Part shown: positions 1-60,624 of the stretch, piece after piece
How positions within the stretch are numbered: the first letter of the stretch is position 1
Layout: each line of letters opens with the position of its first letter
From: Girardia tigrina
Lineage: Eukaryota
Assembly: GCA_001938485.1 (NCBI GenBank)
Contig: MQRK01169544.1
Location: forward strand, 3,653-64,276
Length of the DNA: 60,624 bases
Direction: 5' to 3'
Notes under the pieces: model-generated
Told to the model about the DNA's origin: nothing
Seen by the model: only the letters and a program-made list of their open reading frames with translations
The model's database searches: none
Program-made: the position numbers and the translations under genes

Positions 1-112
1 ATCTGTCAAGAAATACCTTATTTATTTTCATACGATAGTTCAAAGTTAAGTTATACGCGATTGAAATGTAAGGTGTGAAGTTTGACCCGTTTCATATCGA
101 ACAACCTAATAT
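1..112 (-). mobile_element. Terminus of a mariner-like element or foldback MITE (reverse complement of 60511-60622)
   Basis: Ends ...gtttgacccgtttcatatcgaacaacctaa + TA, i.e. a TA-TTAGGTTG mariner-type TIR. Perfect 112-bp inverted copy at the other window end. Confidence 0.75.
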
Positions 113-140
113 ATTGATGAAATCTTGATATACAATAATG

Positions 141-176
<36 letters not shown>

Positions 177-1678
177 GAAATATCCTGTAAATATAAAATT
201 TTTAATGGCTGTTCTATTTTTGTTGAAAACATCAACTGTTTTAAAATTAATTATTTATCAATTTTCTAAGTTACAGAATTCCAAATAACTTTAATATTTA
301 AATTATCTGTTTTAAAAATTACATTTCCAGCAATCAAAATTTCATTAATTTGATTTGGTGAATTATTTTTTTAAATTAATTGGAGATATTTTTAATGATA
401 ATTCCTTTTTTGATTTTAATTTCAGATATTTGCTTATTTAAAATATTCAAAAATTTTAAAGGTACACCAGATCCTCACACGTCACATTGGTTTCAGAAAT
501 AAGTTTTTACATTGAAAATTCTTTCTTCAATTGAATATATCGCTATTTTTCACAAATTAAAAAATGGAAAGAGTACAATTTGAAGAAAAGCACTTGCAAT
601 ATCAAAAGAAGACCCTTCATTGATTATAGTTCAGGGGTTCTTGTCTAATTTTGTCGGTAGCCAGTACCAAATTGCCCCCCCCTGTATCAAGTAACACTCA
701 CAGTTATTTATGTTTTGATAATAATAATTGTATGAGTTTAAATTAGTTGTATCTCTTTAAATTTCCAATTCCCTCAGAAATGTTTGTGGAAGAATATTTA
801 TTTTAATTAGGCAAGCAAAACATTAAATATTTTGTTGAATTTTTATTGTTTTTGCTGCTCAAATTAATGTCAAAATTGAGGGAATATATTTCATTTTGAT
901 TAATGGATGAAATTATAAAATTAAAAGTCAATTTAAACATCAAATCATTTGATAAAAAATATATTCCTCCTTCTCCATCTGGAAACTGTAAAAAATCCAA
1001 GGGACTCAAAATTGATGATTGAATGATCGAAAATTCTAATAATTTAATTCTTTTTGACATTAATTTAATTTATTTTATTCTTAAAATATAGTTTCATTTT
1101 TCATAATATTTTAATTTAAACGATATTAACAAAAGAATAATAAATTACAAGAGACAATCAGTTTATTTATTTTATTATTTATATATTTTGTATTGTCGAA
1201 ATTTTATTTTAACCTTAATCAAACAACAAAAAATTAATATATTTTTGTCTATTTTTCTATAAAATATATTTTTAATGGATTAAGGAAAATTCTTTTTAAA
1301 CCAATTTTACAATTGGAATATCCTTCTGAAAAACAAAACTAAAACATTTTATGCCAAATTTTAACAAATTTGTTCATTAAACTTTAATATTGATTTAATA
1401 TTTATTAAAAGTAATGATTAAAAAAGCTAAATAAATTTATTAAATATTTGTTCATTTAATCACAATCTCCCATTAAGTAAGACGAAAATTAAGTATGAAG
1501 AATATTGTCTTGTAAATGCCATACGAGCAGTTGTGCAAGTCTTGTCAATGGACTTTGGCACTAGATTTAAGTAACTTGAGCAAATATATTGCTATTTATT
1601 TATATTTAATTTATAGATTGTAAGTATAAACATTCCTTTTAAATCAATCTTTGATATTTAGAAATCTGTTTTAAACGC

Positions 1679-1773
1679 ATGGTAACTGTGAGGAATGTTT
1701 TGAATTGTGTGTTTATATTGTGCATGTTGTATTATGATTCGGATTGTGCCTCTCCTGCACAGATGGATGATTG
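1679..1773 (+). CDS. Putative first exon (signal-peptide-like) of a small secreted protein
   Basis: ATG-MVTVRNVLNCVFILCMLYYDSDCASPAQMDD followed by a GTATTT donor. Decayed paralogous copies on the - strand at 25647-25724, 27970-28053 and 35280-35357. Confidence 0.35.
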
Positions 1774-1971
1774 GTATTTTCTTTGATTCTTACTAATTAA
1801 AAATAATTTAATTTAATTTTAAAGTAAAAAGATTTAAAATAATTTTTGAATGTATTATATATTTTTTAATGTAATTTAAAATTTTATTTTTTTAACAAAA
1901 ATTCGGCAAAATTACAAATTTAATCTTGACAGAATTGACAGAAAAGTGTGGTAGCAAAGATTTGAATAGTC

Positions 1972-2660
1972 AGCCTCCAGTGTTCTTCCCTGCTGGTTAT
2001 AGACTGGTAGCCACTGGTTACCAACAAGCTCTGAGTCAAACTGTACTGTCGTGGTTGAAGAAAGAGTTTCACTGGGGGAATTATTATTTCATGAAGACGG
2101 TGCACTATGCCATATGACTTAGACCGTCTAAAAGTTCTTAGAGGGCAAAGCCATACTTTTTCCATTCTTTTTATTAACTTACTTTCTATATAGGTATATA
2201 TATATATCCATTGAATTTAGAAACCTGTTTTTGAAGGTCTTCTACTCAATCGATTTTCTTCAAACTTTGTACACTTACTCATTCTCAATGACAAAAAATG
2301 ATTATGTAAAAATTTGATCGAAAAAATCTTTTTCAGATCCCAAAATGGGAAAAACGGAAAATTCGGAGTTATCAAAAAATATTAATTGCAAAATATCTAT
2401 TTATAAATTATAAGTAGTTTATATAATTTTTAATGTTTTTTTTAAATTTTAAAATCTTTGTTGGCAAAGTAGAGTTCTATCTGCATAAAGAATGGATATA
2501 AAAAAAATTTATTTTTTGATTTACTAGTTACAACTCAAGACACGTGGCCACCATCGTCATCAGAAATGAATCTTTTTAGATCCCTCCGTAAGAGCACTTG
2601 TATAGAGTGAAGACTGCCGTGTTCGTCACATTAAAGCCAAGGCCCTGAAAGAATCTGCGA
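1972..2660 (+). mobile_element. maT/DD37D (Tc1/mariner superfamily) transposase remnant split by an insertion
   Basis: PPVFFPAGYRL...TVLSWLKK...GNYYF-EDGA-H at 1972-2120 and WPPSSSEMN at about 2545. Interrupted by the repeat at about 2160-2530. Confidence 0.65.
2158..2530. repeat. Dispersed non-autonomous repeat; related pieces at 27399-27545 and 28430-28503
   Basis: Shared blocks: ttttcttcaaactt-gtacacttac, aaatttgatcgaaaaaa...cccaaaatgggaaaaa, ctttgttggcaa...gatttactagtta. Confidence 0.7.
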
Positions 2661-3767
2661 GAGGTGTTTGTGGTAAAAGTTTAGGCAATATTCAGTTGTA
2701 AAAAGTTGCCGATCGCGCTGTAAACAAAGAAATATGTCATGCTTGCGTAACTGAACGCAGAAGAAAGAGTAAGGAATTGCAGATTCACCTGTAGTGATTA
2801 AGGATTATGCATGTATTCATAGGTACAGGAACTTGTTATTCGATGAATTCCTATGTTTTTCCTTGCATTGCTCAGTCTAACTGAGAATCGTTCCCGCACG
2901 TGAGAGACACTGGTTAACAGATATAGGTTTACTGATGAAGAACAGTTGAAAGAGAGGATAACCTAAAGAAATCGTCAAAGCTGATTGTAATGATTTGAAC
3001 ATAATGGTTTATTTAAAAAAATCTGAAAATAGTGAAAATATTAACTTTTAAAAAAAGTGTTATAACAATTTTCGTCTAAATTTTAAATTAACATTTTTTC
3101 AAATTTATTCTTTGGATCTCTCTTAACATGATTTCATGTGGTATAAGAATTTAATTTTCCGTTTTGGCTTTATGCTCAAGTATTTCTCAGTAATACGACT
3201 ACAAAAATTCCAATTTACTAATTTGACATTCCTACTACAAAAAATTTGTATAGGCTATGATTTCATAGGAAGTAAATAAACTAAAATGGTCAGTAAACTA
3301 AAAATAAAATTGGCTGAATATTAATAGGTTAGTAAATAAATAACCAACTAATCAGTAAAAAATTCTCTTAATTTCCGCAAATAAATCGAAGTAAATCAAT
3401 GTGTTTAAATTTAGATTAATTAAACATTTAATATTAAGCCAATGAATACCTTTCAAGTTGAAAATTATTAAATCGATGAAGAAACCGATATGGAGAGGCA
3501 AGAAGATAACATTGAACAAAAAAGAAAACAAACACAAATATTTTGTTAAGTTTGCAACATACAACAACGAAGAAGCTATCAAAGCGTTTCATTGGGTACA
3601 CTCTAGGGACATATGCACCAGACCGAAGATACGATGGACGAAAAGTCTACTTCGTTGCAAGAAGATTTAAAAGCGCAATGAAAAACAATGTTCATTCAAA
3701 TTGTACTTATTGACGTAACAGTTTTCAAGAATATATATATATATATATATAGATATATATATATATA

Positions 3768-4081
3768 TTTTATACCTAACCAAAAACGTGGGGCATAGAA
3801 ATGATCGATTGTTACTAAAAAGCAGTAACTTTAAAATAATTTGTTTTCTTTCACTTCCTGATAGGAGAAATTCTTTTAAAATTTAAAAATTTTATTCTAG
3901 TTTCTAAAACCAAAATATTATGTTTTTAACATACTATTGATTCAGAAATCCGCCCCACGTTTTTGGTTAGGTATAAAATTTTGCGCATGTCTAGAAAAAA
4001 ATTATTTTCCTCTTTTTAGTGCATTGGTAATGCTTGAAAAACGTGGTTGTTTTTATAAAAATTTTTTTTATTAATAATATT
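3768..4081. mobile_element. Foldback MITE, left arm truncated at (TA)n; same family as 40503-40930
   Basis: Inverted arms tatacctaaccaaaaacgtggggc / gccccacgtttttggttaggtata. Right arm nearly identical to 40800-40930. Confidence 0.8.
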
Positions 4082-4560
4082 TTTCTTGTGATTGGGTCAT
4101 ATACGTGTTTGCCGAGTTTTGAGACAGTGAATCTCTCCATTGTTTGTGTGAGTATGACTGCTTAGTACATGTTAAATCCATTTATGGAAATATATTGATC
4201 AATATTCACAAGAAACTAAAAAAAAATATTTCAAAGTTTTGTTATACCGCTTAAAATAAGTGAAGAATCGATTGATATAATTACAGAACACTTAAGAATA
4301 ACACACACTGTGACGCACACATTAGAGAACACAAGTACATACTCAGGCACATACCCTCGTACTGACGAAAACACAAAAATAAAAGTTCAGTAAATATGTT
4401 TCACTCCTGATTCGAAATTCACAATTGTGCAGAGCAAAATCAAAGTCCGCGACAATAGTCTTATCCTTAAACACTTATAATTATTAAGAAAACATACTGT
4501 CATTTTTATAATATATCAAAAGACATGAATGATTTTTAAACAGTCTTATTTTTCATGACC

Positions 4561-4609
4561 AATACCGGTATTACCGGTATTGGAAATATCCGGTATTCTG
4601 CATTCCCTA
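4561..4609 (-). mobile_element. hAT-like terminus with ATACCGG subterminal repeats
   Basis: Minus strand reads tagggaatgc-agaataccgga...ataccggtaataccggtatt. Confidence 0.4.
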
Positions 4610-5986
4610 ATGCAGATGTTAGAATTTCACGAAATCATCAGATTTACGTCACTTAAAGTATTTGTTCAATATCCTCCTTAATTTCAATGTTTAACATTGC
4701 AATTTAAAGATACTCCATTCTTCGGTTTCTCAAAAGTATTTTTAGTTACTATTGAGATTCTTTTTCTTAAGATTCTGAATTTATTAGAAGATTGAAGATG
4801 AAGACCATCATCTACGCATCGAACCTAAGTGTTCAACATATTTTTATTTTCCTCGCAAAAATTGATATTTATTTTTTTAATATGGAATAATATATTATTT
4901 TTTAATCATCATTTTTATTTCATATTTATCTCGATTTATATGCAACATAAAAATTTTTAATTATGAATCACACATTAAACATTGTTATAATTCTTTCCAA
5001 CAAATTCCTGTTGACAATTCAGTTCTTCAGAGGTAAAGTTGCATCCCAGTTTATATTTAAATATAAATGTCCTTTAATTTTGGAATCATAATAATATTTA
5101 AAATAAGAATAATACATATAAGATTTAGAATTTTTTGAGATTTAAATTGAAATTAAAAGTTTGATAAACCCTGCCCTGTAAGAAATTGGTTTCAGAAATA
5201 CCATATCTTCAAATGGAATAGAGCGATTTATTTACATAATTCCCGATATTTTTGCAGATCTCGGATTAATATTATCATTAATTAATAAAAAAACTTGAAA
5301 AGAGTTAATACCTATTTTTGTTATTAAATAGTTCAAATACAATAGAATTAATAAAGGAAGTAAATTTCATAGACTAAATTATATAAATAAATAAATAAAT
5401 ATGTAAATAAATAAATAAATATATTAATTAATTAATTAATTAACCAATCAATCATTCAAATTATTTAGATTTTTCTCTTAGAAAAACACCTCAAAATAAT
5501 TGTATTCCAAATAAATATTCCCTAAATCCTCATTTGAAAAAAATTCCATCGAAATTCTCTGGAGAGGAACATTTATTTTTTCTATAATAACTTTCTTACT
5601 TTTATTTTGAATATTAATTAATAATATACTTTTCTCACGTTTTAATTGCATAAATATTTTTAAAACTAAAATTTATTTCTTAGAATTTTCATACCAAATA
5701 TATCAAAATGAATAAATGCGACATAAATAATAATTTTATGGGTATAAATAATATTAAGAAATTCATAATAAAAATTTTTTTGCGATTTCTTAATGCATAT
5801 TTTAAAAATATTTGATAAAAAATAATTTTGGTAACTCCCAATGGACTGTGAGGACTGTCGAAACACGAAACTTTTGCACTTACCAATCTTAATGCTATCG
5901 AAAACACGAGATTGGAGAACAAACATAAAAAAATTTCGATTTCAAATTATACTTTATACTTTGACATTAATAATTTAAACTCCTAA

Positions 5987-6289
5987 CCCCTTTGAACGAG
6001 CGTAACTCGTCATCAAAAAACGTTCCCGAGCGCAACAAAACGAGTCATGCTCGTTCATATAAAAATGACTGTTCATATTAAAAAAGACCCATAGAAAGAA
6101 CGTTATTCATTCATTTGTACTTATTTAGGTAATATTTGTTGTTGTACATATCTATTGTTTATGAGGGTTTTATGACAAATTATTATGAAAAAAGGACTGA
6201 GACTAATATTACTATCGTGTTTCCGAAACAAATGTGACGATTCTTTACCTACTTAGTGGGCAAAACACAAAAGTTAAGGAGGTTAAGGG
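5987..6289. mobile_element. Possible piggyBac-type MITE
   Basis: (c)taa-cccctt ... aaggg-ttaa ends; left TTAA is imperfect. Confidence 0.3.
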
Positions 6290-6979
6290 TTAAAAATAAG
6301 TTTTCTTAATATTATAAAACGCTTATCATAAATAAATCAAACTTTGATCAAAGAACAATCTAATTTGATTGATCAATTTGAATATTCTAAATGTATCGGA
6401 GGATAAACCTTTCTCTACGCATCTAAATTATAGATCAACAGGTCATAAAACATAAGTCGACGAACTAGTAATAGTACCAAGAAGGCTTCATTGAAAAATC
6501 AAGTTAAAGTCATCAACCAAAACCTTTTTGTTGAAGACACCTTAATTACATATTTATAATTAAAATTAAACTTTATTTATCTATACCGTAAAATTAAAAA
6601 AAACAATTAAAATCATTTTGTAATCGAAATGAAATTTTCAAATGTTTCCAGATCGATTATAAAATAATTACATTATGACATTTTAGTTCCAAATAGTTCG
6701 AACAAATATTTATTATTTATAAATACAATTTAGTTTATAAAATAATTATCGTAAATTAATAAATTGATGAAAAAGAAAGGTTTTCTTGAATTAAGAAATG
6801 TATCATTCGATTTCTAGATTGTCACTGTAGTGCTCAGAAAAACTGACAATTAAAAAAAACTTTCAATTTTGATTTTTGTTTATTTAAAGTAAATGTGTTA
6901 AAATCGAGTGTACAAATTTTGCACATGCAAATAAATGTTATTGATTGTATTTTGTTTTCTTATGAAACTTGACAAATAA

Positions 6980-7337
6980 TGAGACACACGTGGTCTCTGA
7001 AATCCGCACCACTGGCGGAACCGATAGGACCGGCTACAATGTTGGAACTTATCGACACGCGTTGCCACTTCAATGAAACCACCCGGTGTCGCGAGAGCGG
7101 ATCGTGGAGACCGGCAACGGTTTGAAGTTGAACTCCCTGCCCCATGTTCGGCGGTGCAAAACGGAGGACCGATGCACAATGACCGCAATACCGATCCAAA
7201 GCGACCCGTCGACCGGCTGGGATCGCGAGCGACAGCAAAGGGGTCGGNGGCTGTTCTTTCCCGCCAGTGAACCTCTGCACGAATAAGGGGTGTCGGTCGT
7301 CACCACTCGATCCCATGGCTGGCACTTCATTGACCTT
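6980..7337. other. Unexplained GC-rich island with several hairpins (structured RNA or orphan exon)
   Basis: Sharp GC rise in AT-rich context. Hairpins gagac/gtctc, tccgc/gcgga and accg-gcaa-cggt. A 121-aa minus frame is open but has no recognisable motif. Confidence 0.4.
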
Positions 7338-7575
7338 ACTATTTTATGTAAAAAAATAAACAAAATGAAGCGGAAAATTAAATGTTTAACCGAACATTTT
7401 GCCAATTTAGGAAAGATAATGTAAATAAATAAGTTTAAGTAGATTAAACAATTAAACAAAGTTTTTAACACAATAATAAATAAAGATATTAAATTAAAAT
7501 ATCTAATTAAATAATTTTAAAATAAATAATGTAAAAATATAATCTAAAATTTTTTAATTTTTTAATAATCATAAA

Positions 7576-9003
7576 GTACCGATCATAAAGCACTTATGTT
7601 TATGTCCAAGATAAGCACACCACTCAGTTCTCAATTTTATACATGGATTGAAGATCTGTCGGGTTTCCAATATGACTTGCAGTACAGGAAGGGATCAGAA
7701 CATTCAAATGCAGATGGGATCTCAAGATTGTCAGAAGCATTATGTGCTCAATGTATGATGAAACACGTTGCAGCTAAAACAAGAAAGAGTAAAGTAAAGT
7801 ATTTTAACACTTGTAATACGATGGATCTTTACCATATCAAAGACATCCAAAGAGAAGATAAAAATATTCTTGAAATTATTATTTCATTAGAACTTAATGA
7901 ACCACCTTCAATAGATCAGTAACAAGGTCCCTTTTGGGAACACATTAATCACTTGATGTTAGAAGATGAATTGCTGTGCTATCGCGATGGACATATACAA
8001 CACGTGATTGTCCCAGAAGCTGCTCAACAACGATTAATACAGTACATTCATCAAGATTTATGTCCCATAAGCATATAAGAAGTTCTATGAATATATGCGG
8101 GATATCTATTTCTGGTCACAAATGTGGCAGACAATTGAGAAAGTTTCTAGAGAATGTGTTATTTGTGCAAAACGGAAGGTATTAACAACACCATCTAAGG
8201 AGACATTTTTACCTCGAGATGATAAAACATTATTTGAAGAAGTTGTAATGGATATTGCACATTTTTTACCTTCTAAAACGGGAAAGAAATATGTACTTGT
8301 GATGGTTGATAGATTTAGCAAGGTCGTTGTATTGGTACCACTTCGTAATCAAGATGAAAACACATTGATTGCTGCTATTAAAAATAGATGGATTTATCGA
8401 TTCTGGAAACCAAGATTATTTTTATCAGACAGGGGAAAAACTTTTTAAGGCACCAAGTTGCGGGAGATGTGTAAAACCTTCAATATAACTCAAGAATTTT
8501 CGTCTCCGTACCAACAACAATCCAATAGATTAGCAGAGAGCACGATTCGTTCATTGTGTGATATGATAGTCACTTCTAGAGCATCTAAAAATGATTATCT
8601 AGATTGGGAAGAACTACTTCCAAAAATTGATATTTCTTCTGAATACAACTTGGCAAAGCTCTATCGGATGTACTCCATTTGAGATTTTATTTAAACAGAA
8701 GCTGAATTTACATGGCACTTTCAATAGATTACTACATACACAATCAAATCCGATTGAATATATTTCCAAGTCTGCCTATCGATTACAGATGCAAGATGAT
8801 AAAAAACGAGGACACCGAATTTTTCTGGTGGGGAGGAAGTGCTAGTAAAGGTAAAACCTCACGAATTGAGGAATGAAGGATTCAGATATGAAGGGTCATA
8901 TAAAATTGTAAAATTCCTCACTCCACATCATTTGGTTCTGAAGTATCCCAGATCCTTTAAACCGCGCCGCATTGAATGGTTGAAAAAGTATACAAGACCT
9001 TGA
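7576..9003 (+). mobile_element. Ty3/Gypsy pol remnant (RNase H C-terminus, integrase), frameshifted
   Basis: TDHKAL...YRKGSEHSNADGISR, integrase zinc-finger C-x2-C, and the MDIAH / VDRFSK / SDRG / SPYQQQSN integrase core spread over several frames. Confidence 0.9.
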
Positions 9004-9142
9004 AATTAAAAAGACGGAATTTGGATAATTGAATGTTATTTTAATATTCAATTTTTGTTGTTGTTTTAATATTTGATTATTTGTGTTAGGATTTAAATAT
9101 ATTTATTCTTGATGGATTTCGATTGTGTTCTTACTTTTATTA

Positions 9143-9428
9143 TGTTATGATAGGGGCTGTTCATAAAGGATGTTACATTTCTTTTCGAAACTATCGCCCT
9201 CCTTAAGTGAATGTATATTATTAATATGGAAAGGGGTATTTTTTCTCCAATCAAGAAATAAAAGAGAATATATATAAAGATTAAAAGAAGAATGTAGAAA
9301 TGACTTTAGAAAAGAAGAATTTAAATAAAAAAGGTTTCTTAGAAAATAATCCTTACTCTGTAAGTAGCACTTTACTTAAAAAAATACTTTATTAATATCA
9401 CAAGGTACAAAGAAGTGTTATCATAACA
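9143..9428. repeat. Possible LTR
   Basis: TG...CA segment with a perfect 10-bp terminal inverted repeat tgttatgata/tatcataaca just after the Gypsy integrase. No PPT or TSD is clear. Confidence 0.35.
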
Positions 9429-9599
9429 TTTTAGTACTATCATAAAGTTTCGGCATTATCATACACCCGGCAGTTATCAGTTTTCTTTACAAGGTTATTT
9501 ATGATGCTGTGTAAGTTAAGTCAAAGTAAGAAATGTGTTTTGTTCTTTTGCAGAATTTAGCTGATAAGTTTCACTTTATTTTCTATGACGGCTTGTGCT

Positions 9600-10740
9600 T
9601 TGTAAATAAGCTGATGCTTTTTTGCCATTAAAACGAACTGAGAATATAAACCACAAAATTTATAGATGCGCCATTCTAGAGAATCTTGAACAGAAGAGCA
9701 AAATGCATCATGTGGAGAAGTTGTTTAACTTTTCTAGATGAATAATTTTATACTTAAGTATGTGGAAAAGAATTTGGGTGACCTTCGTCACCAGATTGTG
9801 CTTGTAGAACTTGATAATCCTGAATAATTGAAACTAAAATAGACAGAAATCTTTCTGGAATAACTTTCAGCATTTCACTTCTAAATGTCAAGTAACAATT
9901 ATCTGCTGTAAATTTCATGATGTTCAAAAAATATTGCCTTTACGAATATGTTTAGCAAACCAATCTGATGACTTGTTGACCAAACCATTGGCCTTTAATT
10001 CAGACACATTAACTTGACAGTTGGAAATACATAAAATATTATATTAGAACAAATTTCTGCAAGCCATTTCCCTGCGTGCTCAAAATTTAATTTCTCCGAG
10101 AATTTTTCGTCAGTGCGACTTTGAGAATTCAGATGAATTCAAAAGTGATAATGTTACAATATTAAAGCTGAAAGTTCTTTTGATAACAGTGTTATTCTGC
10201 GTTCCACTCTGTTAAATTCCCTTTGACCTGGCACATTTATTATAACATACACGACATCCAAGTCATGCTTTAAAAAAGTGTTGAACTGATTTATCAGTGA
10301 CAACTTGGTACCTTGAATTTTCATTAGGGTCCTCATCAACAATAGTGACAGTGATTGGCTTAAAAAACCTTCACAGACTTTGTGATGCTATTGAATGCAG
10401 GAAGTTGAAGTAAATTGGACCAACGTAATCAATAATCCTAATCCATTTGGCTTTATAACAATTCAAGGTATAACTGAAAGAATTAGTTTCATGTGTTCTG
10501 CAATTACAAAATCATGATCATCCAAACGAATCCTGTAATATACATGTATCACCCTTGAGGCTTGTTTATTTACAATCTTGTTTTTGTCATCTCGGCTTAA
10601 AAAGTAGACCTGTCTTGGATCAAGAAGTAAAGACAGTCCTTCTAAATGAGGAATTGTTGCTGTGCAAACTGACTATCAACGTGAAAAAAAATCTTTGTCA
10701 TTTTGAGCTCTTATCCGAGAAACTGGAGCAGTATTAACAT
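9600..10740 (-). mobile_element. Zator DNA transposon transposase remnant
   Basis: Minus strand gives QVYFLSRDDK, RIRLDDHDFVIAEHMKLI, TIVDEDPNENSRY and NVPGQREFNRVERRITLLSKELS. These match, from memory, the Zator motifs SQDDK / LPDHD / DGGPDENPRY / APG.SAFN.VERRMAPLS. Confidence 0.7.
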
Positions 10741-10926
10741 ACTCATACATATTCATACTCAGAGTCCAATAATTTGTTAAAGAGCAGCAGAAATTTTAGG
10801 TTACTTATTCAAAATCATATTTGAAAATAGAATAGAATATTCATTCAAATTTTAATCTAAATTCAATTTATATTTAAATTATTAGAAAAAATTTAATTCA
10901 CAATTTATTATAAAAATATTTTCTAG

Positions 10927-11009
10927 ATTAACAATTAAAGCCACTTGCCCCATGGAGTTACACCGGTTCCCTCTGGACACCCAGAAGTGTCCCCTGCTGA
11001 TTGCCAGTC
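10927..11009 (+). CDS. GABA receptor exon: Cys loop
   Basis: ttctag|LTIKATCPMELHRFPLDTQKCPLLIAS|gtatga. The 83-nt length is that of the equivalent GABA-A exon. Confidence 0.93.
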
Positions 11010-12312
11010 GTATGATTGTTATTTAATTACCCTCTTAATAAATATATTGTTAACTGTTCTTGAATTTATAATAAATCAATTTAAATAATTAATATGTGCT
11101 TTTATATAAATTAGAAAAATATGAATATTAATTTTTTTCGTCTTAATTTCATTAATATTTATAATTTCAAATATGATTTATGTGATTCCATTTCCCTTTT
11201 TGATAAAATTCATTAATTAGAAAAAAATTTAATTATTTAGAACAATAAGAAATAAAATAATAAAAATGTTTATTTGGTTTAAGAAGAATAAATTTTCAAA
11301 TCGACTCAAAAAATGGAATATATATATATATATATATATATATNNNNNNNNNNNNNNNNNNNNNNNNNNNNNNNNNNNNNNNNNNNNNNNNNNNNNNNNN
11401 NNNNNNNNNNNNNNNNNNNNNNNNNNNNNNNNNNNNNNNNNNNNNNNNNNNNNNNNNNNNNNNNNNNNNNNNNNNNNNNNNNNNNNNNNNNNNNNNNNNN
11501 NNNNNNNNNNNNNNNNNNNNNNNNNNNNNNNNNNNNNNNNNNNNNNNNNNNNNNNNNNNNNNNNNNNNNNNNNNNNNNNNNNNNNNNNNNNNNNNNNNNN
11601 NNNNNNNNNNNNNNNNNNNNNNNNNNNNNNNNNNNNNNNNNNNNNNNNNNNNNNNNNNNNNNNNNNNNNNNNNNNNNNNNNNNNNNNNNNNNNNNNNNNN
11701 NNNNNNNNNNNNNNNNNNNNNNNNNNNNNNNNNNNNNNNNNNNNNNNNNNNNNNNNNNNNNNNNNNNNNNNNNNNNNNNNNNNNNNNNNNNNNNNNNNNN
11801 NNNNNNNNNNNNNNNNNNNNNNNNNNNNNNNNNNNNNNNNNNNNNNNNNNNNNNNNNNNNNNNNNNNNNNNNNNNNNNNNNNNNNNNNNNNNNNNNNNNN
11901 NNNNNNNNNNNNNNNNNNNNNNNNNNNNNNNNNNNNNNNNNNNNNNNNNNNNNNNNNNNNNNNNNNNNNNNNNNNNNNNNNNNNNNNNNNNNNNNNNNNN
12001 NNNNNNNNNNNNNNNNNNNNNNNNNNNNNNNNNNNNNNNNNNNNNNNNNNNNNNNNNNNNNNNNNNNNNNNNNNNNNNNNNNNNNNNNNNNNNNNNNNNN
12101 NNNNNNNNNNNNNNNNNNNNNNNNNNNNNNNNNNNNNNNNNNNNNNNNNNNNNNNNNNNNNNNNNNNNNNNNNNNNNNNNNNNNNNNNNNNNNNNNNNNN
12201 NNNNNNNNNNNNNNNNNNNNNNNNNNNNNNNNNNNNNNNNNNNNNNNNNNNNNNNNNNNNNNNNNNNNNNNNNNNNNNNNNNNNNNNNNNNNNNNNNNNN
12301 NNNNNNNNNNNN

Positions 12313-12366
<54 letters not shown>

Positions 12367-13472
12367 GGATAAAAATAAGACGACGCGTTTCGAGATAATA
12401 ATAATCCCATCATCAGGTCACAAAATGTACCGAGCAGGTACACTATATGGAAACTTGCCGAAAATAAATAAAATAATAATTCTCATAATATGAATCGAAA
12501 TTCTTCTGTAAAATAGAAAATTCATGTTTTGAAATTGATGAAGTGATCAAGAACGTTCCTCGATCTACTCGATAGCAATTAAGCAATAAATATTTCAGCG
12601 ATCCTCATTCTGTGACTACAGGAAAATGTTGATTTGAACAGTCTTTTGGCAAGGAGAAAGAGAAATTTATGAATAAATATAATAAGAGATAATTTATTAT
12701 TCAAAGTTCTGAAATATTCCCCGAAGAATAGAAAAGTCTTTAAAATGTTGGAAGTAAACTACGATAGAACATAAGTTGTGTGATTTTCATATAAAAATTT
12801 AGGTTAAACAGGTTATGAAATAAAGAGGTTGCATTTAATAATGGTGTCTTCATTGAATTATTACTTTATCATTTCAAAATTACAGATTAAATTTTAAAAT
12901 TAAGATTGCTATTTATTATTATTATTATTTATTTTATTTTTTTTGTTTTAATAATTTATGAAATTTTTATAATACATATGGTAACTATTTTTAAGAAAAA
13001 TAATATTAAAGTTCGATTTTATTGGTTTATTTGTTTTTATTTAACCCCTTGACTACAATTGGGACAATACGTCCCAAGCGATTTCAAAAAATTCAAGAAA
13101 GATAAATTAGTATGCGAAATCGGTTTTTTGGATGCACTCTTGCTCGCCATCCAAACAAACTACCTGTAAACTTGTAAGTACTTATTATCAGTTAGTTTTA
13201 CATTATTTTTTAATGTTTTTATTTAACATGAGTAAAAATATAGTTCGGTAGTCAAAAAGTTAAAAATATTTAATATTTATTATCAATATTTAATATTAAT
13301 CGTAATCGCAAAATACGGATTAGTAAACAGACACGGTCGAGTAAGTTTCTTGATCACTTCATCAATTTCAAGAGATGAATTTCCTATTTTACAGAAGAAT
13401 TTCGATTCATATTATGAGAAGTTTGATTTTGAATCATTGATATCAAGACAGTTGATTATCATCTAAAATAAA

Positions 13473-13515
<43 letters not shown>

Positions 13516-13741
13516 TTTTATATAAAGATTTTAAATATCATTAAAATACTTTTAAAAAAAGGAACAAACAACAAGTTTTTGAGACATATAATGTAATAGT
13601 TTTTGAACTATATAAATAATAGTTAATCACTTTATTTCATTGCACTGAAGATTCCGAAATGGTGAATAAATTGTGAATAAATTTAATATTCAAAAATGGC
13701 CTTTGTTTGCATTACTATAAAAATACCATTATCGGTTCTAG

Positions 13742-13778
<37 letters not shown>

Positions 13779-16700
13779 TAAAATATATAAGTAAATAAAA
13801 CTTTAAGAAATAAAAGATTAAATACAATTAAAAATAAAAATTTTAATTAAAAACATCCTTTCATTGAATTTTGTTCATTTTCTAAAAACGAACAAAGAAT
13901 TTTCATATTTATTCGGATGACTCATTCAGTCATTTTTTCACTATGATTGAACAAGTGTGTGTGACAATTACATGTATTAAATTTCAGTGATAGAATGAAA
14001 TGGCTCTTTCTGATTGGTCAACTAATCACAGCCAGCCTTGAACCAGACATATTTTAAAATTATGTCACTTATTTTTAGTTTTGCTTTCATGATATTAAAT
14101 TTTTGTTTTTATGCTATTGCAAAATTTTTCTGTTCACTAGCTGAAGTTGAAATTTGTTGTCGAACTTTTGATTGAAATTTAGTCGAGCATTTGATCGAAA
14201 ATTTATTAAGCCTTGAAATTGAATATTTGTCAGGCATTTAATTGAAAATTTGTCGAGCTTTGAATCGAAAATTTGTTGAGAATTTGATTTAAAATTTTGT
14301 TCGAATTTAGTAATTTGAATTTTTGTCAAAAGTCTGATTGAAATTTATTGTCCAAGGTTAATTATTTAAATGTTTTTTCGAACATTAATTTGATTGTTGA
14401 AGTTCGTCGAACAGTAATAATATTGAAATTTTATTGAAATTAGTGGCTGATTATTTGAAATTTTGTAAAACCTTTGATTTATTTAAGAAAATTTATCAAA
14501 CTGTTACTTTTTTCATTATGAATTACGTATTGTACTAAATCAGAGAGAAAAAAATTACGATTCGATGGGTTAACATTTATTCTTCACAATAAAATGGGCC
14601 TAGCAGGAACACAAAATCCCGAATTTATACCCGACACTGCCATTCTACCGCTATCACCGTCCGGTCTTCGGAGACACCTGGGGATCAGGCTAAATAGGTA
14701 ATATCCAAAATATTTGTTTTGTGAAGATTTACCCAATGTTTCACAAAGAAAGACAAAATTAATATTAATAATAAAAATAACTGCTTGGGGATCAATATGA
14801 CGGATATCAAGATTTCTCCAAGAATTTCTTCTGGAACTATATCAAGTCCTTTTCCTGTTTATTTCAATTTTTAAAGTTTTTAATATTGTGCTTTTAAAAA
14901 CAGAAAATCCAGTCTCTCTATGCTTATAAGTTAATTCCATTAGTGTAAATAGAGGAAATATTATTCTTTGTTTCCAAATTTTCTTCAGTCTTTGTATATG
15001 TAGCATCTCGTTATCCTTTGGTCATCAGAAATTTCAGCCACCATTTTTTAAGTTGTTTGTAAATCTAATTCTTCATTATTAGCAATCCCTTTTATAAAGA
15101 AATGTTTATCCATACCTTTTCTATGGGTTTAGTGCTTCAAGTTGGAAATTTATCTTTTTCAGATGTTTTGGTTAGAATTTTCGTCTGATACTGAAATTCA
15201 TCACTTATTTTAAAAACTGAATAGTCATAGGTAAAACATTTCTATGGTTCACCTCAACATCAACCCTCTATGTAAGATATAATTTCACCATCCCTAAAAA
15301 GTATAAACATTCATTATATAATAAATTCGTTTTAAGAAACACTCTAAATTAAGTTTACCGTTCAAGTAAGTATATTATATATTTTATAAAAAATTTTGCA
15401 ATAATCTAAAAAATATTTTGATGTGAATATTTTCTTCACAAAATAAGCTAGAAGAGACATCTTTAAAGAATAAAAGACGGTTTAATTTACTTTTCCTTTG
15501 CTCATTGGAGTTATTGGATTTTTCGTACCTCAAGTTGATAAAAGGAATATTTATAATATAAAAAGACCGCAAGATCTTTTTCTTAATTTTCTTCTCTGAG
15601 AAACCGATGAAAGGAATAGGTTTTACGAACTGATCTGCGAGCACTGCACGCACCCAGCAGCAAAATGACTCTTAATTATTTCTTTCCAAACATTATTTAT
15701 TCAAACTAATGAGCCGAAAAATGATCGAACATTTTGAGAGAGACATCGCGCAACTGATAAAGACTTTCTAATAACGAAATGTCTTTGATGAAAGACGCGG
15801 CGAGAGTCTGGATTCAATTTTTATCAATTTCAATCAGTTTCTGATTGAATGGAAGTGATAAAACTAATACGTTTTCATCAACAAAAATTTTCTGGATGTA
15901 TTCTGTACATTTTCATTTTATTGTACAAGAATATACTTCCTCTACCTGATTGAATTTTAAACAATTTTTCCTTTAATGTTTTAATAAGAATTGTTAGATC
16001 TAATTGTAATTATTTCTTACGTACCCGTATGCTCCGTTGAGTTATCCGCGATATTGCTGAAAGTACTCTCATTGTTGACAATCTCTTAATTAGCAAAAGT
16101 GTCGTTTAGGAATTTATTCGATATAATGCTGTTATTCAGGTTTGAAACCCATAAGACCTCTAGAAATGTTTCAAAGGTTCAATTATCCTTAAATAAGTAC
16201 TTAAATTAGCACGAGAGGCTAACTTATTTACTTTCAAGACATCAAATGGGTGATTGGAAACGCTTTAAGATTTCAAGATTTCGCAAAACATCCGTCTTGA
16301 AGCCATAGAGACTTATTCATTCGGCCTATTGAATATAATCAATATGACACTTTCAATTATGATGAGACAGCTGATGTCTATAAGCATAAATTGTCTTAAT
16401 CCACCCAACCTTAGCAATTGAATATCATGCAGCGAACACCTCCGTGAAGGTACTTTTCTATGCTATCATGATTGCTCTATTAGGTAAAGTAATGCTGTAC
16501 ACTGTATTTTCGAATTTAGTAATACCTTATCTCGCCCTTCTATTTTGTTTACAGATAAGTGTTTTGTACTTATAATAAATAACAATGAAGTTGAACTTAA
16601 ATTTGTTAGTCTAGGAATCTTTTGTTCCAATGCCACATCCTACTGAACAAGGCATAATAAGAAACCTAATATGTAAAACAATGAAAAATAGATGTAAAAA

Positions 16701-19700
16701 AAAATTCGAATGATGTAGGTGAAATATTTTAACAAAAATAAAAAAAACTTAGTAGTTCATTTACAAAGATACAATAACGCCAAATACAACAGTCAAATGA
16801 AAATTATGAGTAATATGATTCCATCAAAATGGATGCAAATTAGTGAGGTAGGCAATATCCCCGTGCGGGAGATTACGGGAGGCAGGAGACCCAGTGTCAG
16901 TAGTGACGTTTGTTCAATATCATTTTATACCATCTTTTATTATCACACTCTAACGATCAGGCATTTAATGATCCCCCTTGTAGATCTAGTTTCAGTAGTG
17001 ACATTTTTCAATATTATTAAATGTTTATTATCACACTCTATCGATCAAGCATATAATGGCCCATTTATGCCATAATAAATCGAAAATGTACACCATAAAT
17101 TGGTAAATTTGCGTGCATTCATTTTATATATTTTTATGAAAATTGCATTGACTTAAGAGCTTAATATGGCTTTCATATGTTTTGAAATTTTTAAAAACGT
17201 CCTAAAGCTAATAAGATGAACCATTGTGAAATCTATAGTGGGATTGACAAGTAACGCCTGTAGTTATAGGAATAACTGTAATTTATTATTTAAATAGAAT
17301 TTATGCATTTAATAAATATGAAAAGAAAGAATATTGCATGGGTTTTCTTTAAAATTTGCCACCAGTTTCTTAAGTCAACCAGGAGACACATTAACTGATT
17401 CCATAAAGTACACTCGCTGGATTAAAGCCATAACTTCACCTATTCGCCCATTAAGTTCTTCCGATTTTCTAGTAATTTCAAGAAGCCCCAGAGAAAAAAG
17501 TTTCATGGTATGAAATTAGGACTTCTAGGAAAATTATCATTATTAACATCACATTTACATTTTTTTACAGTTTATTCTGTGCTGAGTTACATTTGTTTAA
17601 AGTATAGGTTCGAAAACCTGCATCGATTTTGCAACAACCTAATAATATTATTTATATTTACATTTATATCATCTGTTATTATTGATAAAAGATTTGTTAA
17701 AAACTTGTCCTTTCGTTTCTGTAGATGGATACAATTTTCATGATCTTCTTTACAAATGGACACAAAGTCCTAACAGATCTGTGGAACATGATCCGGATTT
17801 AACTTTGTCTCAATTTCATCTGATGAAAATTTTTGAATCAAAATCAACCAAAGTAATCGCCGGAAGAGGTAGGTGAATTTATATTATGAATAAAAATTAA
17901 TAATAGGATCCAATTATACAGGTAAATTTTCGATTTTGGTTGTCGAATTTATGCTTAAAAGAAATATCGGATACTTTATGATACAACAATATCTTCCATG
18001 TAGTTTACTGGTGATACTTTCTTGGGTTGGGTTTTGGATAAATCGAGAAGCCACATCTGATAGAATCACCTTAGGTCTGTTTACAGATTTATGAAAATTA
18101 ATTATTTCTTTTGTAGGAGTAACAACAGTCTTGACAATGGCATTTTCAAACGTTGATAATAAAAAAGACCTACCTAGAGTGCCATATGCAACTGCTTTAG
18201 ATATATATGTCAATGGATGTTTCACGTTCGTCACAGCTACCATAATTCAGTTTGCTATGGTTCATTATTTTACTAAACAAGGATACGGAGACCCAATATA
18301 TAATGAAATTTCTAGAACTAAAATGGTAAAATAAATAAAATAATAAATGAATAAATAAAATCTGAGTTTTGCAACTTGATGGTTCCTAAAGAGAAATCGA
18401 TATTACATCCTCTATGAATAAAAACCCTGATGTGTTTAAAAACTTTAAAGTGCAATATTAAAGGCAACTTTGAATTAAATTTAAAAACTTAATATCACAT
18501 CACATTAAACTCAAATAGTAATCAAAATTTAGTAATCAATATGTCATGCCTTTGCCACAGTGTTCTGGTATTATTTATGAATATAGATATAATCGAGTGA
18601 TGTTCTAAGCATTGAAGAAAGTGACTTCTTTCTGCATAAACGTATTGTGTAAACGATTCTGCGTCAAGATTTTGACAGTTGTTAGGAGAGAGTATCGTGT
18701 AAAACATTGCTAATTAAGATCCCTTTCTATAAAATGAATATTAAAACGAAACTTAGTATGTCTTGATTAGCATGATTTCATACAATCAATCTTATAATCG
18801 TTAGTTTGAATTTAAAGAGATGAATTCAAGAATTAGGGACCTGATGATAATGGTTGGGTCGTCGAAATATATAGATATTGAAAGGATATTTTAAAATCGA
18901 TCCGTTTTGTCAATTTGTGTAATCGATTACATTGAACTTCACATTTATATACAGGTGAATCGAAACATTAGTATTCAACCATAGAACGGTGGTGCCCAAA
19001 CTTATTTGGCCAAACACCCCGTTCCCAGAAAAAAATTTACCCCGCATCCCTTAGAAATTTATTTTTTGCAATTGTAATAGCAGGTAAACAGAAATACATA
19101 TGTATTAATGTTTCTACCTTTTCTTGTAAAGTACAGTAAAGAAAGATGTAAATTTGAAACAAAGATGTTTGAAAGGATGAAAATTTTAATTGAACTAAAA
19201 ATGTACAAGTAATACAAAAACGTACAAACATTTGAAATCATCTTAATGAGAAGGATGAATTTGATATGTTGCTTCAAATTTAAAAATCATCCGCTCTATT
19301 TTTTTCGTCATTAATCTTAAATCAGCACGATTGACTACTTGTTTCTCTTCTTGTCATTAAATGGTTTACCGCACTGAATCCACGTTCCACTAACTGTGAT
19401 GAAGAAAATGCAATTAAGAACTTTTGAATAACAGTTCATATTCTAGGAATCTTTGTTTGTAGCCAGAATTGTTGGTAGTCCCATTTTAACTCATTATTTG
19501 TACTTACGTCCATCAGTTCTTCTCGTAAAAAGGGAGATTCTTCTGTGTTTACACTTTAAAAAATCCAAAATCTAATCATGAATGTTCATTTTAAAAATAC
19601 CATTAAATCGTTAATTAGAATCTGAATGCAGTACACCAAAGTGCTTGCGAAAAAAAGTATGTATTTATCTTTGTTTTCGGCTCCTGATAAATTTTTGAAC

Positions 19701-21430
19701 TGGTTCAGTTCCCCTTGTTTGTGCCGAAGGAGTTTAGGGAAAATGCAGGTAACGAGTTAACGTCCAGTATGTTGTTTAATGGATAATTCTTTAGTTTTGC
19801 GTATTGTTTGATGCATCAACTTCGTTTGACGAAATACACCATTTAAAAGGCTAAAGAAATATTAAGCATTATGGGTGAAACACATAATTCAATTTTTCGC
19901 AATCTTCTCTTCAATTTTATGCTTTAATGCCCCCTTATAGTTATTTATCGCCCCAAAAGGTAACAGTGGTCATCACAGCCCCCTGGATTGTTATTTTTGT
20001 TAATTATTATCAATAATATGCCAGAGGCACATAATTGGGCGGAGATCAGAAGACTTGCCAAAATTTATCTGACTGTGGATGAAACTATTTTAGCGTTCAT
20101 ACGAATCCTGTTTCAGGGAAATCGTGGAACAGACAGAATGAAATGGACATGAAAAACCAGATCATCGATCAACAGTCACTCAAGAAGAAGAGCTGGTAGG
20201 ATTCAATTGCAATCTATGCCGAAAGAACTACAATACCAAAGGATGGCTCATCAGACATTTCAGAATTTCTCATAAAATTTAAGAAGAATTATTAGTCCAA
20301 ATATTTTTGAGCAGAACTAATCAGTCTAATCGGTCTAGGCAATAAAGGAATAAATGCAATGCCAGAAGACAACGTAACTCAAGTACCGATCGTCGATCTG
20401 AATGCTGTAGCAACAGGAGAGTCAGAAGCGAGTCCATTAGACGTCCATCTAGACTACCGCCTTAGAGATCTAATCGCGAGAGGAAACTTCAGATGCCCAT
20501 TTACGGATGTCTAAAGTCCACGTACACAGCCAAATGAATGCAGAATAATGGGACTGCTACCCATAACTGATCGTTTCTCACTTGATTGTCAAAGGGTACA
20601 CGGAAGCGAAAGGCTGACGTCCCGTAGGAGGCCTATCTGGGAGCTTATAGATTTATTTGGTTTGGCTCAATACCATTCTTTAAAGGGATGATAGGCCCAG
20701 TTATTCGCAAGACAAAAATGGTTATAATTATTTGAAATCTTTTGTGATACAAAATCTTATCAAACTATTTTTTTCAAATCAAATATACAATCAAATATAA
20801 ATATTGTTCCATTAAATAAAATTAAAATTTAATTTACACAATTTAATTTTAATTAAGTTAATTAAAGTTCAACATATGTTTTCGTATGTAATAAATTAAT
20901 CCGTGGATCAGAATTAAAATTTAAATTTCAAAAACGTATTTTTTTAAAAAAAAATCAATTTTAATTTCCTTCTGCGAACAAAAGCAAAAAAACGATCGTC
21001 CTTTCGAACTCGCAACTAATTCTCACAAAATAAATCTAATGTCATTTTCCAAGTTGTATTTTTTTAATAAATATTTAGAAATTGAAAAGAAAATTTAAAA
21101 AAATAATTGCATTTATTTTTTGTTGTTGAAGAAAATTTTTTATTAATTAGTTTTTTTTAATTTAATAAGTTAGTTTTTTCTATTTTACAGCATGATCCGT
21201 GGGTTCTGAGGAAACATTTCGTTGCGCGGAGACGACAGACAAAATGTTTACTAGACTGTTGGTACTGTTTGAAGCATGATATAAAATACAAAACTAATAG
21301 AACGTTGCAAACAGACCGAGACGTTAACTCTGTGAGTAGAATTGATAGAATTAGTCGAATATTATTCCCAATGGCTTTTGCTTGCTTCAACTTTTGCTAC
21401 TGGGTGTATTATATTTATATAACGGAATGA
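10927..21430 (+). CDS. GABA-A-type Cys-loop ligand-gated ion channel subunit (Grd/8916-like), 3' five exons
   Basis: Exons 10927-11009 (Cys loop), 17725-17868, 17907 or 17922-18074 (M1), 18117-18325 (M2-M3) and 21191-21430 (M4, stop). All introns are GT-AG with matching phases. Confidence 0.92.
11328..12363. repeat. (TA)n microsatellite surrounding an assembly gap (N 11344-12312)
   Basis: Seen directly. Other (TA)n tracts lie near 145, 3731, 13476, 13746, 34243, 35728, 38482 and 55288. Confidence 0.95.
12379..12419 (-). ncRNA. Minimal type I hammerhead ribozyme (intact)
   Basis: GAC-CTGATGA-T-GGGAT-tattatt-ATCTC-GAAA-CGCG-TC-GTC: both core boxes, 5-bp stem II, palindromic stem III ACGCGT, GUC triplet, stem I GAC/GTC. 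Confidence 0.85.
13045..13259. mobile_element. piggyBac-type MITE
   Basis: TTAA-ccccttgactac ... gtagtcaaaaag-TTAA. Confidence 0.7.
14143..14480. repeat. Degenerate ~23-bp minisatellite
   Basis: Units such as ttgattgaaatttagtcgagcat / ttgatcgaaaatttattaagcct / ttaattgaaaatttgtcgagctt. Confidence 0.7.
16886..17062. repeat. Two-copy tandem duplication (~95 bp)
   Basis: tcagtagtgac...tttattatcacactcta.cgatca.gcat.taatg occurs twice. Confidence 0.8.
17725..18325 (+). CDS. GABA receptor exons: loops B/F/C and M1-M3 (two tiny introns)
   Basis: GYNFHDLLYKW...; KRNIGYFMIQQYLPCSLLVILSWVGFWINREATSDRITLG|VTTVLTM...DLPRVPYATALDIY...QFAMVHYFTK. Confidence 0.95.
18370..18960 (+). mobile_element. Penelope-like 3' remnant (degenerate GIY-YIG plus pLTR); same family as 29800-30045
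   Basis: SGIIYEY...IEES..LHKRI peptide. DNA blocks attttgacagtt.ttaggagagagt.tcgtgt.aaacattg and gattagcatgatttcat are shared with 29800-30045 (-). Confidence 0.6.
18838..18876 (+). ncRNA. Minimal hammerhead ribozyme (degenerate)
   Basis: GAC-CTGATGA-T-AATGG-ttggg-TCGTC-GAAA-TATAT-A-GAT. Confidence 0.6.
18987..19970 (-). mobile_element. hAT (Charlie/Buster-like) remnant
   Basis: Dimerisation domain YQQFWLQ...KFLIAFSSSQLVERGFSAV, plus a TIR-like cggtggtgcccaaac. Confidence 0.75.
20030..20700 (+). mobile_element. LINE 3' fragment related to the 47567-51121 element
   Basis: FNCNLCRKNYNTKGWLIRH C2H2 finger. DYRLRDLIARGNFRCPF aligns with EYRLPDIKAKGKFQSPF at about 50870. Confidence 0.65.
21191..21430 (+). 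CDS. GABA receptor last exon (M4)
   Basis: tacag|HDPW...DVNSVSRIDRISRILFPMAFACFNFCYWVYY...E-stop. Confidence 0.93.
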   Translation, partial: HDPWVLRKHFVARRRQTKCLLDCWYCLKHDIKYKTNRTLQTDRDVNSVSRIDRISRILFPMAFACFNFCYWVYYIYITE

Positions 21431-21599
21431 ATAGAAAACTATGAATTTGATTTGTTTTGGCTTATAAAATACATAATACATTTTTATTTGCCTTTTTAAT
21501 GTTATTTTATGTTTTTTCAGATATATGATTTTCTAATTCAAATTAATAAATTGTTTCTCTTAAAACGTATTAATCTAAGATAGAAGGATGTATATTAAC

Positions 21600-23400
21600 T
21601 TAGTATGATTCAAAAAACGATAAACTTAAAAATATTTTCAAAGTCATACGAAATAATCGGTCTTGTCTCATGAATAAATTAATAATTATTGGATGAAGCA
21701 CCGCATACATTAAAATGACTTCCTGACATCTTTGCAAATGATCAAAGAACAAAGCTGATTTGATAATGAGAGCAATATTGCTGAACATAATTTAAATTGT
21801 AAATAATTTTCAAATTTCGGGTAACCGTTTTAGAAATTACTAGGGCGGGCAAAAGTCAATAAAGTCAAAATGGTATTGTGAGGTAGAAATAGTTTGAGAA
21901 GCACAAAAGTACTCATAAATATGTACGAGGATGCCCCTCCCCAAAGTTAATAGGTCAAGAAAATGTCAAAAAATTTCGTTAGGTGAAAAAAATTCAAAAA
22001 AAGAAAAAGTAAGTCAAAATAAGAAAAATTTTTGTCAAAAATGTCAAAATATTTGTCAAAAAAGTCTAATTAAGTCAGAAATGTCAATTAAAAAAGTTTT
22101 AACTCTAAAGAAAGTATTAAAAATTTAGAAAACATTTTTTTGTAATATTCAGAGTTTTTTTTCATTTTAAAATTGTTCTAGTTTATTTTATTTTTTCTTT
22201 ATTCATTCTCATATTCAATATATCTGTTCAAATATTCAATTATTTTTTTCTGTTTGATATTGTTCTAGGTTATCTTAATTGTATTTCTTCTTTATTCATT
22301 ATCATTGTTCTGAAGACAATGTATTCACAAATGTTACATGTAACCTGAGGAGCTCATTTACTGCACAATTGTGAAATGCACGTGAAGACAAAGTATGCAG
22401 CTGTATACAACTTGATTGCACTGTCAATGCCCTCACAGTAAAGAACCGTGAACGGCGAGACCTATTTAAAATTATTGGACAATCATCTCAGCCGGTTGTC
22501 ACGAGAGGGACCACGTGGTTACATGCAGCTTTCTACTACGTGGAGTATTTTATAACAATTCAACAGATTGTTAATTCTACTGAATGCAAAGAGCTCTTTC
22601 TTGCTAACGCCAAAGAGGCGGTCGCAAGTTTTACTCTCTCTAAATACTTTATCGACATTTTACTATATAAATCGCTTGCACACTTTGTAGAATGTTCTGA
22701 GTCTACGTCAGGCAGTTAAATACCTAAAAAATATTTCATGTTGCGGTGGATACATGTGCCATTAGAAAATACTTGGATAAACGTTTTGACAGTTGTGAAA
22801 TTATGGACCAAATGAAGATGGCGAGAAACGATGTGTACCCTCACTTTTATGCTTTACTACAGGAAGTGCAGAAAAGAATTTTGCGTGATAATCGCAACTT
22901 TGATGTGGGAAATGTGCAATATTGTGCACTGCAGAATTTTAATTCCACTGCTTGAACATTTTTACTCTAAATGTTATTAATACAATTTTTGATATACTTG
23001 TTCTCTTAACTAATTTTTTAAGGTCAAAAAAAGTCAAAATCTAGAAAAATTAAAGTTAAAATTTTAATTTTTTAGGTCAAAAAATTGCCCGCCCAAGAAA
23101 TTACTGAAGAAAAGTGAAAATTATTAATCATACCCCATTCTTAATTTTCCTGCTAAACTCCTTCAAATAGAAGCTGATGGCATACAACTACTTGGATATA
23201 TACACTGCAAAATTAATTTAATTTTAATTGGAAAAAAACTCTGAATAATAAATCTGAATAATAAATAAAGTTGCAAATTTTTTTCCATAACTTCATGTTT
23301 GTGTACTTAGTTATGTAAACAGGTCCGAATGTTTCCAGTCTGATTGACTTGTGAATATCATGATTGGTTCCTAATTTGCTTATATTTTGACTAAACATGT
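21600..23400 (-). pseudogene. Possible decayed 7TM/GPCR-like gene interrupted by a hAT element
   Basis: Removing the hAT joins LIIFTFL..F..RLP (TM6-like) to LMYAVLHPIIINLFMRQDRLFRMTLKIFL (TM7/helix 8-like). Stops are present. Confidence 0.3.
21841..23096 (+). mobile_element. Non-autonomous hAT element with 8-bp TSD
   Basis: TIRs tagggcgggcaa / ttgcccgcccaa, TSD gaaattac at 21833-21840 and 23097-23104, gtcaaaa subterminal repeats, internal AHLLHNC and QPVVTRGTTWLHAAFYY remnants. Confidence 0.88.
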
Positions 23401-23442
23401 ATTATTATTTCTATGTAAACATCAACCTTTCAATGAATTAAA

Positions 23443-24211
23443 TACGTGAAAGGTTGGATTCAAGACTTCCTTTGATTATTTTAAAACAATAATGAGTGAG
23501 ATTCTCCAAAGAGTTTTTAAAGAACATAAATGTAACCCTAAAAAGTATTGTAGTCAATTGTTACTGATGATGAAGTTATGGAATTGTACTATGATTTTAT
23601 ATCCAAGCTGGAATCAATGTAAAGCATAAAACTAGGAGAGGTTCCTCCTTGAAATGTCAATGTCACTTAATCAACTAAGAGGATCATGGTGACAAAATTT
23701 TAGGATATCAAGAAGCTTTAATTAATTAACTAGAAAGAACAAAAAACATGACAGTACATAAAAAAAAACTCTGCAGGTCAATTCCACTACTTGTGAGATG
23801 CCATTAAGGCAAAAGACGGAAAAGTGAAAAATGGTATTCATATCCCATATGACAACGCAGCCGTCCATAGAGTCATTGTTACCAAGATCGCTTTAAATGA
23901 ATGCGGGTTTGACGAAATTTCTAATCTACTTTACAGTCCAGACTTGGTACCCAGAGACAATTACATATTCTCCAAACTGGAGTCTAACCTGAGATGGAGA
24001 AAAATATGACATTAATGAAGAGATTAAAGCTGCTGTAGAAGCCAATTTTGATAATAAAGGAGAAGACTATTTTTGAGAGGACCAACTTGCTATCAATAAG
24101 GGGCAAAGAGTGTAATTATGTACAAGGAGATTACATAGAAAAATTAACTTATTTTTTATTTGTAAATTCTCTTTCTACAAGAGGGCGAAAATTTTTGAAC
24201 CTGCCTACGTA
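23443..24211 (+). mobile_element. Degenerate mariner
   Basis: VTDDE, YDNAAVH, YSPDLVPRDNYIF and GDYIEK motifs; 3' end ...gaacctgcctacgta. Confidence 0.8.
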
Positions 24212-24448
24212 TCATGAATTTACTTACTTAATGTTTATAAAATCTATAAAAAAGGACAACGATCTCTCACAAAATATTAATATAGAATTCTTCAATTAAT
24301 CTTGAATAAATCACAAATAAAATATACGCATCTTCAAGTATAAATTGATTTTTCTATAAAAAAAGGTAAAGCAAAATTATTTGATTTTAAATCCAAAAGT
24401 TGTTTTAAGATTCAATAAAAATTTTTTGGGAAATTTTCCTTTAATCAG

Positions 24449-24522
24449 AAATGGCAACATATACGATGGCGAAGCCTCATTAATCCGCCAGAGGATGTTG
24501 ATGAAATGCGTTCTGAATTTAT
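24449..24522 (+). CDS. Orphan exon-like segment
   Basis: ttaatcag|KWQHIRWRSLINPPEDVDEMRSEF|gtaaat, GC-elevated. No partner exon established. Confidence 0.3.
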
Positions 24523-25271
24523 GTAAATTTTCTCTTTATTGAAGAACAATTTTGGAAATCTAATAAAATATTTTGAATTTTTCATGACATAAATTATGTT
24601 ACTTTTATTATATTTACTTCTTACTATTTGAAATTTTGTTTTTTTTAAATATTTTTCAAGTGTATTTCAAGAACTTTAGTTGTTCTTATAATTAAAATTA
24701 ATTTAATTAATAAATAATAAAAATTAATAAGATATTTTTAAAATTTAATTTTCAATATAAATCGCATTCAAAGTAGCTTTTTTCATATTTTTCGTTTTAA
24801 AATTGTTACATAAAAATACATAATAAATAATAAAACAATGTCGAAAAAATAAATTATATGCAGCTTAATGCAAAAAAACGATTTCTAAAATTAATTATGA
24901 CTTCATTGAAAATGACAATAATAAATTACGAAATTAATTAGTATTATTTTTAAAAGCAAAGTAAATCAAAAATATAATTCTATTATAAATAATTTTGCAT
25001 TTTGATAAATATTTGATTTCCAGTTACGGTGTCCGAATATTTCAATGAAAAAGTTTCTTTTACAATAAATATCTCAAATAAAAATATAATAAAGGTATTT
25101 AAAAAAATTTATTGAACAAAACATGTTAAAATTTTAGTTAAAATTTTCATTTACCCAAATAATTTATGATTTTTTAAATTTTAAAAAAATGAATAAGGAA
25201 ATAAGTTATGAAAATTACGAGTCATGCATATGGCATATTAATTAAGACTCATTTATCAATTTTAAAATACT

Positions 25272-25724
25272 TAACAACATCACAATTTGAATGCAAACAT
25301 TTATTGACAACACAAACAGATTATTCACAACAATTCTCATTGGTCATCATTCTTTGATTGATATAGTTTTTTTAGTTAATATATTCAAATCTAAAAAAAA
25401 CAATGAAGGGGACAGATTAATAATAAATTTTAATTTCTCATAATTTTTATTGGATAAAAGTCATTACATAATTTTTTAAATAAACATTAATTTTTAAAAT
25501 ATATTACATTTAATAAGTTAAAATCTTTTACTGAAAATATTATTAAAATTCATAATTATCAAACNTTAATTAATTAGTATTTAAAATTAATATCATTAAA
25601 TTAATTTCATTAGATTCAAATAATTAATCAATAAACATATCAATCCCATCTGAGTAGGAGAGTCACAAATCTAAACAGCATACAAATAACAAACTTACAA
25701 CATTCAAAATTATCCCTCACAATT
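25272..25724 (-). pseudogene. Duplicated Cys-rich gene relic (copy at 34854-35357)
   Basis: About 450 bp are colinear with 34854-35357. Minus strand encodes ENCCE*SVCVVNKCLHSNC after an AG acceptor. Confidence 0.55.
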
Positions 25725-28153
25725 ATTGGATGAATCACTTTGGAAATTTAAGCTTTGTTTTGTAACTATCCTTTCATGATATACCGAAATATTTCTAGAA
25801 ATAGTGAAATAAGTCTTATAATTCACCTTATGAGGAGTTAGTTAAAATTTTCAATTAGCCAAATGATTTAAGATTTTTTAAATTTTAAAAAAATGAATAA
25901 ATTTTTGTATTGAATTGTGATCTTGCAGATAATGAAAATGGCATAAACGCTACTAACACACCTTATCTCTGTTTCTTCAATTTTTATGTGATCAAAAATA
26001 GATCTACTTATTTTCGATTGAATGTGCTCAGTTATTCTGGTGCAGATATGATAATTTGCAAACTATAAATTTAATTTTAAACTAGTAAAGTCAGGATAAA
26101 GTTACCTTTAATTCAAAATATCTTCATAATATTGTAATAAAGATTCCTTCCCAAAGAAAGTAAAAAATAGTACACATTATTTCTGTGTCAATAGTTTTGT
26201 CTGGATGTTTTTTCTTCAGAATTTTCTTCAAATTTAAAACATCGTTTGTATTTATACTAATGTAAATGATCAATAATGATCTTCTGTTTACTAAAACCGA
26301 AAACCAGTAACATATTTTTAAATTTGTTAAGTGACTTTACTTAATCAAATTTTAATTTTTAATTTTTAATTTCTAATTTTAATTTTTTTTATATTTTATA
26401 TTTTATTTTTAACATTGTCAATAATTGTTCTTATAATTAAATTCTTATTTATTTTATATTTTATATTTTATATTTTTTATTTTATATTTTAAATTTTATT
26501 TTATTTTTTACAATTACATTTGATTATAAAAATTTCAAAAGAATAAAAACCAAAAGAATTAAAACCATGAATTACATAAATTTTGTTTTCGTATTCTTAA
26601 TTTTGCAATATTTTTTCATTATTTTTTCACCCGTGAAGATTATTTTAACCTGTCGTTCATCACAGAAAAGAATGGAAAAATTTATAAACCTAAAATGATC
26701 TAAGCCTCCCAGATTAAGAAGATTATTTTTTTCCCGATTGATAGTTATATTTTCCCAACGGGAAAAGTAAAATTATACATAAATTTCCCTAAAGGGATAA
26801 AATGTTTTGTACATTTCAATCAGATTGTATGGATTCTCTAAATGGGATTTAGAAATTATCAATTCACTTAGAAATTTTTTTTCTCGTAGCCATATGTAAT
26901 CGAATTCAATATCACATAGTTCATCTCAGAAAAGCGAAGATATATCATAATAAATTTAACAGCATACAGAGGGTTAACAAAATAATGAAAACACCAAAGA
27001 ATCAAAAAAATATATTTTAATAAAATATTGATCTACCTTTTGCGAGAATTAAAGCCTCAAATCTTCGTGGAACGGACTATATCAAATTATGAATTGTTTA
27101 CAAAGGAATTTTAATCTGATCTTCTATTAAAACATCCACTTCTTTTAGAGTCGATGGCTGCTGAAATGAAGTTTTTACTTAAATCTCTAAAATCGACAAT
27201 AAAGGCTAAATAATATTAAAGTCCGGGCATTGTGTGGCCTAATAGGGTTCTCATCTTCATTAGAATATTCCTTGTGCAGTTTTTTAACAATTCTAGCTGC
27301 ATAGATTGGTGTATGTTATCTTGAAAGATGGAGTTCGCATCCAGAAATAGTACTGAACTCTGGTCGCCAAAAATTCATTGAGTCTAAAGTGTTAATTTTT
27401 TTCCATTCTTTTTTGAAAGCTTTTACTCAATCAATTTTCTTCAAACTTGGTACACTTACTGATACTTGATGACAATAAATGATTGTGGTTAAATTTGATC
27501 GAAAAAAACTTTTTAAGGTCCCAAAATGGGAAAAATGGAATATTAAGAAAATTAAATGGGTTTTCTTTACATTTATTTATATCACAATTTGAATTGTCAC
27601 TAGAATAATTCTCCGTAAAACTTGCGTAGCTCGTCATTGTTCTTGATTGATAATCTTTAATAATACAGGTATATATATTTGCTAAGTTTTTTAATAAAAT
27701 GCTAAGTAATTAATTTTTTTAAATTTTTTAATTATTTTTTAGCATTTAAAAAAATTTAAAAAAATTAAAAAAAACTATTATTATTCAAACAAATTTAAAT
27801 TACTATTTAATTATTACAAAAATAATTTATACTTTAAATTTAAAATAATTTTTATTTATTTTAAGAAAATATTATTAAAATATTATTTATGAAATATTAG
27901 TTTAATTTTAAAGTGATTATTTAAATTTTAATAATTGATTGAATAACCCGACGTTTTAAAATATTTAAGATAGCAATCTTCCATCTGGGTGGGAGAAACA
28001 CAATCCTAAAAGATCAACACACAAATAAACACCATTCAAAAATATTCCTCACGGAAAATTTGGAGTTCCAGAACAATATTAATTAAAAATGATCTACTTA
28101 TAAATTGAAAGTAGTTTATATTAACTTTTATTGTGTTTTAAAATTTTTTTTAA

Positions 28154-28234
28154 CACGTTGACGGACAGTTGCGTCTATAGCCGTCATTAAAATGTAAAAT
28201 ATATGTATTAATGTTTCTACTGTCCGTCAACGTG
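28154..28234. mobile_element. 81-bp piggyBac-type MITE
   Basis: TTAA-cacgttgacggacagt ... actgtccgtcaacgtg-TTAA, a perfect 16-bp TIR. Confidence 0.88.
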
Positions 28235-28241
28235 TTAATTA

Positions 28242-28425
28242 CCGTATTTTCCGGTAGATAACGCGCACCGTTGTCTATACAAAAATGTTAAATTTTGTCA
28301 AAATATGAACTGTAAATCCTGTATTGGTGATAAAGATGTATACCTTTTTATATATAAAAAGGGATGCCAAAAAGTACGAGCTGCTCTTTATACAATAGGT
28401 ACGCGTTATCTACAGGAAAATATGG
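28242..28425. mobile_element. Tc2/pogo-type MITE (second copy at 55085-55284)
   Basis: TA-ccgtattttccggtagataacgcg ... cgcgttatctacaggaaaatatgg-TA. Confidence 0.85.
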
Positions 28426-29238
28426 TAAAACTTTGTTGGCAAGGAAGAGTTCTGTAGCACAAAGAATGGTTATAAAAAATTTAATTTTTTGATTTACTAG
28501 TTATGCAGGAAAAAAAAATCGACCCACATTCGAAATCGACCCAGAACCCCAAAATATGTTTTATGATTTGGAAAAAGTATTTTAAAATAAAATACTTCTT
28601 TCAGCTGCCTCAACTCGACCTGAGGTCAAAAATAATGTAAAAGATGCATTGTTACAGAATATTCAATTTTTCCCTTCTCAACGGACAAATTCTGAAGTCG
28701 CCTTCCCAACTCTAAATGCTTTGAAACATTTTTCTTTGAGATCAGATCTTTTCAATTTGTAATTCTTCCATGGAATCCAGACAGTTTTTGTAGATACTGG
28801 GTTCTGTAGGCGTTCATTGAGCTCTGAAGTGATTTTAGGAGGCGCAATCATACAATCATTTATAACAATTCGATTTAGATTCCGAATGTTTGTCTCAAAC
28901 AACTTTCACCAGACACATGACAAAGCTTTGCACCTCAGTTAAGAAATCAATATTTATTGAATCTCAGTGAAAAAAATGAATGTTAAATGGGGGACTTAAG
29001 ACTACAAATTAGAAGAAAAAGCTGACGATGTATCTCAACTTTAGATTTTTTATAAATGAGAAATGTAAATATAATAATGATAGATGGTACTTTTATGATA
29101 AATGATACAATTTGTTTTTCTTTATTATTTTTGTATTTAACATAGAAGAATCTTCAATGATTCACAAAGGATTTAAAATCCGTTTGAATAGCAAGATCAG
29201 CTGAAAAGAATTTCTAACTGATGTTTAAATAAAATGTC

Positions 29239-29673
29239 TTGATTTTGAGTTATTTGAACTTGTCTTCTCAGCCCTTACTGTACCAACAAAAATTGAATAA
29301 AATGTTTTGGAAATTAAAAAATGATAAATATTTTAGAAAGATTTTAATAATGATTATTATAAAGATAGAAATAAAACCAATTAGAACGATGTCAAACCGA
29401 GAACGATCTTCCAAGATTTGTGATGACTCTAAATTGGATATTAATAAATTTTCTAATAATAATTCTATCAATGCTCTTAACAGTAGCTCTGCTAGTCTCA
29501 AAGCTGAACACAGAGAAAATTTAAAAGAAATATTAAGAAGCTGTAGAAACGATAACATGATACACCTATATGGCAAATCTCTTATTTATGTAGAATTAGT
29601 TGACGAAAGAAGAAAGAGAAAAGAAGAGATTAAAGAAATTTGGGCTGCGGCTGGAACGAAAATTAATAAATGA
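29239..29673 (+). CDS. Unassigned ORF or exon (144 aa)
   Basis: Long open frame with protein-like composition in its 3' two-thirds. No recognisable domain. Confidence 0.3.
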   Translation: MILSYLNLSSQPLLYQQKLNKMFWKLKNDKYFRKILIMIIIKIEIKPIRTMSNRERSSKICDDSKLDINKFSNNNSINALNSSSASLKAEHRENLKEILRSCRNDNMIHLYGKSLIYVELVDERRKRKEEIKEIWAAAGTKINK

Positions 29674-29799
29674 CTAACCAACTATACAGACATTGAAAAA
29701 AATCCCAAAAAGAGCAAAGGTCTTTGAAAAAGACATTGAATTATAATGTTTGATTATTGATTTAATAACAAAAGTCATCCATTAACAAATATATTCCAA

Positions 29800-29838
29800 G
29801 ACAATATATTTCGGCGAATCAACCATCATCTTCAGGTT
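29800..29838 (-). ncRNA. Minimal hammerhead ribozyme (same family as 18838)
   Basis: AAC-CTGAAGA-T-GATGG-ttgat-TCGCC-GAAA-TATAT-T-GTC. Confidence 0.6.
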
Positions 29839-30045
29839 ACTGATTAATAATTTAATTCACCTGTATATAAATACAAAAATAATGATTGCGTAATTGATTC
29901 CATGAAATCATGCTAATCACAAATTCTCAATAAGCTGATTAAGACTTTCGATCAAACATTGATTTTAGGGAAATATGCCCTAATTAACAATGTTTCACAC
30001 GACACTCTCTCCTAATAACTGTCAAAATGCTTACATCGAACATGA
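29800..30045 (-). mobile_element. Penelope-like 3' end / pLTR remnant
   Basis: Homologous to 18670-18960 and carries the hammerhead. Confidence 0.6.
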
Positions 30046-30049
30046 AAAT

Positions 30050-30620
30050 TATAAATATTAATATTACATTGGTTCTACTATTACAGAGAATGGAGAAACG
30101 GAACAAGAAATCAAAAATCGGATTGGTGTATCAACAAGCGCAATGACTATGCTTAGCACATTTTTGAACATCAAAGAAATCAATCTGAAGAGCAGAATAA
30201 AAATCACTAAGGCTATAGTCTAGCAGCAGTTTTCCATTGATGCGAGAGTTGGAAATTAAATCCGAGGAGCATGGATATACTTAAAGCATTTGAAATGAAA
30301 TTCTACAAGAGAATGCTGAAGATTACGCGGAAAGAAAAGAAGGCCAACGACTTTGTCTGGAAGAGAGTGAAGAGAATGGAGGAACGGATAATAGGTAAAA
30401 GACGGGTATCAATAGAAGAGATCATCAAGAGTAGGAAGTTAAATTCTTCGGACATCAGAAAAGAAAACAAGCACTAGCAAAAGTTATTATTGAAGGAAGA
30501 GTGGAAGGAGAAAGATTAAGACGATTTAAAGGAATGGAGTAGATGGAACATGGAAGGTCTGAGAAGACAGGCTACAAAAAGAGAAATTTGTATAATTGGG
30601 TGTACTCACAACCCAACGGT
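30050..30620 (+). mobile_element. RTE-clade LINE 3' fragment
   Basis: YIGSTITENGETEQEIKNRIG, CESW, AFEMKFYKRMLKI and IIEGRVEG motifs. Confidence 0.8.
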
Positions 30621-30967
30621 TAAGGTCCCAAAAAACAAGAAAAGTATCACATTTACATTTTTTCGCATGTTCCACAATATTGCTTTTTTTACTCTTTTTT
30701 CAATTATCTTCTTGAAGTCATTTACGGAGAGGACGGGCAGTCTCTTCAATGTATGTGGCATAGTACTCAATACATTTATATTCATAAACAATATCAGAAC
30801 AAAGTGTTAAAGGTGTACTAGATTTATTTCTGAACATATTTTGAATTTTATGAGATCACGATATAATTTTTAAATTTAATTCATTGTAAGCTGCTTTTAA
30901 CTATGCATTTTTAAAGTTTTTTAAATTCTTCCGAATAAGATGCAATTAAGTAATATTTAGGTATATT

Positions 30968-31370
30968 ACTAACGGATAACATGAAATAGTAGGACACCTA
31001 CTATTTTAATAGTAGGTGGAAAAAAAATTGAAAAGCCGCCCAATATTGGTTTACACCTACTATTTGGTGCTTTTGTTTTGANNNNNNNNNNNNNNNNNNN
31101 NNNNNNNNNNNNNNNNNNNNNNNNNNNNNNNNNNNNNNNNNNNNNNNNNNNNNNNNNNNNNNNNNNNNNNNNNNNNNNNNNNNNNNNNNNNNNNNNNNNN
31201 NNNNNNNNNNNNNNNNNNNNNNNNNNNNNNNNNNNNNNNNNNNNNNNNNAAAAACGATACACCTACTATTTGATTCCACCTACTATTTTAATAGTAGGCG
31301 GAAAATTTTTTGAAAACTTCATTACACCTACTATTTCATGTCCACCTACTATTTGATGTTATCCGTTAGT
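30968..31370. mobile_element. MITE with internal cacctactattt repeats (spans an N gap)
   Basis: TIR actaacggataacat / atgttatccgttagt, with the repeat unit in both orientations. Confidence 0.8.
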
Positions 31371-32570
31371 GTACCTTCGGTTTATTTCTTAGAACCATCA
31401 GAAAAAGCAAAACTCTGATTTTTCAAACCATCTTTCGAAAAAAAATCTTATCACTTTTTCTTTTATTAATTTTTTAAGAAAATATTTAGAAAAACAATTC
31501 TGATTTCACAAGGAACTTAGTTTATTAACACTTTTTACAGTTTTAAGAAAAGCTCAAGACAACGATGTCATTTTTATTTCGCTCAACAAGTTTCATAAGC
31601 AAAAAGATTCTGCTATGACAAACAAGTGTACTTCATTCTTAGAAATAATCAAAAATAAAAGATTATGTTTAGAATTTGAACATAATTTAAGTTTTATCTT
31701 GAACTTCATGGACATCAAATACTTGTTGTAGCCTCGCTAGCGTCAATGCTTCATGAAAAGAGCTAACTGAAAACGTGTTTCAGTGAACTCCTTTAAAGTA
31801 AAAGAATAAAGGTAAATATGTATAAAACTTGTATTTTTATACAATATAAATAAACATATATAACAAAAAAAATCACATACGAGAGAGAGAGAACGGCACA
31901 GATAAATCTCGATTTCGCTTTGTGTTTGTTGTTCAAAGGTTACAAGGAATGATCTTCTGTTGTAACGATATCGATGGAAACGTCAGAGAATCATTCGGTT
32001 GCACAACGAGATTTTGAGAAAATAGATCACATGAAGAGGAGCACTTTCAGGTGGAATATTGATAAATTGGCTGGCAGAAAATTCCTTTACGAACCGATTT
32101 TACAAGAAAACGCCCCGCAGGCAATATAGTATAATTGTAAACAGTAATATTAATGATTGTTTTTATCGATTGTTTTTATATATATAATTTTTATATACAT
32201 ATAATTTTATATATAATTTACTATATATAATTTATATATAATAATTGACTGGGTCACCACACTTCATAAATAGATAATATATAAATGAAAAATTAATATA
32301 TCCCGCCTAAAATAAAAATGGAGAAAAGTATATCATCAAGTGAATGATGAAAATATAAATTAATGAAAATTATTTTAACTGTCATTTTTATTTATTTTTT
32401 TGCTTTTCATTTTGATTTTTATATTTTCTGTCAATATATAACAAACGAAAAGAGGTTGTCGCCAGAGAAGCGATGTAAGACATACGTCAATTTGTCTCTT
32501 TTAATTGACATTTTAATGAGTATAAATTAATGAGATAAAAATATAATGCATTTAATTTAGAAGCGAAATA

Positions 32571-35500
32571 ATGGTTTTCCTTTTATGGGTTGTTTTTTGT
32601 CTTTTGCCTACAATTAGAGCAGGTAAATTGAAGATAATTTGAATTGATCTTCGCTTTTGTCTAAATACTCTATCAAGACAAACTAAAAATAAAAAATAGG
32701 AATAATACATTTACAAAATATTAAATAATATTATATATTTAGGTTGCACTAAAGAAAGATATTATTTTCAATCCCCTGGGTTGATAAAGTCTCATGAAGA
32801 ATATGGAAAGAGTGTCTATGATAATAACCTTTATTGTGAATATTTTATAGTAGCACCTCCCGAAAATAATGTTCTTATAGTCATCAAGAAGATGGATCTC
32901 GAGAAAACTAACGAGTAAGCAGTTTTTTAGCAATAAAAATCTTTAACAGAACGTCAAACAGGTGCATGTTTGATTATATTGAGGTTAGAGACATTCAAGG
33001 TAGAAACGTTGCCAGATTTTGTAACCAGTTCAGTCCAAAAAAATTTCTCGTTTATAATAATGAAGTCGTTATCAAATTTGTCACGGATCGCAGTATTCAG
33101 GGTAAAGGAGTCTTGATGGAATATATGTTTTTGTCGAAAATAAATCATGAAAGAGAACATTGTGGAATATCTCCTATAAAATCTTCAGAACATGAGAACC
33201 CTCATTCGATAATGCGAAGAATAATTGGAGGGAGATCCTCAATTAATGGGAAGTGGCCGTGGCTGGTTTCATTGAAATATACTAATGAACACAAATGTGG
33301 TGGAAGCTTTATTTCGCCCAACTGGATCATTTCAGCAGCCCACTGCTTTGAGAAGTATATTATTATAGTATAAGATCATATGAACGACTAAAATTGACTA
33401 ATTTATAAACTTTTGATAGCATTGAAAATTAATTAATTAATAATATTTCTTTTAGATTTAATATTGTTGAATATTGGACAGTTTCAGCATCTCAATTCGA
33501 TTTATTGTCCCAAGATTCAAAAGAAAACACTTATAAAGTCTCTAAAATTATTATTAATCCTTCTTTTCATTCTCGGAGAACATTCGATCATGATATTGCA
33601 CTGATTAAAGTGGAAAGTAATAACGAAATGTCAAACAAAATCGTTCCAATTTGTCTTCCAAATGGAGAGTTTCATACTGAAGAGGAATGCATTACTGCCG
33701 GATGGGGAGAGAATGGAGGTTGTATTGAACCATTGAATTTGAATTTATGTTGAAAATAATGTTAAAAAGTTAAATATTTTTTGTTTGTAGAAAAGTTGAG
33801 GTTCTCAAATCCTGTTTTTTATCACTTCTCTTTCAACTTCATTTCCTTTTAATCAAATAACCTTTTAATAATTACATCTTCATTTTCTTATTCTTAACGA
33901 AAATTGTTGTCATTATTCGAATGTCTATAAAATTCAATCTTTTTTTGTTAATGGCATTAAGATTATTATTCAAGCATTTATTGAAAAATTTTTTATTTTA
34001 ATAAATCTAATTTTTTAATAGTTATTATATTTCCACAATAAAAATGATTAGAATTTATTTTTAATTATATATAATTTAATTTAACAATGTTTCTTAAAAA
34101 TTTATTTCTTAAACAAAAAGGGTGCATTTTATTCATTCTTGTTATATTAAAATTCATTGTAACTGTAAAAGAGAGTATGTTTCGATTAGCTCTTTTAACG
34201 AAATATTTAAAAAAAATATATAAAAAAATTTTAATTTAACAATATATATATATATATATATATATATGTTGGTTTCTTGATCGAGATTAAGATTAATTAA
34301 CACCAAAATTTTATTTCTAACACAAATAACAATTATTCAAACAATTTTTGTCGAGGAACTTTTCTTCGTTTTCTTTTTGACCAGGTTTTTATATAAACAT
34401 ATGGAATTATAAATAATGATAAGGTATTTTAATGTTGAAAATTTTTTTTATTTTCTTTATTTTGAAAATTTACATTCCACTATTTTATGCAACTTAATTT
34501 AAATTAAAACCAACATAATTTATTGTAGTTATATTTTTACCAAATTAACCAAAATGATTTTTTATTATTTTAGAATTAGTTTAATGTTATTTTCTTTTAT
34601 TTGTGAAAACGTTTTTAATTAATAAAAGATTTTAAGGTTCTATTTATTATCAATATTTCAGTTTAAAAGCCTTTTTATTACCTACAATAATTTAAAATAC
34701 AAAAATATACAATTTTAAATACAGTTTGTTTTAAATAAAATTTAAAAGCATTTTTTACCTACAATTATTTTATATATAATACAACTTTTAAATACAAAAA
34801 ATAATTTACAGTATTCAAATTTTTTTTATTACTACGATATCATTAATGATTATTAACAACATCACAATTTGAATGTAAACATTTATTGACAACACAAACA
34901 GATTCTTCACAACAATTTTCAGAGGTCATCTTTCTTTGATTAATATAGTTTTTGTTTATGTATTCAAATCTAAGAAACAATGAATGGGAAAGTTTTTAAT
35001 ATAAATTTTTAATTTCTTTAATTTTATTAGATAAAATGCATTACGTAATATTTTAAATGAACTTTAATTTTTAAAATATATTAAATTTTAAAATTACTAA
35101 GTTAAAATCGTTTATTAAAAATATTATTAAAATTTATAATTATAAAACTTTAATTAATTAGTACTTAAAATTAATATCATTAGATTCAAATAATCAATCA
35201 ATAAACATATCAATTATAATGCATATAATTTTTGTCATAAGTAATGTTTCCGCTGATACAACGGTCATCATGCGATCATCATCTGAGTAGGAGAGTCACA
35301 AATCAAAACAGCATACAAACAACAAACTTACAACATTCCAAATTATCCCTCACAATGATAAAAGTTTTAATTTTTTTACGGAAACTGTTTAGAATTAGAA
35401 GTATTTGTCAAATCTTTAATTTGTAGAATTTTAAACTGACTTTAAAATTTAAAATTATCTGTTTTTTTTTAATTTACATCTCTGGCAGCAAAGTTAATTA

Positions 35501-35725
35501 TTTTATTTTTTTAGAATAACTTTAAAATTAGTACAAACATAATTATCCTTGTCTTTATATATTTCTTTTAAATCCATTATTTCCCAATTAATTGCATTTG
35601 AAATTTTTACTATACAATTAAAATTCGATTATTTCTGAAAATATTTTTTAAAATTAATTAAGATATAAATAATAAATTAAATAAATTAATTTAATAAATT
35701 TACGTAGAATAAACATCTAAAGATG

Positions 35726-35763
<38 letters not shown>

Positions 35764-38700
35764 AATCAATTCATTTGTAATGCATTAAACATTGTTAAAA
35801 CCTTTGCTTTATATTTACTGTCATACGGCGTAATATATTAAATTTTTCTTCTTGCGGCTGTTAAAATTCTGATATTTTTGATTTGCGGCTCCCGTCGAGA
35901 AATGTCATGCCACTCCTGGGCTAGATTATAATAAAAGAAATCACATTCAAAATCCCGATAATTTGAATTTTTATTCCAGTAGTTATTGTCGATATAATTG
36001 CAATTGGAATTCTTGATCAAAGATTGCTGTTGTTGAGTTTTTGTTGATGGTTTTATCATTCCATGGCACTGATTTTAGATTGGCGCAATTTGTGAATTAA
36101 GTGATACTCTTCGTTATTAATTAGAAGGACATAAATTTCATTTATATCAAACCAAGCAAAATCCAATCAATATATATTAATAAGTGACTGCAGGTCTCTA
36201 CAGCAGAAGTATATCTTCAAGGACAAAATAGCAAGGAAAGTTCTTAATTATTTGGGTAAACAAAAAGTTTTTTCCAATTTTGTAAAAAAAATTAAATATA
36301 ATTTTACAAAAACTAAAAAACAATCAATATTCAAAGTAAAGGCCAATTGAATCCATGGCGCTAATTCACCTATCAGGAAGTTGGTCGATCCCTCTACAGC
36401 ACCATTTTTTGTTTTAGAGGTAAAAAGCGTCCATCACCCATTTTCGACCACACCCAGATTTTTGAATTTGCAGCCACTAAAACAGTACGCTATGGACCCG
36501 AGTTTGAAAAACATCAAGATTTTTTATCTTCTCTTAGATTAGTCTGATGTTGTGTAGGTTTTCGTTGTCTTAATGCAAAAGAGTGCGGTTATTGTTTATC
36601 AAAGCGGAGTATTTTCTGCCAAACGCTGCATACATCCGTTGAAGTTGACACAATTGTTTAACCATTTGGAAGTAGCTTGAAGTAAATTACTCCCTCGAAA
36701 TTCCCCCAAATGCATAAAAATGTCTTCCTTGAGAATCGATCATGTTTTTCTATCGTTGCCACCATCTTTTTGGGGTCAACCATTGTTTTTGTTTGTCTGG
36801 GTTATTATAATGCATATAATTTTTGTCATAAGTAATGTTTCCTCCGATACAACGGTCATTATGCGGATTTGTAGCAAATTTTGGCATATCTCCATACATT
36901 TTTGGCTTGAATTTTAGTCAATTCATTAAGTATCTTTTAATAGAGTATATTGTCTTTTTAAAAATTGTGAAGATGCCGTACAATTAATGTTTAAGAAATA
37001 TTGATTTTGGAGAATAATTTATGAGTACTCGTAGAAGGATTAGTTTCAATAGATTCATGGATAGCTTCAAAATTCACTGTAAAAGGTCGGCCTAAATTCG
37101 AATTATCTCTGAAGCCAGTGTCGTCGATGTAGAACTTTTCAACGAATTTCACGGACTTTTATCCGAGGGGATATTGTTACCTTCAACTTCGTATATTTTC
37201 TTTGTTGCTGCCGCTGCATGGAAGTTTCATTTCTAATAATGACATAAAAGGACTTAGAAATATGAATTTCTAATTTATTAATTATTCGAGTGACCATATT
37301 AGAATTATATTAATTTGTTAAAAAGTTTTCTACTCTTACTTCCCTCTAATAAAATAATAATAAATAATCATAATTTAGAATAGAAATTGTTAAAGGTTGA
37401 GAACCATTGTATGAGATTGCCCTTTATAGGAAACAATTTTGATAAAACTTTTTATTTAATTTATAATTGAATAAAAATTAAATATGAAAGTTTTCTTTAA
37501 TTTTCTTCATTTCTTTTACTTTGACATGACTTTTTATCTTTTCTGTTTATTTTCTGCATTCGTTGTTGTCTATTAATTCTCAACCCTAATTTATCGCCAC
37601 AGGAAACAATTTTATATGAAAATGAGGAATAAAACTTTTTCTCTAATAAAAGAAATTTTCATTTCTTTGACTTTAGGTTTCATGTTTTTTTGATATAAAA
37701 TAAAATTATTTCTTTTCATTAATTATAATTAATATTAAGAGAAAAAACAAATCATTTATGCTAGTTGGAAAAATTAATCAAAATATAAATGTAAATCTAT
37801 GGAGAATGTATATCTTGAAATATCGACCCTGAAAAGTAAAATTTGGCATGATACTTCCAAAAGAATGTTTTTTTATCCTTTAAATTAATAAAAATTATAA
37901 TATTACTAAACTTTATTAAAATTTATCAAAGTTTCTGAAATCTGTGTTCATTACCATATTAGCAAGTCTTCTGGCTTCTTAAGGTTCATGAGTCTGCCAA
38001 GTTCCATACCCTTGACTCTAATTGTTATAGTTCAGCATCGTTACCATGGGACTCCGATCGGAGACAGAAACTTGTTCTTGTCATGGAATTATCGTCTGAT
38101 ATTATTCATTTAATCTAATTTTTTTATTCATAAGTCATAGAGATGTAGAAATAATCAATTAATTTAAGATTGACCAAAGGTGATGCTACTGTTCCAGATC
38201 AAAAATTATTTAAATTAAAAATAAAAAAAGAACTTTTGAAATTGGAATTTTTAATTCCAATTTCAATGCATTACATATGCACATATACATTTAACAAAAA
38301 GAAAGAAAAAAAGTAATTATTATTACAGAGAACACTCTTTCAAATTATTTTATTATTTAATTTGAAAGAAAATTATTATATGTTCTTTGATAAAAAAAAG
38401 AAGTTTTGTATTTTGAAAGAAAACTTTATAAAAGAAAAAAGTTTATATTAATCTTTTAATAATTATGTTTGTTTCTATATGTTATATATATATATATATA
38501 TATATNNNNNNNNNNNNNNNNNNNNNNNNNNNNNNNNNNNNNNNNNNNNNNNNNNATATATATATATATATATATAAAGCTTTATGTCTAAAAAAGTAGA
38601 TGAAAATGTTGATGAGCTAAGTTTTTTAAGCGAAAACAGTATTAATTCAGAAGGTATCATATAATTGAAGTAAATGAAGAAAATCGATTAAGTTCTATTA

Positions 38701-41700
38701 TGTCGTGTTCAAATCCGTTTGCTGCCAGAGACTTTAATGTTGTGAATTGTTTTGATCGACTTAATTTATTTGTATGGAAACCCGCACTCATTAGGGTGAA
38801 AATTATCGATCGGCGTTTGGTTATTAACCAATTGGGGGCCGCATTCTTATGGGCCCAAATGCCGACAACTGCCCCCATCGGAAAAGAAATTTAAAGGAGT
38901 TTTCAATATTCATTTTGATTTCAATTTTTCCTTCTTTAAGGTAGGCTTTAATGAAAAAATATAAATTTCACTTAACGCACTTTTTGAGACGCCTTAATTT
39001 GAAGCCAAATATTATAAATATCTATATTGTGTCAAAGTAGAATCCTTTCTTAAAGTTAATTCAACCAATTCACTAGAATGTACAGAAGAAGACAAGAATT
39101 GCACCTTCTGTCAGATCAGTCGCAGTAAACAAAGTTTATTAAAGTCATTAATTTGTGCTTATAACAATGAATTCAACTTCGAATATCGAAAATGATATCA
39201 ACACCCCTAACACAAAATATTTTAAAATATTTCCTACATTAAAATATTACAGAAGAAATTTTACCGTAAAAAAATATGTTTTATAAATTAAAATATTAGA
39301 AAATTTCAAGGTTGAAAATATTTTAAATTAAAGTCTAAATGAGAATTTTATTGTAAAAACATCATCATAAAAATGAAAATTTGTTAAAATAAAATTTTAC
39401 AAGAATATAAAATGAAATGAAAACTTAGGTTAAGATTTTTTTATTAAAACAAAAATTTTATAATAATAAAAATGGAAGAATTTAGTTTATGATCTTAAAA
39501 AATACGTTTAACAATTAAAATAGAAACTCTATAATTTGAAGATTTCATGTATGAAGATTTTTAAAATGAATCAAAATGAAAGAATTTTAAGAAAACTTTT
39601 AAAGGATAAAAATTTAATAAAATAAATGTTGCAAAACTAATTTTTGAAATTTCCAAAAAAAATAAATAATAAATTAAGCATTCGTATTTATTATTTCTTA
39701 TCTTTATGTATAAATGGTTTGTACAAAAGAAAAAAGGACTGAAAGAAAAATTTTCGAAAAATATGTTAATGTTGTAACAATAAAATTTTGAATAATGTTG
39801 ATTCTTTTTTAAACTAAGATTCGAAAAATCATCTAGAACCTAACAGGGTATATTAAACAGAGTTACTTTTCCATTTAATACATAAAAAATACATTCATAA
39901 ATAAAATACAATTTTTTAAACATCATTTTTTCCAATTTTTACTTTTACTTTTACCGTAATGTAATTTTAGCTATGAACATTCAATATTTAAAATTAATGA
40001 TAAAATTTCTTTTCAAGGCACTGGTTCTTTTAATATACTAAGAGAACTTGATATGACAGTAATTCCAATGGATGTTTGCAATTCCTCTTTATTCTACAAC
40101 GGTGCCTTAGTGGACAGTATGCTATGTTCAGGAATCGTGGAAGGAATTCAAGGACCCTGTAATGGAGACAGTGGGGGTCCATTAATGTGTAAAAAATCTG
40201 GAACAGTAAATTGGAATTTAGTTGGAGTTGTTTCGTTTGCAAAAGCTTGTGCAAGTATGTATTTTTTCATACATGAATATAAATAAATATAAATTACATT
40301 ATATAGAGGGGCACAAGAAAACTCGGTTTTTTTATTTAAAAAAAGTAATAGTAATAAGTCCGAATTGTTACAAATATGCACCGGGATGTAAGATATTGCT
40401 TTAGAGATTATCATGTAGGCGGCCCATTTCTCGGCCTAACTTGTAACTGGTTTGCACAGCCAAGAACTCTTTTAGGAACATTTTCGCTTGTTCAACGGAA
40501 ATAATATTATTAATAAAAAATTTTTTTTATAAAAACAACCACGTTTTTCAAGCATTACCAATGCACTAAAAAGAGGAAAATAATTTTTTTTCTAGACATG
40601 TGCGAAATTTTATACCNNNNNNNNNNNNNNNNNNNNNNNNNNNNNNNNNNNNNNNNNNNNNNNNNNGGAAAATAATTTTTTTTCTAGACATGTGCGAAAT
40701 TTTATACCTAACCAAAAACGTGGGGCGGATTTCTGAATTACTGCTATTAGTAACTGCTATTTCCTCTTTACTGCTTTTTAGTAAATCGATTATTTCTATG
40801 CCCCACGTTTTTGGTTAGGTATAAAATTTCTCACATGTCTAGAAAAAAATTATTTTCCTATTTTTAGTGCATTGGTAATGCTTGAAAAACGTGGTTGTTT
40901 TTATAAAAAAATTTTTTTATCAATAATATTATTTAACTATTTTTAGTTATCATTTACGAATTTTTTTTTCAAAATTTTTTTTATCAAATTGTATTGTTAT
41001 CGGAAGCAAGCCTGTATACAAAAATTCAGCTTAATTGGATAACTGAAAGTGGTCGAAAAATCAATCGCAAGATTTGTTCCAGACAGACAAACAGACAAAC
41101 AGACAAGAAAGCAAGCTAATAAAAACGTGGTAAAAAACGTGGTAAAAAATATTCAAATTTACTTGTACCAGTAAATTATTAATTGCAACAGAAATGCAGT
41201 TATTAAAAAATGTGCTTATTTTGGCACTCCTTTATCTGAATTTGAAAAAGAATTTATTAATAAAAAATTAATGTTTGAGATCTTGGTATCAGCACAAAAT
41301 TCATCCTAATAAGAACTATTTATATATTCGAAATAATACAACAATCAATTTAAATCTCGTATTATATGTAGATTATTATATTCCTGTGAAATTCGACTAT
41401 TTATAACAATTTAATATTTTCAATTTATTTTCTGATTTGGAGAGATACATTTCAAAATTTACTCATAATTTTGTAAGAGCAAAAACAATAACAACACCAA
41501 AATATTTATTCAATGTAACTGCAAGATTTCATTCAAGTCAAATGGCGCGCATTTATGTTCATTTAAACAAAATTAATATCAACGATATTGCTACATTCCT
41601 CTTCAAATCTTTGATCCAACTCGTAGTCCCTCAAATACGCAGACGGCCGCCTACGCCGAGTTGATCGTCGCGATCCAGTTCCTTCATCTGACAACGTTGG

Positions 41701-44700
41701 ATAGATTTCGTCGACCGATAACTCTCCCTCCCGCAGCTCGTCGGAACTCGAATCATTCCTTCATCCATCCGACTCAATGGCATCCTTGATCGGTACGCTC
41801 ACTTTCCTTATATCTCTCACGTGTCGATTGATTCCGTCCACATCCACGCTAAAATTGGAATTCACGCCGGTTATTGTCCCTTTTTGCCACGCTTCAGAAC
41901 AGCGAACATTTGGAGGTTTCACTTTTACCCGCTCACCAACAGTGTAACTCACTTCGACGTCTCGTACATTCGGTGCAACCTCTCCCTGTCTTAACATCCT
42001 CCATCGGTACCAGAACAGCTCCACCTGCGGAGATGCCCTCTTTCCAGTTCGAGGGGCGACGTTATACCAATAAACGGCATCACGTGAATTTATGTCTGCT
42101 CTCGCCATTGTTCTCTTTACCGTCCGATGTACCCGTTCGACCACACCATTGCCGCTCGGCTTGTAAGCGCATCGGAAATGCAACTTTACTTTCGACTCTT
42201 TACACAGCTCCTGAAACGTCTCAGATCTGAAAGTGTTCCAATTGTCTGCTAAAACCACCTGTGGCGGCCCAAACTCAAAATATTTGACTGAAATACCTTT
42301 ATAGCTCTTCTGATAATTCCCCGTTCACCTCTCTCCAGATGGAATAACGCGAGCAACAGTCTAGGATTGTCAAGAAGAGCTTCCTATTGTGATGCGTGAA
42401 ATCCGTCGCCAAGGTATTCCACACCTCGTCATTTGTTAACTTCCCTTCTCGATCTGAACGGAATGCGAGTCTATCGAATTACATTCGTCACAATTCTGAA
42501 TTACCCTTTTTATATCGCCTTTATTCACGTGGAATCCTTGTCGAATTAAAATGTTGTGCTTCTCTCAACTCCGAAATGATGTTTTGAATGCTCACGACGG
42601 ATATCTGTGTCAGTGAGCTTCGTATCATTTGCCATAATTACAATCTCTCTATGACTCCGGTCTAACCACGAACTTCTTATCCGTTTTAAAGCGTCAGCTC
42701 TGTTCAATTCCGAGGGTGTCCAAATGGGTTTCAATTTCACGTTATAACTTTCCAAATTCTCCATGATGGTCATTAATCTCCTTCTAACTAACATCTCATT
42801 CATTCAGGTTACTTTGATCTTCTTTTCTCTGTGCAGAACCTCACTCAACCAGCCAAAGATAGATGCAGAGTCAGTAACGATATTCAATTCACACACTCCC
42901 CATTTTAATGCCAAATTTATTACCCTCACGACCGCCTCGAGTTCAGTAACATTGATGTGTGCACATTCAACCTCGCGTCGTAACCAACAGCCGTCCTGTA
43001 CAATGTTTCTTGCAATCTCCAATACGCATCCTATTGCAATTTTACTCGCATCACACCATACTTTGCCAGATTTCTCACTTCTCGGGACGTGCCAGACACC
43101 GTTTACTGGATCATCATTCCTCACTCGTTGAATTGTATCTTCCAACATTGTTCGTATATCTTCAGATACTGATTCTTGCCAACGATATCGATTGCATTTT
43201 CTTTTTATGAAATTTGCAGATACCCTCAACTATCCTGCGATTGGATAATGACTAATTAACTGTCCACACAACGAAAATACACCCTTTTTCGTTAAACGAC
43301 CGACAATTTCCGGAACGGTGCTTCCTCTGGTCCACATGACTGTTCCATCTTTCTCATAAATTTGTAGACTTAACAACTTCGATCCGATGAAATCCGATGT
43401 TTCTTTGCACTCCAAACTGAAACACTTTAGATGCTCAACAACTTCTTCTACCGAAACAGTTGAAGTTGATGGCGACAAAATAACAGCACTGATAAAATCT
43501 AATCCACATATGACGACAAGAGAAGATATGACGTTGCAGAGACTCTGGAAATATCAAAATCAAGTGTTGGAAGTCATTTAAAGAAACTTGGATTCGTCAG
43601 TAAACTCGATATGTGGTTACCACATGAACTGAAAGAAATTCATTTTGTGAAACGTATAGACATTTGCGATTCCCTTTTGAACCGAGAACAAAGTGATCAT
43701 TTTTGAAGCGCTTGATTACGGGTGACGAAAAGTGGATTGTTTACAACAATGTGGAACGTCGACGATCATGGGAAAAACATAGTTGGCCTGCCAAAACGAT
43801 CCCAAAAGCAGAAATTCGCCAAAGGAAGGTTATGCTTTCCGTCTGGTGGGATTTTAAAGGAATTGTGCTTTTTGAACTCCTTCCGAGGAATGAAACCATC
43901 AATTCAGACAGATATTGTGGTCATCTGGAGAAATTGGCTCATTCAATTCAACAGGAACGTCCTGAATTGGCAAATCGAAAAGGAATTGTAATTTAGAATG
44001 ATAACGCAAGACCGCATACAAGTTTGACCACCCGCCAGAAACTCTTATCACTGGGTTGGGAGGTTTTGCCGCACACACCGTATTCTCCAGACTTGGCCCC
44101 ATCGGATTTTCACTTATTTAGATCACTGCAGAATTCCTTAAACAGAAAAACATTCGCCAGTGATGATGACATCAAATCGTTCCTAGACGGCTTTTTTGCT
44201 GAAAAAGGCAAAGGTTTTTATGAATCAGGAATAATGAAGCTACCGGAAAGGTGGAAGAGAGTGATTAAAAATAATGGACAGTATATCGTGTAAAAATATT
44301 TGTGCATCCATGTCATCTTTTGATAATAAATATTTTAGTAAAAAACGCAATGACTTTTTGGCCAACCCAATATATAAATAAAATGACCATGACAAAATCT
44401 TCAAAAATTAAATATTATATTATCAATATTTGTAGCAGAGTATTTGAACTTGAAAATCCCGTTCTTCTACATTCTTTTAACAATTTAAATTATGACCAGC
44501 TATATTACTCCCATTATCCAATCAGATTTACACTTTAACCCGTTTTTAGAGATGACCGAATGTCTCTCATGTGTATGTGATTTTATAACCATTGCAAATA
44601 TATTTATAAACAAGGTTGAAGCACAGATAGTGTCACGAATTTTATAATATTGACAACAATTTAAATACTATAAAATATATTTTTTATCATTAAACTAATT

Positions 44701-46908
44701 AACAAAACACATTGGTTTCAACATTTTAGTACCTTTAGGGTAATTAAATATAGTTAATAATTAGTAATTAATTATTAATTACTATTAGCTTTGTTAAAAA
44801 AGCTATTATATCATGCGTCTTAAAAAAAATTTATGTAATTGAATGAAGTACCATGCAATTTTATGAGTGGTTTATGATGCTTTATTAAAAAATTTTTCAT
44901 AATTATTATCAAAATTATTTAAAACAATTTTAAAATTCTTTTCATGACTATCACAATGTCTACTGTGATATTTTTTTACGATGATCACTTCCTATATACA
45001 CAAATATGTCTACAAATTTGTAAAATGATTTTACAACCACTTTCGGTCGTCCAAAATAGACAAACATATTTCGGTTGAGATGAAAAACTTGAAAAAGTTG
45101 TTTCCTTGTTCGACTTATTTTTTTCATTCCTTTCATTATCGCTGTACTGGAAATGGACAAAATATTCTAAAATAATATAGAAATGTTACTTCTTTGAGTA
45201 TTCCTTTTAAATCTGCCGAAAGAATTTTAGTCAGCGTGTACTTTTCCGTTTTCAGTTTAGTTAGCAAATTCCTTAATTGAATTAATAATATACTTTTTTC
45301 TTTTTAATTTTAGCTCATGCAAAATTTCTAAAATTCTCATAGGCTTAATTCTAAATTCCACCAGCACATTTATAATATTTTTGAAAGAATTTCCATCATG
45401 ACTGTGTTTTGTTCTGTCTCAAAAGAAGATCACCTCAACACTGGTAGAATCCTATAAGAGATAAAAAATAGCATTGCATTTCTTATCCTTAAACTTACCC
45501 AAATGAAATCTATAAAACACTTTCTCTCCTCTTTTCTGTTTTATTTTTATTGGAACAGCTCCATATTTTTTCGTCCTTAATTTTACTTAGTGCTTCTACT
45601 CATGTTTTAAAAGAGAATCTTCATCCCATTTGCGATACCTCTTAATCTTCTTTTTCTTAGTCAGTACATTATATTGAACATTCATTTCGGAATCAGTTGA
45701 TGACTGATTTAAGGTATTTATGTTAAGTTGCAGGCCATTTTCGGTTTTCCTTATTATCATTTTTCGCCGAAAATAAGACATGGCATAGATTAATTTTCAC
45801 TTCAAAATAGGACAACAGTGCTTATTTTCGGTGATGTCTTATTTTTCTATATAATAAAAAAATTGAAGTTACAAATCACAAATTATAAGACATCTAAATA
45901 GATAGAAAGTACGAAAAAAAACATTTAGAAACTCATTAATAGGAATTTATTCAAAAACAATCATGTCATCATCCTCTGGAATGTCTTATAAATCATCTGT
46001 TTTTAAAATTCCTGCTAAGTTTTCACTTAACTCAATTTCTTGTAGAATTTTGGCAACTACTCTCTCATGTTGAGCAATGGAGATTTCATGGAATGAGAAT
46101 TTTTGTAATCTGCTCGTAACGCGTTGGCAATAAAATTTTCTGAAATTTTATGCGATGAGTTTGTCACCGTATTGTAACCCGGCTTTCACAAAGTTTTCAA
46201 GCTCATTTCTCACTTTTCTATTTTCAATGTAATCATTAATTTCCATAGGTAAGCAGTGTTTGAATATCTTATTTATTGCAATATCAAGAGTCTGAAGATA
46301 AGCCATCATTCCTACAGGAATATACTTTTCTTTCTGCAAGAAAATTCTTTATATGTTTTGCACGATGTGTACTGGTTGAATCCCAAACTAGCTGAATTAA
46401 ATAGATACATTTCCTTAAAACTGTCTGTGCACACTATGCATTTTCATTTTCTTAGACATAGATGCCTGAAACGCGTTCAATTCTTTCTTTCTTACCTTTA
46501 GCTTTACTTCCATCGAGACGAACTGCTAAAATACACGTGATTCGTGCACTTTCATAACCTGTGGAGGAAATGTAAAATGATGATTTTCCCTTTTGATCAA
46601 TTGTCGATTGAGATCCTTGACCCATGAACACAGCAGTTTCATACATAGCTATCATGTTTAAGAAACTGTATTGGTAAAGTGTAATCATTTTCATGCAAAA
46701 TAGAATATCATTTTAATGATAAAGGAATGAATTTCATTATGGAGAAAAAACGAAATTATAATAATTATAATTTTATTTCCAAAATAATTTTATTTTATTT
46801 TGAAAATAAAATATTATATTTCCTTTTTATTTTTTAGTTAGAAGAAAGCCAACAGTCTTTACTGATATCCTATCTCATAAGAACTGGATTTTGTCTTCAA
46901 TGAACTAA
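32571..46908 (+). CDS. Secreted CUB-domain S1 serine protease (complete, 6 exons)
   Basis: Exons 32571-32622 (signal peptide), 32743-32914, 32950 or 32962-33354 (CUB end, RR-IIGG, AAHC), 33456-33718 (DIAL), 40018-40254 (GDSGGP) and 46838-46908 (PTVFTDI...WI-stop). Phases match. Confidence 0.92.
34854..35357 (-). pseudogene. Duplicated Cys-rich gene relic with a 62-bp captured insert
   Basis: ttcttag|FEYINKNYINQRKMTSENCCEESVCVVNKCLHSNCDVV. Copy of 25272-25724. Confidence 0.55.
36330..37300 (-). mobile_element. Degenerate mariner
   Basis: ITYDKNYMHYNNPDKQKQWL and DRFSRKTFLCIW motifs; HTH-linker GRP. Confidence 0.7.
40503..40930. mobile_element. Foldback MITE with ~135-bp arms (gap inside)
   Basis: aaaaacaaccacgtttttcaagcattacc... 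mirrored at ...ggtaatgcttgaaaaacgtggttgttttt. Confidence 0.85.
40935..41148 (+). mobile_element. DINE-1/Helentron-associated-like element end
   Basis: aaattcagcttaattggata, then a (GACA)-type microsatellite, then aagctaataaaaacgtggtaa. Confidence 0.5.
41470..43455 (-). mobile_element. Ty3/Gypsy-type pol remnant (RNase H, integrase) with possible LTR
   Basis: WCDASK..HINVTELEAV..VTDS..NRAD; HSKHHFGVER; LADN...CAYKPSGNGVVERVHRTVK; PPT-like gggagggagag near 41725. Confidence 0.88.
43456..44370 (+). mobile_element. 5'-truncated mariner (D,D34D)
   Basis: WLPHEL, TGDEKW, DNARPH and PYSPDLAPSDFHLF motifs; right TIR ...tgactttttggccaacccaa-TA. Confidence 0.95.
45760..46700 (-). mobile_element. pogo/Tc2-type DDE transposase remnant
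   Basis: AMYETAVF, STGYESARITCILAVRLDGSK and YLQTLDIAINKIFK motifs; TIR-like ccgaaaataagac. Confidence 0.75.
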
Positions 46909-47566
46909 CCTTATACGACTAAATCATTGAAATAAATATTTGAATACAGAATTGTCTTATATTTCAAAAATTATTTTAGAAACTTTAAAACTTGCATATA
47001 TCTCAATTATGTATAATTTTAATATAAATAAAAAATTAGATATTTATTTGTAAATAAGTAAATTAAATTAGCATTGTCTGAAAAGCTTCATTCAAATAAA
47101 AAGTACAATGACATCCCCTATGCAAGGCATTTATGTGAATGAAATCTTACCTAATTCCTTTACTCCAAAATCTAACATTTATTTTACATTTTCATGAATA
47201 TTAAACTGTTTTATTAAAAAGAAACAACACTTATTCGTGTCATCTTAAAGCATAGCAAAATTGCATACCTCATAAAACAATATTCCTTATTAAGATAAAA
47301 CTAAACGATAAAATCGCAACAGTAAAATCTCATATTGCTAAACGTTTAAATGCAATCGTTAAAAAGATGTTTAAGGGCAAAGAAAAATTATCCTACTTTA
47401 TATTATATAAAATTTGAAAATCTACTCTGAATTTTGATTCCATTCCATAATTCAAGTAATCTAACGCCTGTTGGATACCTAAACATGTTTTTATAGCCAA
47501 GTGGTCATATGCGGCCTAATATCACCCAAATATCGACAATAAAGTGTAGAAGTTTTCATTAGTAAA

Positions 47567-50500
47567 CTTTCAGATACAATGCTGCCCGCCTCCTCGTGGT
47601 GTTTCCTGGGAACTAGGGAGAGGGGTTTCTAGAAATTGATTGGGGAGGTTTCTTTGATCTATGTTAAATTAGTAAGCGGATTGATGGTGCTAGCAACTCT
47701 GTCTTTCGATATTCCGAAGTCATTAAGCTCCCGAGAGGGGAATCCTTCGTTAAGGATTCCACTTGCAGTGGACTAAGGATTAGAACATGGAACGTAAGAG
47801 GCTTAACCGACGAAAAAATACGGAACATCATAAGTATCTTTGACAAACTTAAAGTTTATTTGTGCATCCTAACCGAGACGCACTGGATTGGAAACGATAT
47901 TGCCTCCATAGGGGAATGGAGAATTCCTCATAGTGACAGTACAAGTGGGAAACGTGAGAGAGGTGTTGCCCTGATGGTACGATCAGGTGATTTGAAGAAA
48001 GTGGAATTTGAAGCGGTCAGTTAAAGACTATTCCTGTGCCATATACTCCAAAGGTCACTATCATTGGTAGGGGTATATGCACCAACGGATAGTGGATATT
48101 CAAGTTAGGAGAAAGAGGAGTTCTTCGTATCGTTACAAGAACAAGTGGAGAAGGCGACTGTTGAAGCTGAGCGCAGAAAATACGAACTGTTAGTTGGAGG
48201 TGACTTTAACTGCAGACTTAATCGGACGGAAAAGAACAGAGGAAGTATCAGGTGATACACTAGTTTGGAGAATGGTGATCATGTTATTAATCTCACAGAG
48301 GCATGTAATTTGCGAGTATAGAACATCTTCTGCAAGCACAAACTGGCGCAGAGAACTAGTTGGACACACCCAGCAACGAAGCAGCGCTTATTACTGGACC
48401 TGTTTTTAATACAAAAGAGCCGCTGCAACAGGATATCGAATGTCAAGAGTTATTAAAACTTTGACTGTGGATCTGATCACGACTTAGTCGTATTAACCTT
48501 ATGGGTTAAATTGATGGCAAGAAGAAAAGAAAGGGATTCACGATCATCTAGATGAACTGAAGACGTTGTTTCAGGAGAAAAGGAAATGAAGGAAGGAGTT
48601 CATCCAGAATAGATGCAAACAAACGTGTGCCAAATGGAAAGCTTCGCAACTGAATACATTACGCCAGCTGAGAATATGAAAGAGAAAAAGGATATAGATC
48701 ATCGGACAGGAGATTGAAGGCGTGCTGAACAGAGAGTGCATATGGAAAACCTCTAAATTATACACGGAACTCAGAGCCCTATGCAATAGCGAAACAAAAG
48801 AATCAACTCTCTGCACAATACAGAGTAGTTTGGCAGACGAAGTATTAGCAGAGCATTTCTCGAATCTATTCAAGAAGACTGAATCAAAGACAGATCTTGG
48901 ATATTGACAATTTACCGGACATGGAAGAAGTGGGTGCCGCAATAAATCAACTCAAGAACAGCACAGCTACTGGGAACAATGGTATCATCCCAGAGATATA
49001 CAAGTTGGGCGGTCAATAGTTAACTCTCAAGATCCAGCAATGTTTTGAGCAATTTTGGGAGGGAAGAGCAGACTTCCCGGAGGTATGGAAAACAGCGAAA
49101 GTTGTTATCCTATAAAGGGAAAGGTTCAAATAAGGATTTGAACAATTACAGAGGAATCTTTCTACTCGATGTTGGAGGTAAGATAATGACACGAATATTT
49201 GCAAACAGAATAATGTCACACCTTGAGAGGATACTGGACGACTGGCAATTTGGGTTCAGGCCTAAAAGAGGAACAGCGCATGTGATTGGCATTATCAGAA
49301 AAGTGTAAGAACAGGTAAGATACCTCAATATCAACGTGTATGCAATATCTATCGACCTTGAAAAGGTATTCTACAGCGTGCCCAGGAAAGTTCTCAGTGA
49401 CTACCTTCAAGGAATGGGAGTACATGGTCACATATTAAGCATGATAATGGATCTTCATGAAGGCTTTACAGGAAGTATTGGTAAGAGCATTTTAACAAGG
49501 AAGAAAGGGGTCCGAATAGGTTGCGTACTCGGTCACTTACTATTAAACCTAGTATTCGACTGTGCAATCAAAACTGCTATCCAAGAAGGACTAAATGGAT
49601 GCGTTAAGATCAAATGTAAAGACGGAGAAACACTAACTGTAAACAGGCTGGCATATGCTTACGACCTGTGTTTACTTGACAAGGATTACGAAACATAGAG
49701 AAAAACCTATCATACCTAAATACTGTGTTTCTCAGAATGGGGCTGAAGATCCACATTGTGAAGACGAATATCCTTAATCTCAATGGAGCCAGATATGTAA
49801 CGGCAGGGAGCCAACTGAGTGCCTGCGTAGAATGGGTGGACGAGTTCTGCTACTTTGGTTCGATTATCGAGAAGGAAGGAGGATTCGGAGCAGATATCAA
49901 AGCCAGAATCAAGAAAGGAACGATAAAGGTGAAAACGATCAGACCAGTATTGAAGAACAACAAGTTGTCCCTCCGAAACAAAAAGAACATCATCACAAGT
50001 TGTGTATTCCCTGTGGTATACTACAGCTAAGAAAACTGGAGGACAAAAGTAGAGCACGCGAAGAAGCTTAAAGCATTTCACAATTTGTGTACCAGAAGAA
50101 CGCTGGGAATATCGAAGGCAAAAAGGATTAGAATGGACGAGTTATCCATTGGACTACCGAATCGAATGGATATACTATCAAGAATAAGAATTATTCACAA
50201 TGTAAAGATCGAGATAAATGAATGTCCAGGAGTGGTACAGCAAATCTACGAATGCAAAATTATCGGAGGAAAGAAGATAAGCGGACGACGGAAGCAACAT
50301 CTGGATGAATGTCTCAAGGTAGACATGCACTGACTCTTCGGAGACCAGTATAGCATTAATGATTTTTGTAGAGACATTCAGCAGGTGAGCCTACTAACAA
50401 CAGAGGCAAAAATAGAGAAAGTTAAAGAAAGTTGAGAGAAGAGGAGATGAGAACACTTTGCGATTAATTCTCCCACGACTCAAAGAACACAGCTGCCCGA

Positions 50501-51121
50501 TGGAAGACTGCTATCGTCAAGGCGCGGAGATCAAAGAATTGAACAGACATCTCCGGCGAGATCATATCGGAGCAGAGCCAATACCGAGAAAACAGAGACA
50601 GAAGACAGCCCAACTACGTTAGAAGAAAGGAGTATACAAGTGCCTTCACTGCCCGAAAGAATACAACTGCGCAGGATGGCTGAAGATCCACTTACAAAAG
50701 AATCACCGAGAAGAACCAGAGCAATCCAACACCCAGAGAGACGACAACTTGGTAAGAGAGGCAGAGGAAGAGCCGATAACAATCCAATCGAACCCTTAGT
50801 TTATGGACGCAACTTTGGGTATGTTGGGGACCCAGAATGAACAAGACGCTGGAGAAACACACAGAGAATACCGATTACCCGACATAAAGGCAAAAGGAAA
50901 ATTTCAAAGTCCATTTCGCGGTTGCTACACGTCCACCATAACAGCTAAAGGCATGTATGGCCATGGTACCAAGGTCCATGGTGGGTCATTCGTCACTGGA
51001 AAGGCGACTGCTCAGATGCGGAAAGCCACTGACCTCGTAGGGGGGCTCTTAAGGACTTAAGTTTGGGTGGACCATCTAAAGAGCATTAGGCTCAATACTA
51101 TTGAAAGAGATGGGAGGCCTA
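47567..51121 (+). mobile_element. Near full-length RTE-like LINE (APE + RT + C-terminal zinc fingers), decayed, 10-bp TSD
   Basis: TWNVRGL, LTETHW, GGDF, GSDH; NYRGI, QFGFRPKRGT, IDLEK, GVRIGC, LAYAYDL. TSD cattagtaaa at 47557-47566 and 51122-51131. Confidence 0.92.
47571..47700 (+). ncRNA. Degenerate HDV-like ribozyme in the LINE 5' end
   Basis: cagatac-aa-tgctgccc-GCC-TCCTCGT-GGT-gtttcct-GG has HDV P1/P2/P3/L3/P1.1 spacing. P1 and P2 pairing are imperfect. Confidence 0.5.
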
Positions 51122-52184
51122 CATTAGTAAAATTTACTAATATTATTAACACTAGAATTACGGATGAGTCATTTTGACTGATTTTAATTTCTTAAACTCA
51201 ATTACTTTACTTGCACATAGCAATTCATTGAAGAATTGTGTAACAATTATTATTTTATGGCATTGTATAATTTATCAATGTATCACTTCTTATGTCTTCC
51301 TGGTATCAGGTGACAAGTCAGACTACCTCTGACTACGGCTGAGTCATTTTTGACTCACCACCTAGAAAGACTGCAGCCCACCTGTAAATGACCAAATGAC
51401 TGATTAAGAATTGTACTTTGTACTAGATGTGGTTACCTATTTATGATTGTTTTCGAAAAAAGCTTATTATAATAGTCGGCACTGCATCATTTTATCAAAT
51501 GAGGTAAACGAATGAACGACATTTTCTTGGATTTTTACTATTTCGACAAACTTTGTAGCCCACATGCCGTGTTGTTAAGTCCTGTTTCTGATTTGTACTA
51601 CTGTTGAGAATTTTACCTGCGTGTTTTATTCTATAATCATTATGTCATCTTGGTAGTTAATATTTGTCATCACTCCTCGATCTCCAGTTTGTCAGTCTGC
51701 CAAACAGGCTTTACTAAAGTGGTGCAATATTAGTTTAGATGATTCTGGGCGAATGATCTTTGTGACTCTTCAATTAATACTTGCAAGGATTCCAAATAGT
51801 AAAAGTTCATGTTCTTCAAATAATCAAGACTCTCCCTGTAGTGTTCACTAAATCGTTTCAGCAGCAGCAACCAATTAAGAGTTTTTCCATGTGATATTTA
51901 AATTTTTTTTAATTTTTAATTATCAAAAATGTCTTAATTGGATTTGCGACCCTTGAAATTTTTGAGCTGAGAAAAATCCAGACGTTCATTCAAAAAATTT
52001 TTAATTCAATGAAAAATTTAAAAATTGATTAGAAATTATCGAAAACTGTGAATATTTTAATTTGGTGCTGTTTAAATAATTAACTTTGTACGAAAATTTG
52101 AAGCATAAAATAAATTAACTGCTATCTTTGAGTAAATAAAGAATGTCAGAGAATAAATGCTCGAAAAAACGCAAAGAAAAACAA

Positions 52185-52415
52185 GGTCATCGATCTTGGC
52201 TTCATCGATTTATTATCGGTCGATTGCCGATGGAATTCGAACGGAAACCCGTCGATCCCGATCATCGAAAATATCTGATCGTTAAAATCGAAATACAAAT
52301 TATCGAACAGTCGGAGTCTGTGGGCGAAACGTTTGAACGGGGCGGACGAGATAATTTACGCGATCGATATCGGTGACACCGGTCACCTCACTCCCGATCA
52401 CCTGTCTCTTCGCTA
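52185..52415. other. CpG-rich island rich in ATCG/CGAT, unassigned
   Basis: High CpG density in AT-rich flanks; no recognisable protein in any frame. Confidence 0.35.
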
Positions 52416-52479
52416 AAGAACAAAGAATCGTATATGCATTAGTTCTACAAGTACTAATAGCCTTAGATATTTTTTATCA

Positions 52480-52745
52480 GGAAAGACGGAGTAACCAAAT
52501 GGAAACGTATTAGCATACCACTCAAAGAAACGCAAACAAAAACATTCGTCGTATCAATGGAGAAACAACCTCCTACACTACTCACGTCTCTCATTCATAG
52601 TACCTCTAATGTCATCTTCTACTACTCTGCTCTTCATCCTAAACTACACGAACATCTCAACTGTCTGTTGCATCAAGTGTCAAAAGTGTGTTTGTGGAAA
52701 ACATAGCAACGGCCCGAAGACTGTGTATGTTAACTGCATCTCATG
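52480..52745 (+). mobile_element. Internally deleted piggyBac remnant
   Basis: GKDGVTKW and a C-terminal CIKCQKCVCGKH Cys-rich motif. Confidence 0.45.
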
Positions 52746-53580
52746 CAAAATATTTGTTCAATGAGAAGTAACCTAACCAAACACTTTATAAATAAATTAA
52801 TATTTGTTCAATTAATAAAAATTTATGTTTAGATTTTAGGCTTGGTGAAAATGAAAGTAATTAGAGATTGTATTAAAAATTTAACTATTTTTTTATCAAT
52901 CAATCGGAGTTACTATCAATTGATCGGAACTACATTACAACATTAGATATTAAAAATGATTGATTTTTTATACGTAAATTTAAATCAATAATTGTTAAGC
53001 GTCATTTAAATTTTAATATTAGGATCATTATTTTTGAAATGTCATTATTTTTTGAAATATTTGATATTCGATTTAATTTATCGAATTCTCGTATAATAAT
53101 ATGACGTTTTTAAAGTTGAGTTTTTTTTAAATGTGTCATGCATAAATTTTATTTTAAAATGACAATTATGAAATTTTCATAATTTTTGTTGACATTAAAA
53201 TACCACAATTAAACATTATTCGCGCTAATAACTAACATACTTAAAATTTTATATTTTAACTTATTATTTAACAATTTATTTTTGAAATTTAAAGACAATT
53301 TCAATCCTAAAGAAAATAGTAGTTATCATTAAATATTATATAATAATTATTTTCGGAAATAAAAATATCGTACACCGAAAATCCTATTAGAAAATTATGC
53401 AACAAATAGTATTACAATTATTCAACAATATTTCAATTAAAAAATCAAATTAATGATTTGTTTAAATTTTCAATTTCCAAATTCAACACAATTTGAATAT
53501 CAATGTTTATCTTGTTGGAACTTATTACAAATTGATCGAATTGATAATTGGTATTAATAACTGTGGATTGTCGAATCACT

Positions 53581-55282
53581 ATGGGACAATATTTCACTCG
53601 TTTGTCGTATTACGAGAGACATGACAGCGACCGACACGGTGACAAGTTCCAGGACCTCACAACTTTGCCGCCTGAATTGAGTCTCGCGATTCTCTCCAAT
53701 TTGAATGCCACTGATTTATGTCTGGCAGGATGCGTGTGGAGAGAGTTGGCGCACGATGAGATGTTGTGGAAAGGGTTCGGAATTATGTCTCTATTTATAT
53801 ATTTTCTGCCAAATTCACGAATTAGGCAAAACTTAAAATATTTTTTCATTGAATTAGGAAATTAATGTTAAAAATATCTGCATTTAATATGAATAATTGT
53901 TTGAAAAATACAAACGTTCAATTCAGCTTGCCTCCAAGAAAAATGTAACTATGAATAAAAATTTTACATTTTGAGTCTATTTGACATAATTAATTGAGAT
54001 TTTTTCTTATCATATTTATAATAAATATTATTTAATAAATATTTTTAATTGAGAAATTTTCATATTAAATTGAAAATTGTTCATATAGTCAGGAACAAAT
54101 CGAAATAGTTCATGAATTCGGCAAGTACACCGATTGAGCTCGCATTCAAAATTTAAACTCTTGACAAAAAACTTTATGAAATGTGTTGTCTTGCATTCTC
54201 GGCGCACGTGGCCCGTTTCCCCACATGCGTAACATGTGATTTTCCTTTCTCGCTTACATTCACTGCTTCTTTACAGTTCTAACATGTGTTGCTTTTCCGT
54301 AAAGGAGGTCGTCTCTCAAATGTTTCCGTTTCCCTCATTTAATTTCCTGCTGTGCTTTCTCTTTTTACCGCTTCCCTATATGTTGATCTTACCGCATGAA
54401 TCGGTTTTTCCTATCTCCGGATTTCATCCACTTTCTTTATCACGTTCTTTATTTCCGGTATCTTCTTTATCTCCCTGAATTTAATCTCCTTTTTCACATC
54501 GCTATCCTTTGATCCGTGAATTAGAATACATCTCTCTATTTCCTCCTTTGTCCATTGATGTTTTATTAATTTCTCTGCTAATTTACTTGCTTCAGCAAAG
54601 TACTCTTCTACCGATTCTGCAGTCCTCTCGAAATTTAAGACCTCTCCTAAGTCTTCCATCAATGTGCTTTTCTTTAGAAAGGCTTCTCGAAGTCGGGATT
54701 CATATCATTTTATATCCACAGATACACTTTCATATATTGGTATTAACTCGTGGGATAATAAATATATCACCAATATTTCTTGAATATTCTCCAGAATCTT
54801 TGCTATCTTGAAATATCGAGCACAAGCCAATATGAAAGTTTCGACATTGTCCTGTCTCCGATATCTTTCCGGTAGAAGTCTCGAAACCAACTGTTCCGAG
54901 CTGCTGGCTGTAGTCACCAAAGCTCCTAACAACACCATTTCAGCTAACTGTTGCCGATTTCACGAATTCAGCATAACATATTGTATTGAAAAGATTTTTA
55001 TTTTTAACACCGATCAAAATTCGTAAAGACACAACTGGAATATTATCGAATTGATTCAGTTTAACGAATGTCAATTTCCATTTTTATAACGCGCACCGTT
55101 ATCTATAAAAATGTTAAATTTTGTCAAAATATTAACTGTGAATCCTGTACCTGTGATAACGATGTATACCTCTTAGGGTTATCACTATGCCTGCTATGCG
55201 CGTTATCTATACATAAAAAGGGATTCCAAAAAGTAAGAGCTGCGCGTTATACAATAGGTGCACGTTATCTACCGGAAAATAC

Positions 55283-55323
<41 letters not shown>

Positions 55324-58300
55324 AAAATGAAGAAAAACGCCATTTAAAAAGTTTTTTAATTTCGCAAAACATGTTTCGCCATTACTGCATCATCAGTTGT
55401 GAAGCAAATTTCAAATTACAAGTCATTTATATGGCGCATTGACTATTACGTAATTAATCTTTTCTTTAATTAATATTAAAAGATTTTAATATGATTGGAT
55501 AATTCACTTTGAAATCGAATCAGCGGGCAAGATTTTATTTTTGGATGTATTAATTGAAAGAAAATCGAAGGGCTATGAAACTGAAATATTTCGAAAGAGT
55601 ACTGACACGGGTTTATACAATAATCCTATGAGTTTCTGTGATCCCAAGTACAATAAAAATATGGTGAAAGGATTAATTCACAGAATATGGAATTTATCTT
55701 CTACGTTTTAAATTCCATTTTTTAAATTACTTTTCTAAAAACTTATGTAGATAAATTATTTGAACTTAATTATAAATATTCAAAAATTTAAAGTTCACCA
55801 AAAATTCCTAACAAAAATATTCACAGAAAATTATAATCAAAATGATATTATAAACTATCTAAAATGGTCATATAATCTGGAAATATAATATAATGTGTTT
55901 TTTACTCTTTTCGTTTTATTTCTCTTATTTTTTACATGTTGTTACGAATTTTAACTCTAAATATTTTGTCGATGGGCGCTTTTTTCGAGTTACCATTTAA
56001 GATATTGGATAATAATGGCAAAATGTTGACAAAAATTAATTAAAGGACAAAGTAAAGCCGTTTCAAATCTTAAAATCCTTAATTAAAATTAAAAACTGTT
56101 AAATTTTTTAAATCTTTCAGAATATGGTATTTTGATTTTTTGTTTGTACTCTTCAATGTTTTCTATGACATCCAAAGTACTGCTGCCAATCGATGACCAA
56201 CTGTCCCGAAATCGGTTTAATCGACAAAGTTTCTGAACATGACGATGGTTCCTTACAAAGTTTGAAAATGTCCAATAGTACAATTTCATGAACATAATCG
56301 CGACAAGCGAGATAAAGAAAACCTACTAACCAATGCTGCTTCAAATCCGGTACACTCACCTGTAATATTGCCGGTATTTAAAGCAGTTGTATCAAATCAC
56401 ATAGCTTTTATATACTTTTAAAGTACTATTCCTCAAGTATCTTCAATACAGCATTTCTCATTGTCTCTCCTGTCCCGGTGCTTATTCTGGGAACTCCAAG
56501 TAGTTGATCTACATTGACACCAGACACTAGAACTGCCAGCATGTATAGCACATCATGGCCAACAATATCAAGTAGTATTTTTCTGCCCCATTGATTCGTT
56601 AAATGAACTTCATTGGCTTCGGGATTGCTTGCAAATCACGCATTTCTCTCTTCTCTAATCTGACAATAAAATTTCATCCTGGCAGTTCGGATTGATTGTT
56701 GGTTGATTGCTAGTAACGACCTAGACTTTTGGCGGTCGTGACTAAAAGAAAAGGAGCCTTATGATCACTGACGTTCACCCTCTTGAAGGCTGAAGCTAAG
56801 CTTTATGATACAACACTGTGGAGTTGGATTTGCTTTGGTATTTTCTTAGTTGGGGATTCGTGTAGAAATGTTAGATCTTCATTTTCCCTTGACTCTGATA
56901 GAATCCCATTTGCTGCTGAATAACAGCCCAAGTGACTTCAGTTGATGCATCAGATAAAATTCTAGGTTTTTATCAATATTGCATAGAATTAAGAATCAAA
57001 TTAAAGGTGATCTTTTCTGACATTCGGAATATCTATCAAACAACTATTAGGTGTATAACTTAGTTTTTTGGATTTTTTTGCAGAACAGACAAGTTTATTT
57101 ATATGACATAATAAGTTTTATTCTAATCAAAATATTTTCCATCGTTATTTATGACTTTCGACCATCTTTCAGGCAAATTATGAATTCCATCGAAAAAAAA
57201 GTTTTGGTCTTTTGATGCGATCCATTGTTCCAGCCATTTTTTATATGTTCCTGGTTTCTGAAGTGCTGGTCCCAAAGAGCGCTTTGCATTGATCGGAACA
57301 GATGATAATCTGATGGGGCACAATCTGGTGAATAGGCAGCATGCAGTAGAATTTCCCATTTAAGTGCTTCCAACGTGTTTTTTACTCTTCTTGCGACATG
57401 TGGCCGAGCATTGTTATGGAGCAAAATCACTGTGCGCTGTTTGTTGGCTGGAATAGGACGTTTTTCCTTCAATGCATCGTTCAATTTCATTAACTGTTGT
57501 TGGTAACGTTCTGTATTAAAAGTTTCATTCGAATTCAGCAGCTCATAGTACAGTACACCTTTCTGATCCCACCAAATGCACAACATAACCTTGCTTCCAT
57601 GAATGTTTCTTTTTGCTGTTGACGTGGACTGTTCGCCGGGATGAACCCACAATTTCTTGCGTTTAGAGTTAACATAATAAATCAATTTTTCATCTCCAGT
57701 CACAATATTATGCAAAAACGACCATCTTCGTTGTCTTGTAAGCAGTGAATTGAATATCAGTAATCGACTTTCAATGTTGGCTTGATTCAATTCATGTGGT
57801 ATCAATTTTCCTTCTTTTTGAATCATTTTCATAGCATGTAGACGTTTACTTATGGCTGCTTGAGTAACATTTAACTGTTTTGCAAGCTCTTTCTTGGTTT
57901 GAGTAGAATCTTCCTTCAGTAATGATTCCAAATCTTCATCTTCGAATCTTTTTGGTTAACCGGAACGCTATTTGTTACTTATGTCGAAATCTCCACTTTT
58001 GAAACGTTTATACCAGTTCTCGCAAGTCTGTTGAGTTGGTGCATGTTGACCATAAGTTTCTTCAAGAAGCCGAAAACTGTCTGCATCTTTTTTCTTTTGA
58101 ATAAAGCAAAACAGTTGTGCTTCCCGCAAATGCTGTTTTGTTGGTATGAAAGTTGTCATGCTAAAACGTTATTAAAAATATGTTTATGACACATTTAAGG
58201 TCAATGACCTACTTAATGCCTCGATTTCAGTACTTTAAAAATCTGTACGTACGACTGTAAAATAATGCTTATTACAAAGGTTACACCATCTCTTAGAAAA

Positions 58301-58922
58301 TTCAAAAAACTAAGTTATACACCTAATATTTGGGGTTTCATAGTAGGAAATATTTCTTTTGGCGTATAAGGCGTAAAACATTCTTTCAACTGGTCATAAA
58401 AAACTCGCATTATTGTATGTGTAGATACCAACTACTTTTTAATTTTCAGCCCTTTTAAGTTCTTTTGGTACAGAGATGTTCAATGTGTTTTGTTTATATC
58501 TTCTGAAAATATAATTAAATATTTATGTATTTCATTTTAGAATGCGTAACAATGATTAAAATTTAAAGTAAATCTACAACATCTTCAACTATAAAAAAAT
58601 GAGTTTTTAAATTTAACAGAGGTTGTGTATCAGGAGGTTTAACGTTTACATGGTCAGAAATAGCATGAAATGATACAATTATTAAGTAAACATTTTCGTT
58701 TAAAATGAACTTATTCTAATTAATATTAACGTACTGTATGTAATTATTAGTTATATTTATGGAGTTCAAAGAAATTAAATTATATTTATATAAAGATTGT
58801 GTTTGCATTCGTGGCCGTACTGCAGCGCATATAAGCGGCACTTCGAATCAGACTTTTCTTTTCGGAAGACGTTTCTTTTGTTGGATGAGGCGTGCTTGAC
58901 TTTCAACGCGGATTCATTTGAG
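53581..58922 (+). CDS. FBXO8: F-box only protein 8 (F-box/Sec7), first two coding exons
   Basis: Exon 53581-53774 MGQ...LPPELSLAILSNLNATDLCLAGCVW...EMLWKG; exon 58796-58922 LC..SW..CSAY...FSFRK.FLLLDEACLTFNAD. Phase 2 matches. The remainder lies outside the window. Confidence 0.9.
54185..54940 (-). mobile_element. Ty3/Gypsy gag remnant
   Basis: Zinc knuckle ITCYACGETGHVRREC; N-terminal LLPERY...VETFI...RYF. Confidence 0.8.
55361..55403 (-). ncRNA. Minimal hammerhead ribozyme
   Basis: TTCACAA-CTGATGA-T-GCA-gtaat-GGC-GAAA-CATG-TT-TTGCGAA. Stem III palindrome ACATGT; stem I pairs at 6 of 7 positions. Confidence 0.75.
55500..55705 (+). mobile_element. Penelope-like reverse transcriptase fragment (thumb region)
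   Basis: FEIESAGKILFLDVLI...TEIFRKSTDTGLY...SFCDPKY...GLIHRIW. Confidence 0.85.
56080..57044 (-). mobile_element. hATm-like transposase remnant interrupted by a mariner
   Basis: LAVLVSG..QLLGVP, IKAM.FDTTALNTG and YLACRDYVHEIVL (FDTT / LACRHH family). Subfamily name is from memory. Confidence 0.6.
57047..58326 (-). mobile_element. Full-length 1280-bp Mos1-like (mauritiana) mariner, inactivated
   Basis: TA-flanked TIRs ttaggtgtataacttagttttttg; MTTFIPTKQH..RFKSGDFD. In-frame stops near 57968, HNNARP (D>N) and a 3' frameshift. Confidence 0.95.
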
Positions 58923-59340
58923 GTAATAAATAAGTAGAATTCAACTATTAATTATTATTTGATTAAATAAACTATTGAATATTTTCCTTAAAGCAATAGT
59001 AAAATACTCGAAATTGCAGTAATTTAATTGTTTGAAATTAAACTACTTTCACGTATATAATGTTTGTGCTTTGTGTTTCTTCACGTTATGTTAACGTTTT
59101 AAACAACCCTTTTAACTAATAATTAAACAATATCCCATTAAATAACTAATAAAATTTAAAAATAATTATATTACAAACCTAAAATCATACATAAGAACAA
59201 AACGATAAAATTGCTATATTTATTGATTCTAAATTATCGTTTTAGATATTGCTAAGTCCATCAAAATTACTTCAGTATTCTTTATTCACATTGAATAATT
59301 TCAGACAATTTTCTTTCTCTGCAATAGTAACAATTTGCTT

Positions 59341-60511
59341 GGTGTGCTCAATAAGTAGTGAGCCTAACATAAAAATAATAATCCGATTCCAATGCAATTT
59401 ATTTCTCATAACAAGCAAGTTATAAGGGTATCATTTCTCAAAGAAATCTCCATTCACACCAACACATTTTTTCCAGCGCACAACAAGGTTCAGAAAGACT
59501 TTTTTGGAGAATTTCGGTGGCTGTTGAGCCAAGAAATTTGAGACTGCATCCTTCAAGTCTTCTTTCGTAGCAAAATGTTGACCCCTGAGAGCTCGCTTGA
59601 GGTGGTTGAAGAGATGATAATCGGGTGGCGCCAGATCCGGGCTATATGGAGGGTGTGAGAGCAGGGTGAGGCCACAACCCTCAATTGATGACATTGACAG
59701 CCCACTTGTGTGGATGGGTGCATTGTCTTGCAAATAATATAACTCACAAACTCTGCTCTTCCTTCTCAGCTTTCTGGCATGTAGCACGAGCCGGGAGTAG
59801 TATTCACTGTTGATACGAACACCAGCTTCCGCAAAATCAACAAGGATCATTCCATTTGCATCCCAAAAAGTGGGGAGCATGAGAGCTTTTTTGTGAGAGA
59901 TTGATGTTCGCATCTTCTTCGAATACCCTCCCCTGGCAGCTTCCACTCTTGAGACTCACGTCTTGATTCTGAGACATAAAGGGCAAGTGGTGTTTCATCC
60001 ATTGTCATAATATTCTGTAAGAAGCGGTCTCCAATACGTTCATAGAGGTTTAAGTTTTTCTGGTAGCACATCAATCGCTGATCCTTCATGTTTGCTGTTA
60101 AAAACCGTGCAACGAAGCGTGAACACAATTTTATAATTCCAGTTTCCGCAAGCAGTGATTGTATGGTACCTGTGCTGACATTTAATCGCATTGTCAGTTC
60201 TCTGGTGGTGATTCGTCGCTCACACTGCACGATTTTCTTGAGTTTTTTCGCTATTTCTTCGCCAATTTCACGTGGCCAACCTGGCTTTTCTTCATCAAAA
60301 ACAGACGTTCGACTATCGTTTGACAGTAGATATGGATGGACTCTCTTCGCCATAAACAGAACTAAGCTCCACGAATATTTCTTCCCGGTTTTTCCCTTTC
60401 ATTAACAAGAAACGAATAACGCTTCGATATTACACGTTTTCCAATGACATTTTCGAATTTATGCGTTCTCTAACCTAAACACAAATAATAGATTAAAACA
60501 AATATCACAAA
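59341..60511 (-). mobile_element. Degenerate mariner, 5' end interrupted by the terminal element
   Basis: TMDETP, QDNAPIH and HPPYSPDLAPPDYHLF motifs with frameshifts; TIR-like ggtgtgctcaataagt. Confidence 0.92.
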
Positions 60512-60624
60512 TATTAGGTTGTTCGATATGAAACGGGTCAAACTTCACACCTTACATTTCAATCGCGTATAACTTAACTTTGAACTATCGTATGAAAATA
60601 AATAAGGTATTTCTTGACAGATAT
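60511..60624 (+). mobile_element. Terminus of a mariner-like element or foldback MITE (inverted copy of 1-112)
   Basis: TA-ttaggttgttcgatatgaaacgggtcaaac... Confidence 0.75.

Follow-up and report, generated by a model that had tools for sequence, protein, structure and literature searches.

Four hammerhead motifs lying in a 60,624-nt stretch of Girardia tigrina DNA (the window) very probably represent minimal hammerheads at the 3′ ends of truncated retroelements, three of these being Penelope copies and one a remnant of a non-coding unit that is likely a retrozyme copied by Penelope and that carries repeated insertions of a NeSL-type LINE. The coordinates of the features are collected in Table 1.

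Hammerhead motifs in the window and in the genome

All four motifs of the original prediction were recovered at their positions with the common architecture, namely CTGA(T/A)GA, an additional T, stem II, GAAA, a palindrome and a UH site. A loose core..GAAA pattern matched 20 places in the window, among which the full rule retained exactly these four. In each of them the palindrome replaces stem III (ACGCGT, ATATAT, ATATAT and ACATGT for the motifs at 12379, 18838, 29800 and 55361) and T is the base inserted between positions 9 and 10.1. The core CUGANGA..GAAA..UH is accompanied by stems I and II, fully paired only in the motif at 12379, and the motif at 18838 lacks the G10.1-C11.1 pair; the majority forms of all three families have intact stem pairing. 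An Rfam search of the window at E ≤ 10 returned no hammerhead family, and co-folding energies of the motifs did not show the active fold.

A full-rule motif appeared in none of 200 block-wise dinucleotide shuffles of the window, and scanning the genome with the motif pattern yielded 43,450 motifs in 1.43 Gb against 214 in the control, which together rule out a chance origin of the four. These 43,450 carry T as the extra base, compared with 3,266 motifs carrying another base (control 1,157), and five palindromes (ATATAT, ATTAAT, ACATGT, ACGCGT and ACTAGT) occur across families. The local density, originally thought to be unusually high, turned out to be ordinary for this genome (4 motifs where 1.8 are expected; Poisson P=0.11). 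The common architecture, that of the minimal hammerhead described for Penelope-like elements in PMC4209133, is not new. Dimeric cleavage via the palindrome, the published model, would fit palindromes that co-vary across families: where source copies lie in tandem, the palindrome would let two hammerheads pair and cut multimeric RNA, probably helped by the element's protein, and lone copies such as these four would, judging from the literature, be largely silent.

Table 1. Features of the window (positions in the window; strand relative to the sequence as presented)
Feature	Position	Strand	Details
Hammerhead, minimal type I, family C (likely retrozyme)	12379..12419	-	stems I and II paired; ACGCGT palindrome; GUC site
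Hammerhead, minimal, family A, damaged	18838..18876	+	A10.1-C11.1; mismatch in stem I; sense, intron 18325-21189
Hammerhead, minimal, family A	29800..29838	-	stems I and II damaged
Hammerhead, minimal, family B	55361..55403	-	stem I 6/7 pairs; stem II 2 pairs (family: 3); ACATGT
Family C remnant, 110-nt 3′ piece	12365..12474	-	unit positions 594-651 and 1-about 50; (TA)n terminus; 97% identical to unit in L076
GIY-YIG C-terminus scrap, another Penelope family	12470..12563	-	adjoins family C remnant; inverted twin 13337-13430 (+)
Family A Penelope 3′ remnant, old	18427..18910	+	~71% to genome copies; decayed GIY-YIG C-terminus 18656-18807
Family A Penelope remnant	29761..31565	-	thumb 31565-31434; broken GIY-YIG 30930-30643, 30071-29855; 3′ end with hammerhead
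Family B Penelope remnant	55287..55709	-	200 nt RT thumb coding (55709-55510) and 3′ end (55513-55287); (TA)n terminus
Cys-loop receptor gene, part	10927..21421	+	exons 10927-11009, 17725-17866, 17920-18071, 18114-18324, 21190-21421; Pfam
FBXO8-like gene, part	53581..58922	+	exons 53581-53774 and 58796-58922

Penelope families A and B and the host introns

The division of the motifs into three families was borne out, those at 18838 and 29800 sharing 70% identity over 263 nt, and the expectation of several Penelope-like or retrozyme-like families resolved into two Penelope families of autonomous type (A and B) and one retrozyme-like unit (C). The motifs at 18838, 29800 and 55361 are the ends of broken RT/GIY-YIG Penelope copies belonging to the first two. 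The longer family A remnant, interrupted by an insert at ~30071-30645, displays 69% and 64% amino acid identity to locus L005, whose ORF has a Pfam GIY-YIG domain; the YVDD motif and thumb of this family were read by eye in L009, with no Pfam match. The family B remnant displays 91-95% amino acid identity to L023 and L019, RVT_1 and GIY-YIG both being present in the family; in L023 they share one ORF, with GIY-YIG at E 0.001, below the cut-off. In both families RT is followed by a C-terminal GIY-YIG, with a hammerhead of the same orientation in the 3′ repeat, as in EN+ Penelope elements; the linker, inspected by eye, has no extra Cys cluster, which fits Penelope/Poseidon as described in PMC8557442. 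The predicted association was confirmed by a Penelope protein match on the same strand, no more than 1.5 kb 5′ of the hammerhead, in 31/33 cases for family A and 17/21 for family B. Penelope-like sequence had been claimed beside every motif; for the three motifs of families A and B it belongs to the hammerhead's own family, but the scrap adjoining the one at 12379 comes from another element.

As predicted, a Cys-loop receptor gene has the motifs at 12379 (antisense) and 18838 (sense) in its introns, and an FBXO8-like gene has that at 55361, antisense, in its intron 1; an ab initio exon scan, the sole basis here, detected no host gene for the motif at 29800. The last four exons of the receptor gene are spliced in contigs of runs X1-X3, guessed to be RNA, and its first exon comes from Pfam and splice signals only.

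These orientations had been read as a sign that lone intronic hammerheads cut host pre-mRNA, with selection removing or degrading intact sense copies. Within the window, damage is greatest in the sense intronic motif, and the sole intact motif, at 12379, is antisense, which agrees with that part of the claim; the antisense motif at 55361, also counted among the best preserved, is nevertheless damaged in stem II, and the damaged motif at 29800 is not sense-intronic. Beyond the window, the motifs assigned to introns comprised 5 sense and 5 antisense among the intact and 5 and 4 among the damaged (n=19), and 4 and 3 in either class when restricted to the 8 Pfam-backed genes. Intact sense copies do exist; one of them, in L170, is flanked on both sides by exons of an SLC12 gene. 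The 19 motifs were those assignable to a gene out of 98 (79 were not), with 249 of 869 candidate frames put to Pfam, and they form a small, partly inferred sample enriched for inverted pairs, with exons on both sides in 5 of the 19. Two of the ten host genes were named by eye and are presumably FN3-like (L122) and Arp3-like (L149).

Xenopus introns are depleted of retrozymes according to the accessible part of bioRxiv 10.64898/2026.07.22.740005, which favours such selection, although the depletion is given irrespective of orientation. On the opposite side, a single hammerhead motif showed no cleavage in PMC4209133, and none was seen without the element's protein in PMC11167929. We consider selection against sense copies improbable; a weak orientation bias may exist, the sample of 19 being small. 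If the four motifs are lone hammerheads at the ends of truncated retroelements, as we favour, which way they lie in introns would be of little consequence, because lone hammerheads would be largely silent. A search of the freely accessible literature found no report on an intron orientation bias of hammerheads.

The family C unit and its LINE insertions

The remnant that ends in the motif at 12379 derives from a non-coding tandem unit of 651 nt; the inverted twin of the scrap next to it weakly matches the Penelope GIY-YIG C-terminus (tblastn, E 5e-4). Two family C hammerheads spaced 651 nt apart occur at L076. Exact family C hammerheads number 2,436 in the genome and exact tail-to-head junctions 163, tandem copies thus being a minority, and no array of more than two units was seen in this short-contig assembly. 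The unit has no RT or GIY-YIG of its own, and three unit loci contained no tRNA or Rfam RNA. Contigs of the runs guessed to be RNA cover the remnant, with neither ends nor circles seen in them.

Folding of the unit gave z -6.1, compared with z -1.3 for the opposite strand. When a structure derived from one copy (L076) was applied to a non-random sample of loci, chosen as best matches or by junction pattern, pairing was kept by 15 of 16 variants common to at least 3 of 182 segments versus 47 of 222 singletons (P 5.5e-9), and by 15/15 versus 46/87 when only transitions were counted (P 3e-4). The 3′ ends of family C cluster at unit positions 50-69 and 80-89, and these two fixed ends, 5′ truncation with inversion and (TA)n sites suggest that family C RNA would be copied by the Penelope RT/endonuclease. 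A Penelope partner whose terminal repeat is homologous to the unit did not appear among 8 loci of families A, B and D, which counts against this reading. Family C is likely a non-LTR retrozyme, a non-coding structured tandem unit, and its variants and insertion marks provide sequence-level evidence for selection on the RNA fold and for Penelope-like insertion, which the literature proposes but does not show mechanistically.

Alternatively, family C could be the terminal repeat of an autonomous Penelope whose coding part is unsampled. Its Penelope-type ends and inversions agree with this, as does an open frame starting from an ATG in the hammerhead core, which resembles PAc (PMC11167929) and has a stop-free run of 165 against a maximum of 155 in 2,000 shuffles. 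The family C tail, however, leads directly into the unit's own 5′ end and then the next hammerhead, and Penelope protein was absent from 73 of 75 stretches within 1.5 kb 5′ of the hammerhead, the remaining two being one locus with an unrelated scrap outside the unit. The frame has no Pfam match and no synonymous excess (non:syn 17:5 for common and 194:67 for private variants), on which grounds family C was rejected as protein-coding. We judge this alternative slightly less probable still than selection in introns.

A 7-kb NeSL-type LINE was found antisense at one fixed site of the retrozyme-like unit. It encodes an N-terminal Ulp1 protease (PF02902, E 5.5e-12) and an RT (PF00078, RVT_1, E 1e-20) in the same element, and a CCHC motif and PD..D.K-type tail were recognised by eye at its C-terminus; we take the PD..D.K pattern to mark a restriction-like endonuclease, a domain with no Pfam match here. 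The 11 copies in the unit with both ends visible all differ in length (39-7,017 nt), exact occupied junctions number 201 against 103 exact empty sites, and the LINE would fill about two thirds of the unit copies spanning the site. With 513 exact LINE 3′ ends versus these 201 junctions, the unit site is the commonest LINE target found (up to ~39% of exact 3′ ends). Counted as distinct target sites, 14 of 43 are joined to the LINE, at 13 different truncation points. Insertion is sequence-specific but relaxed: among 30 loci selected by LINE DNA, the element abuts the unit in 9, is flanked by unrelated sequence in 16 (15 distinct) and has its flank out of view in 5, so that 16/25 visible 3′ flanks are unrelated to the fixed site. 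Scans of 14 and 28 loci revealed no tRNA or Rfam RNA in the LINE flanks, and the primary target may lie in collapsed rDNA. The reading of the 651-nt unit as a LINE deletion derivative was rejected, and the hammerhead was ruled out as part of the LINE, which is antisense and has its own ends inside the unit.

The putative restriction-like endonuclease of the LINE would nick unit DNA at CAGTAT-AA-TAACAC and prime reverse transcription there, at a cost of 2-3 target bases, and some short inserts were likely re-amplified inside the unit. Among 100 junctions listed, one variant recurs ~12 times, and some of the 201 probably stem from the amplification of chimeras. Least probable of the readings is that the whole link goes back to a single chance insertion of old date, which was amplified along with the retrozyme and later suffered internal deletions: the 3′ junctions listed are mostly the same and one variant is recurrent, showing that chimera amplification did occur, but deletions would not all end at one target base, as the 13 truncation points do, spread over 7 kb and all joined at TCAGTA(T); both main junction types are found with short and long inserts, occupied and empty units have the same haplotypes, the unit copy that holds the insert in L120 matches the reference at only 76%, and L077 and L180 have a different 300-nt insert at the same site.

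We lean slightly towards a three-tier chain of parasites, in which Penelope mobilises a structured hammerhead retrozyme and the NeSL-type LINE has that retrozyme as its main target. Because the LINE lands, antisense, directly behind a TCAGT motif and has its start codon ~13 nt further in, it may be transcribed from a promoter on the opposite strand of the retrozyme; the Penelope-driven copying of the retrozyme would then carry short inserts along. The apparent new point is a NeSL-type LINE inserted repeatedly at one fixed retrozyme site. For LINEs with restriction-like endonucleases, a retrozyme would be a new class of target beside the rDNA, tRNA, snRNA and spliced-leader genes, and LINE and unit would form a defined nuclease/site pair of use for site-specific retrotransposons as insertion tools.

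Relation to known elements

The minimal hammerheads of metazoan Penelope-like elements (Cervera and De la Pena 2014, PMC4209133, with a Schmidtea row in its supplement) share with the present motifs the type I core, the extra base between 9 and 10.1, G10.1-C11.1 and the palindromic 15.2-16.2, and likewise fall into numerous families within one genome, chiefly as lone motifs left by truncated copies, with opposite-strand pairs. The 43,450 motifs counted here, in an assembly that may hold both haplotypes, stand against ~9,000 in Xenopus and ~4,000 in coelacanth in that work, where descriptors differ, so the comparison is not like for like.

Metazoan non-LTR retrozymes (PMC7229834; bioRxiv 10.64898/2026.07.22.740005), described in the latter as non-autonomous Penelope derivatives, resemble family C: their tandem unit is non-coding and bears a type I hammerhead, their size range of 51-972 bp includes 651 nt, monomers far outnumber tandems, and mobilisation by Penelope is proposed. 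Family C differs from them in its Penelope insertion marks and structure-keeping variants and in that the 8 Penelope loci compared contained no homologous terminal repeat. PAc, a Poseidon element of Anolis (PMC11167929), likewise has two adjacent 3′ ends (tail), AT-rich targets and an ATG inside the hammerhead; PAc is autonomous, whereas family C is not.

The portions of the literature searched mention no LINE target site in a retrozyme, and no report joining a retrozyme with NeSL was found there. NeSL-clade LINEs of the planarian LIN/R5 lineage (PMC4640811) have the same Ulp1 protease and RT, and a CCHC motif and restriction-like tail like those seen by eye here; they also share the fixed insertion site, 5′ truncation and relaxed specificity, with a small number of LIN25/LIN26 copies found repeatedly in other transposons (Polinton, SINEL, piggyBac and GLT4). 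Their main targets are 28S rDNA and tRNA genes, whereas the commonest site of the LINE described here is a likely hammerhead retrozyme.

Hammerhead motifs in the window and the genome

All four hammerheads of the original prediction were recovered at their positions in the window (Table). A pattern scan returned 20 loose core..GAAA matches, among which these four conform to the full rule (extra T, closing C and a palindrome with final T), and the count lies beyond chance, with none in 200 shuffles of 1-kb blocks. The assembly (1.43 Gb in 255,254 contigs, AT-rich, animal) contains 43,450 matches to CTGANGATN{8,22}CGAAANNNNTH versus 214 for the reversed control; with a non-T base in the extra-T position, there are 3,266 matches versus 1,157. 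Because one motif per 33 kb predicts 1.8 in the window, the four seen are unremarkable for this genome (P=0.11), and the proposed high local ribozyme density is not upheld. The motifs as originally posed are a known feature. Additional hammerhead families occur genome-wide (e.g. loci L016, L018 and L008), with the patterns GATG..CATC/ACATGT, GACGG..CCGTC/ATTAAT and GCC..GGC/ACTAGT, and distinct families frequently adjoin or nest in one another.

The best-preserved pair had been described as antisense to host genes: 12379 and 55361 are indeed antisense within introns, and 55361 is short of one stem II pair. Motif 18838 is sense in an intron, and an ab initio exon scan found no host gene for 29800. 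A wider sample (79 stretches, 718 kb, 98 motifs; repeats masked, 249 frames compared with Pfam) placed 19 motifs in ten genes, only five of these motifs having exons seen on both sides. Intact motifs comprised five sense and five antisense, damaged ones five and four, and one intact sense motif lies in an SLC12 gene (locus L170) with exons on both sides. The suggested selection against sense intronic motifs gains no support from this test, which is weak at 19 motifs.

Coordinates of the hammerheads and other features
Feature	Position	Strand	Observation
Family C motif	12379	-	The only fully paired motif of the four
Family A motif	18838	+	A in place of G10.1; stem I mismatch
Family A motif	29800	-	Mismatches in stems I and II
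Family B motif	55361	-	Stem I good; two stem II pairs versus three in family B
LINE-like fragment	~30071-30645	+	Inside family A GIY-YIG frame; RTE-type by eye; no Pfam match
GIY-YIG scraps	25725-26059	-	Decayed; no strict hammerhead
	44435-44617	-	As above
	13293-13454	+	As above
Inverted match	1-112, 60511-60622		Perfect over 112 nt; second copy is the 5' end of the mariner-like element
Mariner-like element	59431-60398		
Window limits			N gap precedes start; end is contig end
Repeats	2000-2663, 3328-4655		Top summed depth in run contigs (a poor measure)
CUB-domain serine protease gene	32706-40283	+	5' exons not found
Short frame	L175:2104-2289		Walker-A-like motif, SF3 helicase-like by eye; no Pfam match
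Family A 3' region	L004:1473-1800		More stable fold than shuffled sequence (z -4.7), unlike family B (z -0.6)
Family C unit	L076:1420-2070		Stop-free frame of ~175 codons from an ATG in the hammerhead core

Penelope remnants ending in families A and B

The family A and B motifs end Penelope remnants. Motif 29800 lies 3' of a GIY-YIG frame that is broken and interrupted by an insert (identity to locus L005 69% and 64%), and a piece of the thumb sits farther 5'; 18838 follows a more decayed GIY-YIG C-terminus, and 55361 follows 66 thumb codons 91-95% identical to loci L023/L019, whose frame contains RVT_1 and GIY-YIG. Among loci fetched from the assembly, a same-strand Penelope protein match lies no more than 1.5 kb from the hammerhead in 31 of 33 family A and 17 of 21 family B cases. 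Family C departs from this pattern, with Penelope protein absent from 73 of 75 upstream stretches. Families A and B share the hammerhead-Penelope arrangement with the elements described in PMC4209133. That paper counts the extra base, the G10.1-C11.1 pair and the palindrome among the emergent features, and found that a motif on its own did not cleave.

The family C unit

Only the last 110 nt of the family C unit fall within the window; genome-wide, 2,436 hammerheads match the family C motif exactly. At 163 exact junctions the tail leads into the 5' region of the element itself, and locus L076 contains a hammerhead pair spaced 651 nt. Copies possess two 3' end positions, frequently in (TA)n, and show 5' truncation and inversions, a Penelope signature according to PMC8557442 and PMC11167929. 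The unit is predicted to fold into two long hairpins (z -6.1; opposite strand z -1.3). Across 182 distinct segments, variants in at least three copies kept pairing at 15 of 16 paired positions, versus 47 of 222 singletons, the structure being derived from one copy; for transitions only, the figures were 15/15 and 46/87. All 15 pairing-keeping shared variants are wobble exchanges, with no double changes. The stop-free frame is longer than shuffles allow; it has no synonymous excess, and coding constraint was not seen in it. Family C fits a non-LTR retrozyme as defined in PMC7229834 and the 2026 preprint (bioRxiv 10.64898/2026.07.22.740005).

A LINE at one family C site

Longer family C units carry, antisense, the 3' end of a NeSL-type LINE with Ulp1 and RT domains (CCHC and a restriction-like tail were seen by eye), and a 7.0-kb copy in contig G000:C213698 is flanked on both sides by unit sequence. 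In a sample enriched through the searches that found the loci, 43 distinct target sites comprised 19 empty, 14 LINE-joined and 10 others (an inverted LINE end at one, another insert of 300 nt at two, and unit inversions or unrelated DNA at the rest). Among the 14 joined sites, all with the junction at TCAGTA(T), the LINE is truncated at 13 different points. Copies with both ends visible (n=11) range from 39 to 7,017 nt, mostly with 2-3 target bases missing. Exact genome counts gave 201 occupied junctions, 103 empty sites and 513 LINE 3' ends, of which ~39% join family C, an approximate share because the 3'-end pattern differed slightly. Unrelated DNA in 16 of 25 visible 3' flanks, at loci picked by LINE DNA, re-amplification of some LINE-retrozyme chimeras and the enrichment of the site sample argue against strict targeting. 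A new retrozyme family, in which the LINE appears to prefer one site, is well supported at the sequence level.

Full-length copies (L181, G000:C213698:7716 region; L045) begin directly after TCAGTA, with an ATG ~13 nt on; the TCAGT, on the strand opposite the hammerhead, resembles an initiator motif. At the same family C site, L077 (G000:C45476) and L180 (G000:C224516) carry a different, GC-richer insert of ~300 nt, which did not match the NeSL-type LINE and may represent the tail of another element sharing this target.

The literature searched yielded no report of a retrozyme as the commonest LINE target site. Relaxed targeting of a repeat has a precedent, since planarian LIN elements, which target 28S and tRNA genes, stray into other transposons according to PMC4640811 (S6 Fig).
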